From a virus (lineage: Duplodnaviria > Heunggongvirae > Uroviricota > Caudoviricetes), in IMG/VR virus record IMGVR_UViG_3300045253_000164, positions 26,314 to 90,313 of that record: a DNA stretch of 64,000 nucleotides; one strand, given 5' to 3'. Of this stretch, positions 1 through 64,000 are shown piece by piece (positions within the stretch are counted from its first letter, which is position 1; every line of letters begins with the position of its first letter). The translations under genes and the position numbers were made by a program. Below the pieces are notes generated by a model. That model had not been told where the DNA came from and did not search any database. It saw only the letters and a list, made by a program, of their open reading frames with translations.

Positions 1-36
1 TCGGCGGGTAACAGAAAGCCCTGGAAACGCAAGCAC

Positions 37-1908
37 TCACCAGCGGCGTGCGTACTCCGGGAGGTAGGTCGTCGGAGAGGGCGGTGCGTTCGCGCGCGAT
101 ACCGCCGTGACGCTGGTCCGGGCCTTGTGCACGATCGCCAGCCAATAGCCCAGGGCCGACGATCCGTGGGAGCGTGTGAGCCCAGAGCCGTCGTCATCCT
201 CTGTCGTCTGGTTCACGTCGGTCCGATTGCCGTTCCAGACGCCATACTCGAAGTCTTTCCGGAGTTCCTCGGCAGCCGGATTGAGCACCAGAAAATTGTA
301 CTTGAGTGCGTGGTTCACGATTTCCAACCGATGGGCCACCGGCGGATTTTTCGGCGGCACCTTGAGCGTCACGGCGAATCCGTAGCCCGCAAAGGCGTGC
401 TTCATCCCCTGATAAGTCTTGATCCGGTTATGGACCGTCGACTTCTCTTCGGTCGCATCCCCGTAGATGTAGAGCGGCCCGGTGTGGCCGAGTTCCCCGG
501 CAATGCAGGTGCCCTGTCGCCCATACTGATCTTGATAGTTTGCGTCTTGCGCGAAGAGGTCATCAACGACCTTGCGAGAGCCGTAACGCGCCGTGAACTC
601 CAAGATGCCATCATCCACCATGGCGCCCCGCCGGCAGATTTCGTCAATGACCCGGAAGATTGGTTGCACAGGCCAGACCTGCGCGATTTCCCACACCAGT
701 GGATCGAAGTTGAAGTCGCAGCAGAGGACCAAGGGGCGCCGTGGATCGTAGGCCACGGGGGTGCCAATTGGGCATTCCGCGCCCCCCGTCATGTGCCGCT
801 CGTGAGTAAACGGAGAGTAGACCCGGCCACCGATGGAGCCTTCGAAGTTGGTTTCCAGCTCTTGCGCGACTGCCTCAGTGGTCATGGACAGCCGCCGGAC
901 CTCCTGCTCCTTCCACGCCTCATTCCGATGCGGATGGAGGGACCAGTGGATGCGATACCGGGCGTACTGTCCTGGGTATCGGGGTTGATCACCCTGCGGA
1001 AATGCTGCGTAGGCCTCTTGGTGAATACGGTAGAACGCGTTGGCTTTCCCGTGCGGCGTCGAGGTGAGAATCTTGCCGCGAGCGCAGGCTTGGTTGACCG
1101 ATGCCATGACCAGCTCGCTGTTTTCGACCCAAGCAAACTCATCCAGGAACGCCCGCCGATAGCCGCCGCCACGGCCAGGACTGCGGCTCGAACCAAACCC
1201 CAAGAGGCTGGTGCCGCGACTGCGGTTCACCACCCGCAGGTGCTTGAACTCCAGCGGCTGCTGCAGGAAGTCCGGCAGATGATCATGGAGAAAGCGAACC
1301 TTTCCGAACAGCGAATAGCTGGTGGAGTTCTCTCCACCGTCGTCCACGTTGTCCTCGACGCGGGACAGCGCCATCATCGGCCAGATGCGTTCGAACAAGA
1401 GATCATGAAGCGCGATTGCCATCATGATCCATGTGGCCATCATGCGGCGACTCTTCACGATGATCGCATCGTGCGGCGGACACAGGGCTTGCACCAGCAC
1501 CCACACCTGGGGCCAGTTGGGAATCAAGTCCAGCGACGACGGGACGCTCTCCATCGCCTGCTCGTCGTGTAGATTCTCCGCAGCGCAGTAGGTGGTCACG
1601 AAATAGAGGGGATTGGTGGCGCAGCGATACAGTTCGCGTGCCACCCACGCTTCAAGGTGCTCACTGCCTCTGTAATGCCAGTCGCCTGCTTCGAACACGT
1701 ACGCGGGGGGCAACTGATCGCTGGATGGGTCCAGTGACGGCAACTGCGGCAGCGACAGCAGCCGCCGGGCGATGCGGGTTGGCGTGCTCAGTACGGCATC
1801 GTCGTCACCGACGGACCGCAGGCTCGCGCACGCCCGCGCCACGCCTTCGCCAATGACGGCTTCACGGGGGGCGGCCTCGTCGATGAAGTCGCCAAGGGTG
1901 ATGGGCAT
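37..1908 (-). CDS. phage terminase large subunit (TerL)
   Basis: 623 aa. IIVKSRRMMATW resembles the degenerate k-x-R-Q-x-G-x-T ATPase-region motif of TerL proteins. The acidic C-terminal half is nuclease-like. It is the last gene of a packaging-type trio, directly abutting the upstream MTase stop at 1909. Confidence 0.55.
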   Translation of the reverse strand: MPITLGDFIDEAAPREAVIGEGVARACASLRSVGDDDAVLSTPTRIARRLLSLPQLPSLDPSSDQLPPAYVFEAGDWHYRGSEHLEAWVARELYRCATNPLYFVTTYCAAENLHDEQAMESVPSSLDLIPNWPQVWVLVQALCPPHDAIIVKSRRMMATWIMMAIALHDLLFERIWPMMALSRVEDNVDDGGENSTSYSLFGKVRFLHDHLPDFLQQPLEFKHLRVVNRSRGTSLLGFGSSRSPGRGGGYRRAFLDEFAWVENSELVMASVNQACARGKILTSTPHGKANAFYRIHQEAYAAFPQGDQPRYPGQYARYRIHWSLHPHRNEAWKEQEVRRLSMTTEAVAQELETNFEGSIGGRVYSPFTHERHMTGGAECPIGTPVAYDPRRPLVLCCDFNFDPLVWEIAQVWPVQPIFRVIDEICRRGAMVDDGILEFTARYGSRKVVDDLFAQDANYQDQYGRQGTCIAGELGHTGPLYIYGDATEEKSTVHNRIKTYQGMKHAFAGYGFAVTLKVPPKNPPVAHRLEIVNHALKYNFLVLNPAAEELRKDFEYGVWNGNRTDVNQTTEDDDGSGLTRSHGSSALGYWLAIVHKARTSVTAVSRANAPPSPTTYLPEYARRW

Positions 1909-3285
1909 CTAGGGTGGGGGCGGCTCCAGTAGCACGGGTGTCTTCTGGGTGGCGTCTTGGTAGCGCTGGAGAATCATGGCGCAGTAGTCCGGGCTAATCT
2001 CCATCGCCCTCGCCTGACGGTGCGTGTTCTCTGCGGCAATGATCGTGCTGCCCGAGCCGGTGAATGGGTCGTACACGACATCTCCCGCATCCGTAAATGC
2101 GTTGATGAAAAACGACGGCAGGCCCACGGGAAACGCCGCAGCATGCCCAACAGCATCATGCGTCGCCGCCATTGCCGGGATGCGATTGCCCGGATAGGCC
2201 ATCCCTGGTCCGATATACTCACCGGCATCTTTCGATCTGCCTTGGACATCCGACATCAACGCCGATGTTCCATTGCGCCGTTTCTTGGCCGCACCAAATG
2301 AACCGGAAACGCTCTTCGCACCACGTCCGCCCTGCACATCGCGCCAACTCGTCTCGCCACTTCCCGCACCTCCGGCCCGTGGCACATTCTCGCTTGCATG
2401 GCGTACATGATCAGGGCGCATTTTCCATCGCCCGCGAACGAATTGGTAAATGGGCTCGAACTGGTTTTTGAACCGCTGCGTTACCGACTTCGGCACGCCA
2501 TTGCGCTCCCAGCAAAACTCGGTCGCAAAGTGCCATCCCCACGTGCGAACATGGGCAATCACCAAATCCATCACGTAGAGAAACGTATCGAGACCGTCGC
2601 AGGACGGTTTGATGTTTACGAACCACGACCCATCCGGCGCGAGATGCGCGGCCACGTGCGCAGCGACGGGCGCGAACCACTCCACGTACTGATCCGGGGC
2701 GATAGGTTTGAACCCCGACTTCGCATCGTAGTCGCGCTGCTCTGCATAGGGCGGCGACGTGAATGCGATGTTTATTTTCTCGCCGCCCATCAGCCGCGCC
2801 ACGTCCTCCGCCTTCGTGCTGTCGCCACAGAGTAGCCGATGCTCCCCCAGCTGCCAGAGTTGCCCCGTCGCCGTGCGCCACTGCTGCTGTAACTCCGCTG
2901 CGCGATCGATTTGCGGCTCGGCGTCGGCATCGCCGTGGCCCTCATCGCTGGCCGCCGCAATCAATGCCCGCAGCTCCTTGTCGCTCCACATCGCCTTCGT
3001 TGCCTCGGGCATCTCGGTCGCGATCTGCTGGAGGACGGTCGTATCCCATTCAGCGAGCTCAGCGGTACGATTGTCGTACAGCGCGAGCTTCGTTTTCTGC
3101 TCGGGGGTCAAGCCGGTGCGACGCACGGCCACCAGCGTCTCGCCATCGGTATCGACCACTTGCACGCGTTCAATCCCCGCTGCAGCAGCGGCCTCGATCG
3201 TGGCGTTGCCGGCTAGAACCACGCCATCCTCGTCGATGACGATGGGCCGGGCGGCGCCCACGTCCCGCATGGACTGCTCCACCAT
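1909..3285 (-). CDS. ParB-like nuclease domain fused to amino-(N6A/N4C) DNA methyltransferase
   Basis: An N-terminal ParB/Srx-like segment is present (RPIVIDEDGVVLAGNATIEAAAAAGIERVQVVD). MTase motif IV INIAFTSPPY comes first, followed by motif I DPFTGSGST near the C-terminus (beta-class order). The ORF track extends to 3414 with an alternative start; the internal ATGs at 3285 and 3270 avoid overlap with the upstream gene, so the true start is uncertain. Confidence 0.7.
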   Translation of the reverse strand: MVEQSMRDVGAARPIVIDEDGVVLAGNATIEAAAAAGIERVQVVDTDGETLVAVRRTGLTPEQKTKLALYDNRTAELAEWDTTVLQQIATEMPEATKAMWSDKELRALIAAASDEGHGDADAEPQIDRAAELQQQWRTATGQLWQLGEHRLLCGDSTKAEDVARLMGGEKINIAFTSPPYAEQRDYDAKSGFKPIAPDQYVEWFAPVAAHVAAHLAPDGSWFVNIKPSCDGLDTFLYVMDLVIAHVRTWGWHFATEFCWERNGVPKSVTQRFKNQFEPIYQFVRGRWKMRPDHVRHASENVPRAGGAGSGETSWRDVQGGRGAKSVSGSFGAAKKRRNGTSALMSDVQGRSKDAGEYIGPGMAYPGNRIPAMAATHDAVGHAAAFPVGLPSFFINAFTDAGDVVYDPFTGSGSTIIAAENTHRQARAMEISPDYCAMILQRYQDATQKTPVLLEPPPP

Positions 3286-3362
3286 ACCGACATTGCGCGG
3301 AGTATGCCGCCGGGCGTTGCGTGGATCGGGCCGCAAGTCTCGGAGGTGCGTGCTGGGTGTCG

Positions 3363-4064
3363 TCACGCGGCGCCGAGCCGAATTGTGGCCCACCGCTTTT
3401 CGATTCTTTCGCATACTGCCTCGTCCTTCACTTCGTTGCGCACGTCGAGCCCCATCTGCGTCATGATCCGGTAGAAGTCGTGGCGCGACATATTGCCCTT
3501 GATGTCTTCGATGGTTTGTACGACCCGGGCAATGGCCAGGATGGTGTTGCGGGCTTCGGAGATGTCGACGATCTGCCGCGGCTTGCCCTCATCGGCCAGT
3601 GTGGCGTGTTGACTCAGCGTCTCAATGGCGCCGCGAATCTTGTCGGGGTCCTGCGTGCGCAGCGCATACTGAAAAGCTCCCACGGCCTTGGCAAACTCGT
3701 CACGGGTGGATTTCCAGCTCTGATGCCATGTCAAGATGGCGTCTCGCCAGGCGTCGTAGCGCTCGATGAAGTCGACGAGAATCGCCCGGGCGTGGAACAG
3801 CTCGGGCAGGAGGTTCAGGGGGTCCTTGTCCTTGGCGAACTGTGCGGCGAGCTCCTTGAGGCGTTCATGCTGGAGCCCCTCGTACCGTTGGCTGCGCCGC
3901 CCGTGCTTCAACTGCTTCGTGACGTTGCGGCCGCCGTGGTACATACAACGGCCAGATTTTGGGTGATCTGTGCCCGCTCCCGCACTATTTTGACAGAACT
4001 TTCCCGGCTTTTTGGCGAGACGGGAATTACACTTATCGGTCGGGGGTGGGGAGTTGCGCGCCAT
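3363..4064 (-). CDS. putative terminase small subunit / packaging-associated DNA-binding protein
   Basis: 233 aa, basic N-terminus with a Cys/His cluster (CNSRLAKKPGKFCQNSAGAGTDHPKSGRCMYHGG). It sits immediately upstream of the MTase-TerL pair. Assignment rests mainly on position. Confidence 0.3.
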   Translation of the reverse strand: MARNSPPPTDKCNSRLAKKPGKFCQNSAGAGTDHPKSGRCMYHGGRNVTKQLKHGRRSQRYEGLQHERLKELAAQFAKDKDPLNLLPELFHARAILVDFIERYDAWRDAILTWHQSWKSTRDEFAKAVGAFQYALRTQDPDKIRGAIETLSQHATLADEGKPRQIVDISEARNTILAIARVVQTIEDIKGNMSRHDFYRIMTQMGLDVRNEVKDEAVCERIEKRWATIRLGAA

Positions 4065-4144
4065 TCACGGTCACGGCCGCGCCCTCGATACCGGCGGGGC
4101 CTTCAAATTTGGCGGGTAACGCACACCGCGGTGTTGTGCAAGCC

Positions 4145-5902
4145 CTACATCAGCCGTTCCGCCGTCAGGTAGAGGTTGAACACGGGCGCCCCCACTAGCC
4201 CGGTCAGGACCGCGTTGTAACGGATGGCGGCATCTGTGGTCGCCCGTAGAATCGCCTGCCCCTGTCCGAAACTGTCCAGGACTCCGAGGTTGACGTTTGA
4301 CGCAGGTGACGCAGACTGATTTCCCGCATCGTCGGTCCACGTAACCGTGGTCGCCAACGTGCCGGCTGTCGCGCCGCTCGTGGTGAGTTGGTAGACCCCG
4401 ACACGGTACACGCCTGCGGTGGAAGGCAGCAGCAGAACCCCAGAGACCGACGTGGTTTGGTTGCGCAACGACACACTGGCGAGCACTGGCGCGTAGAGCA
4501 GTTCCCCGGAGGTGACGTAGCGCGCCGCGGTGCTTATGGCACCTTGATACATCGGCACCAAAGGCACCACGGCGTCAGCCTGCACATGCGCGGTTTCCAG
4601 ACCGCTAACGCTCAGCAGGATGTCGCTTTGATCGGTGCGCACCGTGAGGGCGGCGCCCACGGCATTCAGCACGGCACGGTCGGGAAAATCGCTGTGCGCA
4701 GATGAGCCAATGCTATGGCCCAGCAAATGGCCAAGATCGTTGATGGACGCAACCACAGCTGCCGCACTCGTGCCGGCGCTCGCGCTCACTACCGCAACGC
4801 CGCTGTCATTGTCCGCTTCGCTATAGACGGTCAAGTCGAGCGCCGGTGTCGTTTTGCCCACTACCACCGGGCCGTTGAACTGCGACGGCGCATCCCCGGC
4901 AGCGAAGAACGCATAGCGACCACCCGCACCAGCGCTGATCGCCGAATACACCCCATAGACGGCGTCGCCGGCACTTTGATCTTCGATGTTGATGCCAATG
5001 TTACGGCCAAGATTTATGGCACCAACACCAACCGTGGTTACGTCGCGGACGTGGAGACCCGTACGGCCGGAGACCGTCACGACTCCCGTGGAAGCTGCGG
5101 GCTCCAACGTCACCCCAATATCAACACCGATGACCTGGTTGACGGTGAGGACGCCGCTACTGAGCGTTTCCACCGTTGGTTGGATATAGAGCCCAATGAT
5201 TTGCTGTTGGGCTACGCTATGGACGCCGTTCGCCAACACACCGGGTGTGTGGGCGTAACTGATAACGTCGGGAAGGTTGACGCCCCAATCGCCCGCTACA
5301 TTGGGCTGGTCCTGCATTCCGTAGAGCGTGCTGCCCGTGGCCGTACGCAGCACCGACAGGGTGGGGTTGATATTGAACCCCCGCAGCACCGTGTTCGTGC
5401 AGATGCCGCTGGCCATAACCAGCGTCGGCTTGTAGAGGCCAAAGTCGAAGCTCACATTATTATTGATGTCGAAGCTCGGCGCGAAGTAGAACGCCTGCCC
5501 GAAGTTCGGTGTGGCTTCGAGGCTACCGGTCAACGTGGAGCTTGCCGTCGATAACCATTGGTCGGGTGGGGTCACGGCTTCACCAGCGCCAGAAACGGTG
5601 ACGGACAACCCCACATCGGGCGTTGCGACGATGAGGAGATCCACGAGGCCGACCACGACGCTGGCATCACCGAGATGCCCGGTGACTTGGATGCGCCGGG
5701 TGGTGGGGAGCTGTGTCGGCGCCGCGCCAATCGCCGCGATTGCAGAGAGCCCATCAGCGGCGACTGTCAGCGTCACACTGGCATTGTTGACGGCACCGTC
5801 CACGACCCGCCACACGGGAATATCGGCGAGGGAGGTGATGTCGATCCCGAGGGCGGCGACCGTCAGATTGATGCTGCTGTTGGCTGCGACGATGTACCCC
5901 AT
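4145..5902 (-). CDS. tail fibre protein (shares a module with the giant fibre)
   Basis: 585 aa, Ala/Gly/Ser/Thr/Val-rich beta-type composition. It contains TDQSDILLSVSGLETAHVQADAVVPLVPMYQ...ARYVTSGEL, near-identical to a segment of the 1966-aa protein. Confidence 0.55.
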   Translation of the reverse strand: MGYIVAANSSINLTVAALGIDITSLADIPVWRVVDGAVNNASVTLTVAADGLSAIAAIGAAPTQLPTTRRIQVTGHLGDASVVVGLVDLLIVATPDVGLSVTVSGAGEAVTPPDQWLSTASSTLTGSLEATPNFGQAFYFAPSFDINNNVSFDFGLYKPTLVMASGICTNTVLRGFNINPTLSVLRTATGSTLYGMQDQPNVAGDWGVNLPDVISYAHTPGVLANGVHSVAQQQIIGLYIQPTVETLSSGVLTVNQVIGVDIGVTLEPAASTGVVTVSGRTGLHVRDVTTVGVGAINLGRNIGINIEDQSAGDAVYGVYSAISAGAGGRYAFFAAGDAPSQFNGPVVVGKTTPALDLTVYSEADNDSGVAVVSASAGTSAAAVVASINDLGHLLGHSIGSSAHSDFPDRAVLNAVGAALTVRTDQSDILLSVSGLETAHVQADAVVPLVPMYQGAISTAARYVTSGELLYAPVLASVSLRNQTTSVSGVLLLPSTAGVYRVGVYQLTTSGATAGTLATTVTWTDDAGNQSASPASNVNLGVLDSFGQGQAILRATTDAAIRYNAVLTGLVGAPVFNLYLTAERLM

Positions 5903-5915
5903 TTAGTCCCCTGTC

Positions 5916-6950
5916 CTAGAACGAGTAGACGCGGACTTCACCGCGGCCACCGCCGCCGCCAGCACCGCCGGTCGTTGTGCCCCCTGCGCCACCGCCGCCC
6001 CCGCCGCCGGCGTTGCCGCCAGCACCGCCAGCACCCCCCGTCGCCGCCAGTGTTCCACCACCCCCACCACCGCCCCATCCGGCGAAGTAGGTGCCATTGG
6101 TACCAGCGCCCCCCGGAGTTCCTGCCGGTCCCCCCGCGCCGCCACCACCACCGCCAATGGTAAAGAATTGGTTCATGCCGCCGTCGCCGCCAGTTTGCGC
6201 GGCGTTCACGGAAGTCACCATGCCACCACCACCACCGCCGCCGCCACCCTTGAGACTGGTTCCGCCGTTCTTGGCCGGACCCGCTCCGGTGGCTGTGCCG
6301 CCACCACTACCGCCGCCATGCTCTGCGGGGCTGCCGGCCGCACCTGAAGCTGACCCTGCGCCGCCGCCGCTGGTACCGTTGACGTTCGCGCTGATCGTCG
6401 GAAGACCCCCAGAGGACGAGGCGGCTTGTGCCCCAGCAGTCCCATCGCCACCGCTGCCACCACCGCCACCGCCAGAAGCGACGCCGGTACCACCCCCGGC
6501 TCCGCCACCGCCACCGCCGGCCTGCACCAGATTCCCGAAGGCTGAGGAGGTGCCGGCAGATCCTCCTGTTCCAACATTGTTGGCACCACCGCTGCCCGCA
6601 TTTCCACCAGTGCCAACGGTGATGGCGATAGTTGACGCAAGGTCCGATGCTTCGAAAATCGCCTCGTTGTACGCACCGCCTCCACCACCACTGCCGCCAT
6701 ATCGATTGGTCGCCGCCGCGCCGCCCTTACCGCCGCCACCGCCCCCACCGCCGCCGATGCAGATGACTTTCACCAGCTTCACGCCCGCGGGCTTGGTCCA
6801 AGTCCCGTTGGCGGAGAATGTCTGTACATCGACGGTCGCGCCACCGCCCGAGAGTTCACCGCTGACCACATACCGCGCGCCGCCGGTCTGCACGCCTTGG
6901 TAGACCGGATTGTAATGCAACGTGACGCCACTGGCCTGCACGTCACCCAG
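5916..6950 (-). repeat. GGC/GCC-rich codon tracts encoding the polyglycine-rich C-terminal domain
   Basis: The plus strand shows runs such as ccgccgccgccagcaccgccgg... and ccaccaccaccgccgccgccaccc, which are the reverse complement of Gly codons. Confidence 0.7.
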
Positions 6951-9900
6951 GAAGGTTGACGTGCCACTGGCGGTAAACGTGGTCGTGCTGCTCAGGACGA
7001 TCTTGCTACCGGTCCAGAATGAATCCTGGTTCATTCGCGCCAGGCGATACTTTCCAAGCTCGCCGGAAGCCATGAGGCGCAGTTGCGGACCGATGGCCCA
7101 TATGCCAGCGCCGTCAGTGTTCAAAAACACCGGAGGTGCCAAGACGACTGACGCAACCCCGAACACCGCCGCCGGTGCGCACAGCACCTGGCCGATCGCG
7201 CCTGTCGTGTCGTACCCGGCGAGCTCGAGCCCGTTGGACGGATTCGACGCCATGATCCCGGGCCGGCTGGCCCCGTAGATCAGCAGCTTGCCATCGACGT
7301 TGCCGCCGCTGATCTGGACGAGCCCCTGAGATGAGATAACCGTGCCGCCCGAGACACTGAAGAACGCATCGCTGTACGTGCGCAGCGATCCTGACACCGT
7401 GAGATCGCGGAGCACCGTGCTGCCGCTGACGCTCAGCGTTGTCGTCGCGCCGAACACCTGCTGCGGGCCGCTGACGTAGTTGGACGAGCCCTTGACGAAG
7501 TCGCCCGTCCCCGCACCGGCTTGCAGCTCGCCCGAGGTCACATACCGATTGCCCCCGGTGACGCTGCCGTTGTAGATCGGGTTGGCGCTAAGCGTGGTGC
7601 CGGCATTCTGAATCGTGAACCGGCTGGAGGAATTGATCAGAAAGTCGAGGTACCCACCGCTCGCGATGTTGTTGAAGCGAAACTCGCCAGTCGATGGTTT
7701 GAATCCGGTGAAGACTCCGGCCGCACCCGTGTTGTCGAGATATTCAACGCCAGCGAAATTCGTCGAGGCTGCGCCTTGTGGACGGAACAACGCATCCCCA
7801 TCCGTGGACTGCAACACGACCATCGTCGCCGCGCCGCTGCCGTAACCAGACTGCGCCGCGCCGCGGATGTGCAGATAGATGTCCGCAGCCCCAGTCCCGA
7901 GGCCAAGGTTGCCGTAGACGCGCTCATTGCCACTAACCTGGAGATCGCCGGCTGCCGTCAGTTTAGTGCTCCCGGTCGACCCAAAGAGCGTCAGGCCGCT
8001 GAACGTGACAACCGCGCCGGGCGCAAAGACGTTGGCGGCTGTCCAGAAGTTCGGGCTCGTCCGCGTGGCGTCCCCGGTTCCCGCTCCGGTGGTCAGCTCT
8101 CCCGAGGTGATGTAGCGCGCGCCGCCGCCGGTACCAAAGCCGTTGAACATCGCGCCGCCGATGACGTTGATCGGCGAGCCGCTGATCATGACGTTGGGAT
8201 CGCCGGTGATCGGACCATAGGCCAGCGTCGTACCGCTCACCTGCAGATCGGTGGTGACGATGGTGCCGGTGTTGCCAATACCCTTGGTTCCGACAGGCGA
8301 CAGGAACGCCAGGTTGTCGCCGCTGTTGCCGGTGGTGAAGATCGCGGTTCCGATCAGCACCATCGATCCCGTGATGCCGCCCGATCCCACCACGGCCCAG
8401 GTGTTGCCGTTCACATCTGCGCGGTTGCCGCCGAAGTACTGATAGGGGCGCCCATCGCCCACCTGGGTGCCGATGGCCACCGAGTCGACGGCATTGCCAT
8501 ACGTTATGAGCGCACCCGAGACGCTGGTGTCGCGAAGCACGGTCACGCCGCTGACGCTCACCGCGGTCGACGGCCCGAAGACGATCGGCGAGCCGGTCAC
8601 ATAATTGGCAGAGCCTTTGACGAAATCACCCGTGCCGGCGCCCAACTCCCCCGACGTTACATAGCGCTGCGAGCCGGTGATCTGGCCGGCATAGAGGCCG
8701 TTATAGACGATCGAGGCGCCACTGATTTGCAGCGGGCTCGAAGCCAGGAACACGATCGGCGAGAAGGCAAAACTCGACGCTTGCGTGCTGCCGACCAGAA
8801 TCAGATTGGCTGAATAGCTGGCCTGCGACTTGAAGAACACGTTGCCACGGTAGGTCGTGGTGCCATAGCTAACCTGGGTACCGGATACCGTGAGGTCATT
8901 GAGGATAGCGGTGCCGCTGATGGTGACTGTCGTTCCGGCGCTGAACACATTCTGCGAACCGGTCCAGAAGTTGTCCGCGGCACGTACTGCATCGCCACTA
9001 CCACTACCCCCAGGTAGTTCACCGCTCGTGACATACCGCTGCGCACCGGCAACACGCTGGTTGTAGAGAGATACGTAGCTAACCACAGGATCGCCGCCGC
9101 TAAGTGTTAGTGCACCAACCGGGGCATGAAAGAGCAATTGGTCTTTAGGGTTGTATGGGTTGAACACCTGCGTGCCGATAAACAGCCCAGATACCGTCGA
9201 TGCCTGCAACGAATAGCCGTTGGTATCGAGCGCTTGAAAGACGAGCGAGACACCACCGCCACCCGGCACGGGCACTGATTCCAACACGCCCGTGAAGTTA
9301 TTGGTGCCGGTGAACGTGTTGTTTCCAGCAAGGACGGCCAACGCAGTGAGCTCCCCACTGATCACAAACCGCGTCGCGGCAAGTGTCCCGAACTTCGAGT
9401 ACATCGGGGCACCAACGACGTGCACCGAGGTAACGCCGCTGATAATCAAGTCGGTCGGGGCCGTCACCGGACCATAAAGCAGGGCAATTCCACTCGCGCT
9501 CACGTCACCACCGAGCACCGTGTTGCCGCCGACCTCGAGACGGGCACTCGGCGACGCGACGTTCACACCTAAGTTGCGGCTGTTGGTAATGAGGAGCGCG
9601 CTGGTGCCCCCGATCAGGAAATTGATCGTGCCGGCGGCGTAGATGTTGTTGAATCGAAACTCTGCGGTGGACTGCTTGAATCCCGTGAAGACCGCGGCGG
9701 TCCCCGTGCTGTCCAGATACTCGACGCCGGCAAAACTTGTCGACGTGCCACCCTGCGGGCGGAAGAGCGCATCGCCGTCGGTTGACTGCAGGATGAGATC
9801 CGTGGCGGGTCCACTCCCGAACCCCGCTTCCGCCGGCGCCTTGATGTGCAGATACCCATCCGGTGCGGCGCTGGTCCCGATCCCGACCTTGCCGTAGACC

Positions 9901-11816
9901 AGCGCATTGCCGCTGACCTGGAGATCCCCAGCTGCTGTCAGTTTGGTGCTCCCCGTTGAGCCGAATTGCGTCAGGCCGCTGAACGTCACCAAGGCCCCAG
10001 GGGCGAAGACGTTGGCGGCGGTCCAGAAATTGGGGCTGGTGCGTGTGGCATCGCCCGTTCCGCCACCGGTGGGGAGCTCGCCAGACGTCACGTAGCGATG
10101 CGGCCCCGTCGCGCTGACGGCGAACAACGGCACGTCGATGAAGACCAACGTGTCGCGGGGCGTCCACTGCCGATAGGTCGCTGCCCCGCGCACGTCCCCG
10201 CTGCCGATCAGCAGATAGGTGAGTGCGGTGGGCTTGTTCTGGCCGTACACGGTCAGCGACGCCCCCGTCGAGTCGCCGATGATCAGGAAGTCGTCGCGCG
10301 AGCCCCAGGTCGTGACGGCCCCGCTGACCGTGAGGTCACTCCCGGTAATGCTGGTGCCACCGGTGGCGCCGAACGTCGTGCGGCGATAGCTGCGCACCAC
10401 ACCGCTCGCCTGAATGTCGCTGGCGCTGTCGAACACCGTTGGGATCGAGGCAAACGCAATCCGGTCTCCCAGCGTCAACTGGCTGAACTGGAAGAAGCCC
10501 GCCATCGATCCGGAGCCGACCAGTGCCAGGTTGTAGCCGGTCGACGCGTTCCCTTCGCCGGTGAACAGCGCATAGCGCGTCGAGCCGACCTGGAAGACAT
10601 CGGCCGCATTTCCCACCGGAGCGAACGCTGCCCCCACGCGCTGAATGGGTTTCGCATAAAGCGCCAGGGTACCGCTGATCTGGGTGTCCCCCGGAACGAA
10701 CAGGCGGCCGCTGATTGTGACGTTGCCGGAGAAGATGTTGGCCGCGCTGAAATAGTTGGGGCTGCTCCGCGTCGCATCCCCAGTCCCGCTGCCCGTCGGC
10801 AATTCACCGGAGGTCACATACCGCGCTCCGCCAGTGATGAAGTTCTGGTAGAGCGGTACCGTCGGGACGACTGCGTCAGCCCGGACGTTCACCGTTTCCA
10901 GGCCACTCACGCTGAGTCGCAAGTTGCTTTGATCAGTCGCCAGGCTCAGGGCTGCGCCGACACCTACTACCGCGGCGCGATCTGCCACCGTTGGGTCGCT
11001 GTTGACTGAGCTGAACATCGCCACGAACAACGAGTGGCCCACGTCGTTCTGGAAGATGTTGAGCGCCGCTGCGTTCGCGGTCGCACTAGCGTTTGCGCAA
11101 AAGATGCCGGCCAGGGCATCCGCATTATCGCGAATCTCCAGGCTGTAAGCGGGAGAGACAACGGTGCCGATACCAACGTTCCCCAGGAACACCCCGTTCC
11201 CGTAGGTGATGGCGCCACCGCTAACTTGCAGTTCACCAGCGGCGCTGACCCGCGTGCCACCGGCGGAGCCGAACCGCGTCAAGCCGCTCAGCGTGACCGT
11301 GGTTCCGGCGCTGAAGACATTCTGGCTGCCGGTCCAAAAGTTGTCGGACCCGCGAAGCGCGTCGCCACTGCCGCCCCCGCCACCGGCAGCAATCTCGCCA
11401 CTGGTGAGGTAGCGCCTGGACCCCGCCAGCGCTCCGTTGAACACCGCGCCGGTAAACAAGGAAATCCCGGGGTTGTCGATCAGCTGCAGTTGGATATGGC
11501 TCTGACCACCCAGGGACAGCGTCCCCGTGCTGTACAACGGCGTTGTGATCGCCCCATTTACGCCGACGTCGCTGTTGAGGTTGATGGCCGCGTTGACCGT
11601 GACCGGCGCCGTGAAGACGTTGGTGCCACGCCAGAGGTTGTTGCCGGCGAGAAACGCGTCGCCGAAGGCCCCTGGTGTGATGAAGAACGTCCGATCCTGA
11701 CTAAGGTCTCCACCGCCTTGCAGTGGCGACGTCGTCGCAATGACACGCGTCTGCGGCACCGGCGTGCTGCCGGCCGCTCCGCCAGAGGGCGTCAGCCCGG
11801 TCTTGAGATTCGGCAT
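5916..11816 (-). CDS. giant tail fibre / minor tail protein with internal repeats and a C-terminal glycine-rich domain
   Basis: 1966 aa with at least 8 copies of a module beginning (Q/A/H/N)RY(V/I/L)TSGEL followed by a Gly-rich turn. The C-terminal ~330 aa are polyglycine-rich (GGGGGGGGGKGG etc.). It lies downstream of TMP and the distal tail genes. Confidence 0.65.
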   Translation of the reverse strand: MPNLKTGLTPSGGAAGSTPVPQTRVIATTSPLQGGGDLSQDRTFFITPGAFGDAFLAGNNLWRGTNVFTAPVTVNAAINLNSDVGVNGAITTPLYSTGTLSLGGQSHIQLQLIDNPGISLFTGAVFNGALAGSRRYLTSGEIAAGGGGGSGDALRGSDNFWTGSQNVFSAGTTVTLSGLTRFGSAGGTRVSAAGELQVSGGAITYGNGVFLGNVGIGTVVSPAYSLEIRDNADALAGIFCANASATANAAALNIFQNDVGHSLFVAMFSSVNSDPTVADRAAVVGVGAALSLATDQSNLRLSVSGLETVNVRADAVVPTVPLYQNFITGGARYVTSGELPTGSGTGDATRSSPNYFSAANIFSGNVTISGRLFVPGDTQISGTLALYAKPIQRVGAAFAPVGNAADVFQVGSTRYALFTGEGNASTGYNLALVGSGSMAGFFQFSQLTLGDRIAFASIPTVFDSASDIQASGVVRSYRRTTFGATGGTSITGSDLTVSGAVTTWGSRDDFLIIGDSTGASLTVYGQNKPTALTYLLIGSGDVRGAATYRQWTPRDTLVFIDVPLFAVSATGPHRYVTSGELPTGGGTGDATRTSPNFWTAANVFAPGALVTFSGLTQFGSTGSTKLTAAGDLQVSGNALVYGKVGIGTSAAPDGYLHIKAPAEAGFGSGPATDLILQSTDGDALFRPQGGTSTSFAGVEYLDSTGTAAVFTGFKQSTAEFRFNNIYAAGTINFLIGGTSALLITNSRNLGVNVASPSARLEVGGNTVLGGDVSASGIALLYGPVTAPTDLIISGVTSVHVVGAPMYSKFGTLAATRFVISGELTALAVLAGNNTFTGTNNFTGVLESVPVPGGGGVSLVFQALDTNGYSLQASTVSGLFIGTQVFNPYNPKDQLLFHAPVGALTLSGGDPVVSYVSLYNQRVAGAQRYVTSGELPGGSGSGDAVRAADNFWTGSQNVFSAGTTVTISGTAILNDLTVSGTQVSYGTTTYRGNVFFKSQASYSANLILVGSTQASSFAFSPIVFLASSPLQISGASIVYNGLYAGQITGSQRYVTSGELGAGTGDFVKGSANYVTGSPIVFGPSTAVSVSGVTVLRDTSVSGALITYGNAVDSVAIGTQVGDGRPYQYFGGNRADVNGNTWAVVGSGGITGSMVLIGTAIFTTGNSGDNLAFLSPVGTKGIGNTGTIVTTDLQVSGTTLAYGPITGDPNVMISGSPINVIGGAMFNGFGTGGGARYITSGELTTGAGTGDATRTSPNFWTAANVFAPGAVVTFSGLTLFGSTGSTKLTAAGDLQVSGNERVYGNLGLGTGAADIYLHIRGAAQSGYGSGAATMVVLQSTDGDALFRPQGAASTNFAGVEYLDNTGAAGVFTGFKPSTGEFRFNNIASGGYLDFLINSSSRFTIQNAGTTLSANPIYNGSVTGGNRYVTSGELQAGAGTGDFVKGSSNYVSGPQQVFGATTTLSVSGSTVLRDLTVSGSLRTYSDAFFSVSGGTVISSQGLVQISGGNVDGKLLIYGASRPGIMASNPSNGLELAGYDTTGAIGQVLCAPAAVFGVASVVLAPPVFLNTDGAGIWAIGPQLRLMASGELGKYRLARMNQDSFWTGSKIVLSSTTTFTASGTSTFLGDVQASGVTLHYNPVYQGVQTGGARYVVSGELSGGGATVDVQTFSANGTWTKPAGVKLVKVICIGGGGGGGGGKGGAAATNRYGGSGGGGGAYNEAIFEASDLASTIAITVGTGGNAGSGGANNVGTGGSAGTSSAFGNLVQAGGGGGGAGGGTGVASGGGGGGSGGDGTAGAQAASSSGGLPTISANVNGTSGGGAGSASGAAGSPAEHGGGSGGGTATGAGPAKNGGTSLKGGGGGGGGGMVTSVNAAQTGGDGGMNQFFTIGGGGGGAGGPAGTPGGAGTNGTYFAGWGGGGGGGTLAATGGAGGAGGNAGGGGGGGAGGTTTGGAGGGGGRGEVRVYSF
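7620..8120 (-). repeat. segmental duplication copy A inside the fibre gene (~0.5 kb)
   Basis: Near-identical antisense ORFs occur at 7927..8115 and 9907..10095 (MPLTWRSPAAVSLVLPV...) and at 7615..7845 versus 9643..9897. DNA alignment by eye gives ~80-85% identity at an offset of ~1980 bp. Boundaries are approximate. Confidence 0.6.
9600..10100 (-). repeat. segmental duplication copy B inside the fibre gene (~0.5 kb)
   Basis: Partner of 7620..8120. It encodes the second copy of ...GTGDATRTSPNFWTAANVFAPGA(L/V)VTFSGLT(Q/L)FGSTGSTKLTAAGDLQVSGN... Confidence 0.6.
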
Positions 11817-11823
11817 TTGACTT

Positions 11824-12888
11824 TTACGTCAACTCGCTGCGCTGCGCTCCCAGAAGCCCCGGACGCGCCGTAAAGCTGACGCCCAACACCCGAAGTCCCG
11901 CGGGCGAACCCGACTCAGAAAGGGCCGATCCAGACACGACCGTGTACGGAAACCGCGGGATGAAGACGCCCAGGCCGTAGCCGATCGCCGTTCGTGTGAC
12001 ACTGACGGCACCGAGGGTGATCGTGGCAAACACATTGGCACCCGGCGAACTCACATCATCCGGGTTCTGCGCGACGACAAGCGGCACGGTCTCCAGCCGG
12101 GTGGTCAGCGGTGTATCGGTCCCTCCGCTACTCACGCTGTTTTCCCCGCGCCACAGGGTGAGCCCAACGGTGACCATCGAGGGAATCGGGACGGTGGTGC
12201 CGTAGACGTTGCGTGTGCCGCTGGAGGCGGCGCCAGACAGGACCACGCTCACGGTGGCGCGCAGCTCGGTGACTTGTCCGGTGATCTGGTTGTCCGTGAG
12301 TTGCAGCCACGCGATTCCGCTGGCGTGCACGCTATCGATCGGACCACTGCCCGCGATCGACGCGATGGAGCCGATGGGCGGTCCCGAGTTCGAGGTGAAG
12401 TCCCCGTCGGTGGTCTGGTACACCAAACGACTGCGGGTAGCGGTGATCGCGACATACTGCCCTCGCGCTTCCTTGCTCGAGTCGTTCCACGGTCCCATGA
12501 GATGGGCGGTGTCGTTTGACGGATTCCCCGTCTGCACCCATCCCAGGTACTCCGCATCCCACCGGGGAGGCTGCGTAGGAGACAGTAACGCCGCCGCACC
12601 AGAGACCAGGAAGGTACCGTCGGAGCGCACGAACACCGAATAGCCGGTCCCGGCCGCCGTGGGGCCAAATGAGATCGACTGCATCCCGCTGGCAAACACG
12701 TAGCCGGGACCGCCGATGCCCACTTGGTTGGCCGGCCCAGACGGGTACCGCAGGCTCCCGGGACTGATGAACAGTCGCACGACCCCGGCTGCATCACCAC
12801 CAGCGGCCACCGTGCCGGAGGCGATCCAGAACGGTTGATTCATCCGCGATCGCGTGCCGCTATCTCCATTTTGCCAGTCGTTTTTCAT
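11824..12888 (-). CDS. minor tail / baseplate-region protein
   Basis: 354 aa, Ser/Gly/Thr-rich, positioned between the distal tail protein and the fibres. Confidence 0.45.
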   Translation of the reverse strand: MKNDWQNGDSGTRSRMNQPFWIASGTVAAGGDAAGVVRLFISPGSLRYPSGPANQVGIGGPGYVFASGMQSISFGPTAAGTGYSVFVRSDGTFLVSGAAALLSPTQPPRWDAEYLGWVQTGNPSNDTAHLMGPWNDSSKEARGQYVAITATRSRLVYQTTDGDFTSNSGPPIGSIASIAGSGPIDSVHASGIAWLQLTDNQITGQVTELRATVSVVLSGAASSGTRNVYGTTVPIPSMVTVGLTLWRGENSVSSGGTDTPLTTRLETVPLVVAQNPDDVSSPGANVFATITLGAVSVTRTAIGYGLGVFIPRFPYTVVSGSALSESGSPAGLRVLGVSFTARPGLLGAQRSELT

Positions 12889-12895
12889 TGTGTCC

Positions 12896-13303
12896 TCAGT
12901 TCACCGTGCCGCTCATCGTTAGCACCAGATCAAGATTGACCGTGCTCGAGGCGTTTTTGCCGTACGGCGAGGGCTCCGCCGCCACCGCAATCAGCGTCCC
13001 GCTGTTGGCCGCGCCGTTGGCGCCACTGCCCCCATACAGCCCGTAGTAACAGACCACCTGGTTCTGGTTGTCCGTGAGGCCCAAGAAGGCGTGGAAGATG
13101 GCCGCGGTGCCCGCTGCGTCCGCACCGACGATCGCGGTCCGGAAGGTTTCAGCCGGCAGTTGCCACCAGAACCGCCCGGGGGCCGGGGGCGAAGGAAGTG
13201 TCCCCGAGGAGACCGCAATCCACATCGGCGGCGTCGGATTCAGCCCGATGGCGAAATCCCGAAAGAACGCCAGCCCTCCACTCGTCAACACTGCATTCGC
13301 CAT
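12896..13303 (-). CDS. small tail-associated hypothetical protein
   Basis: 135 aa beginning MANAVLTSGG... at an internal ATG. The upstream 5' part of tracked ORF 12896..14230 overlaps the 768-aa gene in another frame and is judged artefactual. Confidence 0.4.
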   Translation of the reverse strand: MANAVLTSGGLAFFRDFAIGLNPTPPMWIAVSSGTLPSPPAPGRFWWQLPAETFRTAIVGADAAGTAAIFHAFLGLTDNQNQVVCYYGLYGGSGANGAANSGTLIAVAAEPSPYGKNASSTVNLDLVLTMSGTVN

Positions 13304-13311
13304 AGCGTGCC

Positions 13312-15618
13312 TCAGTACAACGTCGGATCCACCACCCAGTAGCTCGCCACAATGTAGGGCGTCGTGCCGCTGCCCCAATCCGGGGCCACATGGAACGGCG
13401 GCGTGTTCACCGTCGCGGTCACCGAACCCGGCACCACCAGCAACGTCGTGGCGGCGTCGAGCTCGATGAGATTGAGCGCCGCGACCTGGCCCTGCTGCAC
13501 TGCTTGCGCCTGCACGCCCAGCAACATCTGCTGATAGTCCAGAAAGTTGAACCGGGTGGCCTGGCACTGCACGGAGTACCGCGCGCGCTCCGCTCCCACG
13601 AAGCCCACGTCCAGCTCTTGGACCAAGGCCGTTCCGGAGAACGTGAACCCCGTGACCGCCGGCGTCACCACCACCGGCACCGAGTCGCCCACCTTCCACG
13701 TCGGCACCCAGGAGTCGAAGCTGATGACGGTGACCACGTTGCTCCACCGCGCAAGCTCCAGGTCGCCGCGCGCCCGCGCAACCGCAAACGACGTGAGCGA
13801 GGTATCGTTCACGGCATAGTCGCGGACGCCGCCGTACAGCGCCGCATTGTAGTGCTCGGCAATCTGCGTCCCGGACAGCGCGTAGGCATACACCGCCACT
13901 TCGTCCAACGACCCCAGCAACCGGTGGCTGCCGGTGTCGTAGTTGTAGTTGCCGATCTCGATGCCGCTGCCCGGAACCGTGCCGGGGTTGAGGAGTACCG
14001 AGTCCTGCGCGACGAGCGTATTGTTGACGTACAGCGACCGGACCCGCGAGATGCCCACCGTCTGCCAGGTGCCGACCACATGGTCCCAGTTGGTCCCGGT
14101 CGGCTGGCCGCTGGCCGCAAACGCTACCAGTGGCGGATTCGTCGGATAGTTCTGGTCGTAGGCCAACCCATACGTGCCGCCAGAGGTCACCCACAGCGCG
14201 GCGCCGCCGCGAGCAAACGCGGTGTCCCATTGCCCCACAATACCCGCGTCACGATAGGCCGGGCTGCCATCGGGCAACGTGCTGCCAGTCTGGAATGTCG
14301 ACGTCCGGACCCAGGCCTCCAAGCTCCCGTTGCTCGTGGGAATCTTCGCCCCGCTCACCATCAGGATACGACCGCCGGCGAGATCCAGCGCCGTGTCGGT
14401 ATCCGCGTGAATCACCCCAGCGATGCCCAGCGTGGCATTGCCAGTCAGCATTCCCGAGAACGTGACCCCGGTGGCCGCGCTGTTCGCGATGCGGGATCCT
14501 GACGCCTCATCCAAGCGCCAGTAAAAGATTGGAGAGTCGCCCAGGACGACCGTAGAATAGGCGGTGCCATCCAGGGCGGCGACCGCCGCTTGCGACGGTT
14601 GGCTCTCGCGCATCACGGAGATCGGCACCTGCCATTGGTACGAGAACACCACCCGCGAGCCATCGGGAATGGTATCCGTGCCCACCGGGGTCCGGACATG
14701 CGCATTGTTGCCCGGCTCGAGAATGAAGCCGCCGGCGAACGTGCTTTCGTCCACCACCCCAGCCAGACCGACGCGCTGCGCGACGCCGTCGATCGTCATG
14801 AACGGCGACGCGCCGCTGATGGTCAGCGTGGCGACCACGTTATCGTGTGCCAGCGGAAAGACCGTGGTCTGGCCATCGGCGTCCCACTGGTCGATGACAG
14901 GAGTCGAGGATGCCGCACCCCCTTGCACAAAGATGCGGTTGCGCACCTGGTCCAGCTGCGGCTCGATTGACAGATTGTCGTAGTTCTGACTGGTGTTGGT
15001 GACCGACTCCGCCGAGGCCTGCGTCGTTGTACCGGCAGGGTAGAAGTGCAGCACGAGCGTGGCGTCGACGTAAAACTCGTAGGTAACGATCTGCGCGAGC
15101 TGCTGCACGACCGCCAAGGGATAGACAAACGCAAAGCTCACATGATCGAGGATGGTGGCCGTGTCCATCACGTTCGCGTCGATAATGACCTGCGGGGCGT
15201 ACTGGCGCACGACGTCGCGGACGATGTCAGAGACTTCCCAGCCGACGTACGTCTTGTTGACCAGAATCTGCGCCAGGAGGTTGGTGTAGTCGACGCACTG
15301 AATATCCCAGCGGGCCGCGCCTGGGCCCACCTTCACCTGCGTCACGTGACTGATGGATCCGCCAAACCGCGCGACAAACGGCTGGCCCGTACCGTTCTGC
15401 ACCTCGATCAATACCGACTGGCCGACGGTGGGCAGTGATCCCCCTGCCGTCCGCCATGAGCTTGGGGGAAACAGGGAGAACGACGCTGAGTCCACCTGGG
15501 CGCCCAGGATCTGACGGACCTGGATCGTGGAGGCCATCACCTCGCCCGTCGCCGTGCGATCGACGCCCGCGACCCAGACGCGGACGCTTGGCAGCGGCAG
15601 CGGGTAGGTAGTGGCCAT
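13312..15618 (-). CDS. distal tail protein (Dit/Tal-like) with a ConA/LamG-like jelly-roll domain
   Basis: 768 aa, immediately downstream of TMP. The central segment GSLEAWVR...GSLDEVAVYAYALSGTQIAEHY resembles a LamG/ConA-like lectin fold. Confidence 0.5.
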   Translation of the reverse strand: MATTYPLPLPSVRVWVAGVDRTATGEVMASTIQVRQILGAQVDSASFSLFPPSSWRTAGGSLPTVGQSVLIEVQNGTGQPFVARFGGSISHVTQVKVGPGAARWDIQCVDYTNLLAQILVNKTYVGWEVSDIVRDVVRQYAPQVIIDANVMDTATILDHVSFAFVYPLAVVQQLAQIVTYEFYVDATLVLHFYPAGTTTQASAESVTNTSQNYDNLSIEPQLDQVRNRIFVQGGAASSTPVIDQWDADGQTTVFPLAHDNVVATLTISGASPFMTIDGVAQRVGLAGVVDESTFAGGFILEPGNNAHVRTPVGTDTIPDGSRVVFSYQWQVPISVMRESQPSQAAVAALDGTAYSTVVLGDSPIFYWRLDEASGSRIANSAATGVTFSGMLTGNATLGIAGVIHADTDTALDLAGGRILMVSGAKIPTSNGSLEAWVRTSTFQTGSTLPDGSPAYRDAGIVGQWDTAFARGGAALWVTSGGTYGLAYDQNYPTNPPLVAFAASGQPTGTNWDHVVGTWQTVGISRVRSLYVNNTLVAQDSVLLNPGTVPGSGIEIGNYNYDTGSHRLLGSLDEVAVYAYALSGTQIAEHYNAALYGGVRDYAVNDTSLTSFAVARARGDLELARWSNVVTVISFDSWVPTWKVGDSVPVVVTPAVTGFTFSGTALVQELDVGFVGAERARYSVQCQATRFNFLDYQQMLLGVQAQAVQQGQVAALNLIELDAATTLLVVPGSVTATVNTPPFHVAPDWGSGTTPYIVASYWVVDPTLY

Positions 15619-15619
15619 C

Positions 15620-18600
15620 TCAGCTCAGCAGCGCATTGCGCTTGATGTCCCGCATCTGGACGTTGCTGACCAGGCGCGCCAGCCGGTTCGCGCTCGCCTC
15701 GTCAAGAATATAGTTGCCGGTGAAGACGTACTGAACCGTCGGCGCCAGCGCATTGCCTCGGGACAATGGCACCACCGCCTCCGGACCACGCTCGCCCAGG
15801 AGCGCCAACGTAGGCGCGCTGACGATGCCGCCTGCAGCCAGCTTTGGCAGCCCGAGGTTGTTGACGGTCGAGAAGATCGTGGTCAGGCCTGGGGAGCTGA
15901 TAATGCGGTTGATCGTCCCGAGGGCCGTGGAGATGTTCGGGCCGGCAGTGGTCAGCGCCGTATCGAACGCCGCGAAAGCGGCATCGACCTGCGCTTTCGT
16001 GGCGTTCGGATCACTGAGCGTGGTGCTCAACGCCTTGAGCGCCAAAAACATGGGGGCCAGGGCAACCTGAATCACGCCCTGCTTGACCAGCGCGTCCACT
16101 ACGCCACTCAGAATGGCGTCGCGGACTCCCTGCTGGATGGCGGCGCGCATCGACCCCTGTGGTGAGGCCAGGGCATCGGCCGCTGCTTTGTCCGCCAGGC
16201 GCTGCTTCTCGGCGGCCTGTTCCGCCTCGCGCGCATACTCCTCGGAGGCGCGCTGCATCTGGAGCTGCGCTTCTGTGACCGTGTCGCCGAAGAGTCGTGC
16301 CTGCTCGATTTGCAGGCCCAACGTTTTGATGTTGCTCTCGTGGGTCGCCTGACTCAGCGCGTACTGTCGCTCGGCGGCCTGCTCCTGCAGCGTGAGCGCC
16401 GTCTGCTGTTCGGGCGTGAGGCTCAGCGCGGTCGCCAGCGCCTTGATGCTGGCGGTGATCGCTGACGAGGCAAGGTTGTTGAGCCCCGTCGTCAGCGTCT
16501 GAACCGCGGCCGCGAGCTCGTCCACGTTCACGATGGACTTGTCGCCAACCTTCTCCATGTATTGCAGCGCCAACGCGCCCGCGTCGACGCCCTGGGGGAG
16601 GTCCGAGGCGAAAATCTTTACGGTGTCCGCCACCGAGGCGTTGTACTGGTCCTGGGTAATCTTGCTGGTGAGCAGCTGCTTGTTGGCTTCATCGAGCACA
16701 TTGGGCAACGTTGCGCCGATCGACGTGAGAAATCGCGAGAGGTACATGCGCGACTGGTCGATCGAGAGGCCCAGCGCACGGAAGTTGTTGACCATCGTAT
16801 TGGCCCACATGAGGCCGTACTGGGCGTTGCCGCCCTGCAACACCTGCCCGAGGCCAGCCAGGGGATCACGGAGCACCTCGGAGGCAGGGTTGCCCTGTAG
16901 GATCTTTTGGAACTCCGGTTTCCCCGCATCCTTCTGCGCGGCGATCGTCGCCAACGGTCGGTCATACACGGAGTCCTTGAACGACACCGCCTGCGGGATG
17001 TTGGCCTTCGCGAAGGCCTTGTCGAGCGACTTCCCGAACTGGTCTTCCAGTGTCGGCCCGGGCCCGATGATCAGGCTCGCAAGCAAATCAATCGGATTCG
17101 AGAACGCCATCGCCAGCTTGCCGCCCGTGGTGCTTCCACCGCCGAACAGCGAGGACGTCGCCTGTCCGGGCTCAATGGCGTTCACGATGTTCGCGAGCGC
17201 GGCGCTCTTGAACCCGAACGCCCCCAGGAAGCCCTCGCCAAACTGCTCATATGCGATCCGCTGACGTTCCGCAGGAGAGATGTAGTGAAATCCCTGAAAG
17301 ACATTCTTCGTATCGTAGGCATTCGAGAGCCCTTCGCCAGCGTTGATGGCTCCCTGAATGCCCGCAGCAATCAAAGCAGCGTAGCCCGCCACCGCGGCGC
17401 TCCCGCTGGCGGCGGCGGCCCCAGAACTACCCACCTGCTGTCCCTGTGCGGAAAAGTCCTGGCCGCCAGTGGAGGCGCTTTGCCCTCGCGGAAACAGCAG
17501 CGCCGATTCCTGCTGGGTCAAGGCCGTCGCGGAGGTCGCGGTCGTGTATGTTGGCGGACCACCCGTCCAGGACGCCAAGCCACCCGACACAGTCGCGCCG
17601 CGGCCGACTCCTGGGCCTCCGCTCAAAAGATCGAACGCTGCGCTGATATTCTTCACGATGCCGGAGCCACCTTCGGCAGCCATGCCGGGCAGCGTCTCGG
17701 TCATGTTGATGTTGAACTTCTGATCAAACCCGATCTTCTTGATCAGCGCCTCTTCGAATCCCTTGGCGAATTGCTTTCCAATGGACTGCGTGAAGGCCTG
17801 CAGCGCATCGCTACCCTTGCGGGTGCCGTTGATGACGGCGTTGAATGCGTCGTCGCTCGCCTGGGTGAACACCTTCCCGAGATCGATGACGGAGCCCTTT
17901 GCATCAGCCACCATTTGCGCGTACGCCGCATCGACCTCGGCGAGATACTCGAGGTGGCCGGACTTCTTGATTTCCTCAACGAGCTTGTCGTGCGCCTTGG
18001 CGAGCTCGGCGAGCTTGTTCTGCGTCTCGGTGCCGAACGCCTTTGCATAGTAGGCCTGGACGTCGTCGGACAGCTTCTGCTGGGCGGCGCGCTCCTTCTC
18101 CATCGCCTCAATGCGCTTGGTGACTTCCTCGGCATCGCCAATTGTCCGCTGCCGATTCAGTTGCGCGATCTGTTCGTTGATGGCCGCGATCTGACTGGGC
18201 TCCAGCACTGCGACCGCGAGCCAGTCCTGGAGCGCCTTGACGCGGGCATCGAGCTTCTGGTTTTCCAGCGCATGAAGCTGCTCGAGTTCCTGCGCCGCGC
18301 TGATCTGGTGGACGGCGGCCAGTTGCTTCACGCCCTGTTGAGCGATGTCGAGCGTGGCGATCGTCGCCTTCTCGCGCGCGTCGATGGCGGTCTTGGCGAT
18401 GGCCTGGCCTTCGTCAAAGGACAGCTTCTCGCGTTCGTTCTGGGCGGTCTTTTCTGCCGCGAGATCCTTGGCGCGCGCCTCGGCTTTCGCCGCCTCGTAA
18501 TCGTTGTAGGCCTTCCCGCCTTTGTTGAGTGACGAGACATCGCCCTGCTCACGGGCAATGAGCGCGTCACGCTGCATCTCCAGCTCTTTTGCGTTGGCGG

Positions 18601-20299
18601 TTTTCTCGGCCTCCAGCCGCGCATCGATGCCGGCGATCTTTCCCTTCGTGCGCTCGGCTTCACCTGCAGCAAGCTCCCCAGCGGCCTTGTCGGTTGCCTG
18701 GTATGCCTTCAAGACCTTGTCGAGCTGCTGCACGGTTGCGTCCGCGAGCTGTGCGGCTATGTCGGGCGGCAGCATGTCGCGCAGCAACGCTTCGGGCTTG
18801 ATCCGCAGCGTGGTGGCAACCGCGTCGCTCAACGCGTGAGCAGCCTTGAGTAAGTGCTCGGGCATCTGTCCCGTGGTCTCATCAACAGCAACGAGCCACT
18901 GATAGAGCGTCTCCACGGCGCGCCCGAGCCCCGCAGCCGCCTGCTCCATGGTGCTCATGGATTCGGTCGCGGGCTGACTTTGCACAGGCAAAGAATCCAG
19001 CACGGCAGACAGCCGCTGGAACTCTTGTTCTGAGAGCGCGCCGCTGGCTTTTAGCGACTCGAGCTGCGCGCGCGTCTCTGCCATTCCCTGCGCCGATTGA
19101 TGCAGTGCCAGGTACAACCCGGTCGCACCGGCGGCCGCGGCGCCTAGCAGCGCCGGCCAGTTTCCGATCAGCGCGTCGAATATCGCCAGGGAGATCTCCA
19201 GGGCGCCCAACTCCACCCCAAGACCCGTGAGCGCCGCCGAGATGAGCGCGATCCCCTTCACGACAGCCTCCGAGGCGATGAAGACCCCGAGGCCGACCGC
19301 GAGAGACTCCAGCACCTTCGCAACGACCACGATCTCTGCGTGGAAGCTCTGCAGCACCGGCACGACCGCCTTGAGCCCACTGCCCAGCGCCACGACCAGC
19401 GGCTCGAGGGCCTCGGCGAGAAACGCGCCCCAGATGTGCCGCTGCGCATCCATGAGCACGCCGATGGTGGCCCATTCCTCGTGCCACCGATGCCCGGCCT
19501 CCAGCAGCTGGCCATCAAGAATGACGCCCATGGCCTTGAGCTGCCCCACGAACGCCTCGGAGCCACCCGCCATTTGCGCCAGGACGGGCAGCAGCAGTGA
19601 ACCCTGGCGGCCGAACAGCTGAAGCGTCAAGGCCACCTTGGCGGCCCCGTCCTGCATGCCGTTCAGCGCCTGGGCCGTCTCGAACAGCAGCTCCTCCGTC
19701 GGCTTGAGCCTGCCGCCAGAATCGGTGACCTGGACGCCGAGCCGGTTGAACAGCTCGCTGGCCTTCCCGCTGCCCTCTGCCGCGGCTTCGACGGAGCGCG
19801 AGAAAATGCGCATGGCGAAGGAGCCCGTGTCGGCGTCCTGCCCGATCAACGTCAGCCGAATGCGGAACGCCTCAATGAACTCCTGCGACACACCGAGCTG
19901 GAGACTGGCGTTGTGCACCTGGGTCGCAAAGCTGGCGAAGCGCTCCGCCTGCTCGAGGGTGAGGTCGCTCAGCGCCTGAAACGGCACCTCCAGCTCGCGC
20001 ACGGCAAAGCGGACAGCGGTAATGGCGCCGATCGCTTCTTGTAGCCATCCGGGCATCAAGCGGAAGGTCTCGCTGAAGCCCTTCATCACCTGCCCGAAGC
20101 CCCCGAAGCTCTCGGAGGCGTCGTCGACCGTCTTCGTCAGCTGGGTGAAGCCGCTGTTGGCTTGAACCTGGACGTTCAGGATGTTCTGCAGCTGCCCGTG
20201 GATCTGGCCCAGCACCGACATGAGGCCGGAGAGCTCGGAGACGGCCCGGCTCGTGTCGGCCTGGACCTGCAGCAGAAGTTGATTGTCGTCACCGGGCAT
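15620..20299 (-). CDS. tail tape measure protein
   Basis: 1559 aa, long Ala/Gln/Glu/Lys-rich coiled-coil stretches, Gly-rich internal segments. It lies between the chaperone pair and the distal tail genes. Confidence 0.7.
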   Translation of the reverse strand: MPGDDNQLLLQVQADTSRAVSELSGLMSVLGQIHGQLQNILNVQVQANSGFTQLTKTVDDASESFGGFGQVMKGFSETFRLMPGWLQEAIGAITAVRFAVRELEVPFQALSDLTLEQAERFASFATQVHNASLQLGVSQEFIEAFRIRLTLIGQDADTGSFAMRIFSRSVEAAAEGSGKASELFNRLGVQVTDSGGRLKPTEELLFETAQALNGMQDGAAKVALTLQLFGRQGSLLLPVLAQMAGGSEAFVGQLKAMGVILDGQLLEAGHRWHEEWATIGVLMDAQRHIWGAFLAEALEPLVVALGSGLKAVVPVLQSFHAEIVVVAKVLESLAVGLGVFIASEAVVKGIALISAALTGLGVELGALEISLAIFDALIGNWPALLGAAAAGATGLYLALHQSAQGMAETRAQLESLKASGALSEQEFQRLSAVLDSLPVQSQPATESMSTMEQAAAGLGRAVETLYQWLVAVDETTGQMPEHLLKAAHALSDAVATTLRIKPEALLRDMLPPDIAAQLADATVQQLDKVLKAYQATDKAAGELAAGEAERTKGKIAGIDARLEAEKTANAKELEMQRDALIAREQGDVSSLNKGGKAYNDYEAAKAEARAKDLAAEKTAQNEREKLSFDEGQAIAKTAIDAREKATIATLDIAQQGVKQLAAVHQISAAQELEQLHALENQKLDARVKALQDWLAVAVLEPSQIAAINEQIAQLNRQRTIGDAEEVTKRIEAMEKERAAQQKLSDDVQAYYAKAFGTETQNKLAELAKAHDKLVEEIKKSGHLEYLAEVDAAYAQMVADAKGSVIDLGKVFTQASDDAFNAVINGTRKGSDALQAFTQSIGKQFAKGFEEALIKKIGFDQKFNINMTETLPGMAAEGGSGIVKNISAAFDLLSGGPGVGRGATVSGGLASWTGGPPTYTTATSATALTQQESALLFPRGQSASTGGQDFSAQGQQVGSSGAAAASGSAAVAGYAALIAAGIQGAINAGEGLSNAYDTKNVFQGFHYISPAERQRIAYEQFGEGFLGAFGFKSAALANIVNAIEPGQATSSLFGGGSTTGGKLAMAFSNPIDLLASLIIGPGPTLEDQFGKSLDKAFAKANIPQAVSFKDSVYDRPLATIAAQKDAGKPEFQKILQGNPASEVLRDPLAGLGQVLQGGNAQYGLMWANTMVNNFRALGLSIDQSRMYLSRFLTSIGATLPNVLDEANKQLLTSKITQDQYNASVADTVKIFASDLPQGVDAGALALQYMEKVGDKSIVNVDELAAAVQTLTTGLNNLASSAITASIKALATALSLTPEQQTALTLQEQAAERQYALSQATHESNIKTLGLQIEQARLFGDTVTEAQLQMQRASEEYAREAEQAAEKQRLADKAAADALASPQGSMRAAIQQGVRDAILSGVVDALVKQGVIQVALAPMFLALKALSTTLSDPNATKAQVDAAFAAFDTALTTAGPNISTALGTINRIISSPGLTTIFSTVNNLGLPKLAAGGIVSAPTLALLGERGPEAVVPLSRGNALAPTVQYVFTGNYILDEASANRLARLVSNVQMRDIKRNALLS

Positions 20300-20309
20300 G
20301 AGCTATCGG

Positions 20310-20723
20310 TCACTCCACTTCGTGCTCGCGCGCCATGGTGCGCTGACCGTTTGCCCAGGCGAACAGGATCATCTTCGTCGTTTCGTCGATGTCGTCGACA
20401 GACAGGGCGTCATCCCGAGCCTCGCCGGCCGGCGTCACCGGCGGCTCGAGCACCAGATACGGCAACACCGCGTCCATCAGCGGCACCAGCTGGTGCACCT
20501 GAACGACGCCAGACGCGCCGGCCAGGGAGATGAGCGCCTGGGCATCGATGACGCCCAGCCGAGCAAGCTTCGCCCAGTCGGGGCGCTTGACCTTGAGGAC
20601 GAATCCGTTGGGCAGCGTAAGAATAAACGCGGCGCGTGCGCGGCGCCTCCACTCGGCAGGACTGGTGATCGTCGGTGGGGCGTCATTCGGTGGCGGAGCT
20701 GCCTGTACTTCTTCTTCAGGCAT
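20310..20723 (-). CDS. tail assembly chaperone candidate (second of pair)
   Basis: 137 aa, immediately upstream of TMP. It has its own AAGGAG SD and ATG. Confidence 0.35.
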   Translation of the reverse strand: MPEEEVQAAPPPNDAPPTITSPAEWRRRARAAFILTLPNGFVLKVKRPDWAKLARLGVIDAQALISLAGASGVVQVHQLVPLMDAVLPYLVLEPPVTPAGEARDDALSVDDIDETTKMILFAWANGQRTMAREHEVE

Positions 20724-20734
20724 GGTGGGTGGGT

Positions 20735-20740
20735 CTCCTT
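20735..20740 (-). promoter_or_regulatory. Shine-Dalgarno AAGGAG for gene 20310..20723
   Basis: Minus strand reads ...caataa cgtcagacgAAAGGAGacccacccacc ATG; 11-nt spacer. Confidence 0.4.
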
Positions 20741-20750
20741 TCGTCTGACG

Positions 20751-21461
20751 TTATTGGTGAAAGCGCTGCTGCATCCCGATCTGTCCATCTCCTTCCAGGC
20801 CTCCGGCCGACAGCGGCAACATCCGGAGACCGGCACGGGCCGCTCGCTTGGCATACGTATCGGCATGCACGACGCGCGCGTCCCCGGGCACATCGGCCAG
20901 GTACCGGGCCGGCACGCGGTGCGTATCGCCGAACACGTCGGTCACCTCCCGCTCGCCGCCGGCGGCGTCCCGTTCCTGAGACAGCGCGCGATACGCGACG
21001 GCCAGGTCCAGATCGACGGCGGTTGTTGATGCGGGATCGAATCCCAGACACGTCGACGGGCGCACCATGTATCGACGGCACATGGCGTCCAAGAGCAACG
21101 CGCCATCCCCGCGGATGAGCGTCACGCAGTCCGATTCGCGATAGGGGAAGCTCCCACAGGGAACCGCCGGCGCTTCGACCTCCAGCGTCGTGGCCCACTG
21201 GTAGATCGCCATGCGATCCACCAACGGCAACGCGGACACCTCGACGTCGGCGTCCACGATCGCGGCCGCACACGCCGCGTCCAGTTGCGTCAGTGTTTCA
21301 GGGGGAGTGTCGTTTTCCGATTCCTGACATGCAGCGGCCGCCATGAGCAATGGCAGCAGCAAGACCCCGTGCATCAGGAGCGCGCGGTGGTCGAGCTTGC
21401 GGACACGGATAGCGCCCCCGCTCGGAAGCGGGAGCGCATATACCGTATAGGTTGGAGCCAT
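20751..21461 (-). CDS. tail assembly chaperone candidate (first of pair)
   Basis: 236 aa, between the major tail protein and TMP. No slippery overlap with the next gene was seen. Confidence 0.35.
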   Translation of the reverse strand: MAPTYTVYALPLPSGGAIRVRKLDHRALLMHGVLLLPLLMAAAACQESENDTPPETLTQLDAACAAAIVDADVEVSALPLVDRMAIYQWATTLEVEAPAVPCGSFPYRESDCVTLIRGDGALLLDAMCRRYMVRPSTCLGFDPASTTAVDLDLAVAYRALSQERDAAGGEREVTDVFGDTHRVPARYLADVPGDARVVHADTYAKRAARAGLRMLPLSAGGLEGDGQIGMQQRFHQ

Positions 21462-21504
21462 CAGTCCCTCGGCTCATCCTCCGCACGCACCGACACATCA
21501 GCCA

Positions 21505-22188
21505 TCATTGGCGTACTACGAACTGAAAGAGTTGGTCCCCGATCGTCCGTGAGGTGTCGGAGATCATCTCAAAGTCCGTCTTCCACACGGTCTCCTTGCC
21601 GCGGCTGAACGGGGCATCGAAACCGGCGGTGCTGACGGCGTTGTAGCCGCAGAAGACGTATGAGTAGGGACCGGTGGTCCCGATCCGGCGACCGGGCGAG
21701 ATGAAGGCGATGCACTGCGGGGCCACCAGGCGCAAGCCGCCGACGGTGATTGTGTGGCGGGTTTGGCCAGGCATCAACGGATCCGCGCTGGTGCTCAACG
21801 TTGCCACCGGCTGGTTCCAGTAGCTGCCGGGCAGCGACGCCGCTTGGAGAACCTCGGCGGTGAGCTCGGCCAGCGCGAAGGTGCAGTGCGCCTCTTCGGT
21901 GTTCAGCACCTTCTCGACCTTGGCCGTGGACGTCTCGATCATGATGTCGACGAACGTCGGCTTGTAGCTGATGCCGCTGTCGCCGATCGTCGATCCGACA
22001 AAGGTGCCGCTGACCGTGTACAGGGCCGGCCCGTACACGCGCTGGTCCTGCACGCCGGACACATTGCCACTGACGAGCAGCTGCGCCTGGTCGGCCGGCT
22101 TCGTCACGTTCGTGTAGAGCAGCCCCGGTCCGACCTGAATGAGTGTCGGATTGGTCGATGCTGTTTGAATCGTCGGAATATTGCTCAT
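21505..22188 (-). CDS. major tail (tube) protein candidate
   Basis: 227 aa, Ser/Thr/Gly-rich, positioned between the connector genes and the chaperones. Confidence 0.45.
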   Translation of the reverse strand: MSNIPTIQTASTNPTLIQVGPGLLYTNVTKPADQAQLLVSGNVSGVQDQRVYGPALYTVSGTFVGSTIGDSGISYKPTFVDIMIETSTAKVEKVLNTEEAHCTFALAELTAEVLQAASLPGSYWNQPVATLSTSADPLMPGQTRHTITVGGLRLVAPQCIAFISPGRRIGTTGPYSYVFCGYNAVSTAGFDAPFSRGKETVWKTDFEMISDTSRTIGDQLFQFVVRQ

Positions 22189-22206
22189 GACTCTACCCCT
22201 CCCCGC

Positions 22207-22749
22207 TTACGGTATCGGCGTCAGCTGATCGTCGTGACGCACCAGCAGCTGCACCCACACATCCTTGCGAAACACGCGCTGCGGACTGTCCTTCGGCGTG
22301 AACATGGCCCCGTAGTCCACCTTCGTCACAAACACCTTGGTCGCTCGGGTGGTGATCGTCGGTGGCGTGATGTCCTGGTCGTGCACCGTGGCGTCGATCG
22401 CATCCGCCATGCGATAGCAGCACCGCGTCAGCGCCTCTTCGCCCGGCGCCTCCATGAGAATGTCGAGCAGCACCGTATGCTCCTGATGGAGCATCGTCGC
22501 CCATTCCCCCGCGCGACCTTCGTTCGGCCGCACCGTGCTCGGCACGATGAGAAACAGCGCCGGCGCTTGATACGCCCGGTACCGACTCTGCTCGCCGATG
22601 AAGTAACTGGCCGCTCCCGGCACGGCGATGCCGTAGCTCGGACGCCCCACGCTGTTGGCCGCGTTCATCACCGTGGTCAGCGCCGTCGGCAAATGCGCCT
22701 GAAGATAGGCCGACAGATCGTCGACGATGGCCTCGATGTTCAGCGCCAC
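22207..22749 (-). CDS. head-tail connector / tail completion protein candidate
   Basis: 180 aa, in the MCP-to-tail-tube interval; alternative-frame ORF 22193..23218 rejected. Confidence 0.35.
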   Translation of the reverse strand: MALNIEAIVDDLSAYLQAHLPTALTTVMNAANSVGRPSYGIAVPGAASYFIGEQSRYRAYQAPALFLIVPSTVRPNEGRAGEWATMLHQEHTVLLDILMEAPGEEALTRCCYRMADAIDATVHDQDITPPTITTRATKVFVTKVDYGAMFTPKDSPQRVFRKDVWVQLLVRHDDQLTPIP

Positions 22750-22752
22750 GGT

Positions 22753-23262
22753 TCATTCCGACGCCCCTGGGCGACGGCCTCCCACAATCCACGCAAGCAG
22801 CCCATTGACCATGAGCTTCCGGAAACGATCCCGCACCACGATGATCTTGCGCTGCGGCATCCGACCGCGGCCCTGATCGTGCACGGCCATGTAATTGGTC
22901 CGGCCGTCCTCCGCGAGCACTGCCGCGCCGTACCAGGCCTGCTGCGGCTCGATGACCTTGACATGCTCCCCGTTCTCGGTGGTCAACGCCTCGTAGCCAC
23001 GACCGCTCCGGTACAGGATGCCAAACGGCGCCGGCGGTGGCGGTTTGCGCCGGGCGTACTCCGGCGACAAGGCTTCCCACTGTGTCCCACCTTGCAGGTA
23101 GGCCCCTTGCGTCCGGAACTGCTCGGCCATCTCGAGACGGAACCCCTGATCGCCCATTTCGAACACCGGGGTCAGGTCCTGGGCGCGCGCCGCCATGTCT
23201 CCCGTCAGTTGCACCCACGGGATTGGCGTTTCGCTCACCGAGAGCTTCATCAGTTCAGGCAT
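22753..23262 (-). CDS. head-tail connector / tail completion protein candidate
   Basis: 169 aa, tightly packed with its neighbours. Confidence 0.35.
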   Translation of the reverse strand: MPELMKLSVSETPIPWVQLTGDMAARAQDLTPVFEMGDQGFRLEMAEQFRTQGAYLQGGTQWEALSPEYARRKPPPPAPFGILYRSGRGYEALTTENGEHVKVIEPQQAWYGAAVLAEDGRTNYMAVHDQGRGRMPQRKIIVVRDRFRKLMVNGLLAWIVGGRRPGASE

Positions 23263-23265
23263 GGC

Positions 23266-23988
23266 TCACCATTTCGGTGTCCACGGCGATGGGATGCGAT
23301 TCAGCATTCCATAGGCCGGCGCTTTCCCGCGCGACATGCGCAGATCGTAGTACGAGTCGCGCAACGCGAGTCCCGCCGCCATTTTCGAGGCCTCTTCCTG
23401 CTGATGGAACGTGATCCGCGCTTCGGCTTCCTTGCGCGCCGGCTCGTCCTCGAGCAGGAACTGTTCGCTCTTGCGCTGCTGCCACCGAATCGCCAACGCG
23501 CCGTGCGCCATGGATGCCGCAAAGTTCATCGCGGCGAGCTGAAGGCCCGGCAGCACTTGGTCCGGCGTGTCGCTGTTCACCTGGATCGCGGCCTGGTTGA
23601 GAAAGAACGTCAGCTCGCTGTCGAGGTGCTGCTGAAAATGGTACGTGCCCGTGAGCAGTCCATTCCCCGACGCCAGAAACATCGTCTGCACTTCGCCCCG
23701 CACTTGATCGGTGACCAAGACACCCGAGGCCGATAACTCGACACCATTGTCGCCGCCGGTCGCCGACCAGAACAACCGCAGCGGAACGCCGCAGATCGCT
23801 TGGTTGCCCGAGGCCAACAGCCGATCTTCGAACGTCATGAACGTTCGATTCTGCCCGGCCTGCGTGTTGCCGAAGAGCTTCTTGTTCTTGACGAGGTTGT
23901 CGTTCTGGGTGTCCCGCAGGAACGTTCGTAGGTCCGCAATCGGGGAGGCCCAGTTGGCCATGATCACACCGTCGTGCCATACATCCAC
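23266..23988 (-). CDS. head-tail connector region protein
   Basis: 240 aa with normal composition. The overlapping Arg-rich alternative frame 23255..23980 is rejected. The true start may be the internal ATG at 23961. Confidence 0.35.
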   Translation of the reverse strand: MDVWHDGVIMANWASPIADLRTFLRDTQNDNLVKNKKLFGNTQAGQNRTFMTFEDRLLASGNQAICGVPLRLFWSATGGDNGVELSASGVLVTDQVRGEVQTMFLASGNGLLTGTYHFQQHLDSELTFFLNQAAIQVNSDTPDQVLPGLQLAAMNFAASMAHGALAIRWQQRKSEQFLLEDEPARKEAEARITFHQQEEASKMAAGLALRDSYYDLRMSRGKAPAYGMLNRIPSPWTPKW

Positions 23989-24383
23989 CCGGAGACCGTG
24001 ATGGCGGCCGACTGGTTACTGATCGCCACCACGCGCCACCAGCGCGCGCATACGGCCCCCGATCCCGCCAAGCTCTGCGTGCTCACGACCCCCGGAGCCA
24101 GAGACGTCCAGGTCGTCGCGGTGGACTCCCACAGCGCCGGATTTGGTGCCGGCAGCGCTACGCCGGGCGTCGACGAGGTCGTGCCGGCCTCCGAGCCGCC
24201 CTGATCCGGATTGATTTGCAGGACCGCACCGCTGAGCGTCTGCGGCCCCACGTTGAGCAACGTGAACGACTTCCGCGGCACCCGCAACAGATCGAAGGGG
24301 CCGAGCACCACGGCCTGCACACCCGATGCGAGCGTGACGCCCGCCACCGCCGTTCGGACGTCGGGTTGGACGATCATGCTCAT
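23964..24383 (-). CDS. head-tail connector region protein
   Basis: 139 aa; start/stop overlap with neighbours. Confidence 0.35.
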   Translation of the reverse strand: MSMIVQPDVRTAVAGVTLASGVQAVVLGPFDLLRVPRKSFTLLNVGPQTLSGAVLQINPDQGGSEAGTTSSTPGVALPAPNPALWESTATTWTSLAPGVVSTQSLAGSGAVCARWWRVVAISNQSAAITVSGWMYGTTV

Positions 24384-24859
24384 GCAGCCACCTGTGTTGC
24401 GCGGCGCTCATCGGCCAACGTCTTGATGGGCTCACAGCTCCAGATCGGATGGCCATCAGGCCCCGGGACCGTCAACGCGGCCGGCGAAAAGTACATGATC
24501 GCGCGGGGCTCACACCAGGCCTGCTTTGCCAAAACGTCGCCCTCGGCAACAGGCTGCAGGTCCACCGCAATGCCCAAATGCGGGAACCAATATTCGAAGG
24601 TCAGCGTGCGGCCGGCCTCGACACAGGATCCGAACGGGCGCCGGACGCCGCGAGAGAGACCGACCAAGTTACTGGCGTGATGCTCTGCGTAGCGGATGCC
24701 GACCGCTTCGAAGAGCTGCTCACGCTTGGATCGAGGAGCGTGCAGGCCGCCGCGGCTCACGCCGCCACCCACCGTCGCCGCTGCCGCAGCGGTGACTGCA
24801 CGCTCCAGTCCCTGGCTGCTGGCAGCAAAGGACGTTGTCTGATGCGTACCAAGTTTCAC
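24380..24859 (-). CDS. head-tail connector / head completion protein candidate
   Basis: 159 aa, directly downstream of MCP. Confidence 0.35.
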   Translation of the reverse strand: MKLGTHQTTSFAASSQGLERAVTAAAAATVGGGVSRGGLHAPRSKREQLFEAVGIRYAEHHASNLVGLSRGVRRPFGSCVEAGRTLTFEYWFPHLGIAVDLQPVAEGDVLAKQAWCEPRAIMYFSPAALTVPGPDGHPIWSCEPIKTLADERRATQVAA

Positions 24860-24874
24860 GAGGTCTCACGGGGC

Positions 24875-26122
24875 TTACAGCTGTCCGGTCGTGGTCCCAT
24901 CGTTGATCAGGTACCAGAAGCGGCTGCCGCCTCCGATCCAGTCGACTTCGAAGCGCCGCCGCGAGCGGTAGCGCACAACGTCGAAGCTGAACGACATGCC
25001 CGAGTTGGGTCCCTCCTGGATCACCTCGAGCGGATCGCGCTCCTGGAAGACGATGCCGCGGGCCTTCTGACCCAACGCACAGGCCCAGTCGGGCATGTAG
25101 CGCTCGCAGACGTCCTTGATGCCCATGCCGGCCCACGGATTCGGCGACATCACACCACCGGGCATGCCAGCCAGCACGCCTTGGTTGGCGCCTGCCGCAG
25201 ACACCGTACCGCCGGTCACCGGGGCATTCGCTGCCGAGGCAAACGATTGGCCCGGCACCGCCGGGTAGAGGCCCGGTGCCAAGAGCAGCGCCGCGTTGAT
25301 CTTGTCCATCGCGCTGACGAGCAGCGTGTCCGGATTCACGACGATGCGGTTGTTCTGCGGATCGGTCGCAACCAGGAGCGCCTGATAGGCGTTCTTCATT
25401 GCGCCCATGGTGAGCTGGGTGAAGGACGAGGGCCGATTGCCGGTCGTGGCGCTGTACAGCGAGGTGCTGAACGGCGAGGTGATCGATGTGCCGGCCGGGT
25501 TGGTCGTCGAGTAGTTCGACGCCGGGACGGTCAACGGCCCATAGGTCCGGGCGCTCCCCAAGAAGCGATAGATCGCCCAGATGCCCTCGGTCGTGGCCAT
25601 GCCACGGCCCATGCCGCCGGCGCGCTTGGCGATCTGACCGGTCTGGTCGTCGTCGAAGAGTTCGCGCTCGAGCGAGATCATTCGACCGAACTTCCGATTA
25701 CGCAGCGAGCTATCTTCGCCGACGATATTCTGGTCGGAGAACTGTTGCCCCGCGTTCACCGGCAGCGCGATCGCCTCGGTGTAGAGCGGCGCATACCACT
25801 CGGCCACCGCGTTGCTGCTGGCGACATCACAGTACTCGCGCCACTTGACGTCGACGGCGTCATACCAGTCGGTAGCGATCGCCTGCACGCCCTTGCGCAG
25901 AAGGAAGCCCAGGGCGCTCTCGGAATTGGCCTCACGGAGCCGGTTGCAGGCCCCTTCGACCATCTCCATCCAGCGCCGCAGAGATCCACGCCGGCCCGCG
26001 GCTTCCTTGAAGCCCTTGATGGCCGGAATCGCCAGGTCGACGAGCTCGCCGATGCCACGCATGGCCCGCTCGCGCCGCGACAGGCCGCCGATGCTCTTGA
26101 TGTCTGCTTCTGTGAACTTCAT
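24875..26122 (-). CDS. major capsid protein candidate (HK97-fold type)
   Basis: 415 aa, located after the scaffold-like and small decoration-like genes. Composition and size are typical of an MCP. Confidence 0.5.
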   Translation of the reverse strand: MKFTEADIKSIGGLSRRERAMRGIGELVDLAIPAIKGFKEAAGRRGSLRRWMEMVEGACNRLREANSESALGFLLRKGVQAIATDWYDAVDVKWREYCDVASSNAVAEWYAPLYTEAIALPVNAGQQFSDQNIVGEDSSLRNRKFGRMISLERELFDDDQTGQIAKRAGGMGRGMATTEGIWAIYRFLGSARTYGPLTVPASNYSTTNPAGTSITSPFSTSLYSATTGNRPSSFTQLTMGAMKNAYQALLVATDPQNNRIVVNPDTLLVSAMDKINAALLLAPGLYPAVPGQSFASAANAPVTGGTVSAAGANQGVLAGMPGGVMSPNPWAGMGIKDVCERYMPDWACALGQKARGIVFQERDPLEVIQEGPNSGMSFSFDVVRYRSRRRFEVDWIGGGSRFWYLINDGTTTGQL

Positions 26123-26141
26123 GACCTACACCTCCCCCCGC

Positions 26142-26633
26142 TCACGAAATCGCCGACGACGGCAGCAGGCTGTTGTTGGTCAGGTCGCCCATCACATTGA
26201 CGTTGACCGAGGTGCCTGCTGCGCCGGTGACCGAGCTGCCGTCGGGCAGATGGACGCGCCCGATCATGCGCGTCGAGCCGACGGTGCTGATGGTCTGCTG
26301 GTCCGCGCCCTGGTAGACCGGCGTGCGGTGGACATAGGTCTCGCCGCTCGTGGTCTTGAACACGAAGATGCCGCTCGACTTGATCCGCGCCGCGCCGAGC
26401 GTCAGCGGATTGCTGGCCGTGCCGAGGCCCGCCATCGGGTTGCAGTCATCGCTGACGCCCAGGAAGATCGATCCCGAGGCGAGCAGCGCGTTGGTAGCGA
26501 CCCGGGCATTCGGGTCCCACTGCATCATGTCGCCCTGGTTGATGCCGGACGACGTGTAAATCTTGTACGACTCCATCCCGGCCCCCTGGCCGAAGACTTC
26601 GTAGATGAACCGCATCACGTTGCTGTTCGCCAT
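26142..26633 (-). CDS. head decoration-like protein candidate
   Basis: 163 aa, Gly/Ser/Thr-rich, sited between scaffold and MCP as lambda gpD is. Confidence 0.3.
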   Translation of the reverse strand: MANSNVMRFIYEVFGQGAGMESYKIYTSSGINQGDMMQWDPNARVATNALLASGSIFLGVSDDCNPMAGLGTASNPLTLGAARIKSSGIFVFKTTSGETYVHRTPVYQGADQQTISTVGSTRMIGRVHLPDGSSVTGAAGTSVNVNVMGDLTNNSLLPSSAIS

Positions 26634-26645
26634 GGCGTGCCCCCT

Positions 26646-27848
26646 TTACTCGTCGGTCGACGCCGGCGCGCCGCCCCATTCCGACTCGAAGAACTGCCGC
26701 GCCGACTGGCCATTGCCAGCCACCGTGCGACCACCGGCCGGACCACCTTGGGCGACTTCAGTGTTGAACACCGGATGCCGACCCGCGTGCGTCAAGCCCA
26801 GGTTGATGATGCCGGGCCACTGCGACTCGACGAACGCCGGCTTCCCGGGCTCGGTGCCCACCAGGTCATCGACGGTGATGATGCCGTCGGCGCCGCGCTC
26901 CGTGATGAGCTTCTGGGCTGCTTCGCGCTGGGTCCGGAAGCGCTCCGCCGCGCGCAACGCCGTCAGTTCCTCGCGCTCGGCTTCCACCAGCTTCGGCGTC
27001 TCAGCGGGTTTCGCGGCCTCGCGCAGCTGCTGAAGTTCCGCAGCCTGCCGAGCGATCGTGGCTTGCGCCTCGACCAACTCCGGCGACGGTTCCGATTCCT
27101 TTTTCGCTGCCTCTTTCGTTACCTCTGGCATGTGCCCTCCTACACCCCCAGCCGCCCTCGGCAGGGTGAAAGTATTTGCGCCTCCGCAATGTTCGCATTT
27201 CATGAGAATCTGACGTTCCGTCGCGGCAGGATCGGCGTTGCTGGCGTCGTCGTTCTCGTCCGCTTCGTCGGCTTCGATTTCCTGCTCGGCGATCTCGCTA
27301 TCCAGGAACGCCCCGACGGCACCGAGCACCGCAGCGATCTTGATCGGATCACTGGTCGCTGTGATCTCCGTCACCTGATTGCGCAGGTCCTCGACGGTCG
27401 TCAGGTCCTGCTCCTCCGCACCAGCGGCTTGTGCCGCTTCGCGCCACGCCTTCAGGCCGAAAGCGACGTCGGGGAGTTGCGTCGGATCCGTCGTGGCCTC
27501 GGCACAGCGCGCGCGCAGCATGCGCAGCGCCTCGAGCTTCGGCGCCATGCACTCGCACTCGTGCCGGTTGCAGGCCTCGCACAGCGTGTCGGCGTCGGAC
27601 TCCTGCAGCGCCGGCGGCCCGGCCTTGTCGATCTGCTTTTTCCAAGCCGCGACAATGCGCGCCTTGATCGACTTCGCGTCGCCCGCGCTGTACTTGGCGG
27701 CGTTCTTCGAATGATGAATGTAGGACCACGCCGCCTTGATGTGCTCGGCAGTGTCGAGGGGATACTTCTTGTTCGTCGGATCGCCAAAGGTCACATCGCC
27801 GTACTCGGCAACGCCACGCTTCGGATTGACGTCGGTGCGTTTCTTCAT
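26646..27848 (-). CDS. scaffolding-like protein with conserved N-terminal domain
   Basis: Start set at MKKRTDVNPKRG (internal ATG 27848, ATGA overlap with upstream stop). N-terminal ...KKYPLDTAEHIKAAWSYIHHSKN... domain, then an acidic Ala/Glu/Gln-rich coiled-coil region. Confidence 0.45.
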   Translation of the reverse strand: MKKRTDVNPKRGVAEYGDVTFGDPTNKKYPLDTAEHIKAAWSYIHHSKNAAKYSAGDAKSIKARIVAAWKKQIDKAGPPALQESDADTLCEACNRHECECMAPKLEALRMLRARCAEATTDPTQLPDVAFGLKAWREAAQAAGAEEQDLTTVEDLRNQVTEITATSDPIKIAAVLGAVGAFLDSEIAEQEIEADEADENDDASNADPAATERQILMKCEHCGGANTFTLPRAAGGVGGHMPEVTKEAAKKESEPSPELVEAQATIARQAAELQQLREAAKPAETPKLVEAEREELTALRAAERFRTQREAAQKLITERGADGIITVDDLVGTEPGKPAFVESQWPGIINLGLTHAGRHPVFNTEVAQGGPAGGRTVAGNGQSARQFFESEWGGAPASTDE

Positions 27849-28738
27849 GCGGCCCTCAGCATGTTCGTGAACTGCGCGCGCCACACCGCCCGTTCGAACT
27901 GCCCCCGCCAACGGTCGGACTCGACGAGCCGTTGCGCTTCCGTCAGTCCTACAACGCGGCCGCCGCGGGCCGGGAAGGTGACCAGGTCCACTGACATGGC
28001 CGAGGCGATTCCATCCACGACATTCCACGTGTCGCGCAGCGCCAGCGCCGCGGCATACTGCGGGTAGCTCTCGATCAGATCGCCAGCCGTCGCTACGTGC
28101 GAGGGACCCTCAGCGTTGATGGAGAACCCCAGGAGCACCTTGTCGGTGCCGGGATACTGACGCCCGTAGGCAATGGCCGCCTCGACGCACCGCTGCATCT
28201 CGACGGCAGCCTCGGCCAGCTGGCCCTGCAGATCACCCTTGTAGTTGACCAGCGCTGTCACCTCGGTGTTCGGAGAGACCGCCACGCCAGAGAACCAGCC
28301 GGAGATCTCCTGCACCGCGCGCTCGGGACGCTCTTCGTCCTCGCTGCGCGTCGGATGGTTCAGGAAGCACTTGACGCCTTCGAACACGCCGGCATCTCGC
28401 TGGATAACATCGGGGGGATAGAAGTTGCCGTCGCGACGGTTGCCCGGACCAGCGGTAATCAGCACGACTTGCGGCGTGCCGGATTCCGCAGTGGCTGCGG
28501 CTTCGCGGAACGGCGAGAAGCAGCTCAGGTGCGTTGCACGTGGAACACGCGCGGACTCGCGCTGCACGGCACCCAGGGCGCTGGCGCTGTTCGCCTCGGT
28601 CCACCCCTCATGGCACGCGCGGCGATAGAGTGCGGCCGCGTCGTACGGTACGCCGTTTTCCTTGTGCGGCGTGTAGCCCTTGTCGGCCATCCAATTGGCG
28701 AGGGCGTAGGGATTCGAGATGTCGGCGTGGCCCTTCAT
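27845..28738 (-). CDS. head morphogenesis protein (possible prohead protease/maturation protein)
   Basis: The tracked ORF starts with TTG at 28822 inside the terminator T-tract. The first ATG (28738, MKGHADISNPY...) has GAGGA ~12 nt upstream. Function is inferred from position ahead of the scaffold gene. Confidence 0.35.
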   Translation of the reverse strand: MKGHADISNPYALANWMADKGYTPHKENGVPYDAAALYRRACHEGWTEANSASALGAVQRESARVPRATHLSCFSPFREAAATAESGTPQVVLITAGPGNRRDGNFYPPDVIQRDAGVFEGVKCFLNHPTRSEDEERPERAVQEISGWFSGVAVSPNTEVTALVNYKGDLQGQLAEAAVEMQRCVEAAIAYGRQYPGTDKVLLGFSINAEGPSHVATAGDLIESYPQYAAALALRDTWNVVDGIASAMSVDLVTFPARGGRVVGLTEAQRLVESDRWRGQFERAVWRAQFTNMLRAA

Positions 28739-28820
28739 GGCGAGGACGGTGTCCTCCCAGCCGGGCGGGGCCTTCTCAATCTGGTGTGCGTCTGCGCGCT
28801 CTCTCACGTCTCGCGATCCC

Positions 28821-28858
28821 AAAAAGAAAACGGACGACCTCCGTCTGGAGATCGCCCG
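28821..28858 (-). terminator. Rho-independent terminator candidate (minus strand)
   Basis: Minus strand reads CGGGCGATCTCC-AGAC-GGAGGTCGTCCG (12-bp stem, 2 mismatches) followed by TTTTCTTTTT. It separates the upstream accessory genes from the head module. Confidence 0.5.
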
Positions 28859-28982
28859 TTTGAGTTCAGTCCGCCTGCGAGGCTTGCGCCGCCGCAGGGC
28901 GTTATCGTCAAACTGACTTGTTTCGGCGGGTAAAGGAAAGGTCAGCGCATGTCAAGCGGGAAGTTGAAAAAAGTTTGAGGAG

Positions 28983-29294
28983 CTAAGAATCGCCGTCCAC
29001 GATCCACGCAATCTGGTCCACACGCACTTCGAGTCCCCGACCATAACCGCACACTTCAAGCTCACCCGGATCACCTCGCAAAAACCGCACGCCGTTTAGC
29101 CGAACGTAGTAGGGGTTGCTGGGCTCCGCAGATTCAAAGTGAATCACCTCCCCGGAACGCAATCGACAAGCATAATACCACGAGTCTGAGCACGCCTTCC
29201 TCAGTACCCAGGGCCAGTCCTTAGTAACCTCTTCAATCCAAGCCGCTTCTTCGCGCTCATCTTGCGTTCCCGAATCGTCTTCCACTGCGTCCAT
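28983..29294 (-). CDS. hypothetical protein
   Basis: 103 aa, acidic N-terminus. Confidence 0.35.
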   Translation of the reverse strand: MDAVEDDSGTQDEREEAAWIEEVTKDWPWVLRKACSDSWYYACRLRSGEVIHFESAEPSNPYYVRLNGVRFLRGDPGELEVCGYGRGLEVRVDQIAWIVDGDS

Positions 29295-29559
29295 GCTTCC
29301 TCCCTCGCGTTTCAGCCGCGCAGCCGGCGCCCGATCGCACCGTTCAGATCCTTCACGCTCCCGACGTTGGGCCGCACATCGAATTTCGTGGCCGCGCCGT
29401 CGTGGAACTCCACCAGCAACGAACCCGCGCCTTGTTGCTTCACCAACCGATAGCCGGTCAACACGCGCTGCTCATCGGGCGCGAGCTCCCAGAGCAAGAC
29501 GCCGCTGGCCAGGATCGGCTGCACGCCGACAGGGATGCCGATGGTTGCGGTCGCCACAG

Positions 29560-30291
29560 TCAGTCGCCGTATTCGCATTCGCGCAACGTCGACGTGTTGA
29601 ACGCGCGCAGCGGCAGCGGCCGGTGGCAGTGCTGACAGCGAATCGCGCTCCACGCCCGGAGCATCCCGGCATCATTCGCCTGCGTCAGCTCCACGAACTC
29701 GGCGTCGCTGAGCTGCCGTGCCATTGCTTGCACGCGTTCATGCGCCGGCATGTCCGGCGCGAAGTTGCACTGGTAGACCTTGTCCGGCGTCAGCACTTCG
29801 TTGGCCATCGGCTGCCAGCGGAAGTACACCGCCGTCTTGGGAAGGGGCTCCTCCGTCAGTATGAGCAACCGCGCATCCGTGAACGGCGGCAACGACGCAT
29901 GGCCTTCGACGACGAAACTTCCCAGGTCCGGATCGGACACCCCGAGGCTCACCATCTGTTCCTTCGCCGACACGAGCTGAATGGCGCGGAACAGCAGATC
30001 ATTGCGCTCGCTCTGGAAGCGATGGCGCCACGGCTCCACGCAGTGCCAGCTGCAGCGGTACCAATCGAGCACCGCGTCGCGACCCGCCGGTGTGCCGAGG
30101 TCGATGTCGGACATGGTCAGCAGCTCGGCCAGGTCCACGGCGTCGAGGCTCGGTATCGGCTGACCGTCGCGCTTGCAGATCCGGCACTGCCGCGCCGGGC
30201 GGACCTTCAGGCGCAGGCGGTACCCGCGGACACTGTCGTGGCGGCAGTCGTCGTAGCAGCAGTCGAGTCCAAAAACGGCACCAGTGCTCAT
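29560..30291 (-). CDS. hypothetical Cys-rich protein
   Basis: 243 aa with multiple Cys pairs (CCYDDC, CRIC, CQHCH); ATGA overlap with 30288..30668. Confidence 0.4.
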   Translation of the reverse strand: MSTGAVFGLDCCYDDCRHDSVRGYRLRLKVRPARQCRICKRDGQPIPSLDAVDLAELLTMSDIDLGTPAGRDAVLDWYRCSWHCVEPWRHRFQSERNDLLFRAIQLVSAKEQMVSLGVSDPDLGSFVVEGHASLPPFTDARLLILTEEPLPKTAVYFRWQPMANEVLTPDKVYQCNFAPDMPAHERVQAMARQLSDAEFVELTQANDAGMLRAWSAIRCQHCHRPLPLRAFNTSTLRECEYGD

Positions 30292-30668
30292 AATGTCTCC
30301 TTGTCCGCTACGCGACGTACACGAGGGTCGATGTACTCCGTAAATTCCGCACGCCAGATACGATCACCGCCCCACTCACACCAGACCTTGATGGCAGACA
30401 GCAGTGGCTTGCGACCGTCAATAAGAATCTCGCATTTGCCGTTGCGCTCAGCATGGATCGCTAGTGTTCCAACTTCGACGTCCAAACGCGACGGCTGCAC
30501 CACTTGTGTCTCAGCCGCAAGCGGATGAATCGACGAACCGAACCGCTCCATCAATCGCTTCGCCAGCTGGCCACTGTGCATGCCACCGGCAAGCCCTGCC
30601 GCAAGTTCCTGCTCGAGATCATCGCGGGTTGCGCACAGGAGTCGCGCCGACCCTTCGTCTGCTGCCAT
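30288..30668 (-). CDS. hypothetical protein
   Basis: 126 aa; stop abuts the start of GT gene 30672..31718. Confidence 0.35.
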   Translation of the reverse strand: MAADEGSARLLCATRDDLEQELAAGLAGGMHSGQLAKRLMERFGSSIHPLAAETQVVQPSRLDVEVGTLAIHAERNGKCEILIDGRKPLLSAIKVWCEWGGDRIWRAEFTEYIDPRVRRVADKETL

Positions 30669-30671
30669 GCT

Positions 30672-31718
30672 TCACTCCAACCCCAGGCCCTGCAGCACCC
30701 GCGCCGCCAGGTGCTTGTACAACCACTTCTCCATCGTGAGCGCGTAGGCCCGCTGCGTGATGGCGTCGTACTGATCCGGGTTGTCGCGCACCCATTGCGC
30801 GGCGTCTCCCATGCTAACGGCATCGCGGCTGTGCGCCAACCAGATCCCGTCGGGATCCGTCGGTCCCTCGTGTCCGAAGCAGCGCCGCGGCGCGCCGAAC
30901 GCGGACACCATCGACGGGACGTGATCGCTCAGCATCACGCAGCCCATGGCGAACGCCTCGACGATGCGCATGGGCACGAAGTCGACGTTGGAACAGCTGA
31001 GGGCACAGAGCGCCCGGTTGTAGGCGTCGGCCATGCCCTGATAGCTGAACACCTTGCCGAAGATCGTGCTGGCACTCTCACCCAGGTTGGAGCCGTACCA
31101 CTGGGCCGGCATCGCTTCGGCACCATCGAACCGCGCGCGCAGCTGGTTCCAGATGGTCGGGCGGGGTTCGTAGTGGGTGCCGATCTGACAGATCAGCTTG
31201 TCGCGATCGGCGCCGGGTTTGGTCAGCGGATGAATCTCGGGGTCCGCACCGAACACGAACCATTCCGCCGGACGCCCCTGGCGATCGACGGGTAGCGGCA
31301 CTTTGGCCGTGCGGCCGTTGTCGTCATGCTGGATGAAGTAGGCCTCGAAGTCCGCAGCGCGGAGTTGACTGCGGCTGTGCTGCTCGGCGTTAAAATTTTC
31401 GATTGCCAGGTGTCCCCACTTGATGCCCTCCGGCGCGGTGCCCGTGATAACCAAGTGGTCGTATTGATCAACCGTGCAGACCACGTCCGGTGACCATCCC
31501 ATGTCCGTGCGCGCCAGCTCGACGACGGTCCCAATGTCCACCGGCGCGTTGGGCAGCTCGAGATCGTTGCGGCGATACTCCGCCCACTGACTGAAGCCGT
31601 AGACCTCGGGCGAGCTCGGCCCCGCGGTCAACACCTCGTGGCCCAGTTGCTGGAACGCGCGGCGGACGAACAGCCCGACACACATCGGGCGACTCATGTA
31701 CGTACACAACACCCTCAT
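30672..31718 (-). CDS. GT-B fold glycosyltransferase (GT1/GT4-like, CgeB-like)
   Basis: Start at MRVLCTYM (internal ATG 31718, ATGA overlap). The C-terminal domain has DFVPMRIVEAFAMGCVMLSD, resembling the GT1 E-x7-E region. It is paralogous to 38689..39624. Confidence 0.55.
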   Translation of the reverse strand: MRVLCTYMSRPMCVGLFVRRAFQQLGHEVLTAGPSSPEVYGFSQWAEYRRNDLELPNAPVDIGTVVELARTDMGWSPDVVCTVDQYDHLVITGTAPEGIKWGHLAIENFNAEQHSRSQLRAADFEAYFIQHDDNGRTAKVPLPVDRQGRPAEWFVFGADPEIHPLTKPGADRDKLICQIGTHYEPRPTIWNQLRARFDGAEAMPAQWYGSNLGESASTIFGKVFSYQGMADAYNRALCALSCSNVDFVPMRIVEAFAMGCVMLSDHVPSMVSAFGAPRRCFGHEGPTDPDGIWLAHSRDAVSMGDAAQWVRDNPDQYDAITQRAYALTMEKWLYKHLAARVLQGLGLE

Positions 31719-32722
31719 CCCACTGTCCTCCCTGATCCTAACCGCCCCACGATGTCCAACAGGTACCGTGCGCGGGCTTCGCTCGTGTGATGCCGCAGGA
31801 AATGCGCGTGTCCCGCGGCCGCGATCTGCCGCGCCCGGTCCTCGCGATCCATCAACCACAGCGCCACATCTGCCACGCGCTCACTGCGCTGCACGTAGAA
31901 GCAGTGCACGCCATCTTCCGGGGCTTCTGGAATCTGGATGCGTGGCGCTTCGGCGACCTGGCACAACCCGTAGGCGAACTGTTCCCAGAAACGATTGTTA
32001 TCCCACTGCGTCACGTAGGGATGGCCGTTCCAGCTGATGCCGACCAACGCCTCCGCCATCCGGGCGTGATACTCCTCAGGAGACGGCCGTGTGCCTTTCT
32101 CCTGCCCGCGGTACAACCCGCAGTCGAGTTGCTCGCGTGTGATCTCACCGCGCCCTACAGCGGCTTGCAGCCCTTCGACGATCTGCATCCGCGGTCGCCC
32201 AGGGCCGTCGAAGCCGTGCGCGGTCGCGTGATAGAAGACGCGCAGCGCCTTCGAGGGCATCGGCGTCGGAACCCTGGACGCCGGATAGCAGAGTGGCAGC
32301 GGGTAACCCCAGTTGGCGCCAAGCGGCAGCTCCCGCTTGAAATAGGCAGCAAGCGGACGCCCGGCGCAGGCCTCGTAGAGACCCCGCTGATTGCCGACGT
32401 GGTCGCTGTAGTCGACCGCGACGATGGGCGTCGTGTCGTACTTCGGCAGCGCGCGTACGGTGTGCCGCACTTCTGCCGTGTGGATGGCGATCACGACAAG
32501 GTCGTACTCGACGCTCTCGGGCGCGGGTCGCGTCGGATAGAACAGATCCGAGTCGAGGCTGCATGCATCGCGTTCCGCCGGGTCGCCCAGGTGGTACGTG
32601 GGGTTTGCTGGCCAATCGATCACGTTGTGGTAGCCGAGCACGGAGACCAGGCCGTCGAAGAGGAAGGCGTTGCCATAATCGTGGCCATGCAGGCCGGAGC
32701 CGGCGAGGTAGAGGACTCTCAC
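31715..32722 (-). CDS. GT-B-like putative glycosyltransferase paralogue (family of 3)
   Basis: 335 aa, MRVLYLAGSG...AGHAHFLRHHTSEARARYLLD. It shares the N-terminal MR(V/I)L(Y/L)L motif and C-terminal helix with the other island paralogues. The GTG start overlaps the upstream stop. Confidence 0.35.
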   Translation of the reverse strand: MRVLYLAGSGLHGHDYGNAFLFDGLVSVLGYHNVIDWPANPTYHLGDPAERDACSLDSDLFYPTRPAPESVEYDLVVIAIHTAEVRHTVRALPKYDTTPIVAVDYSDHVGNQRGLYEACAGRPLAAYFKRELPLGANWGYPLPLCYPASRVPTPMPSKALRVFYHATAHGFDGPGRPRMQIVEGLQAAVGRGEITREQLDCGLYRGQEKGTRPSPEEYHARMAEALVGISWNGHPYVTQWDNNRFWEQFAYGLCQVAEAPRIQIPEAPEDGVHCFYVQRSERVADVALWLMDREDRARQIAAAGHAHFLRHHTSEARARYLLDIVGRLGSGRTVG

Positions 32723-32895
32723 CGCCGCACTTCCTTCCCCGGCCAGCCGCTGCCCTTCAGCACGAACGTCGTTGCCGACACCAGTCGCGTCACCTTGCCA
32801 CTACACCGCGGACAGCGGCGCAACGCGGGCTCCGTAATGCGCTGCTGGCGCTCGAAGGGGCCACAGCGTGGACAGTGGTACTCATAGGTCGGCAT
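32719..32895 (-). CDS. FmdB-family zinc-ribbon protein
   Basis: MPTYEYHCPRCGPFE...RRCPRCSG matches the FmdB motif MPxYEYxCxxCG plus a second CxxC. Start at internal ATG 32895. Confidence 0.55.
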   Translation of the reverse strand: MPTYEYHCPRCGPFERQQRITEPALRRCPRCSGKVTRLVSATTFVLKGSGWPGKEVRR

Positions 32896-33289
32896 TCGTG
32901 GTGATCTCCGCAGTGACCTCCGCCATTCGACGCCAATGTTCCGCAAGCGCCATCAGCAGCTTTCGCGCAGCAGAGTCACCGCATAGGCCAGCTGCAACGG
33001 CTTCTGCGTCGCTCGCACAGAACCGCAACACCCCCACCTGCACTTGGCAACGGGATGCTTCGTTTGGAGCCTCATTGAGTTGAGACAGAATCCACTCAAC
33101 ATCCGCTTCGTCAACGACGGTATAGATGCCGTTGTAGACGCCGGTGCCACGAACAGTCTGGATAGGGACGCCGCCACTGACCGGTTTCGCGTCCCGGAAG
33201 GGTCCCCCGATCTCCCACCGCGCACCCGGCATAATCTGGCGACACCAAGCAACAGCCTCTTCCTTCTTATTCACCCTCATGCCATCCAC
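32882..33289 (-). CDS. hypothetical protein
   Basis: 135 aa; overlaps its neighbours by a few nt. Confidence 0.35.
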   Translation of the reverse strand: MDGMRVNKKEEAVAWCRQIMPGARWEIGGPFRDAKPVSGGVPIQTVRGTGVYNGIYTVVDEADVEWILSQLNEAPNEASRCQVQVGVLRFCASDAEAVAAGLCGDSAARKLLMALAEHWRRMAEVTAEITTNADL

Positions 33290-33723
33290 TCCATCTGCCG
33301 CGCCCCGAATCCCACCGCCAGGTACAGCGCCGTCGCCGCCGTGTTCTCTGGCTTCAGGTTTACAATCACGCGGGTAATGCCCTGGGTCTTGAGCCAGTCC
33401 AACAGCAACGCAATCGCTTCGCGCATGTAGCCCCTGCGTCGCTGTTCGGGGGCCATCAAGACCTGGCCCAGCTCGATCGACGCGCCGTCGTGGTTGGAGA
33501 CGCCGAGCTGTCCGATGGCCACGCCGTCGTGCTCGACGATGAGCATCGTATCAGTGCCGCTCAAGTACTTCGCAAACCACGCTTCATGCTGTGCCATCGT
33601 CAATTCAGCATTGTGAAAGAACGCCTCACGGCTCGCGTTGCGCCAGACAAGCGTCAGCAGCAAATCGGCCTCGGTGAGGGGGCGCAGCGCGATGCGGGCA
33701 CCGAGAAGCGCGGGCGCTTTCAT
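33277..33723 (-). CDS. GNAT-family N-acetyltransferase
   Basis: IALRPLTEADLL...; motif A QRRRGYMREAI; KPENTAATALYLAVGF tail. Confidence 0.6.
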   Translation of the reverse strand: MKAPALLGARIALRPLTEADLLLTLVWRNASREAFFHNAELTMAQHEAWFAKYLSGTDTMLIVEHDGVAIGQLGVSNHDGASIELGQVLMAPEQRRRGYMREAIALLLDWLKTQGITRVIVNLKPENTAATALYLAVGFGARQMEWMA

Positions 33724-34856
33724 CGCAGCCCCCGCATCACGCGCCCGACGCGCTCCACGTCATCGAACGTCATCCCGACATGCAACGGCAACGACAGCAG
33801 TTCTGCCGCAGCACGCTCCGCACGCGGGCACCGTGCGGCACCGGCATACATCGGGTAGCTCGTGTTGCACTGATAGTGGACGCCGGGGAAAATCCCCTGC
33901 GCGTTTAGCTGTTGCAACAGCTGGTCACGGTTCAGAACGCGCACCTGATAGAGATGCCGCGACGACACACAACCGGGCGCTTGCGGGATTCGCTGCGCCC
34001 ACACCGGCAATACGGCATCGTAGATCTGACTGAGTTCTCGTCGCCGCAAATTGTCGGCCTTCAAATAGCGCAGCGCCACCAAGCCCATCGCCGCCATCAC
34101 CGCGTTGCCGTGATACTTGAAGCCGACGCGCGGCACGTCGTACTGCCAACGGTAGCCGCTCGTCGCCTGAGTCCGGCTGTAGGTGTCCTTGGTGATCCCG
34201 AGCCACGTGAGTTGGCGGCAGAGGTGATCGTGGGTTGGATCACGGAAGCAGACCATCCCACTGTCGGCCGTTGGCAGATTCTTTACCGCATGAAAACTGA
34301 ACACGGTCGCGTCTGCTTCTGACCCCACGTGCCGGCCGTTCCATTCGGTACCCGCCATGTGCGCGGCGTCGAGGATGAGCCGCAGGTTGTAGCGGTGGCA
34401 GATCGCAATGATCTCCGGCAGCTGTCCTGTGTTGCCCCCGATGCCAACGAACATCACGGCCCGGGTCCGCCGCGTGATCCGGGACTCTACCGACTCTGGA
34501 TCGAGGCACAGGTACTCATCAACATCGGCGAACACCGGTCGGAGTCGTTCGTAGAGGATCACATGGTTCGTCGACACAAACGTCAGCGGCGTCGCAATGA
34601 TCTCGTCGCCGTCCTGCCAGCCATCTTCAGACTTCAAGGTGTGCACAGCGAGGTGCAATCCGGCCGTCGCGGAGTTGACGAAGTGCGCGTGCGGCAATCC
34701 CGTGAAGGCTCTCCACGCCGCTTCGAAGCGCTGCGTTGTTTCACCGGGGCCCGTCCAACCGGATTCCAGGCACGGGCGAATGGCGTCCAGCACTTCGTCG
34801 ACGCGGTACATCGGTCGGAATAGATGCAACGGTGTGACCGAACCTGTGACGGTCAT
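33720..34856 (-). CDS. DegT/DnrJ/EryC1/StrS-family PLP-dependent sugar aminotransferase
   Basis: 378 aa; FSFHAVKNL contains the family's Schiff-base Lys motif (SFHxxK). GLHLAVHTL is also present. Confidence 0.75.
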   Translation of the reverse strand: MTVTGSVTPLHLFRPMYRVDEVLDAIRPCLESGWTGPGETTQRFEAAWRAFTGLPHAHFVNSATAGLHLAVHTLKSEDGWQDGDEIIATPLTFVSTNHVILYERLRPVFADVDEYLCLDPESVESRITRRTRAVMFVGIGGNTGQLPEIIAICHRYNLRLILDAAHMAGTEWNGRHVGSEADATVFSFHAVKNLPTADSGMVCFRDPTHDHLCRQLTWLGITKDTYSRTQATSGYRWQYDVPRVGFKYHGNAVMAAMGLVALRYLKADNLRRRELSQIYDAVLPVWAQRIPQAPGCVSSRHLYQVRVLNRDQLLQQLNAQGIFPGVHYQCNTSYPMYAGAARCPRAERAAAELLSLPLHVGMTFDDVERVGRVMRGLR

Positions 34857-35650
34857 GTCAGCACCGCTTGGTGCACGAGCACGTCGGCCATGGTCACGCC
34901 CTTGGGTGCAATCCGGACGGCACGGCCGGCAACGTCGATGTGCTCACCGTCAAGTCTGCGCGCTGGAAGGACCGGCGTAGCTGCGGAGACCTCAGTCTTG
35001 CCCGTCGCGTAGCTTTGGAAGTGCGGATGCCCGTTCGCCCCCAGGCCCAGGACGCGGCGTGTGTTGTCAGGCACCCAGTGATGATCGGAGTTGAGCAGGA
35101 TACTCCAGATGGCATAGCCCTGTTGCAGCGCCCAAATACAGGGCTCCCACGCCCCGTAGCCATAGCCGAAGCGCAACGCCCCAACACAGCCCCGTTCGCG
35201 GAACAGGTCGACACGGAAGCCGAACGAGAAGCTGTCCAACGTGACGCCGAGATGATCAACCGACGGCAGGCTGGGGTTGGCCTGCTCATCCCACACGGAG
35301 TAGGCGCACCAGGTCGCCAGAGCCACGCGCCAGCCGTGTGCCAGCTCCAGCTGATGCTCCCAGCCCGGCTCACGCATCGCAAAATCGTCGTGGACCACCA
35401 TGCACCAGTCCCACTGCTGGGCAACGGCGTAGTCCAGGCACCATTGCCAGAGGTCGCACTCGTCCTCGAAACGGCCGACCTGCTGCACCACCTCGACGCC
35501 CTCAGGAATCGGCGGCAACTCCCCAGCGGTGATCCCGTTCAGCAAAGCAATCACCGGGGTATCGCGTTGAGAGAAGTGCCGACAACTCCACCAGGCACGC
35601 TCCTGCATGGCGTGACGGGTGCAAGTAGGGATGATGAGGCCGACCTTCAT
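34853..35650 (-). CDS. putative GT-A fold glycosyltransferase
   Basis: 265 aa; MKVGLIIPTCTRH resembles the GT2 N-terminus; VHDDFAM is a DxD-like motif. Weak. Confidence 0.3.
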   Translation of the reverse strand: MKVGLIIPTCTRHAMQERAWWSCRHFSQRDTPVIALLNGITAGELPPIPEGVEVVQQVGRFEDECDLWQWCLDYAVAQQWDWCMVVHDDFAMREPGWEHQLELAHGWRVALATWCAYSVWDEQANPSLPSVDHLGVTLDSFSFGFRVDLFRERGCVGALRFGYGYGAWEPCIWALQQGYAIWSILLNSDHHWVPDNTRRVLGLGANGHPHFQSYATGKTEVSAATPVLPARRLDGEHIDVAGRAVRIAPKGVTMADVLVHQAVLT

Positions 35651-37093
35651 CTACCCTTCCACCATACGATCGCCGACCGCCAGCATATCCACGCCCAACT
35701 GCCGCGCCGTACCTTCCGCGTCGGTCACGGTGTTTGCCATCGCCTGCCCGTGCCCGTTGAAGCTGGTGTTGAGCAGCATCGGCACACCCGTTGCGCAACC
35801 GAACGCCGCGAGGATGTGACCGAGCACAGACGACTCGTCGACGAGCTGCACACGCGCCGACCCGTCGGCGTGTACAGCGGCCGGCGCCAGCCGCCGCATC
35901 TCCTCGGTGGCCTGGCAGATCGTGGTCATGAACTCGTAGGCGCCGGGATCGATCAGGTCGAAGTAACGTCGGGCGTGTCGACGCAGCACGACCGGCGCCA
36001 CCGGCCGCCACGGCGCGCGCTGCTTCATCTCGTTCAGCCGGCCCTTGATGGCGAGCGATCGCGGATCCGCCAAAAGCGAGCGATGACCCAGCGCTCTTGG
36101 TCCCGACTCAGCGCGGCCGTTCACCAGCGCGACGATCTGCCCCTCGAGCAGCGCGTCGACGACGCGATCAACATTGGGTGTGCCTTCCAATCCCGGCTCC
36201 GTCCAGCCGGCAAACGCCACCTGCTCCACGGAGTACCGTCGGCGTGGCTCTCCCAGGATCCGATGCAGGACATACAACGCTGCCCCGATGGACAGGCCGC
36301 CATCGTCGCACGCAGGAGGTACCCATGCAGCGGGAACATGACCGGAGCGGAGCAATGCATGCACGGCAATCCCGTTGAGCGCGCAGCCGCCGGCGATCAC
36401 CACCGGACGCCCTGCAGGCACGAGCTCGTGGAACGCGTCGATCGTCTGGGCCTCGAGCGTCGCCACGCGCGATCGGACGGCGGGGTCCATTCCCGTTCGA
36501 GCGGTGAAATCCTCCGCGGGAATACCGAGCAGCGCCATGACGGTGCCTTCTTGAAACTGCCCGCCGCAGATCTGGTGGGAGGCGTCGTTCCAGGCGCCCC
36601 CGATACCAGGGCAGGGATGCCAGCGGATGCCGAAGGTTTCGCCGTTGCCATTGCCCACTGCGCAGGTGATCACCTTGAGCCCTTCGGGCGTCTTGTAGGC
36701 GTCGCCGCCGCCGTCCAGCGCGAGAATCGAAGCCTGGTCGTAAGGACTCGTGTAGTAGGCATACGCGGCGTGGGCCGTGTGATGAGGAATGCCGAAGGCG
36801 CGGCGATCTCCACCGAGCACGCAGCTCGAGCGGTCATCGAACTGCATCAGGTCGTCCCAGCCGTTGCGCGTAATGCCGAACATCCCCGATACGCCGGCCA
36901 TATAGGTGATCTGCTCCCGGGTGATCCCGATCAGTCGGCAGGCGTCGTCGACCTGCTCCATCGGTGCTAGGGTATCGTGCCGGATGCGGGTGAAGCGCTC
37001 GCGCTCGAAGTGGACGATCTTGCCGTCGCCGACAATGGCGAAGCTGCCGTCGTGGCCCTGGTAAGCGCCCAGCACGTAGATGGGGTCAGCCAT
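35651..37093 (-). CDS. NodU/CmcH-family O-carbamoyltransferase
   Basis: 480 aa; IPHHTAHAAYAYYTSPY, ESGPRALGHRSLLADPR and MLLNTSFNGHGQ match the conserved carbamoyltransferase N- and C-domain motifs. Confidence 0.75.
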   Translation of the reverse strand: MADPIYVLGAYQGHDGSFAIVGDGKIVHFERERFTRIRHDTLAPMEQVDDACRLIGITREQITYMAGVSGMFGITRNGWDDLMQFDDRSSCVLGGDRRAFGIPHHTAHAAYAYYTSPYDQASILALDGGGDAYKTPEGLKVITCAVGNGNGETFGIRWHPCPGIGGAWNDASHQICGGQFQEGTVMALLGIPAEDFTARTGMDPAVRSRVATLEAQTIDAFHELVPAGRPVVIAGGCALNGIAVHALLRSGHVPAAWVPPACDDGGLSIGAALYVLHRILGEPRRRYSVEQVAFAGWTEPGLEGTPNVDRVVDALLEGQIVALVNGRAESGPRALGHRSLLADPRSLAIKGRLNEMKQRAPWRPVAPVVLRRHARRYFDLIDPGAYEFMTTICQATEEMRRLAPAAVHADGSARVQLVDESSVLGHILAAFGCATGVPMLLNTSFNGHGQAMANTVTDAEGTARQLGVDMLAVGDRMVEG

Positions 37094-37096
37094 CCG

Positions 37097-37369
37097 CTAG
37101 ACTTCTTCCCATCCGCACAACCACAGTGTGTCGAGATTATCGCTGCGGCCGGCCAGTACCACATCCACCATGACATCAATGTCCCTGATGCGCAGGCCGA
37201 ACAAAACATTTGCCGTCTGAACGCAGAGATGAAGCGCGGCTTCCGCGGATCGCGACAAATTGCCACCGACAGATACCGCTGCCTCAATCAGTGACCACGG
37301 ATTCAACCCTCGATAGGGATTCACGCGGTTGCTCAGTCGGTGATCGATGCGAATCCAATTCTGGTTCAT
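37097..37369 (-). CDS. hypothetical protein
   Basis: 90 aa from internal ATG 37369 (MNQNWIRIDH...), with ATGA overlap to the upstream stop. Confidence 0.35.
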   Translation of the reverse strand: MNQNWIRIDHRLSNRVNPYRGLNPWSLIEAAVSVGGNLSRSAEAALHLCVQTANVLFGLRIRDIDVMVDVVLAGRSDNLDTLWLCGWEEV

Positions 37370-38376
37370 GCCAACAACTCCACCAGCCGCGCCACATACA
37401 GCGCCCTGGCCTCGCTGGTGTGCCACTGCGCAAACCAAGCGTGTCCAGCCTTGGCGATGTCCAACGCCCGCTGCGGCTCGTGAATCAACGATTCCACTGC
37501 GGCGCCCACCGCCTCTGGAGTGAGCGCGTACACACAATGCACGCCGTCCACGAACGGCTTCGGAATCTGGATCCTCGGGGATTCGATCACCTGGCACACA
37601 GCATAGGCAAATTGCTCCCAGACACGATTGCAGTCCCAGTTCTGGACGTAGGGGAAGCCGTTCCACGAAATCCCCACCAGCGCCTCGGTCATCTGGGTGT
37701 GGTAGTCGACCGGCAGCAGGTTGGTGGCGCGGCTCGTGTGGAGACCGACGTTCAACGTGTCGCCGTACGGCATCCTCCGGCGCAGGTCATCGACGATTTG
37801 CCGCCGCACGGCGCCGGCGCCGTCGAGCGTGTCGCCATGGCCGCTCGCATGGTAGAAAACCCGTACTAGCTTGTGCACCGGCGCCTGAGGGATACGACTA
37901 GCCGGATACATCAGCGGCAGCGGCAACGCCCAGGTCGCGCCGATCGGGAGCTCGCGCTTGAAGTGCGCGGTCAGCGGCCGTCCCGCGAGCGAGCGGTACC
38001 AGTCGCCGTTGTTGACACCGAAGGCGTCGCCCAGATCGCAGGCAATCACCGGCTTGGTGCGAGGCCACGCGCGCAGCAACGGCTCATGCGCGCGCATGTG
38101 ATGGTCACCGGGTTGCGTGGCGATGCAGAGCACGTCACAGCCATCCATGACGTCCATCGCCGTATGCCCCTTGCGCGGCCAGTCCTGGTCGGAGTCGTAA
38201 GGGCACTCTCGGCACACCGGACACTCCGCCGTCTCACGTGGTCGGTGCAGGGAATCGGACTCCGGCACCGCAAACACGTTGTCGATGCCGAGCGTGGCGT
38301 AGAAGCCACCCAGCAGGAAGTCCGCGCCCAGGTCGTGAGAGTGGGCGCGCGGGGACATGAGGTAGAGGACGCGCAT
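37366..38376 (-). CDS. GT-B-like putative glycosyltransferase paralogue (family of 3)
   Basis: 336 aa MRVLYLMSPRAHSHDLG...AGHAWFAQWHTSEARALYVARL; paralogue of 31715..32722 and 44661..45644. Confidence 0.35.
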   Translation of the reverse strand: MRVLYLMSPRAHSHDLGADFLLGGFYATLGIDNVFAVPESDSLHRPRETAECPVCRECPYDSDQDWPRKGHTAMDVMDGCDVLCIATQPGDHHMRAHEPLLRAWPRTKPVIACDLGDAFGVNNGDWYRSLAGRPLTAHFKRELPIGATWALPLPLMYPASRIPQAPVHKLVRVFYHASGHGDTLDGAGAVRRQIVDDLRRRMPYGDTLNVGLHTSRATNLLPVDYHTQMTEALVGISWNGFPYVQNWDCNRVWEQFAYAVCQVIESPRIQIPKPFVDGVHCVYALTPEAVGAAVESLIHEPQRALDIAKAGHAWFAQWHTSEARALYVARLVELLA

Positions 38377-38377
38377 T

Positions 38378-38692
38378 CTACTTCGTCAGCTCAGCCAATC
38401 GCTCGCGCAGACCTGGGAGTCGTGCGGCCTGCTTCTCGACAAATTCAATCTGCGCGGTCACTACACACATTTCGCACCAGGCCACTGGACGACACCCATG
38501 AGCAAACTCCAACGCTGACAACTGTTCGCCGCTCCACCACTTTGTGCCTGGTCGCGTCTTGCAATTCCCGCAAAGTGCCTGTCCGTCAGGTTTTCTGAAG
38601 TAGGCCTCCTGGGGAATGTACGACCCCACATCAACCACGTAACCCGCCTGCGCGCCGCTGGCCGTTATCTGCCCCACCGAGTAATCGCTCAC
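38378..38692 (-). CDS. small Cys-containing hypothetical protein
   Basis: ~104 aa from GTG 38692 (GTGA overlap with the upstream stop); CGNC...CEMC. The 5' part of the tracked ORF overlaps the next gene and is rejected. Confidence 0.25.
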   Translation of the reverse strand: MSDYSVGQITASGAQAGYVVDVGSYIPQEAYFRKPDGQALCGNCKTRPGTKWWSGEQLSALEFAHGCRPVAWCEMCVVTAQIEFVEKQAARLPGLRERLAELTK

Positions 38693-39624
38693 CGCAGCCC
38701 CATCCCTTCCAGCACCCGCCGCAACCGATGCTGATACGAGTCGCGCCCGCGCACCAACTCGTACGCCCGCTGCGCCATGCCGCCGTCGCCTTCCCGTCGG
38801 AGTCGACGCACGGTGTCGATGAGCCACTCGGGATCCGGCATCCCTTCGCCGCCTGGTCCTGGGATGGGATCGAAGCCGATGAAGTGCTCGCCATCGTTGA
38901 ACAGCTTCAGCGTCGACGGGTTCCTGTCGGCAATCACCACGCATCCCATGGCCATCGCCTCGAACACCCGCGTCGTCACGAAGTCCAGCGTAGAGCAACA
39001 ATAGGTGGCGAGGCTGTTCTGATAGGCGCAGGCGTACAGCGGTCCCCAGACATCACCGAAGAAGGTATGGATATCGGGGGCGCGCTCACGCACGGTGTGC
39101 CAGATGTGCTGGCGTGCCTCGCGGGCGCTGGCCAGTTGGACCAGGTCGTATTCGCGGGAGGCGCCGGAGAATGACGCGCAGTACGGCGGGATCCAGTGCT
39201 CGTCGGCGTCGAACGCCTTGGGCAGCCACTGCACGCCGGCGTCTGCGCCGTTGCACATGATCTCCGCGTAGCGATGCGGCGTTAGGCCCCGCGACCATTC
39301 CATCGCGGCGCCTTCGGAGTCGATGTGCGCCCAGGGAATGTCGGGCAGGTCCCCGTCGGCCCAGCGCAGGCCTTCGCCGCCACTGGCAATGATCGCGCAG
39401 TCGAGAGGTTCAGTGAAGTTCAGCACCGCAATTGTCTCGCGCCACGGGACCGGCATGCTCGTATTGAGAAACGCCTGCGGCTCGCGCCCCCGCGTCCCCC
39501 ACGGCTCCTGGTCGCGCCACGGGCCAACGGTAACGACCTCATGACCGAGCTGCCGCAGCGCCCGAAGGTAGTAGTATGGCAACCCGCAGCGCCGGTGCCA
39601 CGTGCCGAGGAGCAGGATTCTCAT
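38689..39624 (-). CDS. GT-B fold glycosyltransferase (GT1/GT4-like, CgeB-like)
   Basis: Start at MRILLLGTWHRRCG (ATG 39624). The C-terminal DFVTTRVFEAMAMGCVVIAD parallels that of 30672..31718. Confidence 0.55.
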   Translation of the reverse strand: MRILLLGTWHRRCGLPYYYLRALRQLGHEVVTVGPWRDQEPWGTRGREPQAFLNTSMPVPWRETIAVLNFTEPLDCAIIASGGEGLRWADGDLPDIPWAHIDSEGAAMEWSRGLTPHRYAEIMCNGADAGVQWLPKAFDADEHWIPPYCASFSGASREYDLVQLASAREARQHIWHTVRERAPDIHTFFGDVWGPLYACAYQNSLATYCCSTLDFVTTRVFEAMAMGCVVIADRNPSTLKLFNDGEHFIGFDPIPGPGGEGMPDPEWLIDTVRRLRREGDGGMAQRAYELVRGRDSYQHRLRRVLEGMGLR

Positions 39625-39781
39625 GTCGTTGGATACCTGTGATACATTCGGCACATCATGTGGGCAGGTAATAACCCACTAACGCCGCCCCACATTGGCT
39701 GCCACGGCCACACAAACCAGCCGCACAAATAGCAAACATGGTTGTGGTAATAGTTCGCGCCGTCCGACCATCCCTGCGATC

Positions 39782-40705
39782 TCACTCCCGCACCTCGGCA
39801 CTGCTGATCCCATCGCTGAGCCCGTGGTAGGCCTTGCTGACCGCCCAGCAATCCACGCCAACGAAGTAGTGCGCGCGGGCCAGCATCTCGAAAAACGCCG
39901 CATCGCCCACGCCGTGTCGATTGTCCTCGCCCCAGTACTCGACATTGTTGGGGCCGTGGACGCGGCCATACTCGACCCACACCAAACACGCCCCCAGACA
40001 GTTGACGCGGTGCATCACCTGGTTGTGATCACAGCGTCCATCGACGCCGTAGCGCATCAACCCAGGACGCCAGAAGCCCTCTTCAACCCAGGATGCGTGC
40101 GTGTCGGGATCCACCCCGTCGTCGTACAGCGCGCGAAAACTCGCGCCGCCGTTCAACGCGGCGCGCGGGCCGGTCGGCAGCGGGAAGTCCGCCGTCAGCG
40201 GCTGCGGAGGCCCGCTGTTCTGCCACTGGTTGCGGGAGCCATCGGCGCCAAACTGCACTGATCGCAGCCGCCCGTACACGACGTGTTCTTGAGGGTGCGC
40301 ATCGAGATACTCGGCCCGCAGTCGGACACTGTGCGGGTGCAGGACGTCATCGTCGCAGAGATACGTCAGGTACCGCTCGTCACGCCGCAGATGATTCAGC
40401 CCGATGTTGATGGTCCTCGAGTAGGGGATCGTCGCCTTGCGCTCGGCCATCGTGCGATCCGGTCCCATCCACCAGGTCACGCGATCGGTGCTCACCGCGA
40501 CGCCGCCGGCGACGTGCTGCTCGGAGTCCCACGCGGTGAGGCCCTGGGCGTCACGAATGGCGGCGCGCGCCTCAGGATTGCAACCGTCGTCGAGCACAAG
40601 TAACCGCCAGCGGTCGCAGTCCTGCGCCAGCACCGAGGCGATCGCCGCCGCCACCATGCGCGGCCGGTTGTAGGTGGTCAGCAGCACCAGGGTGTCGCGG
40701 CTCAT
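39782..40705 (-). CDS. family-2 (GT-A) glycosyltransferase
   Basis: LVLLTTYNRPRMVAAAIASVLAQDCDRWRLLVLDDGCNPEA plus YLCDDDVL (DxD). Start at MSRDT (ATG 40705, ATGA overlap). Confidence 0.7.
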   Translation of the reverse strand: MSRDTLVLLTTYNRPRMVAAAIASVLAQDCDRWRLLVLDDGCNPEARAAIRDAQGLTAWDSEQHVAGGVAVSTDRVTWWMGPDRTMAERKATIPYSRTINIGLNHLRRDERYLTYLCDDDVLHPHSVRLRAEYLDAHPQEHVVYGRLRSVQFGADGSRNQWQNSGPPQPLTADFPLPTGPRAALNGGASFRALYDDGVDPDTHASWVEEGFWRPGLMRYGVDGRCDHNQVMHRVNCLGACLVWVEYGRVHGPNNVEYWGEDNRHGVGDAAFFEMLARAHYFVGVDCWAVSKAYHGLSDGISSAEVRE

Positions 40706-41646
40706 TCCAGCCTCCGCACCATCGTCAGCCCGAAACCCCACGGGAGCGTCAGCACCTCGAACTCCGGGCGCTGCCGCAGCTCGTTCACCACGATCGCCAC
40801 GCCAGTGTCGGCGTTCGTGGCCGCGCCGTTCTCAAAATAGTCGTGCAGCAGACAGAGTCCGTTGACGCGAACGCGGGGCAGGTAGCGCTCGACGTCAGCC
40901 CGCACCTGGGCCTCGCTGTGATCACCATCGATCCAGAGCAGATCGAGCGTCTCGGGCGGCTCAAAGTCGTTGGAGTTGATCACATGCAGCGCCCACCATT
41001 GGCTCAGCTTGGCCTGGTCGACGTAGCACGCGGCCTTCTCGGCAGCCTCTGCGTCGCACTCCAGCGAATGCAGGAGTCCACCTGTCTCGCGCATGGCGTA
41101 GAGCAACGGCATCGTCGAGATGCCTTCACGTACGCCGATCTCCAACACCACTGGCGGTCGTACAGGTCCCCGAGATTCGGGGTCGGGCCAGTTGACCCAC
41201 TTCGCAATGCTGTAGAGCACCAGCAAGTGCGGCCGTGAGTCGTAGAAGTCGCCGGCCTCCGTCCACCAGGCAGTGTCCCGGCTCAGCGCCACGAGCTCGG
41301 CGTCGCCGAACGGGCCGCGCCAGGGAGCGTTGACGCCGCCCCCCGATGGTCGCGGACTCCCGGGGCGTATGGCGCGTTGGAGGTCCACGCGTTCCGCCGC
41401 CAGCGAGAAATCCAGACGTCGTGGCGCGGTCAACGGCGGCGGTAGAATCGTTGCCCGCGTCGGTTGCAGCGTCGGCTGCGCCAAGCTCACCGGCGCCGAG
41501 CGTGGCGCAGGTGTCTGGGCAACGCTAGTCGCGAAGCGCAGGAAGAAGCTGAGGCCTGTGCGGGCGATCAGCTCTACCTGGTCCGGTGCGAAGCGATCGG
41601 CGAAGGTCGATCGCATCGCGGATTCGAATTGCTCGGCGGCGCTCAT
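40702..41646 (-). CDS. class I SAM-dependent methyltransferase (TylF/MycF-like, probable O-methyltransferase)
   Basis: LEIGVREGISTMPLL (motif I), LLWIDGDHSEAQV...LLHDYF. Confidence 0.6.
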   Translation of the reverse strand: MSAAEQFESAMRSTFADRFAPDQVELIARTGLSFFLRFATSVAQTPAPRSAPVSLAQPTLQPTRATILPPPLTAPRRLDFSLAAERVDLQRAIRPGSPRPSGGGVNAPWRGPFGDAELVALSRDTAWWTEAGDFYDSRPHLLVLYSIAKWVNWPDPESRGPVRPPVVLEIGVREGISTMPLLYAMRETGGLLHSLECDAEAAEKAACYVDQAKLSQWWALHVINSNDFEPPETLDLLWIDGDHSEAQVRADVERYLPRVRVNGLCLLHDYFENGAATNADTGVAIVVNELRQRPEFEVLTLPWGFGLTMVRRLE

Positions 41647-41873
41647 CGCGGATGTCCAGCGTCACAGGCCCACGACGTGGAGCTGCCGACCTCGAAGGCG
41701 TCGTGGGGCCACCACGAGGCACGAATTGGTACGACGGTGATCGATGTACCGTGCGTCAACTCCCTCGCGAGGAAATAGCGCGCGCGGGACACAACGCAGA
41801 AGTCTGCTCCTGGATGCGCAGCCAGCGCGGCACAGAGCCGTTCGCGGAACACTTCGTCGGTCATCTGGTCCAT
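41643..41873 (-). CDS. hypothetical protein
   Basis: 76 aa, translationally coupled between the two MTase paralogues. Confidence 0.35.
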   Translation of the reverse strand: MDQMTDEVFRERLCAALAAHPGADFCVVSRARYFLARELTHGTSITVVPIRASWWPHDAFEVGSSTSWACDAGHPR

Positions 41874-41876
41874 GGG

Positions 41877-42674
41877 CTACAGCTCCACAATCCGGTCGTC
41901 CGGCTCGAAGGCCGGCGACAACACCCGCACCAACGTCAGGCCGAATGAAAACGGTAGTGTCAAGATCTCATAGCACCCCGTCTGCCGCAGCTGTTCCACG
42001 GCGGCGCTGACGTAGCTCGGGAACGGCGGCTGAATCGGCGGATCGCACGGCCAGGGCTTGGAGTAGTAGTCGTGCAGCGCAATGAGCCCTCCGGGCCGCA
42101 CCTGCGGCACGAAGCGCTCGACGTCCTTGCGCACCTGGTCGAGGCCGTGATCGCCGTCGATCAGCAGGAAGTCCAGCGGCCGCCCCAGCGTTGCGCAGTC
42201 GAAGTCGTCGGAGCGCTGGATGCGCAGGTCCCACCACGGCGTCAGCTGGGCCCGCTCGATGACGTCAGCCGCGGCACGCGCCCAGTCCGGATCACACTCC
42301 AGTGACACCAAGCGCCCATTGGCTTCGCGCATCGCGTGCAGCAGGTTCAACGTGCTGACGCCATGACGCACACCAATCTCCAAGCAGAGCGGTGGTCGTA
42401 GCGGCCGCGGCGCGCGGGGGTCGGGCCAATTGATGTTCCTGGCCAGCGCGTAAAGGATCGGCCCATGCGCACGCACATCGAACCAGTCGTCGACGCTCTT
42501 GCCATCAGGGCCGGTGTTGATGAACGCGCGGGTGTCGCGGCTCAGCGCCAGTAGCATAGCGTCATCCCAGGTGGCGCTGGTGACACTGGCGGACGCAGGG
42601 GGGACCGCTGCGGGCACCGCCACCGATGATGGCGGTGTCCCGCAGCGGAGACGATAGAGGGCGTCGAGGTCCAC
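41877..42674 (-). CDS. class I SAM-dependent methyltransferase (paralogue of 40702..41646)
   Basis: CLEIGVRHGVSTLNLL, FLLIDGDHGLDQV...ALHDYY. Confidence 0.6.
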   Translation of the reverse strand: MDLDALYRLRCGTPPSSVAVPAAVPPASASVTSATWDDAMLLALSRDTRAFINTGPDGKSVDDWFDVRAHGPILYALARNINWPDPRAPRPLRPPLCLEIGVRHGVSTLNLLHAMREANGRLVSLECDPDWARAAADVIERAQLTPWWDLRIQRSDDFDCATLGRPLDFLLIDGDHGLDQVRKDVERFVPQVRPGGLIALHDYYSKPWPCDPPIQPPFPSYVSAAVEQLRQTGCYEILTLPFSFGLTLVRVLSPAFEPDDRIVEL

Positions 42675-42681
42675 GGCTTAT

Positions 42682-43032
42682 TCAGACCGTCCAGATTTCC
42701 ACGTCCACCTGCGTCGCCGCGGTGATGGGTAGCGTGATGATGGACGGGCGCGACGGCGTCGGTCCCTGCTGAGGCACCGGCATTTTGTTCTGTGGGGTCC
42801 ATGTCTTGCCGTCGGGTGTCTTGACGATCACGTTCATTTCGCTCGCGCTGCTGGCCTTGATGACCTGATACTGCGCGACCGCGGACAGCGGGTTCAGCAC
42901 GGCGAGTGTCGTCGTGTCCATCGCTACCCACGAGAACGTCGTGCCCGAAGGGAGATCACGGCGGCTGCCGTCCGACATGACCGCGACCGCGCGGACGCTG
43001 ACGACCTGACCGAGTTGCAAAAGGGTGCTCAT
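42682..43032 (-). CDS. bacterial Ig-like (Big_2-like) domain protein
   Basis: 116 aa; LQLGQVVSVRAVAVMSDGSRRDLPSGTTFSWVAMDTTTLAVLNPLSAVAQYQVIKASSASEMNVIVKTPDGKTW fits the Big_2 pattern. Confidence 0.45.
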   Translation of the reverse strand: MSTLLQLGQVVSVRAVAVMSDGSRRDLPSGTTFSWVAMDTTTLAVLNPLSAVAQYQVIKASSASEMNVIVKTPDGKTWTPQNKMPVPQQGPTPSRPSIITLPITAATQVDVEIWTV

Positions 43033-43035
43033 GAC

Positions 43036-43428
43036 TTACTCCTTCTCCCGCAGCAAGCGGGGCTGTAGTTGCGTGATTCGAGACGCGTGCCATTGACCGC
43101 GGCGCTGACGTTCCGCCATGAAGGCGTCGGCAACGTCGAACGCGGCGATCACGATCAGCTCGCTGGCGCGCTCGGCTCCGACCGCCTGTTTCGCAGCGGT
43201 CGCAAGCTCCGGATCAGTAGCCATGCGTGCCAGCAGCACCATGGCGCACTCGTCGCGGAGCGCAGTGTCGGGGTCGTGGCCGTTGAGAACGGTTCCGGTG
43301 GTAGGGCCTATGCGTTCCATCCTGTCCTTCCTACTCGCGCACCTGCAGGTCGGTCCGATGGCCGTGTGCGTGGTAACAGTCGGAATCGAGCCATCACTCG
43401 CGCCTGCTCGGATCACTTCGGTGTCCAT
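43036..43428 (-). CDS. hypothetical protein
   Basis: Tracked ORF 43036..43542; plausible starts at ATG 43428 or 43320; C-terminal helical region. Confidence 0.3.
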   Translation of the reverse strand: MDTEVIRAGASDGSIPTVTTHTAIGPTCRCASRKDRMERIGPTTGTVLNGHDPDTALRDECAMVLLARMATDPELATAAKQAVGAERASELIVIAAFDVADAFMAERQRRGQWHASRITQLQPRLLREKE

Positions 43429-44338
43429 ACGGATGCCCGTATCGCTTGACCACCACGACGTCCGGGACGCTGTGAAAGGGACCGAGGCCGGCGAGCTCCA
43501 GGCGATAGAACCAGCCAGCGTCAGGACAGTCGAAGCGCTCACCAGGCAACCACGATTCCGAAAACGGCGCGTCGTCTATTTCTTCAAGTTGCCGGATGCG
43601 TCCATGCTCTTCATACCGAAAGATTTCCCGCGTTCGCGTTTCTGGCCATTGCGGAATACTCATCGGCAATCCGGCCAAGCCGCCATAGATGAACCCGTCG
43701 GGACCTGTATGCTCAAGCATGTTCGGTACACGCCGCACCATCGGCATCCCGTGGTCACAGCGGTTGGCGATGCGCGCCACGGGTTCGGCGGAGTAGAAGC
43801 TGTTGCGGTCATGCTTGCACTTGCCAGCGCCCTGAAGGAACGACGGCAAGCTGGGTCGTACCCCAAATTCGCCACAGTCAATCCCCTCAGGCAACGAATG
43901 CAGTCCCATTGCTGGCATGGGCGACTTACAGCTTTCCAGCCGCCCGTAAACCACATTCACCTCGGGATGCTCGATCAAGTACCGCACCCGGACTTCGATG
44001 CTGCCCAGCGTAAGAAAATCATCGTCAGGTAAATAGACCACGAAGTCCCCGTGCACGCACGCCATCGCCGTGTTGATGCAGATGGCGCAGCGCTGACCGT
44101 GCTGGCGCTCCTCCGGCGTCGGCGGCGGTCCAGGCTGGACGCACAACAGGCTGCGACCCTCGGTGAAGCACGAGCCGTACTCGGCGAGCACGTCGTGCAC
44201 AGCGTGATCGCTCCAATCGTCGGCGACAATGACCTCGATGTTCGGCCAGGTCTGCGCGAGGATGCTGTCCAGCGCATCACGGATCAACGTTGGCCGATTG
44301 TACGAGCTGAGTACGACACTGACGAGCGGCTCGTTCAT
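43394..44338 (-). CDS. family-2 (GT-A) glycosyltransferase
   Basis: VSVVLSSYNRPTLIRDALDSILAQTWPNIEVIVADDWSD plus VVYLPDDDFL (DxD). Confidence 0.7.
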   Translation of the reverse strand: MNEPLVSVVLSSYNRPTLIRDALDSILAQTWPNIEVIVADDWSDHAVHDVLAEYGSCFTEGRSLLCVQPGPPPTPEERQHGQRCAICINTAMACVHGDFVVYLPDDDFLTLGSIEVRVRYLIEHPEVNVVYGRLESCKSPMPAMGLHSLPEGIDCGEFGVRPSLPSFLQGAGKCKHDRNSFYSAEPVARIANRCDHGMPMVRRVPNMLEHTGPDGFIYGGLAGLPMSIPQWPETRTREIFRYEEHGRIRQLEEIDDAPFSESWLPGERFDCPDAGWFYRLELAGLGPFHSVPDVVVVKRYGHPYGHRSDPSRRE

Positions 44339-44664
44339 GGCTTCTGCCCGTTCGGCACTTCCCGCACCCAGCCGAGCCCTTGCTGCGCCTGCGTGCGGTA
44401 GAAATCCGCGCGGCCCATGGCGCGAGCGAATTGCTCATCGCTCAGCGGGTAGGGCTGCATCCACTCGCGGCCCTCGGCATCGGCCACCGCTGCCTCGGCC
44501 ACCGCCATGCACCACTGCACCAACTCGCCGGGCTTGGTCGTCAGCGCTGCGGTGTTCGTCGCGGCGGCGCGCAGCAAGTCGAGCACGATACGAAAGCGCA
44601 GGTCGAGCTGGAGGCCCTCGTCGCGGTCGTTGCTGAGGGGACTGCGGAAGTACGGCGTGCTCAT
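44335..44664 (-). CDS. hypothetical protein
   Basis: ~110 aa from internal ATG 44664 (MSTPYF...), ATGA overlap; the upstream part of the tracked ORF is rejected. Confidence 0.35.
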   Translation of the reverse strand: MSTPYFRSPLSNDRDEGLQLDLRFRIVLDLLRAAATNTAALTTKPGELVQWCMAVAEAAVADAEGREWMQPYPLSDEQFARAMGRADFYRTQAQQGLGWVREVPNGQKP

Positions 44665-45644
44665 GCGGCCTCCGGGAGTGTACTGTGAATGGCGCACCAG
44701 ACTGTCTCGGCACGGTGGCGCGTGGTGTGGTGACGGAGCCACCAGGCTTGCGCAACCTCCGCCAAGGCATGGGCGGCTATTGAGTCTGCCAGGAGCTGTT
44801 GCACAATGCGGAGAGCCTTGTCTGCGGTGCGAAACAGCGGAGTGACAATGCCCGACAGGCCCTGAATCCCGCAGGGAGCACCCGCGCGTGGTTGGTGACC
44901 ATCCTCCAACACCGGGCAGCACCCATCCGCGATGATCTCGAGGTGCCGGTTGGTGTGGTAACCAAGCCCCGCCGGCGACACGGCAATCAACGCAGACCGA
45001 TTCGCGGCGTGATTCTCCGCAACGTCCCACCGGGAACCGTCGGGCGGCATGACCACGCCCAGCTCGCGCAACCCTTCGCGCAACTGAGCTCGCGTCGAGT
45101 CCGGCGTGCACCAGTCCCACAGATGGGCTGAGTACACGACAGACGGCTCACGCTCGCCCACGGGCACCTGCCGTGAGGCCGGATAGCCGAAGGGCAGGGA
45201 CGTCGCCCAGTTCGCGCCCACCGGCAGTTCGCGCTTGAAGTACGCCACCGGCGCGGCGCCGAGGCACTCCGTGAACAGCGGCTGCGTGTTGTGCGGGTGG
45301 TCTTCAGCATCGTACGCGACGAGGCGATCGCGGGAGGCGTTCAGCAGCCCGGCACGCGCCCAGCTCCGCAGTTGCGACCGTACCTCGCCACGCACCGTCG
45401 GTACGATCACGGCAGCGAACGTCCCGTCGCGCAGGGCTTGCGCCACACGCTCGGCGCTCCAGTCGTGCTGGGGTCGATGCAGATCGCAGTCGAACGTCGC
45501 CGGAGCACCCTCGGACAGATGCAGCGACGGCTTCGGCGGCCAGTCGATCACGTGACCATCACCGAGCAGCTCGCAGAAGCCGTCGTACAGATAGTCCGGG
45601 CCGTAGTCCGGCGACGGATCGGTAAGAAACAGAATATCAGGCAT
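44661..45644 (-). CDS. GT-B-like putative glycosyltransferase paralogue (family of 3)
   Basis: Start at MPDILFLTDPSPDYG (ATG 45644). It shares the N-terminal and C-terminal (AQAWWLRHHTTRHRAE) signatures with 31715..32722 and 37366..38376. First gene of the island operon. Confidence 0.35.
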   Translation of the reverse strand: MPDILFLTDPSPDYGPDYLYDGFCELLGDGHVIDWPPKPSLHLSEGAPATFDCDLHRPQHDWSAERVAQALRDGTFAAVIVPTVRGEVRSQLRSWARAGLLNASRDRLVAYDAEDHPHNTQPLFTECLGAAPVAYFKRELPVGANWATSLPFGYPASRQVPVGEREPSVVYSAHLWDWCTPDSTRAQLREGLRELGVVMPPDGSRWDVAENHAANRSALIAVSPAGLGYHTNRHLEIIADGCCPVLEDGHQPRAGAPCGIQGLSGIVTPLFRTADKALRIVQQLLADSIAAHALAEVAQAWWLRHHTTRHRAETVWCAIHSTLPEAA

Positions 45645-45882
45645 GGGCGCGCGCCGGGGACCGGCGACCGTGGGTGGGGCCATGTCAAAAGCGCGGGTAA
45701 CGAGAGATGGTTCATGTGTCAAGCGGTTTCCGTGCGATGATCGTAAAGATGGCGCCGTGCAGCGCTGGGAGGACCGGATGCACTTCCCAGATCGACCAAC
45801 CGGCGGACTCCAGGGCGTTCAACTGCTGCTCCAGATAGAGCTGGTCGACGTTGGCTTGGATCTTCCAGGTATACGGCATCGT

Positions 45883-46206
45883 TCACTCCCGCGAGCGCAC
45901 AAAGACGCGGTGCTGGCCCCAGGTCGACGCGGAATCGGTGACCTCGCGAAGTTCGCCAAGTTCAACCATTCGGTCCAACGCGGCCAGCGCGAGCCAGGAG
46001 TCACCGATCATGACGTGGCTCGATTGGAATGCCCCAGCCTTCCCCAACAGGTCCTGGACCTTGTCGCGAATAGCCAGGAAGCTGCGCTGTCCGTCTTCGG
46101 TGAACAGTCGGTCCCGCTGGCCGGCATAGCTGTATCCCGGCCGCTCTGCTTCATGGGCGCGCATGGCGGCAAGCCTCCCTTCTTCTCTGGCAATGGCTTT
46201 GCACAA
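45883..46206 (-). CDS. hypothetical protein upstream of the island
   Basis: 107 aa; its 5' end abuts the GCACAA(A/G)AGC motif cluster. Confidence 0.35.
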   Translation of the reverse strand: MCKAIAREEGRLAAMRAHEAERPGYSYAGQRDRLFTEDGQRSFLAIRDKVQDLLGKAGAFQSSHVMIGDSWLALAALDRMVELGELREVTDSASTWGQHRVFVRSRE

Positions 46207-46259
46207 GAGCTAGCACAATCGCGCCTGCTTTTGTGCAGAAATGGGCGCCGCACAAAAGC
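46197..46259. promoter_or_regulatory. operator-like motif cluster: TTGCACAAGAGC, plus perfect inverted repeat GCTTTTGTGC-N13-GCACAAAAGC
   Basis: Seen directly in sequence; GCTTTTGTGC at 46227-46236 and GCACAAAAGC at 46250-46259. The same GCTTTTGTGCAGA 13-mer recurs at 47968. Confidence 0.45.
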
Positions 46260-46320
46260 TCGGCGTGATCCCCAGCTCGTACATCATATACTAGAAGTAT
46301 AGCCAAGGCAAGGGAAATCT

Positions 46321-46380
46321 ACCGAAAGTTGCGAGTTTTCTTCGTACCGCAGAAACCGCGAGTTGACTTCATACCGTAAC
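46321..46380. repeat. two imperfect ~30-bp direct repeats in the AT-richer divergent intergenic region
   Basis: ACCGaaAGTTGcgagttTTCttcgTACCG versus ACCGcgAGTTGacTTCaTACCG. Confidence 0.4.
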
Positions 46381-46381
46381 T

Positions 46382-46579
46382 GTGAGACAAGGGCGCATGC
46401 CACGGAAAGAGCGCACCGTTACAATCTGGGTGTGCAACCGCTGCGATCACGAGTGGCAGTCGCGCACCGATGAGGAACCGACGGTCTGCGCAAACTGCAA
46501 GAGTCCGTATTGGGACAAGCCGCGCCGCAACGCGGTCCCGAAGAAGACGCACCGAGGTGGAAAGCATGCCGCAGGTTGA
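46382..46579 (+). CDS. zinc-ribbon protein
   Basis: 65 aa, GTG start; CNRCDHEW...CANCKSPYW (two CxxC). It overlaps the start of the downstream MTase. Confidence 0.45.
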   Translation: MRQGRMPRKERTVTIWVCNRCDHEWQSRTDEEPTVCANCKSPYWDKPRRNAVPKKTHRGGKHAAG

Positions 46580-47534
46580 ACTCGCTGATCATGAATTAGG
46601 GCCAGCGGCGGCGCGGATGGACGACGGAGTTGCCTGGAAGGTGCAGAAGGGCGACGCCTACGATCTCCTACAGAAAGTTGCGCCCGCATCCGTCGACTTG
46701 ATTTTAACAAGGCCGCCCTATTGGGGGCATCGCTCATACGGGCAGGATCACAACTGGAACACGCTCCGCGAATGGCTGGCGACTAACAAGGATGCGGTCA
46801 CCATCCCATCCTACGAGTGGTATCGCGCACAAGGCGGCGTGCTTGGGCTGGAACCGCTGCCCGAGTGGTACGTGGCCCACATGGTCGAAATTTTCGAGCA
46901 CGCCCGCACCTGCATGAAGCCCACGGGAAGCATGTGGGTCAACATGGGCGATACGTACTTCGCGCGCTGGGCCAGCATCCGCGAAGGTGGTCGGCAAGGA
47001 CTCGGCGGGAATCCGCGCGCGCGGCGGCGCACGCCAATGGGCGGATACCGCCAGGAAAAACAACTCCTCATGGTGCCGGCGCGCTTCGCAATAGCGATGC
47101 AGGACAGCCGCTGGATACTCCGCAACGACCTGATTTGGTACAAGCCCAATGTTCCACCCCGACCCGAGTCGGATCGCCTACGCTTGGCTCACGAACACTT
47201 CTTTCACTTCGTGAAGCGACCGAAGATCGGGCGGGCCAAATATTACTATGCCATCGACCAAGTTGAACCTGGCACCACTGACGTGGTGACCTGTTACGCC
47301 AGCGCCGGTGGAAACGGCCACAGCGCCACATTTCCAGAGAAGCTGATCCGACCGCGCATCCTGAGTTCCTGCCCGGCAGGTGGCCTCACGATTGATCCCT
47401 TCTGCGGGACGGGCCGCGCGCTAACGGTCGCTGTCGAATCAGGCCGCCGCGCCATTGGCTTCGATTCTTCGGCAATGTATGTACGGGCAACACGTGCTGC
47501 ATTGCAGAAGCTGAATGCCGAAGCGCACAAATAA
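46566..47534 (+). CDS. amino-(N6A/N4C) DNA methyltransferase, beta-class
   Basis: Start at ATG 46566 (MPQVELADHELG). Motif IV DLILTRPPYW comes first; motif I IDPFCGTGRALTVAVESGRRAIGFDSS is near the C-terminus. Confidence 0.7.
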   Translation: MPQVELADHELGPAAARMDDGVAWKVQKGDAYDLLQKVAPASVDLILTRPPYWGHRSYGQDHNWNTLREWLATNKDAVTIPSYEWYRAQGGVLGLEPLPEWYVAHMVEIFEHARTCMKPTGSMWVNMGDTYFARWASIREGGRQGLGGNPRARRRTPMGGYRQEKQLLMVPARFAIAMQDSRWILRNDLIWYKPNVPPRPESDRLRLAHEHFFHFVKRPKIGRAKYYYAIDQVEPGTTDVVTCYASAGGNGHSATFPEKLIRPRILSSCPAGGLTIDPFCGTGRALTVAVESGRRAIGFDSSAMYVRATRAALQKLNAEAHK

Positions 47535-47693
47535 GCCGCGCACTCCTCGCAAGCGTCCCACCGCCGCGAAGAAGCCGCCGCGCGACAAGGGCCAACGAGC
47601 AACTACGATACGCACACCGGTGGAACACCCACCGACGGCGAGCTGTGCAACCAGTGCAAGGGGAAAGAGAAAGACGGGAAGTGCGACTAGCGC

Positions 47694-47954
47694 CTATGCG
47701 TCGATAGCGCGCGCGACTGTCAGCCGCAGAACCGCCTTGTCCCCCGCGAACCACAATTCCCGGATATGCCGGGCGTAAGCGACGTTCCGCTGTCGCGCGA
47801 ACTCATCGAAGCAGAACAGGCAGACGACGCGGTTGAGGAGTCTGGGCGGCACCACCGCCGCCCAGACCTCATCTGGCACGCTGAAATCAAACTTATCCGG
47901 AAACCCGCACATCTTGCAGGTCTGGCGCTGGCGATTGTCCCCAGGTCGCTTCAC
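47694..47954 (-). CDS. hypothetical Cys4 protein
   Basis: 86 aa; CKMCG...CLFC. Confidence 0.35.
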   Translation of the reverse strand: MKRPGDNRQRQTCKMCGFPDKFDFSVPDEVWAAVVPPRLLNRVVCLFCFDEFARQRNVAYARHIRELWFAGDKAVLRLTVARAIDA

Positions 47955-47967
47955 TCAAGCACCTTGA

Positions 47968-48015
47968 GCTTTTGTGCAGACGGCCGAGCTATTGTGCGGG
48001 AGCCAGCTATTGTGC
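47968..48015. promoter_or_regulatory. operator-like motif cluster: GCTTTTGTGCAGA, GCTATTGTGC x2
   Basis: Three spaced copies of the GCT(T/A)TTGTGC motif just upstream of the start of gene 47694..47954. Confidence 0.45.
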
Positions 48016-48261
48016 AAAGCCTCTGGCAATCAGCCTCTTCGTGCTTTCGATTAGGCGATCTGGAATGAAGGCATCACAAATCATCGCGCAGCTCCTTTCG
48101 CGCAACTTTGCATCCACGCCAGAAACGCCCGCCAGCACGCGACGCACAGGTGCATCTTGGTCACGTTCCACGCCTCATTCGTCGGCGGTGAAAAAGCTAA
48201 GCCGCCTGGAGCATCCAATTCCTGAGAGCACCGCGCGCACGTGACCTTGATCATCGCTCCC

Positions 48262-48720
48262 TCACCACGAGTTGATCAGCGCCCGGTGGCTGCGCTGACA
48301 CGTGACACCCGTACCCACCACCAGCGTGCACTTCTGCGCCCGCAGCAGCACGGCGTACGAAGCCACAGGCCGATAGCTCAACGTGGCCACCACGGATACC
48401 AACGGCGCGCCGTTGAGACACAGCACAATCAGCGTGAACCGCAGCCGCGCGCCGGCACGATGTGTGGACGAGGCCACCGCGCACTCGGTGTCGACGTTGG
48501 TGTCCAACAGCTGCAGATCGGCAAATCGATCCGCGGGGTAATCCACCATCAGCTCGTAGGCCAATGCATCACCGGGAAGCACCGGCAAGCCATCGGGCAC
48601 GTCGATGTCCACCGCCGCATCCCCGACGGGCACGATCAGCGCCGGCACGCCCTCGTGGAGCTCGGCGTGTGCGGTCAAGGCCGTGACTAACAGTGTGACA
48701 ACGACAATCGTGCGCATCAT
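48262..48720 (-). CDS. secreted protein (signal peptide)
   Basis: 153 aa from ATG 48720: MMRTIVVVTLLVTALTAHA has a hydrophobic core and an AHA cleavage site. The 5' part of the tracked ORF is rejected. Confidence 0.45.
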   Translation of the reverse strand: MMRTIVVVTLLVTALTAHAELHEGVPALIVPVGDAAVDIDVPDGLPVLPGDALAYELMVDYPADRFADLQLLDTNVDTECAVASSTHRAGARLRFTLIVLCLNGAPLVSVVATLSYRPVASYAVLLRAQKCTLVVGTGVTCQRSHRALINSW

Positions 48721-48986
48721 GCCGCCTTCGTCCGCGATGTCCGCTTCGCGTGCCGTTGCGTTGCGGGGTTCCACAATCGGCCCACGCGGCAGGCGTAACA
48801 ACCAGGACCGCACGGGCAGCGCTCTGTCTCGATGCCCGACGTCGTCACCCGGCGCGCCGCCACTGGCAGTGGTTGGCCGGGATGCCAATCCTTCGTACGC
48901 CGGAGTTGATCGATGGTCCGTGCATCGGCTTCCCGGACCGTACCGAACGCGTGCGTGCCTGGTGACCACGTCGTCGCCATAGTCAT
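48717..48986 (-). CDS. small Cys-rich protein
   Basis: ~89 aa from ATG 48986; CPCGPGCYAC; ATGA overlaps at both ends. Confidence 0.35.
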   Translation of the reverse strand: MTMATTWSPGTHAFGTVREADARTIDQLRRTKDWHPGQPLPVAARRVTTSGIETERCPCGPGCYACRVGRLWNPATQRHAKRTSRTKAA

Positions 48987-49990
48987 CGCCCCATCCCCTC
49001 CTGCACCCAACTCGGCGGCAGCTGTTTCGTGATCTCAATCTGCGCAAAGCGCGTCGGCTCCTGGGGGCCGCGCTGGCGCGCCCAATGCGCCATTTCGGCG
49101 AGACCCAGAGCGAGCGGCGTTGACGGTCGGTCGCCGAACACACGGCGGAGCTTGTCGTGCGTACAGTAGGCGTCCCGCACCTCGACGCGCGCCGGCAGAT
49201 GGACGAACGGCGCCTGGGGCATGCCCATTGCCGCCGCTGTCAGATAGGCAATCTCGTTGATCGTGTATGCGGTGTCGGCGCCGACGTTGAAGACCTCCCC
49301 GCAGACGTCGGGTCGGGTCACCGCTTCCGCGATCAGCGGCGCGACGTCCGCGATGTAGCTGAACGCCCGCGTTTGGTTGCCGTCGCCGAAGATGGTCAGC
49401 GGCTCCCCGCGCAAGAGCTGGTTCATGAAGATACCGATGACGTTCCGGTAGCGGTCGCCGATGTGCTGATGTCCCCCGAATACGTTATGAGGACGGAAGA
49501 TCACCGTCTCCAAGCCGAACAGCCGTGCGGCCGTCGCCAGGTGTTGCTCGACCGCGTACTTCGCGATGCCGTAGGGGTCCTCGGGCTGTGGCTGCGTCTC
49601 CTCGGTCATCGGCACCGGCGCCGCGCCATACACCGCCATGCTTGAGGTGAACACGAAGCGCTGGACCCCATGGTTCACTGCAGCTGCAATCAGGTTGCAC
49701 GAGCCCACCAGGTTGTTCTCGTAGTTGAACCGGGGAATGAAGTGGCTGAGCCCCTCCGCGGCATACGCAGCCAGGTGACACACCGCGTCGAAGCGATGGT
49801 CGGTGAACACGCGATGCACGAAGAACGGGTCCGTGATGCTGCCCTGCCAGAAGCTCGCCGCGGGCGGCACGTTGTCCAGAAAGCCGCCGCTCAGATCGTC
49901 GACCGCGCACACCTGATGGCCGGCCTTCAGCAGCTCGGCGGCGACGTGAGACCCGATGAAGCCTGCGGCCCCGGTGACCAGGACGTTCAT
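48983..49990 (-). CDS. NAD-dependent NDP-sugar epimerase/dehydratase (extended SDR)
   Basis: MNVLVTGAAGFIGSHVA (Rossmann GxxGxxG), YGIAKY (YxxxK). Confidence 0.7.
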   Translation of the reverse strand: MNVLVTGAAGFIGSHVAAELLKAGHQVCAVDDLSGGFLDNVPPAASFWQGSITDPFFVHRVFTDHRFDAVCHLAAYAAEGLSHFIPRFNYENNLVGSCNLIAAAVNHGVQRFVFTSSMAVYGAAPVPMTEETQPQPEDPYGIAKYAVEQHLATAARLFGLETVIFRPHNVFGGHQHIGDRYRNVIGIFMNQLLRGEPLTIFGDGNQTRAFSYIADVAPLIAEAVTRPDVCGEVFNVGADTAYTINEIAYLTAAAMGMPQAPFVHLPARVEVRDAYCTHDKLRRVFGDRPSTPLALGLAEMAHWARQRGPQEPTRFAQIEITKQLPPSWVQEGMGR

Positions 49991-50211
49991 GCGGCCCTCC
50001 GCTGACGACAGTCAGGGCAGCGAGAATGCCCATCGGTCTTGCCGCCACACTGACCGCACAACCCCGCAGCGCGGCGTCGGTGGTAACGGTTCAGCGTACG
50101 GGTCTTGGATTTCGCCGAGCATTGGCGGCACAGCACGCGGTTGGCAGGACGCGGCGCGCCGCACTTCTCGCAGAGTCGGAGTTTGCGCCGGCGGCAGAGG
50201 ATGCAGCTCAT
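49987..50211 (-). CDS. small zinc-ribbon-like Cys-rich protein
   Basis: MSCILCRRRKLRLCEKCGAPRPANRVLCRQCS...CGQCGGKTDGHSRCPDCRQ; the ATG at 50211 overlaps the upstream TGA (verified in sequence). Confidence 0.4.
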   Translation of the reverse strand: MSCILCRRRKLRLCEKCGAPRPANRVLCRQCSAKSKTRTLNRYHRRRAAGLCGQCGGKTDGHSRCPDCRQRRAA

Positions 50212-51179
50212 GCCGCCCTCCGCTTTTCCATTCCCAGCTGCCGCGCCTGGTCGTCCACCACGTCCCGCACGATGTCCTCCCAGCGGTCCACGAAGCTCAG
50301 GCCCGTGAGGCGCTGGAGCTTGGTCGTGTCCGGAACTCGGCATTGCATCCGCTGCCACGCCAAGTCGCCGGTCTCTTCCCAGGGGATGTGGTTGACGCCC
50401 TGCGGCAGCACGCCGTACCGCTCCATCACGTCGAGCTGGATCCGCAGCGCGGCGGAGCGCATCGACAACCGCGGCTCAGTGGCACCGACGTTGACCACCT
50501 GGCCCACGGCCTCGGGGGTCTCGGCGAGCGCCAGCAGTGCCCGCACCGTGTCGCTGACGTGCGTGAAGCAGCGTTCCTGCTGTCCGGTGCCGTGGATCGT
50601 GATCGGCTCGCCCTTCAACGCAGCGCGCGCGAAGATCGGTAGCACGAACGCGTGGCGTTGGCCCGACCCGACGCAGTTGAACAGCCGGGCGATGATCGCT
50701 TGGGCGCCGCCCTCCGCATGACTGGCCAGCGCGACGTGCTCCATCGCCAGTTTGGACACCGCATAGCCCCAGCGCGGATGGCAGGAGGGACCGATCACGG
50801 ACTCGTCGACGTCCTCGCGAAACGGCGGCGACGTGTTGGCGCCGTAGACCTCGGAGCTCGAGGTGAAGACAATGGGGCAGCCGGCATACATCGCTAGGCT
50901 ACACAGGTAAGCCGCATCATCGGCGTGTTCCGTCATCATGCGGAACCGCAGGCGCACCACATCGGCAGGCCCCACTATGGCTGCCAGATGAAAGATGGCG
51001 TCGAGCTTCCCCAGACCGGCTTCCCGAACGTCGCATTGACGAAAGTCGATGGCGGGACTTCCGGGCGGCAACGGGTGGTGATCACAGCCAGCCACGTCCC
51101 ACCCCTCGGCCACCAGATGCCGCGCCAAGTGCTGCCCGATGAATCCCGACACTCCCGTAATCAACGCTCGCGTCATCAC
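50208..51179 (-). CDS. NAD-dependent NDP-sugar epimerase/dehydratase (extended SDR)
   Basis: MMTRALITGVSGFIGQHLA, YAVSK. Confidence 0.7.
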   Translation of the reverse strand: MMTRALITGVSGFIGQHLARHLVAEGWDVAGCDHHPLPPGSPAIDFRQCDVREAGLGKLDAIFHLAAIVGPADVVRLRFRMMTEHADDAAYLCSLAMYAGCPIVFTSSSEVYGANTSPPFREDVDESVIGPSCHPRWGYAVSKLAMEHVALASHAEGGAQAIIARLFNCVGSGQRHAFVLPIFARAALKGEPITIHGTGQQERCFTHVSDTVRALLALAETPEAVGQVVNVGATEPRLSMRSAALRIQLDVMERYGVLPQGVNHIPWEETGDLAWQRMQCRVPDTTKLQRLTGLSFVDRWEDIVRDVVDDQARQLGMEKRRAA

Positions 51180-51206
51180 AACCCCTCCACCACCAGACCA
51201 GCGGCG

Positions 51207-52013
51207 CTACTCAATGCCCTTGATCAGCGGAATACCGTTAGATCCGCTCGGGATGTAAACCGTCGTGTGGTTCTGGGACCGGGACATCTCGAACTGCGCC
51301 TTGATCGCTTCATGCTGGAGATACAGCGGCGTCAGCGTCGTATTGATAATCTTCTGTGACTCAGCGATGCCCTTCGCCTCTTCGATGCGTACCTGCGCAT
51401 CCTGCTTCGCAATGTCGATCTCGAACCGCTTCTGTTCGAGCTGCGTCTCTTTGGTGATCTTCTGTTCCTGGGCTTGCGCGACGAGGCCCGGTAAATTGAT
51501 CACGCCAATTACAACCGACTGAATCTCGAAAGGCATGTTGGCGACGTAGGCCGCCAGTTTCTCGTGAACGACCTTCGACATCTCCTCGCGTCGGGCCTTT
51601 GCTTCTAGCGCGTTCAAGCCAGACACAGCTTCGTACACTGCATTGCGGAACGGCTGTTGAATCACGCGGTCGTACCACCAGCCCCCGCCGTAGAGTTCCA
51701 CAAGCAGTTTGACGCTTCCTGACTTCGGGCGCATGACCACGTGCGCGTGAAACTTCAACGACAGATTGTCTGCGGACATGACATCGAACTCTTCGTTGAT
51801 GGTTCGCCACTGCATGTCGATGTTGTCGACCTCAAGCATCCACCCGATTCCCGTTGACATTGGTCCGGTCTGGGTGCCGTAAAACCGCGCCTGTCCAAAT
51901 AGCGCCCCCTTTTTCACGTACCCTTCCCATCCCGCGCCGGTTTCTGGATTGCTGCACCCAGCGCAGCCAGACAATCCTAACGCCATTACAACCATCGCCA
52001 GCAGCCGCTTCAT
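51207..52013 (-). CDS. SPFH/band-7 (prohibitin/HflK-like) lipoprotein
   Basis: Start at MKRLLAMVVMALGLSGCAGC (lipobox LSGC); an SPFH-like core is followed by a coiled-coil C-terminus (QEQKITKETQLEQKRFEIDIAKQDAQVRIEEAKGIAESQK). Confidence 0.55.
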   Translation of the reverse strand: MKRLLAMVVMALGLSGCAGCSNPETGAGWEGYVKKGALFGQARFYGTQTGPMSTGIGWMLEVDNIDMQWRTINEEFDVMSADNLSLKFHAHVVMRPKSGSVKLLVELYGGGWWYDRVIQQPFRNAVYEAVSGLNALEAKARREEMSKVVHEKLAAYVANMPFEIQSVVIGVINLPGLVAQAQEQKITKETQLEQKRFEIDIAKQDAQVRIEEAKGIAESQKIINTTLTPLYLQHEAIKAQFEMSRSQNHTTVYIPSGSNGIPLIKGIE

Positions 52014-52078
52014 GTTCTCCTCCCACTCAAAAACGTTCGGGCGACACCACCCACGCAACGGCATCGCCAGGTTCACCC

Positions 52079-52621
52079 TCATCCCTCCTTCCGCAACACC
52101 ATCGCGAGGCTCCACTGCGGGCACGCTTCGCTGAACTGCACCAGGCGCGCGTCGCACCACGCCAGCCACGGCCGCGTCGTCTCGGCATCCCACGGCGTTG
52201 GCGATAGACCAAGGACCTCGAGCGCGAGCTCCGGTGGCGACCACTCGTGCCGATGCGGCGTCGCATCGGTGTTCTGCCCCAGCGTGTAGATCGTGTTGGG
52301 AATGACGCAGACCACGCGGCCTCCCGGGCGCACAACCCGCAACCACTCCTGCAACGCGTGGCGCGGCTCGGCCAGGTGCTCGAGCAGGTGCACCGTCAAC
52401 ACGAAGTCGAACGTCGCGTCCACATAGGTCAACGCGCAGGCATTCCCGCACAGCTGGGAGGCGTGAGTCGGCTGCAGGTCGCAGCAGGTGATCTCCGGCC
52501 GCAGCGTGCGACCGCCGGCACCTGGATCGAGACCGTCCCCCTGGCACCAGCGCACCACCGAGGCAATCTCCTGCCGCCACATTGCGTCGGCACAGACCGG
52601 CTGGCCCTCGTAGTACTCCAT
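52079..52621 (-). CDS. class I SAM-dependent methyltransferase (Methyltransf_11-like)
   Basis: Start at MEYYEGQ (ATG 52621; alternative 52651). LDPGAGGRT motif I-like; DFVLTVHLLEHLAEP...VRPGGRVVCVIPN. Confidence 0.55.
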   Translation of the reverse strand: MEYYEGQPVCADAMWRQEIASVVRWCQGDGLDPGAGGRTLRPEITCCDLQPTHASQLCGNACALTYVDATFDFVLTVHLLEHLAEPRHALQEWLRVVRPGGRVVCVIPNTIYTLGQNTDATPHRHEWSPPELALEVLGLSPTPWDAETTRPWLAWCDARLVQFSEACPQWSLAMVLRKEG

Positions 52622-52659
52622 GGGTGTTCGTGCTGACGCGGCTGACTGCATGGGGCGCG

Positions 52660-52947
52660 TCACGGATGCCGCTTCTCCGGGGCGCCATCGGCCGCCGCCC
52701 GCTGTCGCTCCAATCCCTGTGAAGTGGTCAATGGCGGTCGCTTCGGAGGCATCAAACGAGCCCTCCGGCCCGCGCCGCCGATACGAAACGCTCGACGGCC
52801 CCAGCACGATGCGGCCGCCATGAGCTTGGCAGTTTCCGGCGAGCGCCAGGCTTCACCGAGCGTGACTTCGAAGCCCAGGGCGAGCGCCTGGTTGATCAGC
52901 TTGGGCAGCAGGGTGGCAAAGAGGCGTTGCTGTTCGGAGAGGGTCAT
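52660..52947 (-). CDS. hypothetical protein with weak M15/VanY-like peptidase N-terminal resemblance
   Basis: 95 aa; LFATLLPKLINQALALGFEVTLGEAWRSPE loosely resembles the G-x-R-S-x-x-Q region of L-Ala-D-Glu peptidases, with no downstream catalytic motifs; possibly a remnant. Confidence 0.25.
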   Translation of the reverse strand: MTLSEQQRLFATLLPKLINQALALGFEVTLGEAWRSPETAKLMAAASCWGRRAFRIGGAGRRARLMPPKRPPLTTSQGLERQRAAADGAPEKRHP

Positions 52948-53408
52948 GAATCGCGCTCCTGAAGTTGGCGAGCCTGTTCGCGTAGAACCTCGCGTCGTTC
53001 CTCGCGGCGCTGCAGCACGCCAGCGTCTTCGACTTCGGCCGCGGTCACGCTTTCGGCATCAACCTCAAGCACCGGCCGCGCCAAGTGCGCCGCGAGTTGC
53101 CGCACGAGATCTCGAGGGCCGGTGAGCTGCCGCCGTTCCTCCCCGTGCAGCCGCTTCCACTCCGGGCTGCCGATGGTGTGCTCGGCGCTCCACTTGCGCT
53201 CGCCGATAAGCGTCCGCAGACGGCCGATGGACGGGCGTTCGTTGTCGAGCCGCGTGCGGATCAGATCGTGAACGGCGGCAGCCGCTGGATCGTACGGCAA
53301 GTCCAACAGTTCCTGCACGTAGAGCTGGATGGTTTCCCGTGGCCAAGCGGGCGTCGGATAGGCCGCCGAGACCATCGCCACGAGCCGCAAAGATTCTGCG
53401 CCCGTCAT
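52944..53408 (-). CDS. hypothetical replication-module protein
   Basis: 154 aa, ATGA-coupled downstream of the replisome-organizer gene. Confidence 0.35.
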   Translation of the reverse strand: MTGAESLRLVAMVSAAYPTPAWPRETIQLYVQELLDLPYDPAAAAVHDLIRTRLDNERPSIGRLRTLIGERKWSAEHTIGSPEWKRLHGEERRQLTGPRDLVRQLAAHLARPVLEVDAESVTAAEVEDAGVLQRREERREVLREQARQLQERDS

Positions 53409-54247
53409 TTCGCGACCCCCATCTCGCGCGCGACCTGGTGCAGGTTGTCGATAGTCTGCTCACCAGCAGACAGATGGCGGCGCCCGGCCGCCATCGCTGC
53501 GGGGACGCTCACCCACTGCGCCCAGGTGGATGCAAACTTAGGAAGGTCGATGTATCCGGCGCGGGGGCCTTGGTGCAGATCGAGATAGTTGCCGAACGCT
53601 CGCAGGATTTTGCCGTAGTCGGCCGACTCAGGAGGCGCGGTAGCAAACAGCGCCGCAAACACCTTCGCGCAGATACCGGCCGGAAATTGGCCGCCCATCT
53701 TCTCGCTCCAGATTTCGGCTACCGGGGTCAGCCAGGTGACGACGACCGGAGGCTTTTCGCCGCCGATCGGTTCGGCGGAAATCTTTTCTTCCTTTACACT
53801 TCCTTTACTCTTACTTTCCGTATCGCTTCTCCTATTGCGTCTCCCACTAGGTATGGCTATTGGTGACCCAGTAGGTGACCCATTGGGTATTGTATTGGGT
53901 GAGGCATTGGCACCAGTGGATTTACCCCACCGCCGCGCCGCCGCCTCTCGACCATCAACACGCTTCTTTTGCAACTGGGTTTCCTGCGCAACCGGATAGC
54001 CAAACAGGACTAGGTCATCACCGTCCCACACGAACAAACGGCAACCATTTCGCACCTCTCGCGCGGTGACCTTGCAGAGCTGCTGCCACTGTCGATCCTT
54101 CCAACTGTGTGCACCGATGATGTGGCCACCGTTTTCCTGCCCGATGCAGTAGCGCATCAGACAGAGCCAAGTGGCGCGTTCAGTAGGGTCGCTGCCAACG
54201 AACTCTGGTGAGTCGAGCGTTGACACGTGTAGGTTCAGCCACTCCAT
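53405..54247 (-). CDS. replication initiator with replisome-organizer-like N-terminal domain
   Basis: MEWLNLHVSTLDSPEFVGSDPTERATWLCLMRYCIGQENGGHIIG fits the phage replisome organizer N-terminal pattern. It is followed by a low-complexity linker (IPNGSPTGSPIAIPS) and a C-terminal domain. Confidence 0.45.
   Translation of the reverse strand: MEWLNLHVSTLDSPEFVGSDPTERATWLCLMRYCIGQENGGHIIGAHSWKDRQWQQLCKVTAREVRNGCRLFVWDGDDLVLFGYPVAQETQLQKKRVDGREAAARRWGKSTGANASPNTIPNGSPTGSPIAIPSGRRNRRSDTESKSKGSVKEEKISAEPIGGEKPPVVVTWLTPVAEIWSEKMGGQFPAGICAKVFAALFATAPPESADYGKILRAFGNYLDLHQGPRAGYIDLPKFASTWAQWVSVPAAMAAGRRHLSAGEQTIDNLHQVAREMGVAK
53786..53900. repeat. ori-like segment inside the initiator gene: iterons plus an AT-richer tract
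   Basis: TTCCTTTAC x2 (53788, 53799; 11-bp period), GGTGACCCA x2 (53861, 53873), ATTGGGT x2 (53881, 53893), all within a locally AT-rich stretch. Confidence 0.45.
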
Positions 54248-54404
54248 GTCTACTCGCCGTCACTTTTTCTGCGGACAGGTGTCACGAGTGAGTGCCCATG
54301 CGTTACGCGCTCGGAAACGGCTTGGCGGATTGCGCCTAGAACCGACGGCGTGGCATTTCGCAAACGCCGCCCCTGGCGCGCCGATATACTTCCGCTTCGC
54401 CATC

Positions 54405-54599
54405 CTACCCCACCTTCCCGCCGACCAACCGCTGCCGATCGCACTGCTGGCGGTGCTGCTCGAGCGCCCGGGTGCGGGCCATACCTGCCGTAGTGTCAGC
54501 CACGATGTGCTCACAGCCGAGCGCCGGCCCGGTGGCGTGGCGGATGCGCGCTGTGAGCTGGCCGCGGACGCTGAGGATCATCACGCGGTAGCGCCTCAT
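54405..54599 (-). CDS. small hypothetical protein
   Basis: 64 aa from ATG 54599 (MRRYRVMILSVRG...), ATGA overlap with the VRR-NUC stop. Confidence 0.25.
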   Translation of the reverse strand: MRRYRVMILSVRGQLTARIRHATGPALGCEHIVADTTAGMARTRALEQHRQQCDRQRLVGGKVG

Positions 54600-55045
54600 G
54601 CCGCCCTCACTAGTCGCTCGCCGCGCCACTCATGGACACAGCCCGTCAGGTACTCCAGGAGCACCGTGGCCGCGAATTGCCATGAGTAGCAGACCATCAC
54701 GCGGTAGCCGTGCTGCTTCAGCTGCTCATGTCGGGCTGATTGTTCAGGACTGACCCGACCCGTGCCGGCCTTCATCTCGATGCACAGTCCGTGATAGCCG
54801 CTGCGCGGCACTAGCAACAGCAAGTCGGGCTCCCCAGAGCGGACACCTTCACTTTTGAGCCGCTGCACCCGGGCGACATTCGCCTTGAAACCGCCGCTGT
54901 AGCCGCCGGCGTTGGGTACGGCGAAGAGTTCCGCGAGCTCCGGGTAGCGTGGAGACATGCGGGCGCACCAATCGATCAACGCCACCTGCTCGTGGTGCTC
55001 GAGCTGGCGTGGCTTCTGCCGGGTGTGTGACAGCCTGAGCGCCAT
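54596..55045 (-). CDS. VRR-NUC domain nuclease
   Basis: EHHEQVALIDWC...LFAVPNAGG...PDLLLLVPRSGYHGLCIEMK...SPEQ...GYRVMVCYSW matches the VRR-NUC layout (PD-(D/E)xK-type). Confidence 0.65.
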   Translation of the reverse strand: MALRLSHTRQKPRQLEHHEQVALIDWCARMSPRYPELAELFAVPNAGGYSGGFKANVARVQRLKSEGVRSGEPDLLLLVPRSGYHGLCIEMKAGTGRVSPEQSARHEQLKQHGYRVMVCYSWQFAATVLLEYLTGCVHEWRGERLVRAA

Positions 55046-55654
55046 CTACGCCGCCTTCCTGACTGCCACGTCGCGCCACTCCAGGAACGGCCAGCGATGC
55101 CGCGCCAGCCGTGACAAGGTCCGGTACTGCTTGGGGATCTCCGGGCGTACCCGGACATGCAATGTCCGCGATACACCGACCCGAAACGCGACCCGTCGGC
55201 CATCAGGCGTCACCAGGATGTGGATGCAGTGCGGTCTCACCCGGGCGGCCTTGTAGTAGCCTGAGGCGTGGGGATGAATCCGCCACTGGTAGTGGACGAA
55301 ATGCACGCGGATCGGGGTCGTGCCGAGCAGTGCCACGACCCGCTGATGGTCGACGACAACCAGCTTCACCCCAGGTCTGCGGCGCATCAGCTCAGCGACG
55401 ATGCGCCCGGTGGGGCTCTGGCGGTACGCAGTGAGGGCTTGTGCGGTTCGGGCGTGATGCGCAGTAGCTAGCTGACGGCGCCGGCGTTGCTTACGATCGG
55501 TACAGCCGGCCTTCTGTAGCACGAGATGCACGGCTTGGCGGGTGAGGGGAATCCCGGTGCGCGCGGCAATCTCCTGGGCAATGGCGGCCAGGCTCGGCGT
55601 TGTCGGCTGGGCGGCCAGCTCGACGATGAGGGCGTTGCGGGTAGCACGGGTCAT
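55046..55654 (-). CDS. HTH DNA-binding protein
   Basis: 202 aa; N-terminal IAQEIAARTGIPLTRQAVHLVLQKAG helix-turn-helix. Confidence 0.4.
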   Translation of the reverse strand: MTRATRNALIVELAAQPTTPSLAAIAQEIAARTGIPLTRQAVHLVLQKAGCTDRKQRRRRQLATAHHARTAQALTAYRQSPTGRIVAELMRRRPGVKLVVVDHQRVVALLGTTPIRVHFVHYQWRIHPHASGYYKAARVRPHCIHILVTPDGRRVAFRVGVSRTLHVRVRPEIPKQYRTLSRLARHRWPFLEWRDVAVRKAA

Positions 55655-56331
55655 GGACGGACCTCGTTCCCCGCAAAGCTCAACACTTCCTGCGCGCAGC
55701 GCTTGGCGGCGATTTCGCAGTAGCGTTCCTCGATCTCGACGCCGATGGCCTTGCGGCCAAGCGTCTTAGCCGCCTCGAGGGTTGTGCCACTGCCTACAAA
55801 TGCGTCCAGCACTGTTTCACCTTCAAGGGTAGCAAGGGCAACCAACCACAGCATGAAAGCGATAGGCTTCGGGCACGGGTGGCCATTGTATTCTCCGGTG
55901 ACGTGCAGCCCCGGATGGTACATCACCCGCACAGTCGGCTCCTTTGTGGTGCGCGGTGGCAGTCCATAAAAGAGCACGGGATGCAGACAGTTGAATCCCC
56001 ATGCCCCAATGCCGCCGCCGTTTGGGCAAACTATTCCACCTATGTCTCTAGGGCCCGGATACGAATGCAGATTGCGAGAGCCGCAAAATATCGCCCCTCG
56101 CTTCACTCGTAACAGTGCTTCTCTAACTCGGGGAAGCACCTCGAGGCTGAAGGATTCTGCGGTGTCGTGATAGCCGTCCACCTGGTGCTTCGCGTGCTTG
56201 GTGTGAATGCCGGAGAACTCTACGCCATAGGGCGGGTCAGTCACCAATGCATCCGCCTCGAGGGCAGGCAGCACGTCGCGGCAGTCCCCATGGTACAGCG
56301 TCACCGCCGCGTCTTGGTAGTACGGCGTCAT
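55651..56331 (-). CDS. amino-(probably N6A) DNA methyltransferase, beta-class
   Basis: Start at MTPYYQD (ATG 56331). Motif IV LVTDPPYGVEF comes first; motif I LDAFVGSGTTLEAAKTLGRKAIGVEIE is at the C-terminus. Confidence 0.7.
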   Translation of the reverse strand: MTPYYQDAAVTLYHGDCRDVLPALEADALVTDPPYGVEFSGIHTKHAKHQVDGYHDTAESFSLEVLPRVREALLRVKRGAIFCGSRNLHSYPGPRDIGGIVCPNGGGIGAWGFNCLHPVLFYGLPPRTTKEPTVRVMYHPGLHVTGEYNGHPCPKPIAFMLWLVALATLEGETVLDAFVGSGTTLEAAKTLGRKAIGVEIEERYCEIAAKRCAQEVLSFAGNEVRP

Positions 56332-56413
56332 GGACGCCGCCCCCCCCCACGGGTGAACCAGGTGCCTGCAACGAGCAGGCAGAGGGTGAGGAAGACGAGG
56401 CCGGGTGGGTGGA

Positions 56414-56953
56414 TCATGCGGAGGCCTCCGCGGCAGCCGCACCAGGCCGGCGCCATCCAACAATCCCATTGAACGGCAATGGACGCTCGCCGGCCCGGTG
56501 CGAACGCCAGAACTGCTTCTTGCGCCGACTCAAGTGGCACGACACGCACAGCACCAACCGGTTCTCGTCGCGCCAGTCGCAGGCGTCGTTGTTTCGGTGC
56601 GTGTTGCACAGTCGCTCGGTACTGCCGCAGGCTTCACAATGCGTGCGCGGCGCGTGGCGCCACGGGCGTTGATGCGCGCCACCCTTCCAATTCCAGTGAC
56701 GCGGGCCGCCACGGGCAATCCGCTTGCGATGCTGGCGCGAGAGTCGCTTGCCGGTCCAGGGTGCGCAGAGCCGTCCCGCCGCCCGTGCTACGGCGCTCGC
56801 CTCAACGAGTGATCGCCGCGGTTCTCCGTGCCGGCGCAGCAAGGTGAGCACGCTGGCCGCGTGGCAGTGGTACCGCTCGGCAATCTGCCCACTGGACAGA
56901 CCATCACGATAGAGCGCCACGACGTCGGCGACTGGCAGGAGTTGGCGGCTCAT
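56414..56953 (-). CDS. HTH + HNH endonuclease
   Basis: N-terminal LSSGQIAERYHCHAASVLTLL (HTH); C-terminal CEACGS...LCNTHRNNDACDWRDENRLVLCVSCH (HNH with Zn Cys). Confidence 0.6.
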   Translation of the reverse strand: MSRQLLPVADVVALYRDGLSSGQIAERYHCHAASVLTLLRRHGEPRRSLVEASAVARAAGRLCAPWTGKRLSRQHRKRIARGGPRHWNWKGGAHQRPWRHAPRTHCEACGSTERLCNTHRNNDACDWRDENRLVLCVSCHLSRRKKQFWRSHRAGERPLPFNGIVGWRRPGAAAAEASA

Positions 56954-57291
56954 GTGTGATCCTCAGCGAATAGCGTCGCCGGATGGCCACAAGCGTTCGG
57001 TGACACCCACAGCACCTCAGTCCGTTTGCGAGCACCGTCGGCTAGGGCCTGTCGCTCCACGCGATGCCAGTCGGCATACAGCTCGCGGTCATAGAGATCG
57101 CATGCATAGCCAGACAAAATGACCATGCCCGTCACCGAACGGAGGACCTGCGCGAGCGCGCGATGATCCTCATTTCCCATCTCATGGCGATAGCCCTTGT
57201 TGGCCCTGAGCGTGTGCGGGCTGCGCGTAATCCGCATATAGGGCGGATCCACGTAGTGAAGCGTGAGCGGCGAATCATGTTGCAGAATCAC
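56950..57291 (-). pseudogene. C-terminal fragment of a Dam-family (D12-class) N6-adenine MTase
   Basis: LHYVDPPYMRI...GMVILSGYACDLYDRELYADWHRVERQALADGARKRTEVLWVSP parallels the Dam region from DPPY to the C-terminus. Motif IV lies at residue ~14. The ~170-aa SAM-binding N-terminal half is absent; the upstream frames encode unrelated small ORFs. Confidence 0.55.
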
Positions 57292-57718
57292 ATCAACCGC
57301 CGGTCGATTTTCGATTACAACACCAGCGAGCCGACGATCATCAAGGTCACGGCGCTGCTATACGCCGTCGCGGCGACCAGACGCATGGCGGTGATCGCCT
57401 CGCGCTCGTCCTGATCGACGGGGCGGCCGCCACTCGCCGCCTCTGCCTCTAGTTGCGCAAGATCGGCGCACGCGGCCGCGTCGAGCTTCTCCGCCTCATG
57501 CCTCATCTCTTCTGGGGTCATCATCTGCCGTTCTCCCAGGCCCCGAGCCGCATCAAGATGCGGGTGGCCGTGTTTCGCAGTGCCGTGCTCGCGTCCTTGA
57601 TTCCCACGGCGTTGTCCGAATGCGCCGCCCGGTGAAGCTGGAGCGCTTGCTCGCGCGCCAAGCCGGCGTCCTTCACGTTCGCCTTACGGCGCTGGATTGG
57701 CGTAAGAGTTTCAGCCAT

Positions 57719-59242
57719 CTACTTCACCGTCTTGAGCTGCACCTGGAGATCGCCGCTAGTCGCTCTAGTCGTGCTGGCAATCCCCAGCGTACCATCAGCG
57801 GCTCGATCGACCGAGACGCTGGCCGTGTCCAGGATCGATGCGACGTCTGTGAAGGTCGGTAGGACGCCGGGTATGTCGCTGACGGTCGCTTGCCGGAGCA
57901 CAGTGCCGCCGCTGGCGCCGGCCACCGGATAGAACGCGAGCCATGCACTTGGCTTGCGGAGAATCCTCGTCGTGAACCGCAGGCCCGGGCCCAATGAGTC
58001 GGCATCCACCGGCGGCTCGAGTAGAATGGTCTTGACGGCCGCTATGCCACCGGCAGACGGCCGTTGAAATAGCGTCAGCCGCGACTGCGTCAGGCGACCG
58101 CCAGCCGTGCCCTGTCTGTCGAGCCGCTCCGTCCAGAGCGCGGCGAAGTGCCCGGCCCCATCGCCCGCGAGTTGATTGTTCGTCTGCTCGAGAAAGGATC
58201 CGGGAATGATCCGACTCTGCGAGCTCGCAATGTTGGCGCGCTGATTCAGGGAATAGAGCAGGACGCCGCCCCACATGCTCCCGGCGTCGCAAACAACCGT
58301 GGCCAGCCAGCCGCCGGCGGGATTCCAGGCGAACGCCGGATTGACAGAATGCGATCCCATGACCTTGAGTGTGATCTGGATTCCGGGAGTGAACTTCGTC
58401 GCGCCCGTCAGTGAGCACTTGAAGAAGTAGGTGCATTGGTGCATCGGATTCGCTTGCCAATCCGACTCTGCGCCAATCAGCCAGCCATTGCCGTTGGTCT
58501 GCGGAAAGTCGACGTCGTTGGTGACCGGCATCATGTCGCCGATGCCGCCATGGACGCCCAGGAAGTCGAGTAGCGTGGCGAACGTCGACGAGAGGGTACC
58601 GGTGACCGGATCCAGCGTATAGAGCAGCTGATGCGTCGTGCGTGTGAGCGAGCCATCAGGACGCGGGGCCCCGAGCGGGCCGATCATCTCGTTGACGACG
58701 ATGCCAATCACCTTCGCCCCCGGGTGCCAGGCGGCCAGGTAGACCGGCTCCCGATCGTACCGATGGATATCGAGGAGCTTTCGGGCGGTGACCTTCGGCG
58801 TGCCATCGAAGCCATTGAGCGCATACCAGAGTTCCGAGACGGCATGCTGATCTTGAAGTCCAGCATCGACGCGATTCTGAATCCAGAGCATCGCCCAGCC
58901 GACGTCGGTGGCGAAGAGCCGGACGCGGCGAATCGCCTGGACGGCGTCGCTGTGCACAAGCCCCGCCATGTCGGGCTGCGGAGGCACGGCCGCAGGTAAC
59001 TCCTGCAGGAAGGCGCCGGCCGGAAAGGTCGTGATTTGACCAGCGACCGCTTGCGCGATGAGGTGCGCGTCGTTCATCGTCACCTTCCCGTCGTTGTCGA
59101 CATCGGCGCAGCGCTTCTGATCGGCCGTCAGCACCGAGGGCTTGCCAGCGGCGATCGCCTGCAGTTCTTGCTCGACGAGGACGACGTCCTGCATCGAGAG
59201 GGCTGCATTTCCGGAAACGTCACCGAGTAGTAGCTTCGCCAT
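57719..59242 (-). CDS. dockerin-repeat-containing protein
   Basis: 507 aa; N-terminal GDVSGNAALSMQDVVLVEQ and ADVDNDGKVTMNDAHLIAQAV form two dockerin-type Ca-binding repeats. The rest is a Gly/Trp-rich beta-type region. Confidence 0.5.
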   Translation of the reverse strand: MAKLLLGDVSGNAALSMQDVVLVEQELQAIAAGKPSVLTADQKRCADVDNDGKVTMNDAHLIAQAVAGQITTFPAGAFLQELPAAVPPQPDMAGLVHSDAVQAIRRVRLFATDVGWAMLWIQNRVDAGLQDQHAVSELWYALNGFDGTPKVTARKLLDIHRYDREPVYLAAWHPGAKVIGIVVNEMIGPLGAPRPDGSLTRTTHQLLYTLDPVTGTLSSTFATLLDFLGVHGGIGDMMPVTNDVDFPQTNGNGWLIGAESDWQANPMHQCTYFFKCSLTGATKFTPGIQITLKVMGSHSVNPAFAWNPAGGWLATVVCDAGSMWGGVLLYSLNQRANIASSQSRIIPGSFLEQTNNQLAGDGAGHFAALWTERLDRQGTAGGRLTQSRLTLFQRPSAGGIAAVKTILLEPPVDADSLGPGLRFTTRILRKPSAWLAFYPVAGASGGTVLRQATVSDIPGVLPTFTDVASILDTASVSVDRAADGTLGIASTTRATSGDLQVQLKTVK

Positions 59243-59245
59243 AAC

Positions 59246-59464
59246 TCACTTCCTTGCAATGCTGTCGACGCGCAAGCGGATGGCGAGGAGTCGAGTGTGC
59301 CACGCCTCGATCATCGCTATGAATCGTGCATCGTCATCGGAGCGCAAGCGCCCTAAGCCGATGTTGGCTTTCAGCGTCGCGAGCATCTCGCCCGCGAGAG
59401 CGTCCAGGTCCGTAGCCGCACCACCGAAGTCGCGCACCGCAGTGACCAGGGGATCGGCGTTCAT
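59246..59464 (-). CDS. hypothetical protein
   Basis: 72 aa from ATG 59464, ATGA-coupled. Confidence 0.3.
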   Translation of the reverse strand: MNADPLVTAVRDFGGAATDLDALAGEMLATLKANIGLGRLRSDDDARFIAMIEAWHTRLLAIRLRVDSIARK

Positions 59465-59703
59465 GCCCCACCTCGCAGCTTCGCCAGCGCCACGGTGGCG
59501 GCGTCGTGGGCCTGACGGAGCGCCGACATTGCTACGGCTCGGGCTGCCGTGGCCTGTCCAGTCGGCTGAGAAGCCCATGCGACGTAAGCGCGCCGACACT
59601 CCACCTCCGCCTCATGCTCAGCGATCAGCGCCGCGACCATCTGCGTAAGATGTTGTCGAGGGCGATGAAGAACGATGGCATCGCTTGCCGCCCTTGGCAC
59701 CAC
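59461..59703 (-). CDS. hypothetical protein
   Basis: 80 aa helical. Confidence 0.3.
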   Translation of the reverse strand: MVPRAASDAIVLHRPRQHLTQMVAALIAEHEAEVECRRAYVAWASQPTGQATAARAVAMSALRQAHDAATVALAKLRGGA

Positions 59704-59942
59704 GTTTTGATGCGTTCACCGACATTGCGCCACTCCTTTACTTCAGCCCGCGCCGTATCCCGCTCCTCGGTGACGCGGGTCAGGGCGGTGCGGAGGCGGT
59801 CAACTTCACGCCCTAACGGTGTCCGAACTACGGCGTCTGGAGCTACCGTTGCGTCAACGCGCCCTTGTCTATCGTCGCAGTTCGGACAATACGGATTCGC
59901 TATAGAAATTCGCGCTCCGCAAGTGTCGCATTCATTGTACAT
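59625..59942 (-). CDS. zinc-ribbon protein
   Basis: CDTCG...CPNC. Confidence 0.35.
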   Translation of the reverse strand: MYNECDTCGARISIANPYCPNCDDRQGRVDATVAPDAVVRTPLGREVDRLRTALTRVTEERDTARAEVKEWRNVGERIKTWCQGRQAMPSFFIALDNILRRWSRR

Positions 59943-59963
59943 GACGGACTCCTTTTGCGCGGC

Positions 59964-60212
59964 TCATCGCTCGGTGCCCTCCTGTGGGGGCTGCGACGGA
60001 TGAAGATGCTCCCACTTCCACTCGGCTGGTTGCGCGTCGCCAATCGGTCGCGCGGGCACGTAGCAATGCACCGGGTGCCCGAATTTCGGCAGGTAGCACG
60101 CGACGCAGCGCCCCATGCGACTCAAGTAGTCGTACCAACGAAAGCCGCGAAACTCGTGCGGACCAACGGCGTTGGCCTGCTTCTCAGCATCTGTCAGCGG
60201 TTTGATATTCAT
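59964..60212 (-). CDS. hypothetical protein
   Basis: 82 aa. Confidence 0.3.
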   Translation of the reverse strand: MNIKPLTDAEKQANAVGPHEFRGFRWYDYLSRMGRCVACYLPKFGHPVHCYVPARPIGDAQPAEWKWEHLHPSQPPQEGTER

Positions 60213-60697
60213 CGTCCCTCCGGGCCGCTGTCGAGGGCGGCGAGTGCTACGAGCTTAGCGTGTAGATTCTCGTACAAGGCGGTTCGTTGCAGGTAGCCAA
60301 GGGTCATCGGGGCGTCGTCGTATGCCTTCGCCGCCTCCACCACCGCCCGCTCGCGCTCTGCACGCTGGATCAGGGCGGCGGTGTCGGGCGCCGGGGTAAC
60401 GATCAGGGCACCAGCCGCGTGGTACGCACACAGGAAGCCCGACTTGAGCATGTCGCTGTGAGGGATGCATTCGGCGCACGCCCAATCTGAGTTTGGCGCG
60501 CTGTTGAACCAGTAGAGCTTGGAGAGCAGTGATAGTACGGTACCCCGCCCCGCCTCGCTGGCTTGGAGCTGGGCGTTGCGCTCAACAGCGTCGATGCGCA
60601 GGGAGCTGATAATCTCGTCGCGCTCAGCGAGCTGCCCCCGCAGCCAGGCGTTGCACTGCTCGGGGGTGTCGTGGGGCTGAGGGCAGGGGCAGCTCAT
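60209..60697 (-). CDS. hypothetical protein
   Basis: Start at MSCPCPQ (ATG 60697), ATGA-coupled. Confidence 0.35.
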   Translation of the reverse strand: MSCPCPQPHDTPEQCNAWLRGQLAERDEIISSLRIDAVERNAQLQASEAGRGTVLSLLSKLYWFNSAPNSDWACAECIPHSDMLKSGFLCAYHAAGALIVTPAPDTAALIQRAERERAVVEAAKAYDDAPMTLGYLQRTALYENLHAKLVALAALDSGPEGR

Positions 60698-60864
60698 GGA
60701 ATGAACTCCCACCAGAACTCATACGATCCCCACTCCAACTCGCGGCGCGCGAATACCTGCCACGCGAACGTGCCCTTCATGGCGTCGATGTTTTGAAGCA
60801 CCGTATTGAAGCGGGCACGGCCAATGCCGGGCCGTTCAAGGTCTTCGCTGATGTTCGCGCTCAT
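60694..60864 (-). CDS. hypothetical protein
   Basis: Start at ATG 60864, coupled. Confidence 0.25.
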   Translation of the reverse strand: MSANISEDLERPGIGRARFNTVLQNIDAMKGTFAWQVFARRELEWGSYEFWWEFIP

Positions 60865-61118
60865 CGCGGCCCCCGGTCGGGCGGGGTTGGCTCCCAAAAG
60901 CCCGGCGACCATACCTGCGGCAGTTTGGCACCGTCACGGAGTACGCGGATGCAGAAGTGATCCCCCGCCATTCCGCGCATGACCCACGCAACTACCGTTC
61001 CCGTATTGGTCCGTCCGTTTGCGGCGATGCCACGGGCGCTCACGCGCGTGCCCACGGGCAATAGTTCTTCTCGCCGCTTCCCGAGCGCTCGGACTTCGGT
61101 GTCGGATAGGAAGCCCAT
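60861..61118 (-). CDS. hypothetical protein
   Basis: Start at MGFLSDTEV (ATG 61118). Confidence 0.25.
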   Translation of the reverse strand: MGFLSDTEVRALGKRREELLPVGTRVSARGIAANGRTNTGTVVAWVMRGMAGDHFCIRVLRDGAKLPQVWSPGFWEPTPPDRGPR

Positions 61119-61120
61119 GG

Positions 61121-61525
61121 TCACGCCCCCGCTTTCGCTGGTGGCGGTTTCGGTAGGAGCTTCGCAAAGCACCGGCGCCCGACCTTGGTGTCGTCGGTAG
61201 GGTTGCCGTAACAGTCGGTGATGATTGCCCGCCCGTGCTCGGCGAGCGTCTGCAACGCCCACGCATTCGCCGTGAGCGCCATGCTGTCGAGGACGTCGGG
61301 ACGGTTGTCGTCGCCGGCGCAGTGCTGATTCGCCATGTCCGTGAGCACGTCGAGCAGTTCCCGCACCTGCCGCTCCTGCTCCTGCTTCTCCAGCCGCAGC
61401 CGGGCGACTTCGCGCAGGGTGTCGGTAAGGTTATGGATCGTGGCGGGCCGTGCGCCCGTTAGCCACGCCTCCTCCGCACCCGTCAGCATGTCGCGCTCTT
61501 CTGCCGTCAGATCGTCAGTGGCCAT
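61121..61525 (-). CDS. hypothetical protein
   Basis: 134 aa, acidic and helical. Confidence 0.35.
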   Translation of the reverse strand: MATDDLTAEERDMLTGAEEAWLTGARPATIHNLTDTLREVARLRLEKQEQERQVRELLDVLTDMANQHCAGDDNRPDVLDSMALTANAWALQTLAEHGRAIITDCYGNPTDDTKVGRRCFAKLLPKPPPAKAGA

Positions 61526-61940
61526 TGCGCGCCTCCGTTGGGGACTTCACCGCGGCAAGAATACTGTCCGCCTCGATCAGCGCCATGTCGATGGACCCCT
61601 TGTGCCAATCCCGCTGCGGCACTCCGACCTCGACGGCGTCGCGCAATTCCCGCAGCGCCAGGCGGGTGCGGGCCAGGTCGCGCAGGGCGGCGGCGTAGTG
61701 GTTGCGGGCGTGGACGATCAGGGCGGCATCCTCATCGGTGTTGCAGTCCGCCGTTTCGCAGGCCGCTACGATGGAGATCAAGCGGTTCGGCGGTTCCGTG
61801 CGTTCCCATGTCACATAGGGCGGCGAATGCGGTGTGCGAACCTTTAGCGTCCACTCCCCCGGCGTTGCCGCCGCGTCGAGCCGCAGCCCTTCGGCGATGT
61901 CAGCGTCCGTCAGCGCGGCGGGGCTCTCGTCCTGTGCCAT
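61515..61940 (-). CDS. hypothetical protein
   Basis: Start at MAQDESP (ATG 61940, 1-nt TGATG overlap). Confidence 0.35.
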   Translation of the reverse strand: MAQDESPAALTDADIAEGLRLDAAATPGEWTLKVRTPHSPPYVTWERTEPPNRLISIVAACETADCNTDEDAALIVHARNHYAAALRDLARTRLALRELRDAVEVGVPQRDWHKGSIDMALIEADSILAAVKSPTEARNGH

Positions 61941-62119
61941 CAGCCCACCACCGCTGAACAGCCCGCGTAGTGCGGGGTTCCGAGATGCAACATGGCCCGA
62001 CACTCCGGGCACTGCTGGAAGTGCGAGCAGGATTTCAGGTGGACGTTGAAGGTGCAGAAGCACTCCGGGCAGGGTGTGTCGGGCGTGATGATCTCGGTGG
62101 GCATGAGGGTGTCAGACAT
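61940..62119 (-). CDS. small Cys-rich zinc-binding protein
   Basis: 59 aa; CPECFC...CSHFQQCPEC; ATG at 62119 overlaps the upstream TGA (seen in sequence). Confidence 0.35.
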   Translation of the reverse strand: MSDTLMPTEIITPDTPCPECFCTFNVHLKSCSHFQQCPECRAMLHLGTPHYAGCSAVVG

Positions 62120-62670
62120 CACGCGACCTCGCCTGTGCTTGCATCGTGCGCTCGAAACACCTTGTGGCATCCGTGCACGAAGTCGTCGAAGTCAATGGCG
62201 ATAAGATCGAGGATGCGAAAGAGCCGCGCTACTTCCTCACGGGAGAGCGCCAGCATTGCCCCACCAATCGCCACATGCAGCGCCGCCTCTGCAACGAACG
62301 CCCCGGGCGTCATGTGCAACGCGCTAGCCGCCTCAGAGATCGCCGCCAATTCTTCCGCGTCGAATACACTGAGTACTGCATCCATTTCTGGTTCGCCGGT
62401 AATCCGATAAGTATCGACCGTGTCGAACGGAGCCGCCTTGCCACGCGTATGGTTGTGCGTGCTGCACACCGGCTCGACGCGCAACGGCTCCAAGTAACTG
62501 CGATGATCATACTGGCGCGCTGGCGTTCCGTCCCCGCAATCCGTGCACAGCCGCGCAGACGCTGGCGGAAGATGGCCCCGCTGCACTGCTGTCGAAATGA
62601 TCAAGTTAGCGAGGCCGCGCAACGTCCGATGCTTGGCGCGGTTAATCCGCCGATGAGATAGCTTTCCCAT
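62119..62670 (-). CDS. HNH-like zinc-finger domain fused to an RHH domain
   Basis: CTDCGDGTPARQYDHRSYLEPLRVEPVCSTHNH (HNH-like); C-terminal SVFDAEELAAISEAASALHMTPGAFVAEAALHVA is ribbon-helix-helix-like. Confidence 0.4.
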   Translation of the reverse strand: MGKLSHRRINRAKHRTLRGLANLIISTAVQRGHLPPASARLCTDCGDGTPARQYDHRSYLEPLRVEPVCSTHNHTRGKAAPFDTVDTYRITGEPEMDAVLSVFDAEELAAISEAASALHMTPGAFVAEAALHVAIGGAMLALSREEVARLFRILDLIAIDFDDFVHGCHKVFRAHDASTGEVA

Positions 62671-62685
62671 TGTGGGCGGACCCGC

Positions 62686-62862
62686 TTAGGCAGCTTGCAA
62701 CAGATCGTTCAGCGCCTTGCGCACGAACGGGCTCAGCTGATCATACCCGTGCCGTTTGGCGAGCGCTTCGTATCGCGCTCGGAGTTCTGCCGTGCAGCGG
62801 ACCATGATGTAAGCCTGGTCCAGCCGCGCCTTGGGCCGCGTGTTTCGCTTGGGGGTTTTCAT
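62686..62862 (-). CDS. 58-aa ribbon-helix-helix (CopG/Arc-like) protein, absent from the ORF track
   Basis: Translated by hand: MKTPKRNTRPKARLDQAYIMVRCTAELRARYEALAKRHGYDQLSPFVRKALNDLLQAA*. SD AAGGGGA is 4 nt upstream of the ATG. The left arm of the inverted repeat lies in its promoter region. Confidence 0.55.
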   Translation of the reverse strand: MKTPKRNTRPKARLDQAYIMVRCTAELRARYEALAKRHGYDQLSPFVRKALNDLLQAA

Positions 62863-62874
62863 ACGGTCCCCTTT

Positions 62875-62904
62875 TTAATGCGGACCGCAATACAATGTCA
62901 AGCG
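62875..62904. promoter_or_regulatory. left arm of the 30-bp inverted repeat (TTGACA-containing; -35/-10-like on the minus strand)
   Basis: TTAATGCGGACCGCAATACAATGTCAAGCG; its reverse complement is 28/30 identical to 63325..63354. Minus-strand reading gives cgcTTGACA-N17-TTAAAA, then SD-ATG of the 58-aa RHH gene. Confidence 0.5.
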
Positions 62905-62929
62905 AATAGTTAGCGGAGCGGAAACTTTT

Positions 62930-63187
62930 TTAATCGGGGGGCACGAGGCGCCAGCCGCGCACCAGTTTCAGCAGGGCGCTGCGGGCGAAGTTGGCCGTGG
63001 TTTCCTCCGCCGCAATGGCGGCATCATCAATGAGCCGTTTCTGATCTGCGTCAACGCGGATCATGAGGAAGGATTCCTTGCGGGGGCGCTTGGCGACAAT
63101 CCGTCGCGCCGGTGGGGGCTGTTGCCTCGCTCGGGCCATCCATATCACCTTTGAGGGCTTTTCTTCGTCACCGCCGTCGCCCACCAC
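62930..63187 (-). CDS. ribbon-helix-helix (CopG/ParD-like) regulator
   Basis: SFLMIRVDADQKRLIDDAAIAAEETTANFARSALLKLV; probable start at MARARQQ (ATG 63139). Confidence 0.5.
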   Translation of the reverse strand: MVGDGGDEEKPSKVIWMARARQQPPPARRIVAKRPRKESFLMIRVDADQKRLIDDAAIAAEETTANFARSALLKLVRGWRLVPPD

Positions 63188-63324
63188 CGTGTCCCCCGTC
63201 TGCGCATTGTGGCTACACCTTGGTGACTGCCTACCTGATGTACATCCGCATACGGACGTGAATCAACCATCCGACCCGCGATTTTGCGGCGCTTTTCGGA
63301 AATGTGAACGACGCGCAATCTTTC

Positions 63325-63354
63325 CGCTTGACATTGTATTGCGTTCCGCATTAG
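63325..63354. promoter_or_regulatory. right arm of the 30-bp inverted repeat (TTGACA-N17-TTAGAA on the plus strand)
   Basis: CGCTTGACATTGTATTGCGTTCCGCATTAG, followed by AAAAGG and a GTG/ATG at 63364. Confidence 0.5.
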
Positions 63355-63396
63355 AAAAGGCGCGTGATGTTCACGGCGCCCACCCACCCACAGCCC

Positions 63397-63609
63397 TCAC
63401 CGCGGCCACCCCGCCAACGGTGCACGCCCGGCCAGCAGCAGATCGAGCGTGTAGATCACGGCGACCATGGCTGTAGCAATCGCGAGAATGCGGACAATCC
63501 AGTCGGTGTCGGCGCGGGCCATGAGCGCGATCATGCGCGTGAACAGGTAACAGCCCACCATCAACCCTATATCGGGGATCATGCGGCTACTCCCGCAGCG
63601 CGTCAGCAT
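63397..63609 (-). CDS. small membrane protein candidate
   Basis: Two hydrophobic helices (IGLMVGCYLFTRMIALMA; IVRILAIATAMVAVIYTLDLLL). It competes with the antisense plus-strand ORF 63364..63774 (low-complexity Pro/Gln-rich); which one is real is uncertain. Confidence 0.3.
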   Translation of the reverse strand: MLTRCGSSRMIPDIGLMVGCYLFTRMIALMARADTDWIVRILAIATAMVAVIYTLDLLLAGRAPLAGWPR

Positions 63610-63761
63610 GTCTCCCCGCCGCTCAGCCCCAGGGGCGCTGCCGGGCGGGACGTTGCAGCTATTTCGGCTGACTTGTCAAGCGACAACACCGACGACGATT
63701 TCGAGCCCGCCGACGATCCACTGTGGCTGGCGGATTTCGACCTGGGAGAATTGGAGGACGC

Positions 63762-64000
63762 ATGGGAAGGATAGTGGAGGTGCGGACGCAGAAAGAGCTA
63801 GACGCCGCGCTCCAGCAATATAACCAAGGCCGCACCGCGCAAATCGTACTCGTCGGCGACGGTCGGTTTGTGCTCACGACGAGCGGGCACCTTTACGTTA
63901 TGGGGTCCTCGCAGCCGCACGTGGTAGCGTGGGGGTCCTCGCAGCCGTACGTCGAAGCGCGGGAGTCCTCGCAGCCGCACGGGGTAGCGTGGGGGTCCTC
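63762..64000 (+). CDS. partial CDS (runs off the window) with decapeptide repeats
   Basis: GGAGGAcgcATG at 63762; open to the window end. MGRIVEVRTQKELDAALQQYNQGRTAQIVLVGDGRFVLTTSGHLYVMGSSQPHVVAWGSSQPYVEARESSQPHGVAWGSS. Confidence 0.4.
   Translation, partial: MGRIVEVRTQKELDAALQQYNQGRTAQIVLVGDGRFVLTTSGHLYVMGSSQPHVVAWGSSQPYVEARESSQPHGVAWGS
63901..64000 (+). repeat. 30-bp tandem direct repeats (>=3.3 copies, continuing beyond the window)
   Basis: tggggtcctcgcagccgcacgtggtagcg / tgggggtcctcgcagccgtacgtcgaagcg / cgggagtcctcgcagccgcacggggtagcg / tgggggtcctc. Confidence 0.7.

What the first reader, a model, noticed from the sequence alone, without database searches (positions are those of the whole stretch)
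1909..57291. Three complete orphan amino-MTases plus one Dam remnant, with no cognate restriction enzyme
Beta-class amino-MTases (motif IV before motif I) occur at 1909..3285 (SPPY), 46566..47534 (RPPY) and 55651..56331 (DPPY). A Dam-family C-terminal fragment lies at 56950..57291. No REase-like gene is adjacent. This suggests self-methylation as broad anti-restriction, possibly at three different motifs. Two HNH endonucleases and a VRR-NUC nuclease are the only nucleases nearby.
Basis: partly seen in the sequence, partly recalled or inferred. Interest (0 to 1): 0.5.

Follow-up and report, generated by a model that had tools for sequence, protein, structure and literature searches.

The report
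Four solitary phage DNA methylases, two intact
A novel high-GC phage carries four DNA-methylase genes with no restriction partner. Only two look functional: one has a mutated active site and one is a truncated leftover. It is an ordinary case of phages gaining and losing anti-restriction methylases.

Summary
The four methylase-related ORFs are real, but "three complete MTases" is too generous.

- **A (1909..3414, -)** is longer than reported. It is a ParB-like domain fused to a TSPPY beta-class MTase, and sits between a TerS-like gene and TerL. This is the published "ParB-Tls" packaging-locus arrangement. In 10/10 related viral loci tested, a large terminase follows it. It looks intact.
- **B (46566..47534, +)** belongs to the MTase family partnered with NotI-type restriction enzymes. 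A NotI-family REase is adjacent in 23/27 bacterial loci. All 119 closest homologs have TSPPYWG. The window alone has TRPPYWG, its only departure at 82 invariant columns, so B is probably catalytically impaired. The window has 14 GCGGCCGC sites, about as expected.
- **C (55651..56331, -)** is an intact small TDPPY MTase typical of phages.
- **D (56950..57327, -)** is the last ~40% of a D12/Dam-class MTase. No N-terminal half exists in the window.

No REase was detected. A near-orphan 202-aa gene overlapping C's stop codon remains uncharacterised. An independent Logan assembly reproduces the B and C/D regions exactly.

Verdict: solitary phage MTases at different stages of gain and decay. This is a new member of a known kind, of low to moderate interest.

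The parts
1909..3414 (-). MTase A, 501 aa. It has a ParB-like N-terminal domain (aa ~22-171, nt ~2902-3351) and a beta-class N6/N4 amino-MTase domain (aa 214-481, nt ~1972-2775). Motif IV TSPPY starts at nt 2757. Motif I DPFTGSGST lies at nt ~2044-2070. Predicted m4C enzyme; looks intact.
   Evidence: PF01555 3.8e-29. phrog_498 7.9e-80 and ParB-like phrog_620 7.4e-28. Best PDB match is M.PvuII, an N4C MTase, at 4.2e-15. Of 99 columns conserved in at least 90% of 26 relatives, only one conservative departure, G470A. A weak Spo0J/ParB match covers aa 22-89.
37..1908 (-). Large terminase subunit, immediately downstream of MTase A.
   Evidence: PF03237 Terminase_6N, 1.5e-5. 26-29% identity to T4-like cyanophage TerL.
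3363..4064 (-). TerS-like protein (Cys/HGG N-terminus), immediately upstream of MTase A.
   Evidence: phrog_9231 'terminase small subunit', 4e-5.
46566..47534 (+). MTase B, 322 aa. It belongs to the MTase family partnered with NotI-type REases and is solitary here. Motif IV reads TRPPYWG (Arg codon AGG at 46710-46712) where the family has TSPPYWG. Motif I DPFCGTGR lies at ~47394-47417. Probably catalytically impaired.
   Evidence: PF01555 1.3e-32. 64-78% identity to 119 homologs, all with Ser. It is the only departure at 82 invariant columns. A NotI-family REase is adjacent in 23/27 bacterial loci. Identical in the Logan contig L082.
46382..46579 (+). 65-aa zinc-ribbon ORF upstream of MTase B, overlapping its start. 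No counterpart next to the bacterial homologs.
   Evidence: Sub-threshold zinc-ribbon-type Pfam hits. tblastn finds nothing in 27 bacterial loci.
46188..46261 (.). Left cluster of the GCTWTTGTGCARA motif (both orientations) and the left arm of a 27-nt imperfect inverted repeat. It flanks the MTase B cassette.
   Evidence: The motif occurs 4 times in the window against 0.12 expected, always on these two flanks.
47966..48028 (.). Right cluster of the same motif (three direct copies about 19 nt apart) and the right arm of the inverted repeat.
55651..56331 (-). MTase C, 226 aa. A small beta-class amino-MTase with motif IV TDPPYG (starting at nt 56238) and motif I DAFVGSGTT (~55780-55806). Predicted m6A enzyme; looks intact.
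   Evidence: PF01555 4.9e-23. phrog_67 2.6e-47. All invariant columns of 12 homologs are kept. 115/120 homologs have DPPY. Homologs sit in phage-like contigs.
56950..57327 (-). Remnant of a D12/Dam-class (alpha) N6A MTase, covering motif IV (DPPY from nt 57249) to the C-terminus. The first start codon is GTG at 57291. Homology runs 11-12 codons further upstream, into the end of ORF 57315..57524. The in-frame stop is at 57358-57360. Motif I and the target-recognition region are absent.
   Evidence: phrog_56 4.1e-18. tblastn with four full-length relatives aligns only their residues 157-279. Relatives are 280-300 aa. L156 matches PF02086 at 2.2e-14, whereas the fragment gets 15.5 bits on profile positions 160-246. 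The junction is identical in Logan contig L268.
56414..56953 (-). Free-standing HNH endonuclease (HTH plus HNH) between the Dam remnant and MTase C. Its ATG overlaps the remnant's stop codon (ATGA).
   Evidence: phrog_8446 and phrog_7545 'HNH endonuclease', 1.2e-4 and 1.1e-3. Sequence read. No relatives in IMG/VR.
55046..55654 (-). 202-aa ORF with a helix-turn-helix N-terminus and an unknown C-terminal domain. Its start overlaps the stop of MTase C by 4 nt. Near-orphan; function unknown.
   Evidence: Weak HTH Pfam hits. No PHROG hit. Three real homologs among 1.84 billion representatives. AF2 model unusable, pLDDT 48.
54596..55045 (-). VRR-NUC nuclease (recombination/resolvase-type, not a restriction enzyme).
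   Evidence: PF08774 1.5e-11. phrog_824 1e-37 and phrog_5702 'Holliday junction resolvase'.
62119..62670 (-). Possible second HNH-like ORF (CxxC ... DH ... CSTHNH), judged by eye only.
   Evidence: Translation. No Pfam or PHROG hit.

Best explanation
The window is part of a novel high-GC tailed phage, with TerS-like, TerL and capsid genes and nearly all genes on one strand. It has collected four solitary DNA amino-methyltransferase genes of separate origin. They are at different stages of a gain-and-decay cycle.

- **A** is a ParB-domain/TSPPY MTase fusion lodged between the terminase genes. It most likely methylates phage DNA (probably N4-cytosine) late, at or just before packaging. Inference: the ParB-like domain tethers it to the DNA being packaged.
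- **C** is a small TDPPY enzyme (probably N6-adenine) in the early/recombination region.
- **B** was captured from a bacterial NotI-type restriction-modification system without its endonuclease. It would have protected the phage's GCGGCCGC sites (14 in this window). Its catalytic motif IV serine is now arginine, so it is probably inactive or crippled.
- **D** is a 5'-truncated Dam-class pseudogene next to a free-standing HNH endonuclease gene.

The working enzymes protect progeny DNA against host Type II restriction. Shown: domain identities, motif states, genomic partners in relatives, and absence of a recognisable REase. Inferred: the methylated bases, the GCGGCCGC specificity, the loss of activity of B, and the timing of expression.
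For: - Family membership and motif order.
- A: the ParB-like domain. In 10/10 related IMG/VR loci tested, the next large gene is a large terminase, drawn from three different TerL families. The same arrangement is described for 36 Paracoccus prophage MTases as the 'ParB-Tls locus', with a proposed role in directing modification during packaging (PMC6536676).
- B, restriction partner: adjacency to NotI-family REases in 4/4 and then 23/27 bacterial loci. The partner of the closest relative matches NotI (PDB 3bvq) at 4.5e-75.
- B, active site: Ser is invariant in 119/119 homologs, and the window departs only there among 82 invariant columns.
- B, role of the serine: the Ser hydroxyl of SPPY holds the water that marks the target N4 position in an N4C MTase structure (PMC10406627). 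SPPY is regarded as typical of N4C MTases (PMC2532716).
- GCGGCCGC sites: 14 sites against 13.6 (Markov) or 8.7 (shuffles) expected, so the phage does not avoid the site.
- D: only the C-terminal ~116 residues of a ~290-aa protein are present, and there is no N-terminal half in the window.
- No REase.
- Foreign origin: B, C and D have lower GC3 (0.67-0.69) than Pfam-supported neighbours (0.73-0.85), consistent with later acquisition.
- Sequence reliability: two Logan contigs from run SRR35384910 are 100% identical over 36566-50045 and 50026-62102.
Against: - No methylation data exist, so the bases, target sequences and activity are all inferred.
- Apart from S49R, B shows no decay (2 departures at 119 highly conserved columns; homologs range 0-4). 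That would also fit a very recent mutation, a minority allele, or a tolerated change.
- The Logan run may hold the same reads as the JGI assembly, so the two assemblies are not independent samples.
- NotI-family REases need not all cut GCGGCCGC.
- The window covers 64 kb of a 90.3-kb contig, so other MTase or REase genes, or a Dam N-terminal piece, could lie outside it.
- The function of ORF 55046..55654, whose start overlaps the stop of C, is unknown.
Confidence: 0.7

Rival explanations
1. One reading: three active solitary MTases with three different specificities give broad protection against restriction.
For: Three full-length PF01555 ORFs without frameshifts. Three distinct subfamilies that share only the generic domain. 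No REase detected.
Against: B has Arg in place of the motif IV Ser, which is invariant in 119/119 homologs. That residue sits at the methyl-acceptor position (PMC10406627).
Confidence: 0.15
2. The Ser->Arg codon (AGG) is a sequencing or consensus artefact, or a minority allele. The circulating phage has a normal SPPY enzyme.
For: It is a single-nucleotide change from AGC/AGT. The rest of B is perfectly conserved. This is metagenomic consensus data.
Against: The JGI-derived window and a separately assembled Logan contig agree over 13,480 nt, including this codon. However, they may derive from the same library.
Confidence: 0.12
3. The MTases serve the phage's own biology rather than anti-restriction. 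A ParB-MTase could mark DNA for packaging or regulate late genes. C could regulate replication or transcription.
For: A's fixed position next to terminases of three unrelated families. The published suggestion that ParB directs modification during packaging (PMC6536676).
Against: Packaging-coupled methylation is itself a way to protect progeny DNA, so the two roles are not exclusive. There is no evidence of regulatory motifs. B's origin in an R-M system points to protection.
Confidence: 0.15
4. One MTase is half of an unrecognised restriction-modification or addiction pair. The most plausible case is C with the 202-aa ORF 55046..55654, whose start overlaps C's stop codon.
For: A 4-nt start/stop overlap with C. 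No family assignment for its C-terminal domain. REases are notoriously hard to detect by profile.
Against: Relatives of C (78% and 61% identity) have unrelated small ORFs downstream. The ORF has an HTH N-terminus and only three homologs in 1.84 billion proteins. No PADLOC hit.
Confidence: 0.05

Closest known systems
ParB-domain DNA MTases of the 'ParB-Tls' locus in (pro)phages. Described for Paracoccus prophages (PMC6536676); per that paper, reported earlier in comparative-genomic work (its ref. 37).
   Same: An N-terminal ParB-like domain fused to a PF01555 m6A/m4C-type MTase, with the gene directly upstream of the terminase genes. Relatives show the same arrangement in 10/10 tested viral loci.
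   Different: Only 40-66% identical to the IMG/VR relatives, and at most 31% to any MTase in a GenBank phage. Here it lies between the TerS-like gene and TerL. Specificity is unknown.
MTase partner of NotI-type Type II restriction-modification systems (R.NotI, PDB 3bvq; GCGGCCGC).
   Same: 57-78% identity to MTases that sit next to NotI-family REases in 23/27 bacterial genomes from many phyla. Same length and the same motifs apart from one residue.
   Different: No REase partner in the window. It is phage-borne, which is rare: 3 hits in 2.9 million IMG/VR contigs, two of them without an REase within 3 kb, and all three with SPPY. The catalytic Ser is replaced by Arg. The best GenBank phage homolog is only 37% identical.
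Small solitary beta-class DPPY MTases of phages (phrog_67, for example the 'DNA methylase' genes of mycobacteriophages).
   Same: About 220 aa, with TDPPYG ... HPCPKP ... GSGTT motifs, located among small early-region genes with no REase.
   Different: 40% identity to the mycobacteriophage enzymes. The closest metagenomic relative is 78% identical, but in an otherwise unrelated phage.
D12-class (Dam-family, PF02086) phage N6-adenine MTases.
   Same: The fragment is 52-70% identical to the C-terminal parts of full-length 280-300-aa viral and metagenomic members, including the DPPY motif.
   Different: It lacks about 156 N-terminal residues, including the AdoMet-binding FxGxG region. It is below the Pfam threshold and is a pseudogene.
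Phage orphan MTases in general (review cited as ref. 28 in PMC6536676: Murphy et al. 2013).
   Same: Several solitary MTases per genome, of bacterial R-M origin, with a presumed anti-restriction role.
   Different: Nothing categorical. The particular interest here is one copy with an active-site substitution and one truncated copy alongside two intact ones.

Membership tests
Beta-class N6/N4 amino-MTase (Pfam PF01555) | Domain match above Pfam's gathering score | tested here: met
   A 102.6 bits, B 114 bits, C 82.7 bits, against a cut-off of 26.7.
Beta-class N6/N4 amino-MTase (Pfam PF01555) | Catalytic motif IV (D/N/S)PP(Y/F) N-terminal to AdoMet motif I (FxGxG) | tested here: met
   A: SPPY at aa 220-223, then DPFTGSGST at aa 449-457. 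C: DPPY at aa 32-35, then DAFVGSGTT at aa 176-184. B has the same order, with RPPY at aa 49-52 and DPFCGTGR at aa 277-284.
Beta-class N6/N4 amino-MTase (Pfam PF01555): catalytic competence of B | D, N or S at the first position of motif IV | tested here: not met
   B has Arg (AGG at 46710-46712). 119/119 homologs, 25/25 genome loci and 3/3 viral loci have Ser.
ParB-MTase fusion of the ParB-Tls locus | N-terminal ParB-like domain on the same polypeptide as the MTase | tested here: met
   phrog_620, phrog_8071 and phrog_723 'ParB-like' at 7e-28 to 3e-14 over aa 17-228. A weak Spo0J match. Pfam ParBc itself was not reported at E<=0.01.
ParB-MTase fusion of the ParB-Tls locus | Gene located immediately upstream of the terminase genes | tested here: met
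   In the window the order is TerS-like 3363..4064, then A, then TerL 37..1908. In 10/10 relatives a TerL follows. Defined in PMC6536676.
MTase of NotI-type R-M systems | High sequence identity to MTases genetically linked to NotI-family REases | tested here: met
   57-78% identity. An REase homolog is adjacent in 23/27 loci. The partner of the closest relative matches NotI (3bvq) at 4.5e-75.
MTase of NotI-type R-M systems | Cognate REase gene adjacent (a complete R-M system) | tested here: not met
   tblastn with the NotI-family partner finds nothing in the window (best E 2.2).
MTase of NotI-type R-M systems | Methylates GCGGCCGC and blocks NotI | not testable with these tools
   Needs a methylome or a NotI-protection assay. 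No paper on M.NotI was found in the library.
D12-class / Dam-family N6A MTase (PF02086) | Complete domain including the N-terminal AdoMet-binding motif I | tested here: not met
   The fragment covers profile positions 160-246 of 253 at 15.5 bits (cut-off 22). Full-length relative L156 scores 54.2 bits over positions 1-249. No N-terminal half anywhere in the window.
D12-class / Dam-family N6A MTase (PF02086) | DPPY motif IV in the C-terminal half (alpha-class order) | tested here: met
   VDPPY from nt 57249, aligned with HYVDPPY of the relatives.
Type II restriction-modification system | A restriction endonuclease gene next to the MTase | tested here: inconclusive
   No PADLOC hit in 51 ORFs and no REase Pfam family. 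Neighbours are TerL/TerS-like (A), zinc-ribbon ORFs (B), and an HNH plus an HTH near-orphan (C). REases often escape profiles, and 26 kb of the contig is unseen.
Free-standing HNH (homing-type) endonuclease | HNH catalytic motif with a zinc-binding Cys pair | tested here: inconclusive
   56414..56953: weak PHROG hits (1.2e-4, 1.1e-3) and the motif CEACGS...HRNND...CVSCH read from the sequence. No Pfam HNH hit.

The most novel reading that the evidence does not exclude
MTase B is not a dying gene. On this reading it is a retained, catalytically dead (or re-targeted) NotI-family MTase whose Arg49 variant binds GCGGCCGC sites without methylating them. It would shield them from a NotI-type host enzyme or act as a site-specific regulator, and it would be expressed from a cassette bracketed by its own repeated 13-nt operator-like motif.
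Probability: 0.05. Interest if true: 0.6.

Novelty: new member of a known kind. Interest (0 to 1): 0.25.

Why it matters
Solitary phage MTases are well known, so the main value is corrective: counting MTase ORFs overstates a phage's anti-restriction capacity.

- This genome shows a ParB-MTase packaging-locus enzyme, a typical early-region enzyme, an R-M-derived enzyme with a single active-site substitution, and a truncated Dam. That illustrates turnover of anti-restriction genes.
- The B family is a by-product of some use. It links a highly conserved MTase family (57-78% identity across the many phylum-level groups named in the hits) to NotI-family endonucleases. This gives a testable specificity prediction, and a natural Ser->Arg variant for probing motif IV function.

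Tried and rejected
- **Close relatives of the phage.** Looked for them to see an intact Dam or the ancestral locus.
  - megablast to GenBank phages: no match.
  - TerL in IMG/VR: one hit at 25%.
  - HNH in IMG/VR: none.
  - The 507-aa dockerin protein in metagenome contigs: none.
  - The best Dam relatives (up to 70% identity) are in unrelated contexts without the HNH or MTase C.
- **Beyond the window.** Exact look-ups with TerL, A-501 and A-458 found no record. The remaining 26 kb of the 90.3-kb contig was therefore not examined.
- **ORF 55046..55654.** Tried to decide whether it is a nuclease. The exhaustive HMMER search gave only three real homologs. The single-sequence AF2 model had pLDDT 48 and was not used for fold search.
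- **Site avoidance.** No palindromic 4-mer or 6-mer is convincingly depleted (the lowest z is about -3.6 for 4-mers and -2.5 for 6-mers, among 80 tests). GCGGCCGC and GATC occur at expectation. This gives no hint of host R-M pressure.
- **Literature on M.NotI.** Nothing usable on its methylated base.
- **Promoter and terminator scans** around B and C/D: nothing above chance.
- **Split or frameshifted Dam.** Considered and rejected. The other two reading frames upstream of the remnant and tblastn over the whole window show no trace of the N-terminal 156 residues.
- **Assembly chimera at the Dam junction.** Considered and rejected. Logan contig L268 is identical across it.
- **Extra (D/N/S)PP(Y/F) motifs** at 50831, 61745 and 61826 lie in an epimerase gene (50831) or in ORFs or frames with no MTase-family hit. 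They are taken as chance.
- **Methyltransf_24 and Methyltransf_11 genes** in the glycan cluster are small-molecule or sugar MTase types, not DNA MTases.

Full report
**Setting.** The window is about 64% GC, and almost all likely genes lie on the minus strand. Phage identity rests on three genes:
- a large terminase at 37..1908 (PF03237);
- a TerS-like gene at 3363..4064 (phrog_9231);
- a capsid protein at 24875..26122 (PF25209).

No GenBank phage is similar at the DNA level. TerL is only 26-29% identical to T4-like cyanophage terminases. MTase B, MTase C and three other ORFs match gene calls on one 90,313-nt JGI contig. The window therefore shows about 70% of that contig.

**Checking the observation.** The four ORFs exist. 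A, B and C each pass the Pfam PF01555 threshold. In each, motif IV precedes motif I, which is the beta-class order. Two corrections apply.
The frame opens at 3414. PHROG matches to ParB-like proteins and to the ParB-MTase family phrog_498 begin at residues 12-22. A column conserved in at least 90% of relatives (Asn33) lies upstream of Met44. A is therefore a 501-aa fusion of a ParB-like domain and an MTase.
- 'RPPY' in B is not a motif class. It is a one-off substitution, discussed below.

**MTase A.**
- Sixty-five IMG/VR loci encode relatives, most of them 40-66% identical. Many lie at contig ends.
- I took the large ORF just downstream in ten of them. All ten are large terminases. They belong to three different families: TerL_ATPase/TerL_nuclease, lambda GpA, and T4-type.
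- The association with the packaging genes therefore does not depend on terminase ancestry.
- This is the published 'ParB-Tls locus'. In Paracoccus prophages, 36 ParB-domain m6A/m4C MTases were all found upstream of the terminase genes. ParB was proposed to direct the modification apparatus during packaging (PMC6536676).
- All 26 full-length relatives share FTSPPYAEQR-type motif IV. The window departs at one of 99 well-conserved columns, conservatively as G470A.
- The best solved relative is M.PvuII, an N4-cytosine enzyme (4.2e-15). SPPY is regarded as typical of N4C enzymes (PMC2532716).
- Conclusion: A is intact and probably an m4C enzyme. Its sequence specificity is unknown.

**MTase B, family.**
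- The 120 best database hits are 64-78% identical. They come from Streptomyces, Micromonospora, Kouleothrix, Armatimonadota, Binatia and others.
- In four of four bacterial contexts examined, the MTase is followed by a homologous gene of roughly 240-400 aa (gene calls vary) with no Pfam assignment.
- The copy next to the closest relative matches the NotI restriction endonuclease (PDB 3bvq) at 4.5e-75 over nearly its whole length.
- A scan of species-representative genomes gave 27 loci at 57-78% identity, from Binatia, Acidobacteriota, Myxococcota, Planctomycetota, Gemmatimonadota, Verrucomicrobiota, Actinobacteria and others. Of these, 23 have a NotI-family gene adjacent.
- B therefore belongs to the MTase family that partners NotI-type enzymes. 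Its likely target is GCGGCCGC. This is inferred; family members might differ.
- The window has no NotI-family gene.

**MTase B, active site.**
- All 119 homologs read TSPPYWG in motif IV. The window reads TRPPYWG, encoded by AGG, one nucleotide away from AGC/AGT.
- Among 82 columns strictly invariant in the homologs, this is the window's only departure.
- All 25 genome loci that cover the motif have Ser, as do the three IMG/VR contigs that carry this family.
- In the structure of an SPPY N4C MTase, the Ser hydroxyl and the following Pro carbonyl hold the water that occupies the position of the target N4. This matches Asp/Pro of DPPY contacting N6 in CcrM (PMC10406627).
- A long cationic side chain there, next to the AdoMet sulfonium, should be strongly deleterious. 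This is inference from established MTase mechanism.
- The substitution is not an artefact of one assembler. Logan contig L082 is identical over 13,480 nt. It may, however, come from the same library.
- The phage does not avoid the site: 14 GCGGCCGC against 13.6 (Markov) or 8.7 +/- 3.0 (shuffles) expected. A working B would have had something to protect.

**MTase B, cassette.**
- B lies on the opposite strand to its neighbours, inside a glycan-biosynthesis cluster.
- It has lower GC and GC3 than the surrounding genes (0.605 and 0.68-0.69).
- A zinc-ribbon ORF precedes it, and this ORF is absent from the bacterial loci.
- The 1.8-kb segment is bracketed by a 13-nt motif that occurs nowhere else in the window (4 hits against 0.12 expected) and by a 27-nt imperfect inverted repeat.
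- This fits a horizontally acquired cassette, or shared regulatory sites. I could not decide between the two.

**MTase C.**
- The 226-aa product equals the JGI call.
- Homologs are 210-250 aa. In a 13-sequence alignment the window keeps every invariant residue: TDPPYG, HPCPKP and GSGTT. 115 of 120 homologs read DPPY.
- The closest relatives (78% and 61% identity) sit among small unannotated ORFs in phage-like contigs that share nothing else with the window.
- C is a typical solitary phage enzyme (phrog_67), probably m6A.

**The Dam remnant.**
- ORF D matches phrog_56 and phrog_1996.
- IMG/VR and metagenome relatives (up to 70% identity) are 280-300 aa. They have the N-terminal RYHGGKW...EPFGGG region of D12-class enzymes. 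One of them scores 2.2e-14 on PF02086 over the whole profile.
- Only residues ~157-279 of these proteins align to the window, at 57324/57327..56965. Nothing else in the window resembles the N-terminal 156 residues. The other two frames upstream show no trace either.
- Homology extends 11-12 codons upstream of the first possible start (GTG at 57291) and overlaps the end of ORF 57315..57524. This marks a deletion or recombination junction rather than a gene start.
- The junction is identical in Logan contig L268.
- D lacks the AdoMet-binding half and cannot be an enzyme on its own.
- Its stop overlaps the ATG of a free-standing HNH gene at 56414..56953. That gene has its own GAGGA upstream. The HNH may be connected with the rearrangement, but no relatives exist to test this.

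**Restriction enzymes and other nucleases.**
- No PADLOC model hit any of 51 further ORFs.
- The Pfam scans of the window ORFs found VRR_NUC as the only nuclease family and no REase family.
- VRR-NUC at 54596..55045 is a recombination-type nuclease.
- The second 'HNH' at 62119..62670 has no profile support.
- The one open point is ORF 55046..55654. It has an HTH N-terminus and an unknown C-terminal domain, and its start overlaps C's stop. It has only three real homologs in 1.84 billion representatives, and its structure could not be modelled. Relatives of C lack it, which argues against a cognate pair.

**Interpretation.**
- This is a phage with solitary MTases of separate origins. GC3 of B, C and D is 0.67-0.69, against 0.73-0.85 for Pfam-supported neighbours.
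- The genes are caught at different stages. Two are intact (A packaging-linked, C early-region). One has a fresh active-site lesion (B). One is truncated (D).
- Anti-restriction remains the most likely role.
- The kind of system is well known: phage orphan MTases and the ParB-Tls locus.
- Three points are specific here: the link of B's family to NotI-type endonucleases, the rarity of that family in viral contigs (3 of 2.9 million), and the natural Ser->Arg variant.

Noticed in passing
window 30672-52807: A ~22-kb glycan-biosynthesis cluster inside the phage. It holds at least 8 glycosyltransferases (GT1- and GT2-like), a DegT-family aminotransferase (33720..34856), a carbamoyltransferase (35651..37093), two NDP-sugar epimerase/dehydratases (48983..49990, 50208..51179), two Methyltransf_24 O-MTase-like genes and a Methyltransf_11 gene. 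It is unusually large for a phage. It may glycosylate virion proteins or modify the host surface. MTase B is inserted in it on the opposite strand.
   Followed up: partly
window 46188-46261 and 47966-48028: The 13-nt motif GCTWTTGTGCARA occurs 4 times in 64 kb (0.12 expected; 0/100 shuffles reach 4). All copies lie on the two flanks of the 1.8-kb MTase B cassette, together with a 27-nt imperfect inverted repeat at 46188-46214 / 48002-48028. These could be cassette boundaries or operator sites of divergent promoters.
   Followed up: partly
window 55046-55654 (-): A 202-aa ORF with an HTH N-terminus and a beta-rich C-terminal domain. Its start overlaps the stop of MTase C by 4 nt. Only three real homologs exist among 1.84 billion representative proteins, and they share motifs such as VPDGRR and FLEW.
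   Followed up: partly
L236-L262 (bacterial genome loci): NotI-type R-M systems are spread over the many phylum-level groups named in the hits. The MTase is strongly conserved (57-78% identity to the window copy), whereas the REase is much less so (32-56% among loci). The REase sits either downstream on the same strand or divergently upstream. No Pfam model recognises the NotI-family REase.
   Followed up: partly
L096 3092-5770: A relative's large terminase is 892 aa and carries a LAGLIDADG_3 domain (aa 304-366) ahead of the TerL ATPase (aa 449-569) and nuclease (aa 592-874) matches. It is probably an intein-containing terminase.
   Followed up: no
window 57719-59242 (-): A 507-aa protein with an N-terminal dockerin type I domain (PF00404, 1.5e-6) and no other recognisable domain. 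This is unusual in a phage. No relatives in the metagenome scan.
   Followed up: partly
window 5916-11816 and 15620-20299 (-): Two giant ORFs (1966 and 1559 aa) with essentially no family assignment; the first has only a sub-threshold glycine-rich domain hit. Between them, a 768-aa ORF (13312..15618) has a concanavalin/Laminin_G_3 domain. They are presumably tail or host-recognition proteins.
   Followed up: no
window 46470-47534, 55651-56469, 56950-57291: The DNA MTase genes B, C and D have GC3 of 0.67-0.69. They fell below the GC3 filter (>0.72) that picked up 64 other ORFs, among them nearly all the other Pfam-supported genes. This is a compositional hint that they are later acquisitions.
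   Followed up: partly
window 26646-28028 (-): A 460-aa ORF near the capsid gene carries DUF6582 (1.1e-28). A GNAT acetyltransferase is also present somewhere among the scanned ORFs (its position was not resolved).
   Followed up: no

Follow-up and report, generated by a model that had tools for sequence, protein, structure and literature searches.

A conserved peptide junction delimits the cassettes of a giant putative tail-fibre protein in an uncultured tailed phage

The window, by which we mean the whole 64-kb stretch of phage DNA that was analysed, carries a giant open reading frame of 1966 aa at positions 5916–11816 of the minus strand and, directly after it, a neighbouring frame of 585 aa at 4145–5902 on the same strand, both as given in a preliminary description of this DNA. 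Upstream of the giant gene, and also on the minus strand, lie a tape measure gene (15620–20299; match to the PHROG tail-length tape measure family, E 4e-12) and further genes that form its tail-gene context, encoding a 768-aa LamG tail protein (13312–15618) and proteins of 138 aa (12896–13312) and 354 aa (11824–12888). The full order reads tape measure, LamG protein, 138-aa protein, 354-aa protein, giant, neighbour, TerS-like protein, methylase and TerL. The giant gene follows those for the tape measure and the distal tail proteins, which is the place in a tail-gene block that marks a phage tail fibre or receptor-binding protein.

The same tail gene order surrounds the fibre gene in three metagenomic phages (L001, L002 and L003). 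Tail genes adjoining the giant are 43–64% identical to those of L001 and the giant itself is 42% identical, over its first 226 aa only; the fibre gene shows the lowest conservation within the tail block. Among its relatives, some of which carry LamG and SGNH-esterase cassettes, the N-terminus is conserved and the C-terminal tip diverges, as is characteristic of tail fibres. Comparison of the giant with Pfam, PHROGs and NCBIfam returned a sub-threshold match to Gly_rich_2 and nothing else. Searches of the PDB by sequence with the giant, the neighbour, the tip and the junction profile described below gave no meaningful match, and neither megablast of the region nor tblastn of the giant, the neighbour and the proteins P0003 and P0008 found a match among 50,697 deposited phage genomes. 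The giant is assigned as a tail fibre on account of its gene order and the three syntenic metagenomic phages.

The giant protein is punctuated by an octapeptide, RY(V/I/L)TSGE(L/I). At least eight modules beginning in this way had been noticed before; we count ten copies, eight strict and two degenerate. The wider pattern R[YF][VIL][TVI]SGE[LI] occurs at aa 135, 332, 574, 816 (RFVISGEL), 927, 1051, 1234, 1424 and 1648 (RYVVSGEL), and a degenerate RLMASGEL is present at aa 1580. The neighbour has a single copy, at aa 461, and the rest of the 64-kb window has none, with 0 expected by chance. When a degenerate DNA pattern of the motif was used instead, all seven matches in the window fell within the two genes, and 0 of 100 shuffled sequences matched.

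These copies delimit nine cassettes that lie between an N-terminal anchor and a glycine-rich tip, all on the minus strand. The anchor (aa 1–134, positions 11415–11816) starts with MPNLKT and includes the motif VPxxRxIxTTxPLxGGGDLSxDRT, which is conserved in 14 members of the family described below; the anchor region is 42% identical to P0002 over aa 1–226. Cassette M1 (aa 135–331, 10824–11414), identified by motif and alignment, has the junction RYLTSGEI and a head of the form GDA...NFWTGSQNVF, and its distal part (aa 210–339, 10800–11189) is the block common to the giant and the neighbour. Cassette M2 (aa 332–573, 10098–10823) was, like M4, M8 and M9, identified by motif and self-alignment. 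M3 starts with the first copy of a duplicated block (aa 574–746, 9579–10097), whose homology begins exactly at RYVTSGEL, and extends to aa 815 (9372); its interior domain is related to P0030–P0034, and PF26696 is listed for relatives of the interior domain of M3 and M7. M4 (aa 816–926, 9039–9371) has the degenerate junction RFVISGEL, and the head of M5 (aa 927–1050, 8667–9038) is paralogous to that of M1. M6 (aa 1051–1233, 8118–8666), which has a GDFVKGSANYVTGSPIVF head, is paralogous to M8 (aa 1424–1579, 7080–7547). The second copy of the duplicated block (aa 1234–1405, 7602–8117) forms the start of M7, which extends to aa 1423 (7548), and M9 (aa 1580–1647, 6876–7079) has the degenerate junction RLMASGEL. 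Three sub-types of cassette head can be recognised, namely NFWTGSQNVF, TSPNFWTAANVF and GDFVKGSANYVTGSPIVF.

The last junction, RYVVSGEL, leads into the glycine-rich C-terminal tip (aa 1648–1966, 5919–6875). Multiple GGGGxGG-like motifs can be read from the translation between aa 1680 and 1960, and aa 1671–1895 give the weak match to Gly_rich_2 (PF21722; E 4.8e-4, 20.6 bits, below the Pfam cut-off of 24.3), which is nevertheless near full length (profile positions 6–219 of 226). The tip has no relative among the tips of other family members. It is probably the receptor-binding end of the protein.

The neighbour resembles a fibre protein as well, having a single junction and a separate tip. The gene is provided with a ribosome-binding site (AGGGGA) of its own, and this, together with an in-frame TAA stop just upstream of its ATG, rules out a fusion of the two genes by frameshift; a scan for promoters and terminators between them found nothing on the coding strand. 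The neighbour has no N-terminal anchor and no match in Pfam, PHROGs or NCBIfam, its gene is not present in L001–L003, and it is an orphan among 5.8 billion proteins searched. One module, ending in ARYVTSGEL, is indeed shared with the giant as had been proposed: aa 342–468 of the neighbour (4499–4879), a block that stops exactly at RYVTSGEL, are paralogous to aa 210–339 of the giant (E 7e-24), but the match is less close than was thought, at 51% protein identity over 130 aa and 54% DNA identity. Identity between the two falls from 60–75% to 5–10% directly after the motif, and the remainder of the neighbour (aa 469–585, 4148–4498) is a unique C-terminal domain, a singleton in module clustering. 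This tip has a weak likeness to that of P0012 (pairwise E 5e-5, in an alignment that includes the motif).

The octapeptide is the core of a junction of about 30 aa, QVSG.L..Y.P.YQG...GA.RYVTSGEL, a consensus drawn from 81 motif copies in 10 proteins in which the R, S and G are invariant and the E near-invariant. A profile of this junction matched the giant in 14 stretches (E 2.8e-109) and the neighbour with E 5.2e-5. Among 1.84 billion representative proteins it matched 28, of which two were spurious and two were the window's own, leaving about 24. The proteins range from 255 to 2,219 aa and have 1 to 14 junctions each, spaced 27 to 470 aa apart, in the arrangement anchor-(junction-cassette)n-junction-unique tip. 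Both the giant and the neighbour have at least one junction and then a unique tip, and across the family the region after the last junction is a singleton in 6 of 10 clustered proteins. P0010 carries an SGNH esterase cassette, and the other members have no further match in the family libraries except to phrog_4911, a profile of 51 positions that gives weak multi-copy matches over the junction. The junction is found in two tail backgrounds, one of the tape-measure/LamG type and one P2-like with Phage_tail_S. Scanning IMG/VR with two DNA patterns of the motif gave 0 matches, and a scan of metagenome contigs gave one true match, from Hainich groundwater. The one match among GTDB genomes, on a Gaiellaceae MAG contig, was in the wrong frame and was discarded as a chance match. 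On sequence grounds, the architecture of the giant belongs to a tiny, undescribed fibre family without members in cultured phages or in the IMG/VR data searched. The main point beyond the preliminary description is that the borders of all cassettes are set by a junction with RYVTSGEL at its core, and that this junction defines the family.

Blocks of homology begin or end at the motif. Identity between M3 and M7 rises from 10–30% to 90–100% exactly there, the block shared with the neighbour is the second such case in the window, and across the family the pre-junction or the motif is where 78% of the homology blocks between proteins begin, compared with 22% under random placement, a figure that is biased because the conserved junction pulls alignments up to itself. 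Breakpoints of this kind, and the occurrence of the motif in two unrelated tail backgrounds, are what might be seen if the junction were a DNA-level recombination signal guiding exchange between phages, like the motifs of T-even distal fibre genes. However, the DNA of the motif is not conserved in the manner of a T-even His box. Across the ten scrambled copies in the giant the octapeptide has a codon identity of 34%, against 37% expected, and its Ser is encoded by both codon families, AGY and TCN; it is therefore the peptide that is conserved and not the DNA. Moreover, illegitimate recombination, if selection then favoured joints that work, accounts for the breakpoints equally well, and we consider a DNA signal to be improbable. 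Conservation of the junction peptide but not of its DNA across two tail backgrounds points instead to a rule of structural compatibility.

It is also conceivable that the junction is a recognition site, either as a docking point for accessory or branching proteins (the neighbour being one candidate), as a site for a fibre chaperone, or as the target of modification by sugar-modifying enzymes of the phage itself. The neighbour, which lacks an anchor, has a junction and the shared cassette; the motif contains a conserved Thr-Ser; and among the proteins encoded in the window are a glycosyltransferase-like protein, a DegT aminotransferase and a carbamoyltransferase. Against this, successive junctions can lie 27 aa apart, which is more in keeping with a structural repeat than with docking, and, as a weaker point, no glycosyltransferase family is present in the partial Pfam lists of L001–L003 and L006, which come from precomputed annotation of the fibre gene and up to 10 kb downstream. 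A role in recognition is improbable.

The preliminary description had pointed to duplication or recombination within and between the fibre genes, as a plausible substrate for host-range variation and for assembly errors; on this view, taken as recent events, they would make the locus an active hotspot where copy number changes, host range switches and assemblies collapse. Self-comparison of the region does reveal off-diagonal similarity: the whole window has only three pairs of direct repeats of at least 60 nt, and all are inside the giant gene, at 7885–8117/9865–10097 (offset 1980 nt), 7366–7517/8491–8642 (offset 1125 nt) and 8913–9012/11283–11382 (offset 2370 nt), to which the paralogous block between the two genes can be added. 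A diversity-generating retroelement target was considered and rejected, since the repeats of this length comprise these intragenic pairs only, with no inverted repeats and no template/variable pair. The two blocks of about 175 aa that had been called near-identical (M3/M7; aa 574–746 and 1234–1405) proved to be 74% identical as protein (E 8e-88) and 71% as DNA, with 78% in the best 233 nt. The antisense frames at 7927–8115 and 9907–10095, described in similar terms, are 79% identical in DNA and are by-products of the sense gene, because 41 of the 51 differences in the best 233-nt block fall at the third codon position of the minus-strand frame.

In place of the DNA identity of about 90% or more and the long exact tracts expected of a recent duplication, DNA identity across the blocks is 54–78%, and no exact match exceeds 19 nt within the giant or 12 nt between it and the neighbour. 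Tracts as short and diverged as these would neither recombine efficiently by homology nor mislead an assembler. Where residues are conserved, the codons agree as often as codon usage predicts: the closest pair uses the same codon at 49% of such positions compared with 41% expected (z = 1.8), and giant and neighbour at 35% compared with 38%. Estimates of dS are 1.05 for M6/M8 and about 1.5 or more for the other three pairs (1.5 for M3/M7), while dN/dS is 0.11–0.32 across the paralogous pairs (0.12 for M3/M7). From the randomised synonymous sites, a dS of about 1.5 or more and exact matches of no more than 19 nt, it follows that the duplications are ancient and that similarity is held by selection at the protein level. 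By these measures the repeats of the giant are ancient paralogues under purifying selection, real but old, and the locus is not a live substrate for recombination, copy-number variation or mis-assembly. What stands of the earlier proposal is a fibre gene composed of paralogous modules, duplication within the giant and a module shared between the genes; a present-day hotspot is very unlikely and already largely refuted. That the long frame is an artefact, arising from chimeric assembly or representing a surface protein from outside phages, for instance a bacterial adhesin rich in glycine, might be suspected of a repetitive, GC-rich gene with a glycine-rich tail and no Pfam or PHROG fibre annotation, but is very unlikely given an uninterrupted frame, flanking tail and packaging genes, repeats too diverged to mis-assemble, and independent contigs from other samples that encode fibres of 1525–2219 aa with the same anchor, junctions and gene order.

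The reading we favour, with a probability of roughly 0.65, is that the 1,966-aa frame encodes the main tail fibre of an uncultured tailed phage and that its cassettes are joined by the junction acting as a connector at the protein level. The widespread anchor (aa 1–134) would attach the fibre at the tip of the tail, the nine cassettes, each entered through the same ~30-aa junction, would form a shaft of some 1,500 aa, and the glycine-rich tip (aa 1648–1966) would contact the host. We infer a trimeric state, a position on the virion and receptor binding for the giant. We read the junction as a protein-level connector between exchangeable cassettes, a self-contained structural element that might bring the fibre, presumably a trimer, back into register from one cassette to the next and so allow any cassette or tip to follow any other, with the invariant Arg and near-invariant Glu perhaps clamping the chains together. 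The cassettes probably arose by old intragenic duplications (M3/M7, M6/M8 and M1/M5), and one cassette was probably exchanged by copying, in one direction or the other, with the 585-aa gene downstream, with breakpoints exactly at the junction. The copies have since lost all synonymous similarity, purifying selection alone preserving their likeness. A bolder version is offered tentatively and is somewhat more likely to be wrong than right: the junction would be a universal plug that folds by itself, allowing cassettes rich in beta structure to be strung with enzymes, lectins and tips in whatever order or number, and could move between sipho-like and P2-like tails. If this holds, it would amount to a natural standard connector from which fibres of chosen length and specificity could be engineered. 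The structure prediction of a single module that had been suggested was made, at low confidence: an AlphaFold2 monomer model of the M3 block (15-row alignment) had a mean pLDDT of 56, with 40–50 at the junction, and was uninformative, as was a single-sequence model of the giant tip (pLDDT 37). Foldseek comparison of the low-confidence M3-block model with the PDB gave no significant match (best E 0.28).

Host range is determined by tail fibres, whose mosaic evolution is well established, yet what makes fragments compatible is mostly not understood. Here, one short and strictly conserved peptide stands at every cassette border, in fibres of 255 to 2,219 aa. If a trimer structure bears this out, the junction would explain how fibre length and tips vary in these phages, and it could serve as a connector for engineered receptor-binding proteins. 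For genome curation the outcome is the opposite of the earlier worry, as the repeats of the giant are not expected to cause assembly errors because they are too diverged.

Protein-fragment mosaicism is described for the receptor-binding proteins of sequenced phages (Smug et al., 2023; PMC10684548), which resemble the giant in their shuffled fragments, conserved N-terminal part and variable distal part. That work treats mosaicism as a general phenomenon and is not known to describe a universal junction peptide, whereas the present family has its own and is not found in the 50,697 deposited phage genomes. Receptor-binding tips of the polyglycine type, with multiple glycine-rich motifs, are represented by Pam3 gp24 and Salmonella phage S16 gp38 (PMC9608196). 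The giant is like them in that, where such a tip is expected, it has about 300 aa rich in runs of the GGGGxGG type, but its tip has no sequence match to any solved structure and far exceeds the Pam3 domain of 125 residues in length. Like the proximal fibre protein gp34 of T4 (PDB 5NXH), the giant appears to be a long fibre of serial, related, beta-rich units, although the link consists of a non-significant Foldseek match from the low-confidence model (E 0.28, TM 0.25), with no sequence similarity.

The anchor motif, which lies in the first ~60 aa of the giant, occurs in at least 155 IMG/VR stretches, but the junction motif is absent, in any frame, from the 80 anchor loci that were kept (GC 32 to 70%); the anchor is common and the junction-built shaft is not. 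In the gp37/gp38 genes of T-even phages, His boxes and glycine-rich motifs reportedly delimit exchangeable segments. These distal long-tail-fibre genes share with the giant the alternation of variable segments with a repeated conserved motif and the bounding of homology blocks by that motif. Their motif is unrelated in sequence to the junction, which in the giant is a peptide with randomised codons. In T-even phages the motif reportedly lies only near the tip, whereas in the junction family it recurs from end to end of the shaft, in up to 14 copies, and separates whole cassettes of 27–470 aa.

The gene for the giant 1,966-residue protein (5916–11816, minus strand) lies in a block of tail genes. 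Along the minus strand this block begins with a tape measure protein (15620–20299; PHROG tape measure, E 4e-12), followed by a 768-residue protein with a LamG-type lectin domain (13312–15618), a 138-residue protein (12896–13312) and a 354-residue protein (11824–12888), all on the minus strand; the giant, its adjacent 585-residue neighbour (4145–5902, minus strand), a TerS-like gene, a DNA methylase and TerL come after these. The same gene order is found in three metagenomic contigs (L001–L003), where the block closes with a fibre of 1,525–1,920 residues. Identity to L001 is 55% for the tape measure, 55% for the LamG protein, 64% for the 138-residue protein and 43% for the 354-residue protein. 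The giant can be aligned with the L001 fibre over its first 226 residues only, at 42% identity, with the remainder rearranged. A fibre that is conserved only at its N-terminus among conserved tail genes is the usual signature of a host-recognition fibre, and by position and synteny the giant is a tail-fibre gene. A 444-residue ORF overlapping the LamG gene (12896–14230, minus strand) is an over-call, as only its last 138 residues (12896–13312) are conserved in L001–L003 (64% to L001). The methylase is of the N6/N4 type (1909–3414, minus strand; E 4e-29) and sits between the TerS-like gene (3363–4064) and TerL (37–1908).

The motif R[YF][VIL][TVI]SGE[LI] occurs in the giant at residues 135, 332, 574, 816, 927, 1051, 1234, 1424 and 1648, with a degenerate copy, RLMASGEL, at residue 1580; the neighbour has one copy of the octapeptide, at residue 461, and a six-frame scan found none elsewhere in the 64-kb window. 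A degenerate DNA pattern of the motif gave seven matches in the window and none in 100 shuffles. At the protein level, the first 60–130 residues are common to nine of the ten giant cassettes. The closest pair (residues 574–746 and 1234–1405) shares 74% identity over 173 residues (E 8e-88), and residues 342–468 of the neighbour match residues 210–339 of the giant at 51% identity (E 7e-24). The repeated pattern is thus genuine and well outside what chance would give, and the paralogy proposed in the preliminary description, both within the giant and between giant and neighbour, is borne out. Self-comparison of the DNA likewise showed the off-diagonal identity it had anticipated, as three pairs of 233 nt (78% identity), 152 nt (70%) and 100 nt (75%), all inside the giant gene and the only repeats of at least 60 nt in the whole window. 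Its repeats and shared block thus stand, but the term 'near-identical' was an overstatement given 74% protein identity in the closest pair, and the antisense ORFs described as nearly identical share 79%.

The preliminary description had also pointed to recombination or duplication, and to a plausible substrate for host-range variation and assembly errors. For residues identical between copies, we compared the rate of same-codon use with that predicted from the codon usage of both genes. The cassettes opening at residues 574 and 1234 (M3 and M7) used the same codon at 49% of such residues against 41% expected (z 1.8); the corresponding values were 41% against 38% for M6/M8 (z 0.4), 38% against 39% for M1/M5 (z −0.1), 35% against 38% for giant and neighbour (z −0.5), and 34% against 37% over all pairs of octapeptides. 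Nei-Gojobori estimates for M3/M7 gave a dS of 1.5, a dN of 0.19 and a dN/dS of 0.12, and dS was saturated for the block shared by giant and neighbour. Of the 51 differences within the best 233-nt block, 41 are at third codon positions in the minus-strand frame, and codons of both the AGY and TCN families specify the motif serine. Exact DNA matches reach no more than 19 nt between M3 and M7, or 12 nt between giant and neighbour. The cassette duplications are ancient, and selection on the protein keeps the copies alike; codon identity, dS and exact-match lengths gave no sign of gene conversion between them. The repeat tracts lack the length and the identity needed for homologous recombination or for misleading an assembler, and the preliminary interpretation is wrong on recency and risk.

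Similarity changes abruptly at the motif. Between M3 and M7, identity is 10–30% upstream of it and 90–100% over the next ~60 residues before decaying, while between giant and neighbour identity rises to 60–75% towards the motif and is 5–10% immediately after. Of the homology blocks across the family (at least 60 residues, at least 45% identity), 78% begin at the motif or in the pre-junction, compared with 22% under random placement; the 78% is inflated by the junction's own conservation. These analyses show that the giant consists of paralogous cassettes bounded by a motif that is conserved in protein and not in DNA.

When the shaft was used as query, just eight relatives came up, all of them from metagenomes and each rich in RYVTSGEL motifs. 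Alignment of 81 copies places the octapeptide at the end of a ~30-residue element, vQvSGtLl.Y.P.YqG...GA.RYVTSGEL, in which R, S and G of the junction never vary and E hardly does. With a junction profile scored against all 1.84 billion representative proteins, there were 28 matches, two of them the window's own giant and neighbour and two (P0022 and P0024) translated repeat arrays, 'FSPLFQGSVTAT' alternating with 'LSVPYSKGRSLQ', which we rejected as family members; their sequence suggests CRISPR arrays wrongly called as proteins. The motif family had no match in 50,697 deposited phage genomes, nor the motif in IMG/VR (two DNA patterns) or, save one wrong-frame chance match, in 185,579 species genomes. 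No Pfam or NCBIfam entry matched the motif-bearing region of the proteins scanned, and the exact string RYVTSGEL was not found in a full-text literature search. Among PHROGs, the 51-position phrog_4911 matched weakly over the junction in the family proteins P0003 and P0008, no stretch being significant alone. The element is a previously undescribed universal junction peptide whose very small family is known from metagenomes alone, and the locus is a mosaic phage fibre, itself of a known kind, organised by that peptide.

Family members share a common grammar. Fourteen begin with an anchor, MPNxKT...PLxGGGDLSxDRT, and seven open directly with the junction. These junction-start fibres occur in a P2-like tail context (Phage_tail_S), and the junction system therefore crosses tail types. 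By itself the anchor is widespread (at least 155 IMG/VR stretches, on contigs of 32–70% GC), and none of the 80 anchor loci kept from IMG/VR contained the junction. The shaft carries 1–14 junctions per member at a spacing of 27–470 residues (median 106). The segments that come after a junction are of at least four head types; the 'GDA...NFWTG...NVF' type occurs seven times in the giant, in three sub-types that are also present in other phages. Enzymatic or lectin cassettes can lie between junctions, as with an SGNH/GDSL esterase in P0010 (residues 933–1005) and a LamG cassette in P0004. The tip after the last junction had no relative within the set in six of the ten proteins clustered. Minimal members are P0027 (255 residues; anchor, one junction and tip) and P0023 (221 residues; pre-junction, junction and tip), the latter matching the tip of the 1,525-residue P0009 at 60% identity. 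Within the duplicated block, the interior domain (giant residues 640–746 and 1300–1405; window 9579–9899 and 7602–7919) is 37–50% identical to proteins P0030–P0034, four of which carry Pfam PF26696 and four of which end in 'GFLPPRMT..QR.AI..P..GLIVY'. After the P0006 fibre comes a BD-FAE esterase gene (L006, 9431–10822), and two related phage contigs have TnpB-like genes (Pfam Cas12f1-like_TNB) beside or near the fibre block: L002 (1–943) and L008 (7752–8840).

Its own ribosome-binding site, and a stop codon immediately ahead of its ATG, mark the neighbour as a separate product. It has no homologue in L001–L003, and a search of 5.8 billion proteins left it an orphan; beyond the block common with the giant it only weakly matches a cassette of P0007 (24%, E 2e-5).

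Elsewhere the phage carries a sugar-modification cluster (30672–37093, minus strand) that includes a glycosyltransferase-like protein (30672–31859), a DegT/DnrJ/EryC1 aminotransferase (33720–34856; E 4e-82) and a carbamoyltransferase (35651–37093; E 6e-49), all on the minus strand; judged from these annotations, its targets could be DNA, virion proteins or host surface sugars. A 507-residue protein (57719–59242, minus strand) has an N-terminal dockerin type I domain (E 1.5e-6), which is unusual for a phage, and an SPFH/Band 7 domain protein is encoded at 51207–52688 (minus strand; E 2e-16).

We infer that the junction is a structural connector by which cassettes and tips could be interchanged, and which would probably reset the register of a putative trimeric fibre, with the junction arginine and glutamate as candidate inter-chain clamps. 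Junctions follow one another at a spacing of as little as 27 residues, which fits a self-contained element. Monomer AlphaFold2 models of pieces of the giant were of low confidence, and no significant structural or sequence match was found among solved proteins. By composition and by a sub-threshold match to Gly_rich_2, the glycine-rich tip of the giant resembles the polyglycine type of receptor-binding tip found in Pam3 gp24 and S16 gp38, of which it is a candidate member.

Follow-up and report, generated by a model that had tools for sequence, protein, structure and literature searches.

A conserved, wholly cytoplasmic locus for predicted glycan assembly in uncultured siphovirus-like phages, with virion head proteins as candidate acceptors

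A siphovirus-like tailed phage, uncultured and represented by a 90-kb metagenomic contig of which 64 kb were read (the window), encodes what is best explained as a glycan assembly line that is conserved, wholly cytoplasmic and the property of a previously undescribed clade of such phages. The sugar-building locus takes up about a quarter of the phage genome. Virion glycosylation is the best explanation of the locus and, judged from gene content and gene position, is held here with moderate confidence.

The island proper (45683-30672) consisted of 24 minus-strand genes, all in one direction, on which the public gene call for the identical Logan contig and a codon-usage model agreed. Four-base start-stop overlaps were present at 12 junctions (10 ATGA and 2 GTGA), bearing out the minus-strand operon with serial ATGA-type overlaps described in the original prediction. 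The operon extends beyond the bounds given there, 30672-45722: it begins near 46164 and ends at a strong terminator (28861-28828), and an equivalent hairpin followed by T6 was found at the same position in the related contig L036. An upstream module (48983-52621) of a Methyltransf_11 gene and two SDR genes, conserved in synteny, is also part of the locus, which thus reaches a total of about 22 kb (Table 1). Genes for the large terminase, major capsid protein, head protease, major tail protein and tape measure are encoded in the same window. The island is flanked on the same strand by DNA methyltransferases and VRR-NUC upstream and by head and tail genes downstream, and base composition does not shift across it. 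Because of this uniform composition and the same-strand phage genes on both flanks, the island is phage-borne. A bacterial polysaccharide island beside a prophage, or an assembly chimera, would fit enzyme families that are typical of bacteria and a uniformly high GC content. Such an origin is scarcely credible, however, as the locus lies between same-strand phage genes without a shift in composition, independent assemblies from several samples, and a JGI contig as well, show this arrangement, and the genomes of 185,579 bacterial or archaeal species yielded neither a cellular nor a prophage copy.

Table 1. Features of the locus and of the adjacent head genes, in descending order of position
Feature	Position	Strand	Length (aa)	Characteristics
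Methyltransf_11 class I methyltransferase	52079..52621	-	180	First gene of upstream module; PF08241 46.8 bits
SDR, ArnA/UXS-like	50208..51179	-		Epimerase family 150 bits; SSSEVYG and YxxxK motifs
SDR epimerase or reductase, GalE/LegB-like	48983..49990	-		Epimerase family 189 bits
g3, CgeB-like GT-B, divergent subtype B	44661..45683	-	340	PF13524 26.1 bits, just over cut-off
g5, GT2 (GT-A)	43394..44338	-	314	PF00535 58 bits; DDD motif at residue 105
g7	42682..43032	-	116	Called Big_2 in the original prediction
g8, class I SAM methyltransferase (Methyltransf_24)	41877..42557	-		PF13578 74 bits
g10, second Methyltransf_24 enzyme	40702..41646	-		PF13578 64.8 bits, residues 168-270; N-terminal extension of ~110 aa
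g11, GT2-like	39782..40705	-	307	PF00535 42.9 bits
g12, CgeB-like GT-B, subtype A	38689..39624	-	311	PF13524 51 bits; FEAMAMG motif
g14, CgeB-like GT-B, subtype B	37366..38376	-	336	PF13524 25.8 bits; 44.5% identity to g22
g16, NodU/CmcH/TobZ-type carbamoyltransferase	35651..37093	-	480	Carbam_trans_C 166 bits, Carbam_trans_N 69 bits; HHxxH motif
g17, GT-A-fold protein	34853..35650	-	265	Invariant H-D-D motif; always adjoins DegT
g18, DegT/DnrJ/EryC1 PLP-dependent sugar 4-aminotransferase	33720..34856	-	378	PF01041 277 bits; SFxxxK lysine motif
g19, GNAT N-acetyltransferase	33277..33723	-	148	Acetyltransf_3 68 bits, Acetyltransf_1 56 bits
g21, FmdB-type zinc ribbon	32719..32895	-	58	Zn_ribbon_8 52.5 bits; 55-63% identity in L035, L036
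g22, CgeB-like GT-B, subtype B	31715..32722	-	335	PF13524; protein chosen for structure modelling
g23, CgeB-like GT-B, subtype A	30672..31718	-	348	Last GT of operon; PF13524 37.7 bits; VEAFAMG motif
g25, Cys-rich	29560..30291	-	243	Conserved between last GT and head genes; 41-48% identity in L035, L036, L037
Strong terminator-like hairpin	28828..28861	-		15-bp stem and T-run; ends island operon just before protease gene
Decoration/cement-like head protein	26142..26633	-	163	Lambda gpD position; weak Phage_cement_2, E 0.016
Major capsid protein	24875..26122	-		Phage_capsid_4, phrog_371

Eight soluble glycosyltransferases (GTs) were counted: five CgeB-like GT-B proteins and three GT-A proteins (two GT2 and one further GT-A-fold protein). 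Domains were called with Pfam, and all five GT-B proteins matched PF13524 (YkvP/CgeB-like GT) above its gathering score of 25 bits. They fall into subtype A with an E-A-x-A-M-G motif (g12 and g23, 26% identical to each other) and subtype B (g3, g14 and g22). With PF00535 matched at g5 and g11 and a GT-A fold at g17, the predicted GT complement was recovered in full, including two GT-B proteins with the EAxAMG motif and three of a second subtype. g3 showed 28-32% identity to g14 and g22 and kept every invariant residue of the family alignment. Its orthologues in L043 and L046 were 40-53% identical, and those of g23 in L035, L036 and L037 were 37-49% identical. Among the GT-A proteins of the locus, g11 is conserved most widely (46-56% identity in L035, L036 and L037), for which SpsA was the best PDB sequence match (2.5e-9). 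A word-indexed search of 5.8 billion proteins returned 25 relatives of g12, all metagenomic, 24 of them at 42-100% identity and one at 28%; no match to g12 was found in sequenced phages, and matches to g5 in such phages were confined to the generic N-terminal domain. Neither GT-B subtype occurred in 50,697 sequenced phages, in IMG/VR or in 185,579 genomes. The proposed link to actinobacteriophages found no footing in the four island enzymes tested, as no sequenced phage held a specific relative of either GT-B subtype, of the g5 GT2 or of a Methyltransf_24. The closest cellular relatives occur in bacterial MAGs, and the wider GT family includes Methyltransf_11/25-GT fusions.

The best viral structural matches of g22 were giant-virus YkvP/CgeB-like proteins, in which the UniProt name of the domain comes from CgeB; a GT of phage SP-15 was also among the viral matches. 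As modelled, the GT fold cannot separate a protein acceptor from a DNA acceptor, because proven DNA arabinosyltransferases share the same best structural matches as the island GTs. DNA hypermodification has GTs put sugars on hydroxylated pyrimidines (5hmC, 5hmU, 5hoC), thereby blocking host nucleases (cf. T4, RB69/DLP3 and the metavirome clusters of Pyle et al.). It would agree with the match to SP-15, itself a DNA-hypermodifying phage, with the use of GT4-like folds of the same top structural matches by DNA glycosyltransferases, and with the solubility of every island enzyme. Published DNA-GT clusters often have epimerases, ParB-like proteins, methyltransferases and terminase as neighbors, and the window contains every one of these; ~26 kb of the 90-kb contig lie outside it. 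Nevertheless, we consider this explanation quite improbable. Neither the 64-kb window nor the gene tables of the related loci contained a thymidylate-synthase homologue, TET/JBP dioxygenase, C5 DNA methyltransferase, dCTPase or dNMP kinase, and base-modifying pathways are usually clustered; the predicted lack of enzymes for base hypermodification thus held for any maker of a hydroxylated base. Eight GTs with methyl, carbamoyl and N-acetyl-amino-sugar decoration go far beyond the mono- to trisaccharides known on DNA, heavy glycosylation of the DNA would make the N6/N4 DNA methyltransferases of the phage (at least three) largely superfluous, and the island co-occurs with the changes in capsid proteins described below.

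No nucleotidyltransferase is present, so that host sugar nucleotides must feed the pathway. The SDR at 50208-51179, which showed 40-42% identity in L043 and L046, is a probable UDP-glucuronate decarboxylase according to its best NCBIfam model, UDP-4-keto-pentose/UDP-xylose synthase (101 bits, below cut-off). The other SDR scored 158 bits with GalE and 136 bits with LegB, both below cut-off; its TSSMAVYG motif differs from the TDE motif of 4,6-dehydratases. The neighboring Methyltransf_11 gene was 45% identical and kept its place in the gene order in L043 and L046. PseC (226 bits) and ArnB (216 bits) were the nearest NCBIfam models for g18, both again below cut-off, and g19 was weakly similar to PseH and WecD. 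Because no model for the island enzymes reached its NCBIfam equivalog cut-off, the sugars are not assignable from sequence. g16 matched phrog_1601 at 1.5e-75, with relatives of 28-35% identity in cyano- and pelagiphages, and scored just 136 bits against the 1000-bit cut-off for NodU. g8, a probable sugar O-methyltransferase by its domain match, was 46% identical to g10 and had orthologues in L036 and L037 at 48-62%.

Profile searches of the island reading frames, named in the original prediction as its check, sustained the GT, aminotransferase and carbamoyltransferase calls, and Pfam likewise backed the GNAT enzyme and the FmdB zinc ribbon. The two methyltransferases said to be TylF-like are both of class I but match Methyltransf_24 and not the TylF model. 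The Big_2 call failed, its sole candidate g7 giving no Pfam match even at E<=5 and no PHROGs match. The PDB matches of g7 were fibronectin, Ig-like and surface proteins at non-significant E values of 0.1-0.8, so that it is possibly an Ig/FN3-like beta-sandwich; conservation in related loci was not detectable. No Pfam or PDB match was obtained for g25.

Small-molecule glycosides are the classical substrates of NodU/TobZ/CmcH carbamoyltransferases and TylF/CmcI-like methyltransferases, and a "GT4 in conflict systems" domain was found in the related loci L046 and P0184. Both observations would suit a soluble target other than the virion. Host proteins or small molecules might be glycosylated, for example to inactivate a cofactor or defence signal, or the product might be a decorated oligosaccharide or glycoside that stays free. 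This reading is very unlikely, as the locus is without an aglycone-biosynthesis or export gene and eight GTs are too many for a small-molecule glycoside; the position in the structural block and the co-varying capsid features would also not be accounted for.

Convincing membrane segments were absent from the island proteins, the top 19-residue Kyte-Doolittle value (1.8) lying within the globular carbamoyltransferase. Pfam and hydropathy analysis gave no Wzx/Wzy/Gtr-type or other membrane partner in the locus, in accordance with the original prediction. This bears on remodelling of the host envelope, in which the enzymes would work from the cytoplasmic side on lipid-linked host precursors of O-antigen, capsule or glycoprotein. 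The host flippase and polymerase would then export the altered glycan and so change the cell surface, which would bring about superinfection exclusion or keep progeny from adsorbing again to debris. The set of SDR, DegT, acetyltransferase, GT and methyltransferase does resemble bacterial surface-polysaccharide clusters, the JGI label of g12 reads "glycosyltransferase involved in cell wall biosynthesis", and the nearest cellular relatives are in bacterial MAGs. We regard it as unlikely, since neither a membrane protein of any kind nor an initiating polyprenyl-phosphate transferase, flippase, polymerase or ligase is encoded in the conserved locus, the 64 kb showed no integrase and no further lysogeny function, and the 185,579 species' genomes held no copy. 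Moreover, the locus sits in the head-morphogenesis module and not in a moron or attachment-site position, and an island-specific capsid loop and decoration-protein tail would be left without explanation.

Besides the source contig, at least seven metagenomic contigs (L035, L036, L037, L043, L046, L047 and L048) contained related loci. In the three with DNA reaching the capsid genes (L036, L037 and L047), the locus occupies the stretch directly upstream of the protease-scaffold-decoration-capsid genes. The copies in L043 and L046 follow terminase and a portal-sized gene and so fall within the head module. DegT, GNAT and carbamoyltransferase are lacking in L035, and L048 has additional TylF and PfkB kinase genes; going by these gene contents, variation of this kind is the pattern to expect for a surface structure that experiences diversifying selection.

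The capsid loop PVTGGTVSAAGANQGV is a Gly/Ser/Thr stretch of 16 residues (residues 301-316, coded at 25175-25222). The decoration-like protein, whose gene has the highest GC3 in the window (0.91), ends in the C-terminal tail GDLTNNSLLPSSAIS, which is Ser-rich with a conserved T-N-x-S (coded at 26145-26189). Loop insertion and tail were each present in 4/4 island-bearing phages and in 0/33 island-lacking relatives. The capsid of island-lacking L001, at 51% identity to that of the window, is as close as that of island-bearing L047. The four island-bearing phages are one clade, so the association of motifs and island may reflect a single evolutionary event. A strong conserved terminator lies between island operon and head genes, which leaves their co-transcription a conjecture. 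Loop and tail are the specific candidate sites for the glycan. Virion-protein acceptors, as originally predicted, thus fit the head-gene position and the island-only loop and tail, which are circumstantial, while the GT fold would fit a DNA acceptor as well.

For virion glycosylation, we infer the following order of reactions. The two SDR enzymes would convert host UDP-sugars, the ArnA/UXS-like one probably making a UDP-4-keto sugar and the other being GalE-like. From the keto sugar, DegT aminotransferase and GNAT would produce the sugar nucleotide of an N-acetylated 4-amino sugar. The eight soluble GTs would build the oligosaccharide straight on a soluble acceptor, two or three SAM methyltransferases would O-methylate it, and the NodU/TobZ-type enzyme would O-carbamoylate it. 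Acceptors would most likely be virion head proteins from the adjacent operon, giving a glycan coat on the capsid that may serve shielding, stability or adhesion. CgeB, a soluble GT, was reported to O-glycosylate a self-assembling shell protein (PMC13577073). The Mimivirus fibril cluster, with dehydratase, aminotransferase, N-acetyltransferase, five GTs, methyltransferase and one extra decorating transferase (PMC9614988), has the same enzyme logic as the island. In mycobacteriophages, as quoted in PMC12619734, capsid and tail-tube proteins bear their glycans at the C-terminus. If virion glycosylation is the true function, the capsid of this phage would carry a coat of complex, decorated glycan made by the phage itself, which has so far been demonstrated chiefly in giant viruses and in a few mycobacteriophages.

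Between 45683 and 30672, the glycan operon has 24 genes in a single orientation on the minus strand, which carries almost all genes of the window. Four-base start-stop overlaps were found at 12 junctions (10 ATGA and 2 GTGA), and most of the remaining junctions span 0-3 bases. The GC content is ~64% throughout the window, and the island shows no compositional break. A 20-kb Logan contig from an independent public assembly (run SRR35384910) was identical to the window, and the public gene calls matched those based on codon usage. The predicted operon start is probably a divergent intergenic region with promoter-like matches on both strands, and its end is a strong hairpin with a T-run immediately before the head protease gene. 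Since this conserved terminator sits between the island and the protease gene, the idea that island and head genes are transcribed together was considered and dropped. The original prediction had delimited the island at 30672-45722; the gene calls agree with the operon so defined, whereas the boundaries were drawn too narrowly, a conserved upstream module (48983-52621) belonging to the locus as well. The whole locus measures ~22 kb, of which ~15 kb encodes recognisable glycan enzymes.

Coordinates of the glycan locus, neighbouring phage features and counterparts on other metagenomic contigs (L-numbers; L005 and L031 lack the island)
Feature	Sequence	Position (nt)	Strand
Large terminase	window	37-1908	
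DNA methyltransferase, N6/N4-type	window	1909-3285	
585-aa putative tail fibre	window	4145-5902	
1,966-aa putative tail fibre	window	5916-11816	minus
Capsid insertion (residues 301-316)	window	25175-25222	
Ser-rich tail of 163-aa protein	window	26145-26189	
Gap between operon and protease gene	window	28808-28990	minus
Hairpin and T-run	window	28861-28828	
g25, Cys-rich protein	window	29560-30291	minus
Glycan operon, 24 co-oriented genes	window	45683-30672	minus
Divergent intergenic region	window	near 46.2-46.5 kb	
DNA methyltransferase, N6/N4-type	window	46566-47534	plus
170-aa ORF with signal peptide	window	48262-48774	minus
NAD-dependent SDR sugar-nucleotide enzyme, GalE/LegB-like	window	48983-49990	
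NAD-dependent SDR sugar-nucleotide enzyme, ArnA/UXS-like	window	50208-51179	
SPFH/Band-7 protein	window	51207-52076	minus
Methyltransf_11 enzyme	window	52079-52621	
DNA methyltransferase, N6/N4-type	window	55651-56331	
507-aa protein with dockerin type I domain	window	57719-59242	minus
Operon-protease gap, with hairpin and T6	L036	14389-14555	
Operon-protease gap, with -35-like motif	L035	14270-14556	
HNH endonuclease/endonuclease VII	L035	11196-11705	
HNH endonuclease/endonuclease VII	L037	12706-13698	
HNH endonuclease/endonuclease VII	L043	11617-12300	
HNH endonuclease/endonuclease VII	L046	11459-12136	
GalE-like SDR homologue	L005	~16030-17010	
GalE-like SDR homologue	L031	~17104-18090	

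In the gap that separates the operon from the protease gene lies a -35-like motif, AACTTCCCGCTTGACA, and a very strong terminator hairpin follows ~90 nt downstream. An equivalent hairpin followed by T6 occupies the same gap in the related contig L036, and AACTTCCCGCTTGACA is also present in a second one, L035. The order of promoter then terminator before late genes resembles lambda PR'-tR', an arrangement under antitermination control.

The identity of the glycan enzymes was examined with Pfam profiles, which bore out the GT-B, GT2, DegT, GNAT, carbamoyltransferase and zinc-ribbon calls of the original prediction. Five proteins matched the YkvP/CgeB-like glycosyltransferase family PF13524 with 37.7, 43.3, 25.8, 51.1 and 26.1 bits, two of these scores barely exceeding the gathering threshold of 25 bits, and they have the two-Rossmann-domain architecture of GT-B enzymes. 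Their division into two subtypes, likewise foreseen, is evident from motifs and identities. Subtype A (g12 and g23, 26% identical) carries an E-A-x-A-M-G motif, and subtype B carries a conserved F-K-R-E-L-P motif and consists of g22 and g14, which are 44.5% identical, and g3, which is 28-32% identical to both. Two GT2 genes, one GNAT gene, two Methyltransf_24 genes and one FmdB-type zinc ribbon were also confirmed by Pfam. The methyltransferases had been expected as two TylF-like class I enzymes; two methyltransferases are indeed present, but the model that they match is Methyltransf_24 rather than TylF. The DegT protein (g18) scored 276.8 bits against PF01041 and has the PLP-lysine motif SFHAVK; it reached no equivalog cut-off among the NCBIfam models compared (PseC, ArnB, WecE and others), PseC and ArnB being the closest. 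In the carbamoyltransferase g16, both Carbam_trans_N (Kae1-like, 69 bits) and Carbam_trans_C (YrdC-like, 166 bits) were above cut-off, and the HHxxH metal motif reads HHTAH at residue 104. With 135.9 bits against the NCBIfam NodU equivalog, which has a cut-off of 1000 bits, g16 is classed as a member of the NodU/CmcH/TobZ superfamily and not as NodU itself. Catalytic motifs are intact in this enzyme, in DegT and in the SDRs. Because no enzyme reached equivalog level in NCBIfam, the sugar cannot be named.

A Big_2 Ig-like protein had also been proposed for the island. The candidate, g7 (116 aa), gave no Pfam hit at E<=5 and no PHROGs hit, and its fibronectin/Ig-like PDB matches were non-significant, so this assignment was rejected. 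PDB sequence searches with g22, g12, g17 (the GT-A-fold protein) and g25 returned no useful match. The last of these, g25, is 243 aa long and rich in Cys, including several CxxC pairs, and had no match in Pfam either. It is 41-48% identical in L035, L036 and L037 and always lies between the last glycosyltransferase and the head genes; a 206-aa gene at the same position in L047 is likely its counterpart. Regulation, chaperone activity and head assembly are among its possible roles.

No transmembrane segment was found in any island protein, and the conserved locus contains no Pfam family for the parts of an O-antigen or serotype-conversion system, i.e. GtrA/GtrB/Gtr(type), flippase, polymerase or initiating polyprenyl-phosphate transferase. 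This agrees with the earlier statement that membrane anchors and Wzx/Wzy/Gtr partners are absent. The same results bear on the idea that the enzymes remodel glycans of the host envelope by way of host carriers, which we regard as unlikely: the locus has neither an initiating transferase nor a flippase, no lysogeny genes occur in the 64 kb examined, and island-specific features of the capsid would be left unexplained.

The two SDR genes and the Methyltransf_11 gene lie upstream of the island as first delimited. In the related contigs L043 and L046, the order is Methyltransf_11, SDR, SDR, g3-like glycosyltransferase and, in L046, also a g5-like glycosyltransferase (g5 being one of the two GT2 proteins), the same as in the window at 40-58% identity. 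Because this gene order is kept, the upstream module is counted as part of the system. The ArnA/UXS-like SDR has an SSSEVYG motif, and its top NCBIfam model, UDP-4-keto-pentose/UDP-xylose synthase, scored below cut-off. In the window, the module is set apart from the main operon by a DNA methyltransferase gene on the plus strand, which is missing at that position in related phages, and by a few small ORFs. An SPFH/Band-7 protein whose lipoprotein signal contains …LGLSGC… is encoded inside the module, and the 170-aa ORF with a signal peptide lies just downstream of the module. The latter two were rejected as glycan machinery because related loci do not conserve them; probably they are separate cargo with a function at the host membrane. 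For the same reason, all of these intervening genes were treated as inserted cargo. GalE-like SDR homologues (55-57% identity) also occur ~6 kb downstream of the capsid gene in two island-lacking relatives on large contigs (L005 and L031; 93 and 104 kb), implying that sugar-nucleotide genes lie near structural genes in the wider phage group too.

Relatives of the locus were sought in several collections. Among 50,697 sequenced phage genomes, there was no match to the island by megablast or, by tblastn, to the capsid protein or to either GT-B subtype. IMG/VR held no relatives of the subtype-B glycosyltransferase, either with a single sequence or with a 13-sequence alignment, and nothing was found when the genomes of 185,579 GTDB species were scanned with the glycosyltransferase alignment. 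A word-indexed search of 5.8 billion proteins yielded 44 subtype-B and 25 subtype-A relatives, all of them metagenomic and often sharing contigs, and a full profile search gave 180 cluster representatives at E<=1e-30 among 1.84 billion. Both subtypes are rare subfamilies, confined so far almost entirely to metagenomic contigs of phage-like character. The wider subtype-B family (P0124, P0135, P0122 and P0184) includes fusions of an N-terminal Methyltransf_11/25 domain with a CgeB-like glycosyltransferase, ~600-670 aa long, and also fusions of two glycosyltransferases. Both fusions with source names (MBI5092447.1 and MCC6793483.1) come from Candidatus Hydrogenedentota MAGs, which may be a clue to the origin of the genes or to the host lineage. 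The sole match of the capsid protein in GTDB genomes was in a Phycisphaerae MAG, at 23% identity too weak to name a host. The terminase found two loci only in the metagenome scan, both at 23% identity.

Related loci were present on seven other contigs (L035, L036, L037, L043, L046, L047 and L048). The protease, scaffold, 163-aa protein and capsid genes follow immediately after the end of the island in L036, L037 and L047, as in the window; in L043 and L046, a terminase (44-46% identical to that of the window) and a portal-sized gene precede the island by a few kb. Thus, the locus has a conserved position inside the head-morphogenesis block. The core common to the window, L036 and L037 comprises both GT-B subtypes, the GT2 protein g11, g17, DegT, GNAT, the carbamoyltransferase, Methyltransf_24 enzymes and g25. 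Common to the window, L035 and L036 is the zinc ribbon, which was not detected in L037. Decoration genes differ from phage to phage: DegT, GNAT and the carbamoyltransferase are missing from L035, and TylF, an epimerase and a PfkB kinase occur in L048. HNH endonuclease or endonuclease VII genes stand among the glycan genes of four contigs, pointing to mobile-element traffic and mosaicism within the locus.

The exact g22 sequence is found on a 90,313-bp JGI contig; the window therefore represents 64 kb of a ~90-kb genome. In addition to the terminase, it encodes a DNA methyltransferase fused to ParB; a head protease, a scaffold-like protein containing DUF6582, the 163-aa protein and the major capsid protein; connector proteins; and, for the tail, the major tail protein, a tape measure of 1,559 aa and large proteins resembling fibres. 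The locus lies among these phage genes, and a non-phage origin is scarcely credible. The order of protease, scaffold, 163-aa protein and capsid mirrors lambda C-Nu3-D-E. With a GC3 of 0.91, the top value in the window, and a weak match to a phage cement-protein family (E 0.016), the 163-aa protein might, with low certainty, be decoration-like. The terminase gene follows the tail genes and is ~23 kb away from the capsid module; no portal gene was identified in the 64-kb window. In L043 and L046, terminase and portal-sized genes are located upstream of the glycan genes, which points to a circular permutation of a map that reads terminase, portal, glycan locus, head and tail.

Several other features of the window were recorded. 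One of its three N6/N4-type DNA methyltransferases is fused to a ParB-like domain and adjoins the terminase gene. A 1,966-aa protein with 19.5% Gly and ~20% Ser+Thr has a Gly-rich C-terminal domain (weak Gly_rich_2 match) and nine copies of an R-Y-V-T-S-G-E-L motif spaced by 110-240 residues; the 585-aa product of the next gene has one copy. Both are probable fibre proteins of the tail, and glycosylation might extend to them. The N-terminal dockerin type I domain of a 507-aa protein without a PHROGs match scored 28.7 bits, above cut-off; such a domain is unusual in a phage. A tRNA scan found none and so gave no pointer to the host.

Candidate acceptor sites emerged when the capsid and 163-aa proteins of island-bearing and island-lacking phages were aligned. 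A 16-residue capsid insertion, PVTGGTVSAAGANQGV, is conserved in all four island-bearing phages compared (window, L036, L037 and L047). The same four share an extended, Ser-rich C-terminal tail with a conserved T-N-x-S motif (GDLTNNSLLPSSAIS) on the 163-aa protein. IMG/VR yielded 33 relatives of the capsid protein (31-50% identity); island genes within 10 kb were absent from all of them, and neither the insertion nor the T-N-x-S tail was found in any of the 33 island-lacking relatives. In L001, an island-lacking phage, both motifs are absent, yet its capsid is as near to that of the window (51% identity) as is the capsid of island-bearing L047. The pattern fits candidate acceptor sites that co-evolved with the locus; because the four phages may form one clade, the association may also reflect a single evolutionary event. 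The capsid loop is internal rather than C-terminal, and the C-terminus of the tail-tube protein is not Ser/Thr-rich.

A glycan hypermodification of DNA would accord with two observations: proven DNA arabinosyltransferases share the top structural matches of g22, and published clusters of DNA glycosyltransferases often lie near epimerases, ParB-like proteins and terminase. Phage systems of this kind (T4 alpha/beta-GT, RB69/DLP3 arabinosylation and the 5mYOX-GT systems of Pyle et al.) have soluble GT-A and GT-B enzymes and structural neighbours in common with the present locus, and their clusters sometimes include epimerases and a second or third glycosyltransferase. Since proven DNA glycosyltransferases have the same structural neighbours, fold cannot identify the acceptor, and fold similarity was dropped as an indicator of it. 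These clusters, however, possess an enzyme for the hydroxylated base as their defining partner, and the genes of such pathways normally cluster. Neither the 64-kb window nor the Pfam tables of the related loci contained a thymidylate-synthase homologue or 5mYOX/TET-JBP, a C5 methyltransferase, a dCTPase or a dNMP/thymidylate kinase, and the only DNA methyltransferases found were of the N6/N4 type. The enzymatic complexity is also far above that of known DNA glycans, and a DNA target thus appears improbable. If DNA were the target, the locus would exceed every known pathway of DNA glycan modification in complexity. A small molecule or a host protein as target explains least among the alternatives and is more improbable still.

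Known virion and protein-shell glycosylation systems offer closer parallels. The giant-virus clusters (Mimivirus R135-L143 with added genes; PBCV-1 A064R, A061L and A111/114R) are, like this locus, virus-encoded and clustered, and their glycan machinery lacks ER/Golgi targeting signals and is therefore thought to be cytoplasmic (PMC9614988). Mimivirus and this locus each have a branch of SDR, PLP aminotransferase and N-acetyltransferase, five or more soluble glycosyltransferases and SAM methyltransferases that act, or here would act, on the glycan; the extra decorating transferase is pyruvyl in Mimivirus and carbamoyl here (PMC9614988), and the review nowhere mentions carbamoyl groups on giant-virus glycans. 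Clustered sugar-nucleotide enzymes, several soluble glycosyltransferases and tailoring transferases, the marks of a giant-virus-type cluster, are all found in this locus. Among viral structures, g22 matched YkvP/CgeB-like proteins of giant viruses best, with TM-scores of only 0.55-0.6. No sequence-level homology to the giant-virus glycan cluster was found, the acetyltransferase is a GNAT enzyme here and a left-handed beta-helix there, and this phage is a tailed one with an HK97-type head module, whereas Mimivirus and PBCV-1 belong to the Nucleocytoviricota. The likeness would be one of functional analogy and not of homology.

In mycobacteriophages, glycosyltransferases (Che8 gp110, Corndog gp38 and Myrna; Freeman et al. 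2023), sometimes with methyltransferases, are reported to modify the C-termini of capsid and tail-tube proteins (as quoted in PMC12619734). In the present phages, the island is accompanied by a Ser-rich C-terminal tail on one of the head proteins. Papers citing the mycobacteriophage work name one or two glycosyltransferase genes in each actinophage, whereas this locus combines eight with amino-sugar, methyl and carbamoyl tailoring over ~22 kb. The original prediction had drawn a link to actinobacteriophage glycosylation. The tblastn comparison with the 50,697 phage genomes gave it no homology: no actinophage matched either GT-B subtype, the g5 GT2 protein or the one Methyltransf_24 enzyme used. 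In the Bacillus spore crust, CgeB is reported to be a soluble glycosyltransferase that O-glycosylates Thr112 on the exposed face of CgeA, a self-assembling hexameric shell protein (PMC13577073). The five PF13524 proteins share the CgeB domain (YkvP/CgeB in UniProt), and the top PDB sequence match of g11 is Bacillus SpsA; CgeB is made by the sporulating cell, whereas the island GT-Bs are viral and form two distinct rare subfamilies. The carbamoyltransferase g16 matched the Nol-like enzymes of cyanophages and pelagiphages (phrog_1601; 1.5e-75, 28-35% identical). These are isolated auxiliary genes in myoviruses, whereas g16 is translationally coupled within a glycan operon, which suggests a glycan substrate. 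The closest functional kin would be giant-virus capsid/fibril clusters and mycobacteriophage virion glycosylation, with a sequence relation to neither.

The enzymes belong to recognised families, are soluble, come with no lipid-carrier or export component, and are phage-borne and kept beside head genes. In the pathway we propose, the ArnA/UXS-like and GalE/LegB-like SDRs would convert host UDP-sugars, and DegT and GNAT would yield an N-acetylated 4-amino sugar. The eight glycosyltransferases would build an oligosaccharide on a cytoplasmic acceptor, to which the methyltransferases would add O-methyl groups and the TobZ/NodU-type enzyme an O-carbamoyl group. The virion head is favoured as acceptor because the locus lies within the head-gene block, because two head-protein motifs are island-specific, because CgeB provides a precedent for glycosylation of an assembled protein shell, because the logic resembles that of the Mimivirus fibril cluster and the PBCV-1 capsid-glycan enzymes, and because capsid and tail-tube proteins of mycobacteriophages carry C-terminal glycans. 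We put the chance that the function is virion glycosylation, with the head as favoured acceptor, at about even. Held with somewhat less than even confidence is the specific proposal that a deep-branching clade of uncultured tailed phages coats its own capsid with a glycan of at least eight sugar additions with O-methyl, O-carbamoyl and N-acetyl-amino-sugar decoration, attached at the co-evolved loop and the T-N-x-S tail, its machinery drawing on two glycosyltransferase subfamilies known so far almost only from phage-like metagenomic contigs.

Virus-encoded glycosylation machinery is already known; the size, enzymatic breadth and conserved placement of this locus, with its predicted function, are unusual for a phage. 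Self-glycosylation of virions is well documented in giant viruses and of recent date in a few mycobacteriophages with small gene sets. If the proposal is correct, a phage would devote ~22 kb, a quarter of its genome, to eight glycosyltransferases and tailoring enzymes, extending complex autonomous glycosylation beyond giant viruses. The locus would be the bacterial-virus counterpart of giant-virus capsid glycosylation and by far the most elaborate virion glycosylation system known in phages. It would also add two glycosyltransferase subfamilies with likely protein acceptors and give the widespread, unexplained Nol-like carbamoyltransferases of marine phages a concrete role. The candidate acceptor motifs are directly testable sites. 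Glycan coats influence antibody recognition, particle stability and adhesion, and through these effects the system, if confirmed, would be relevant to phage therapy and to capsid glyco-engineering.
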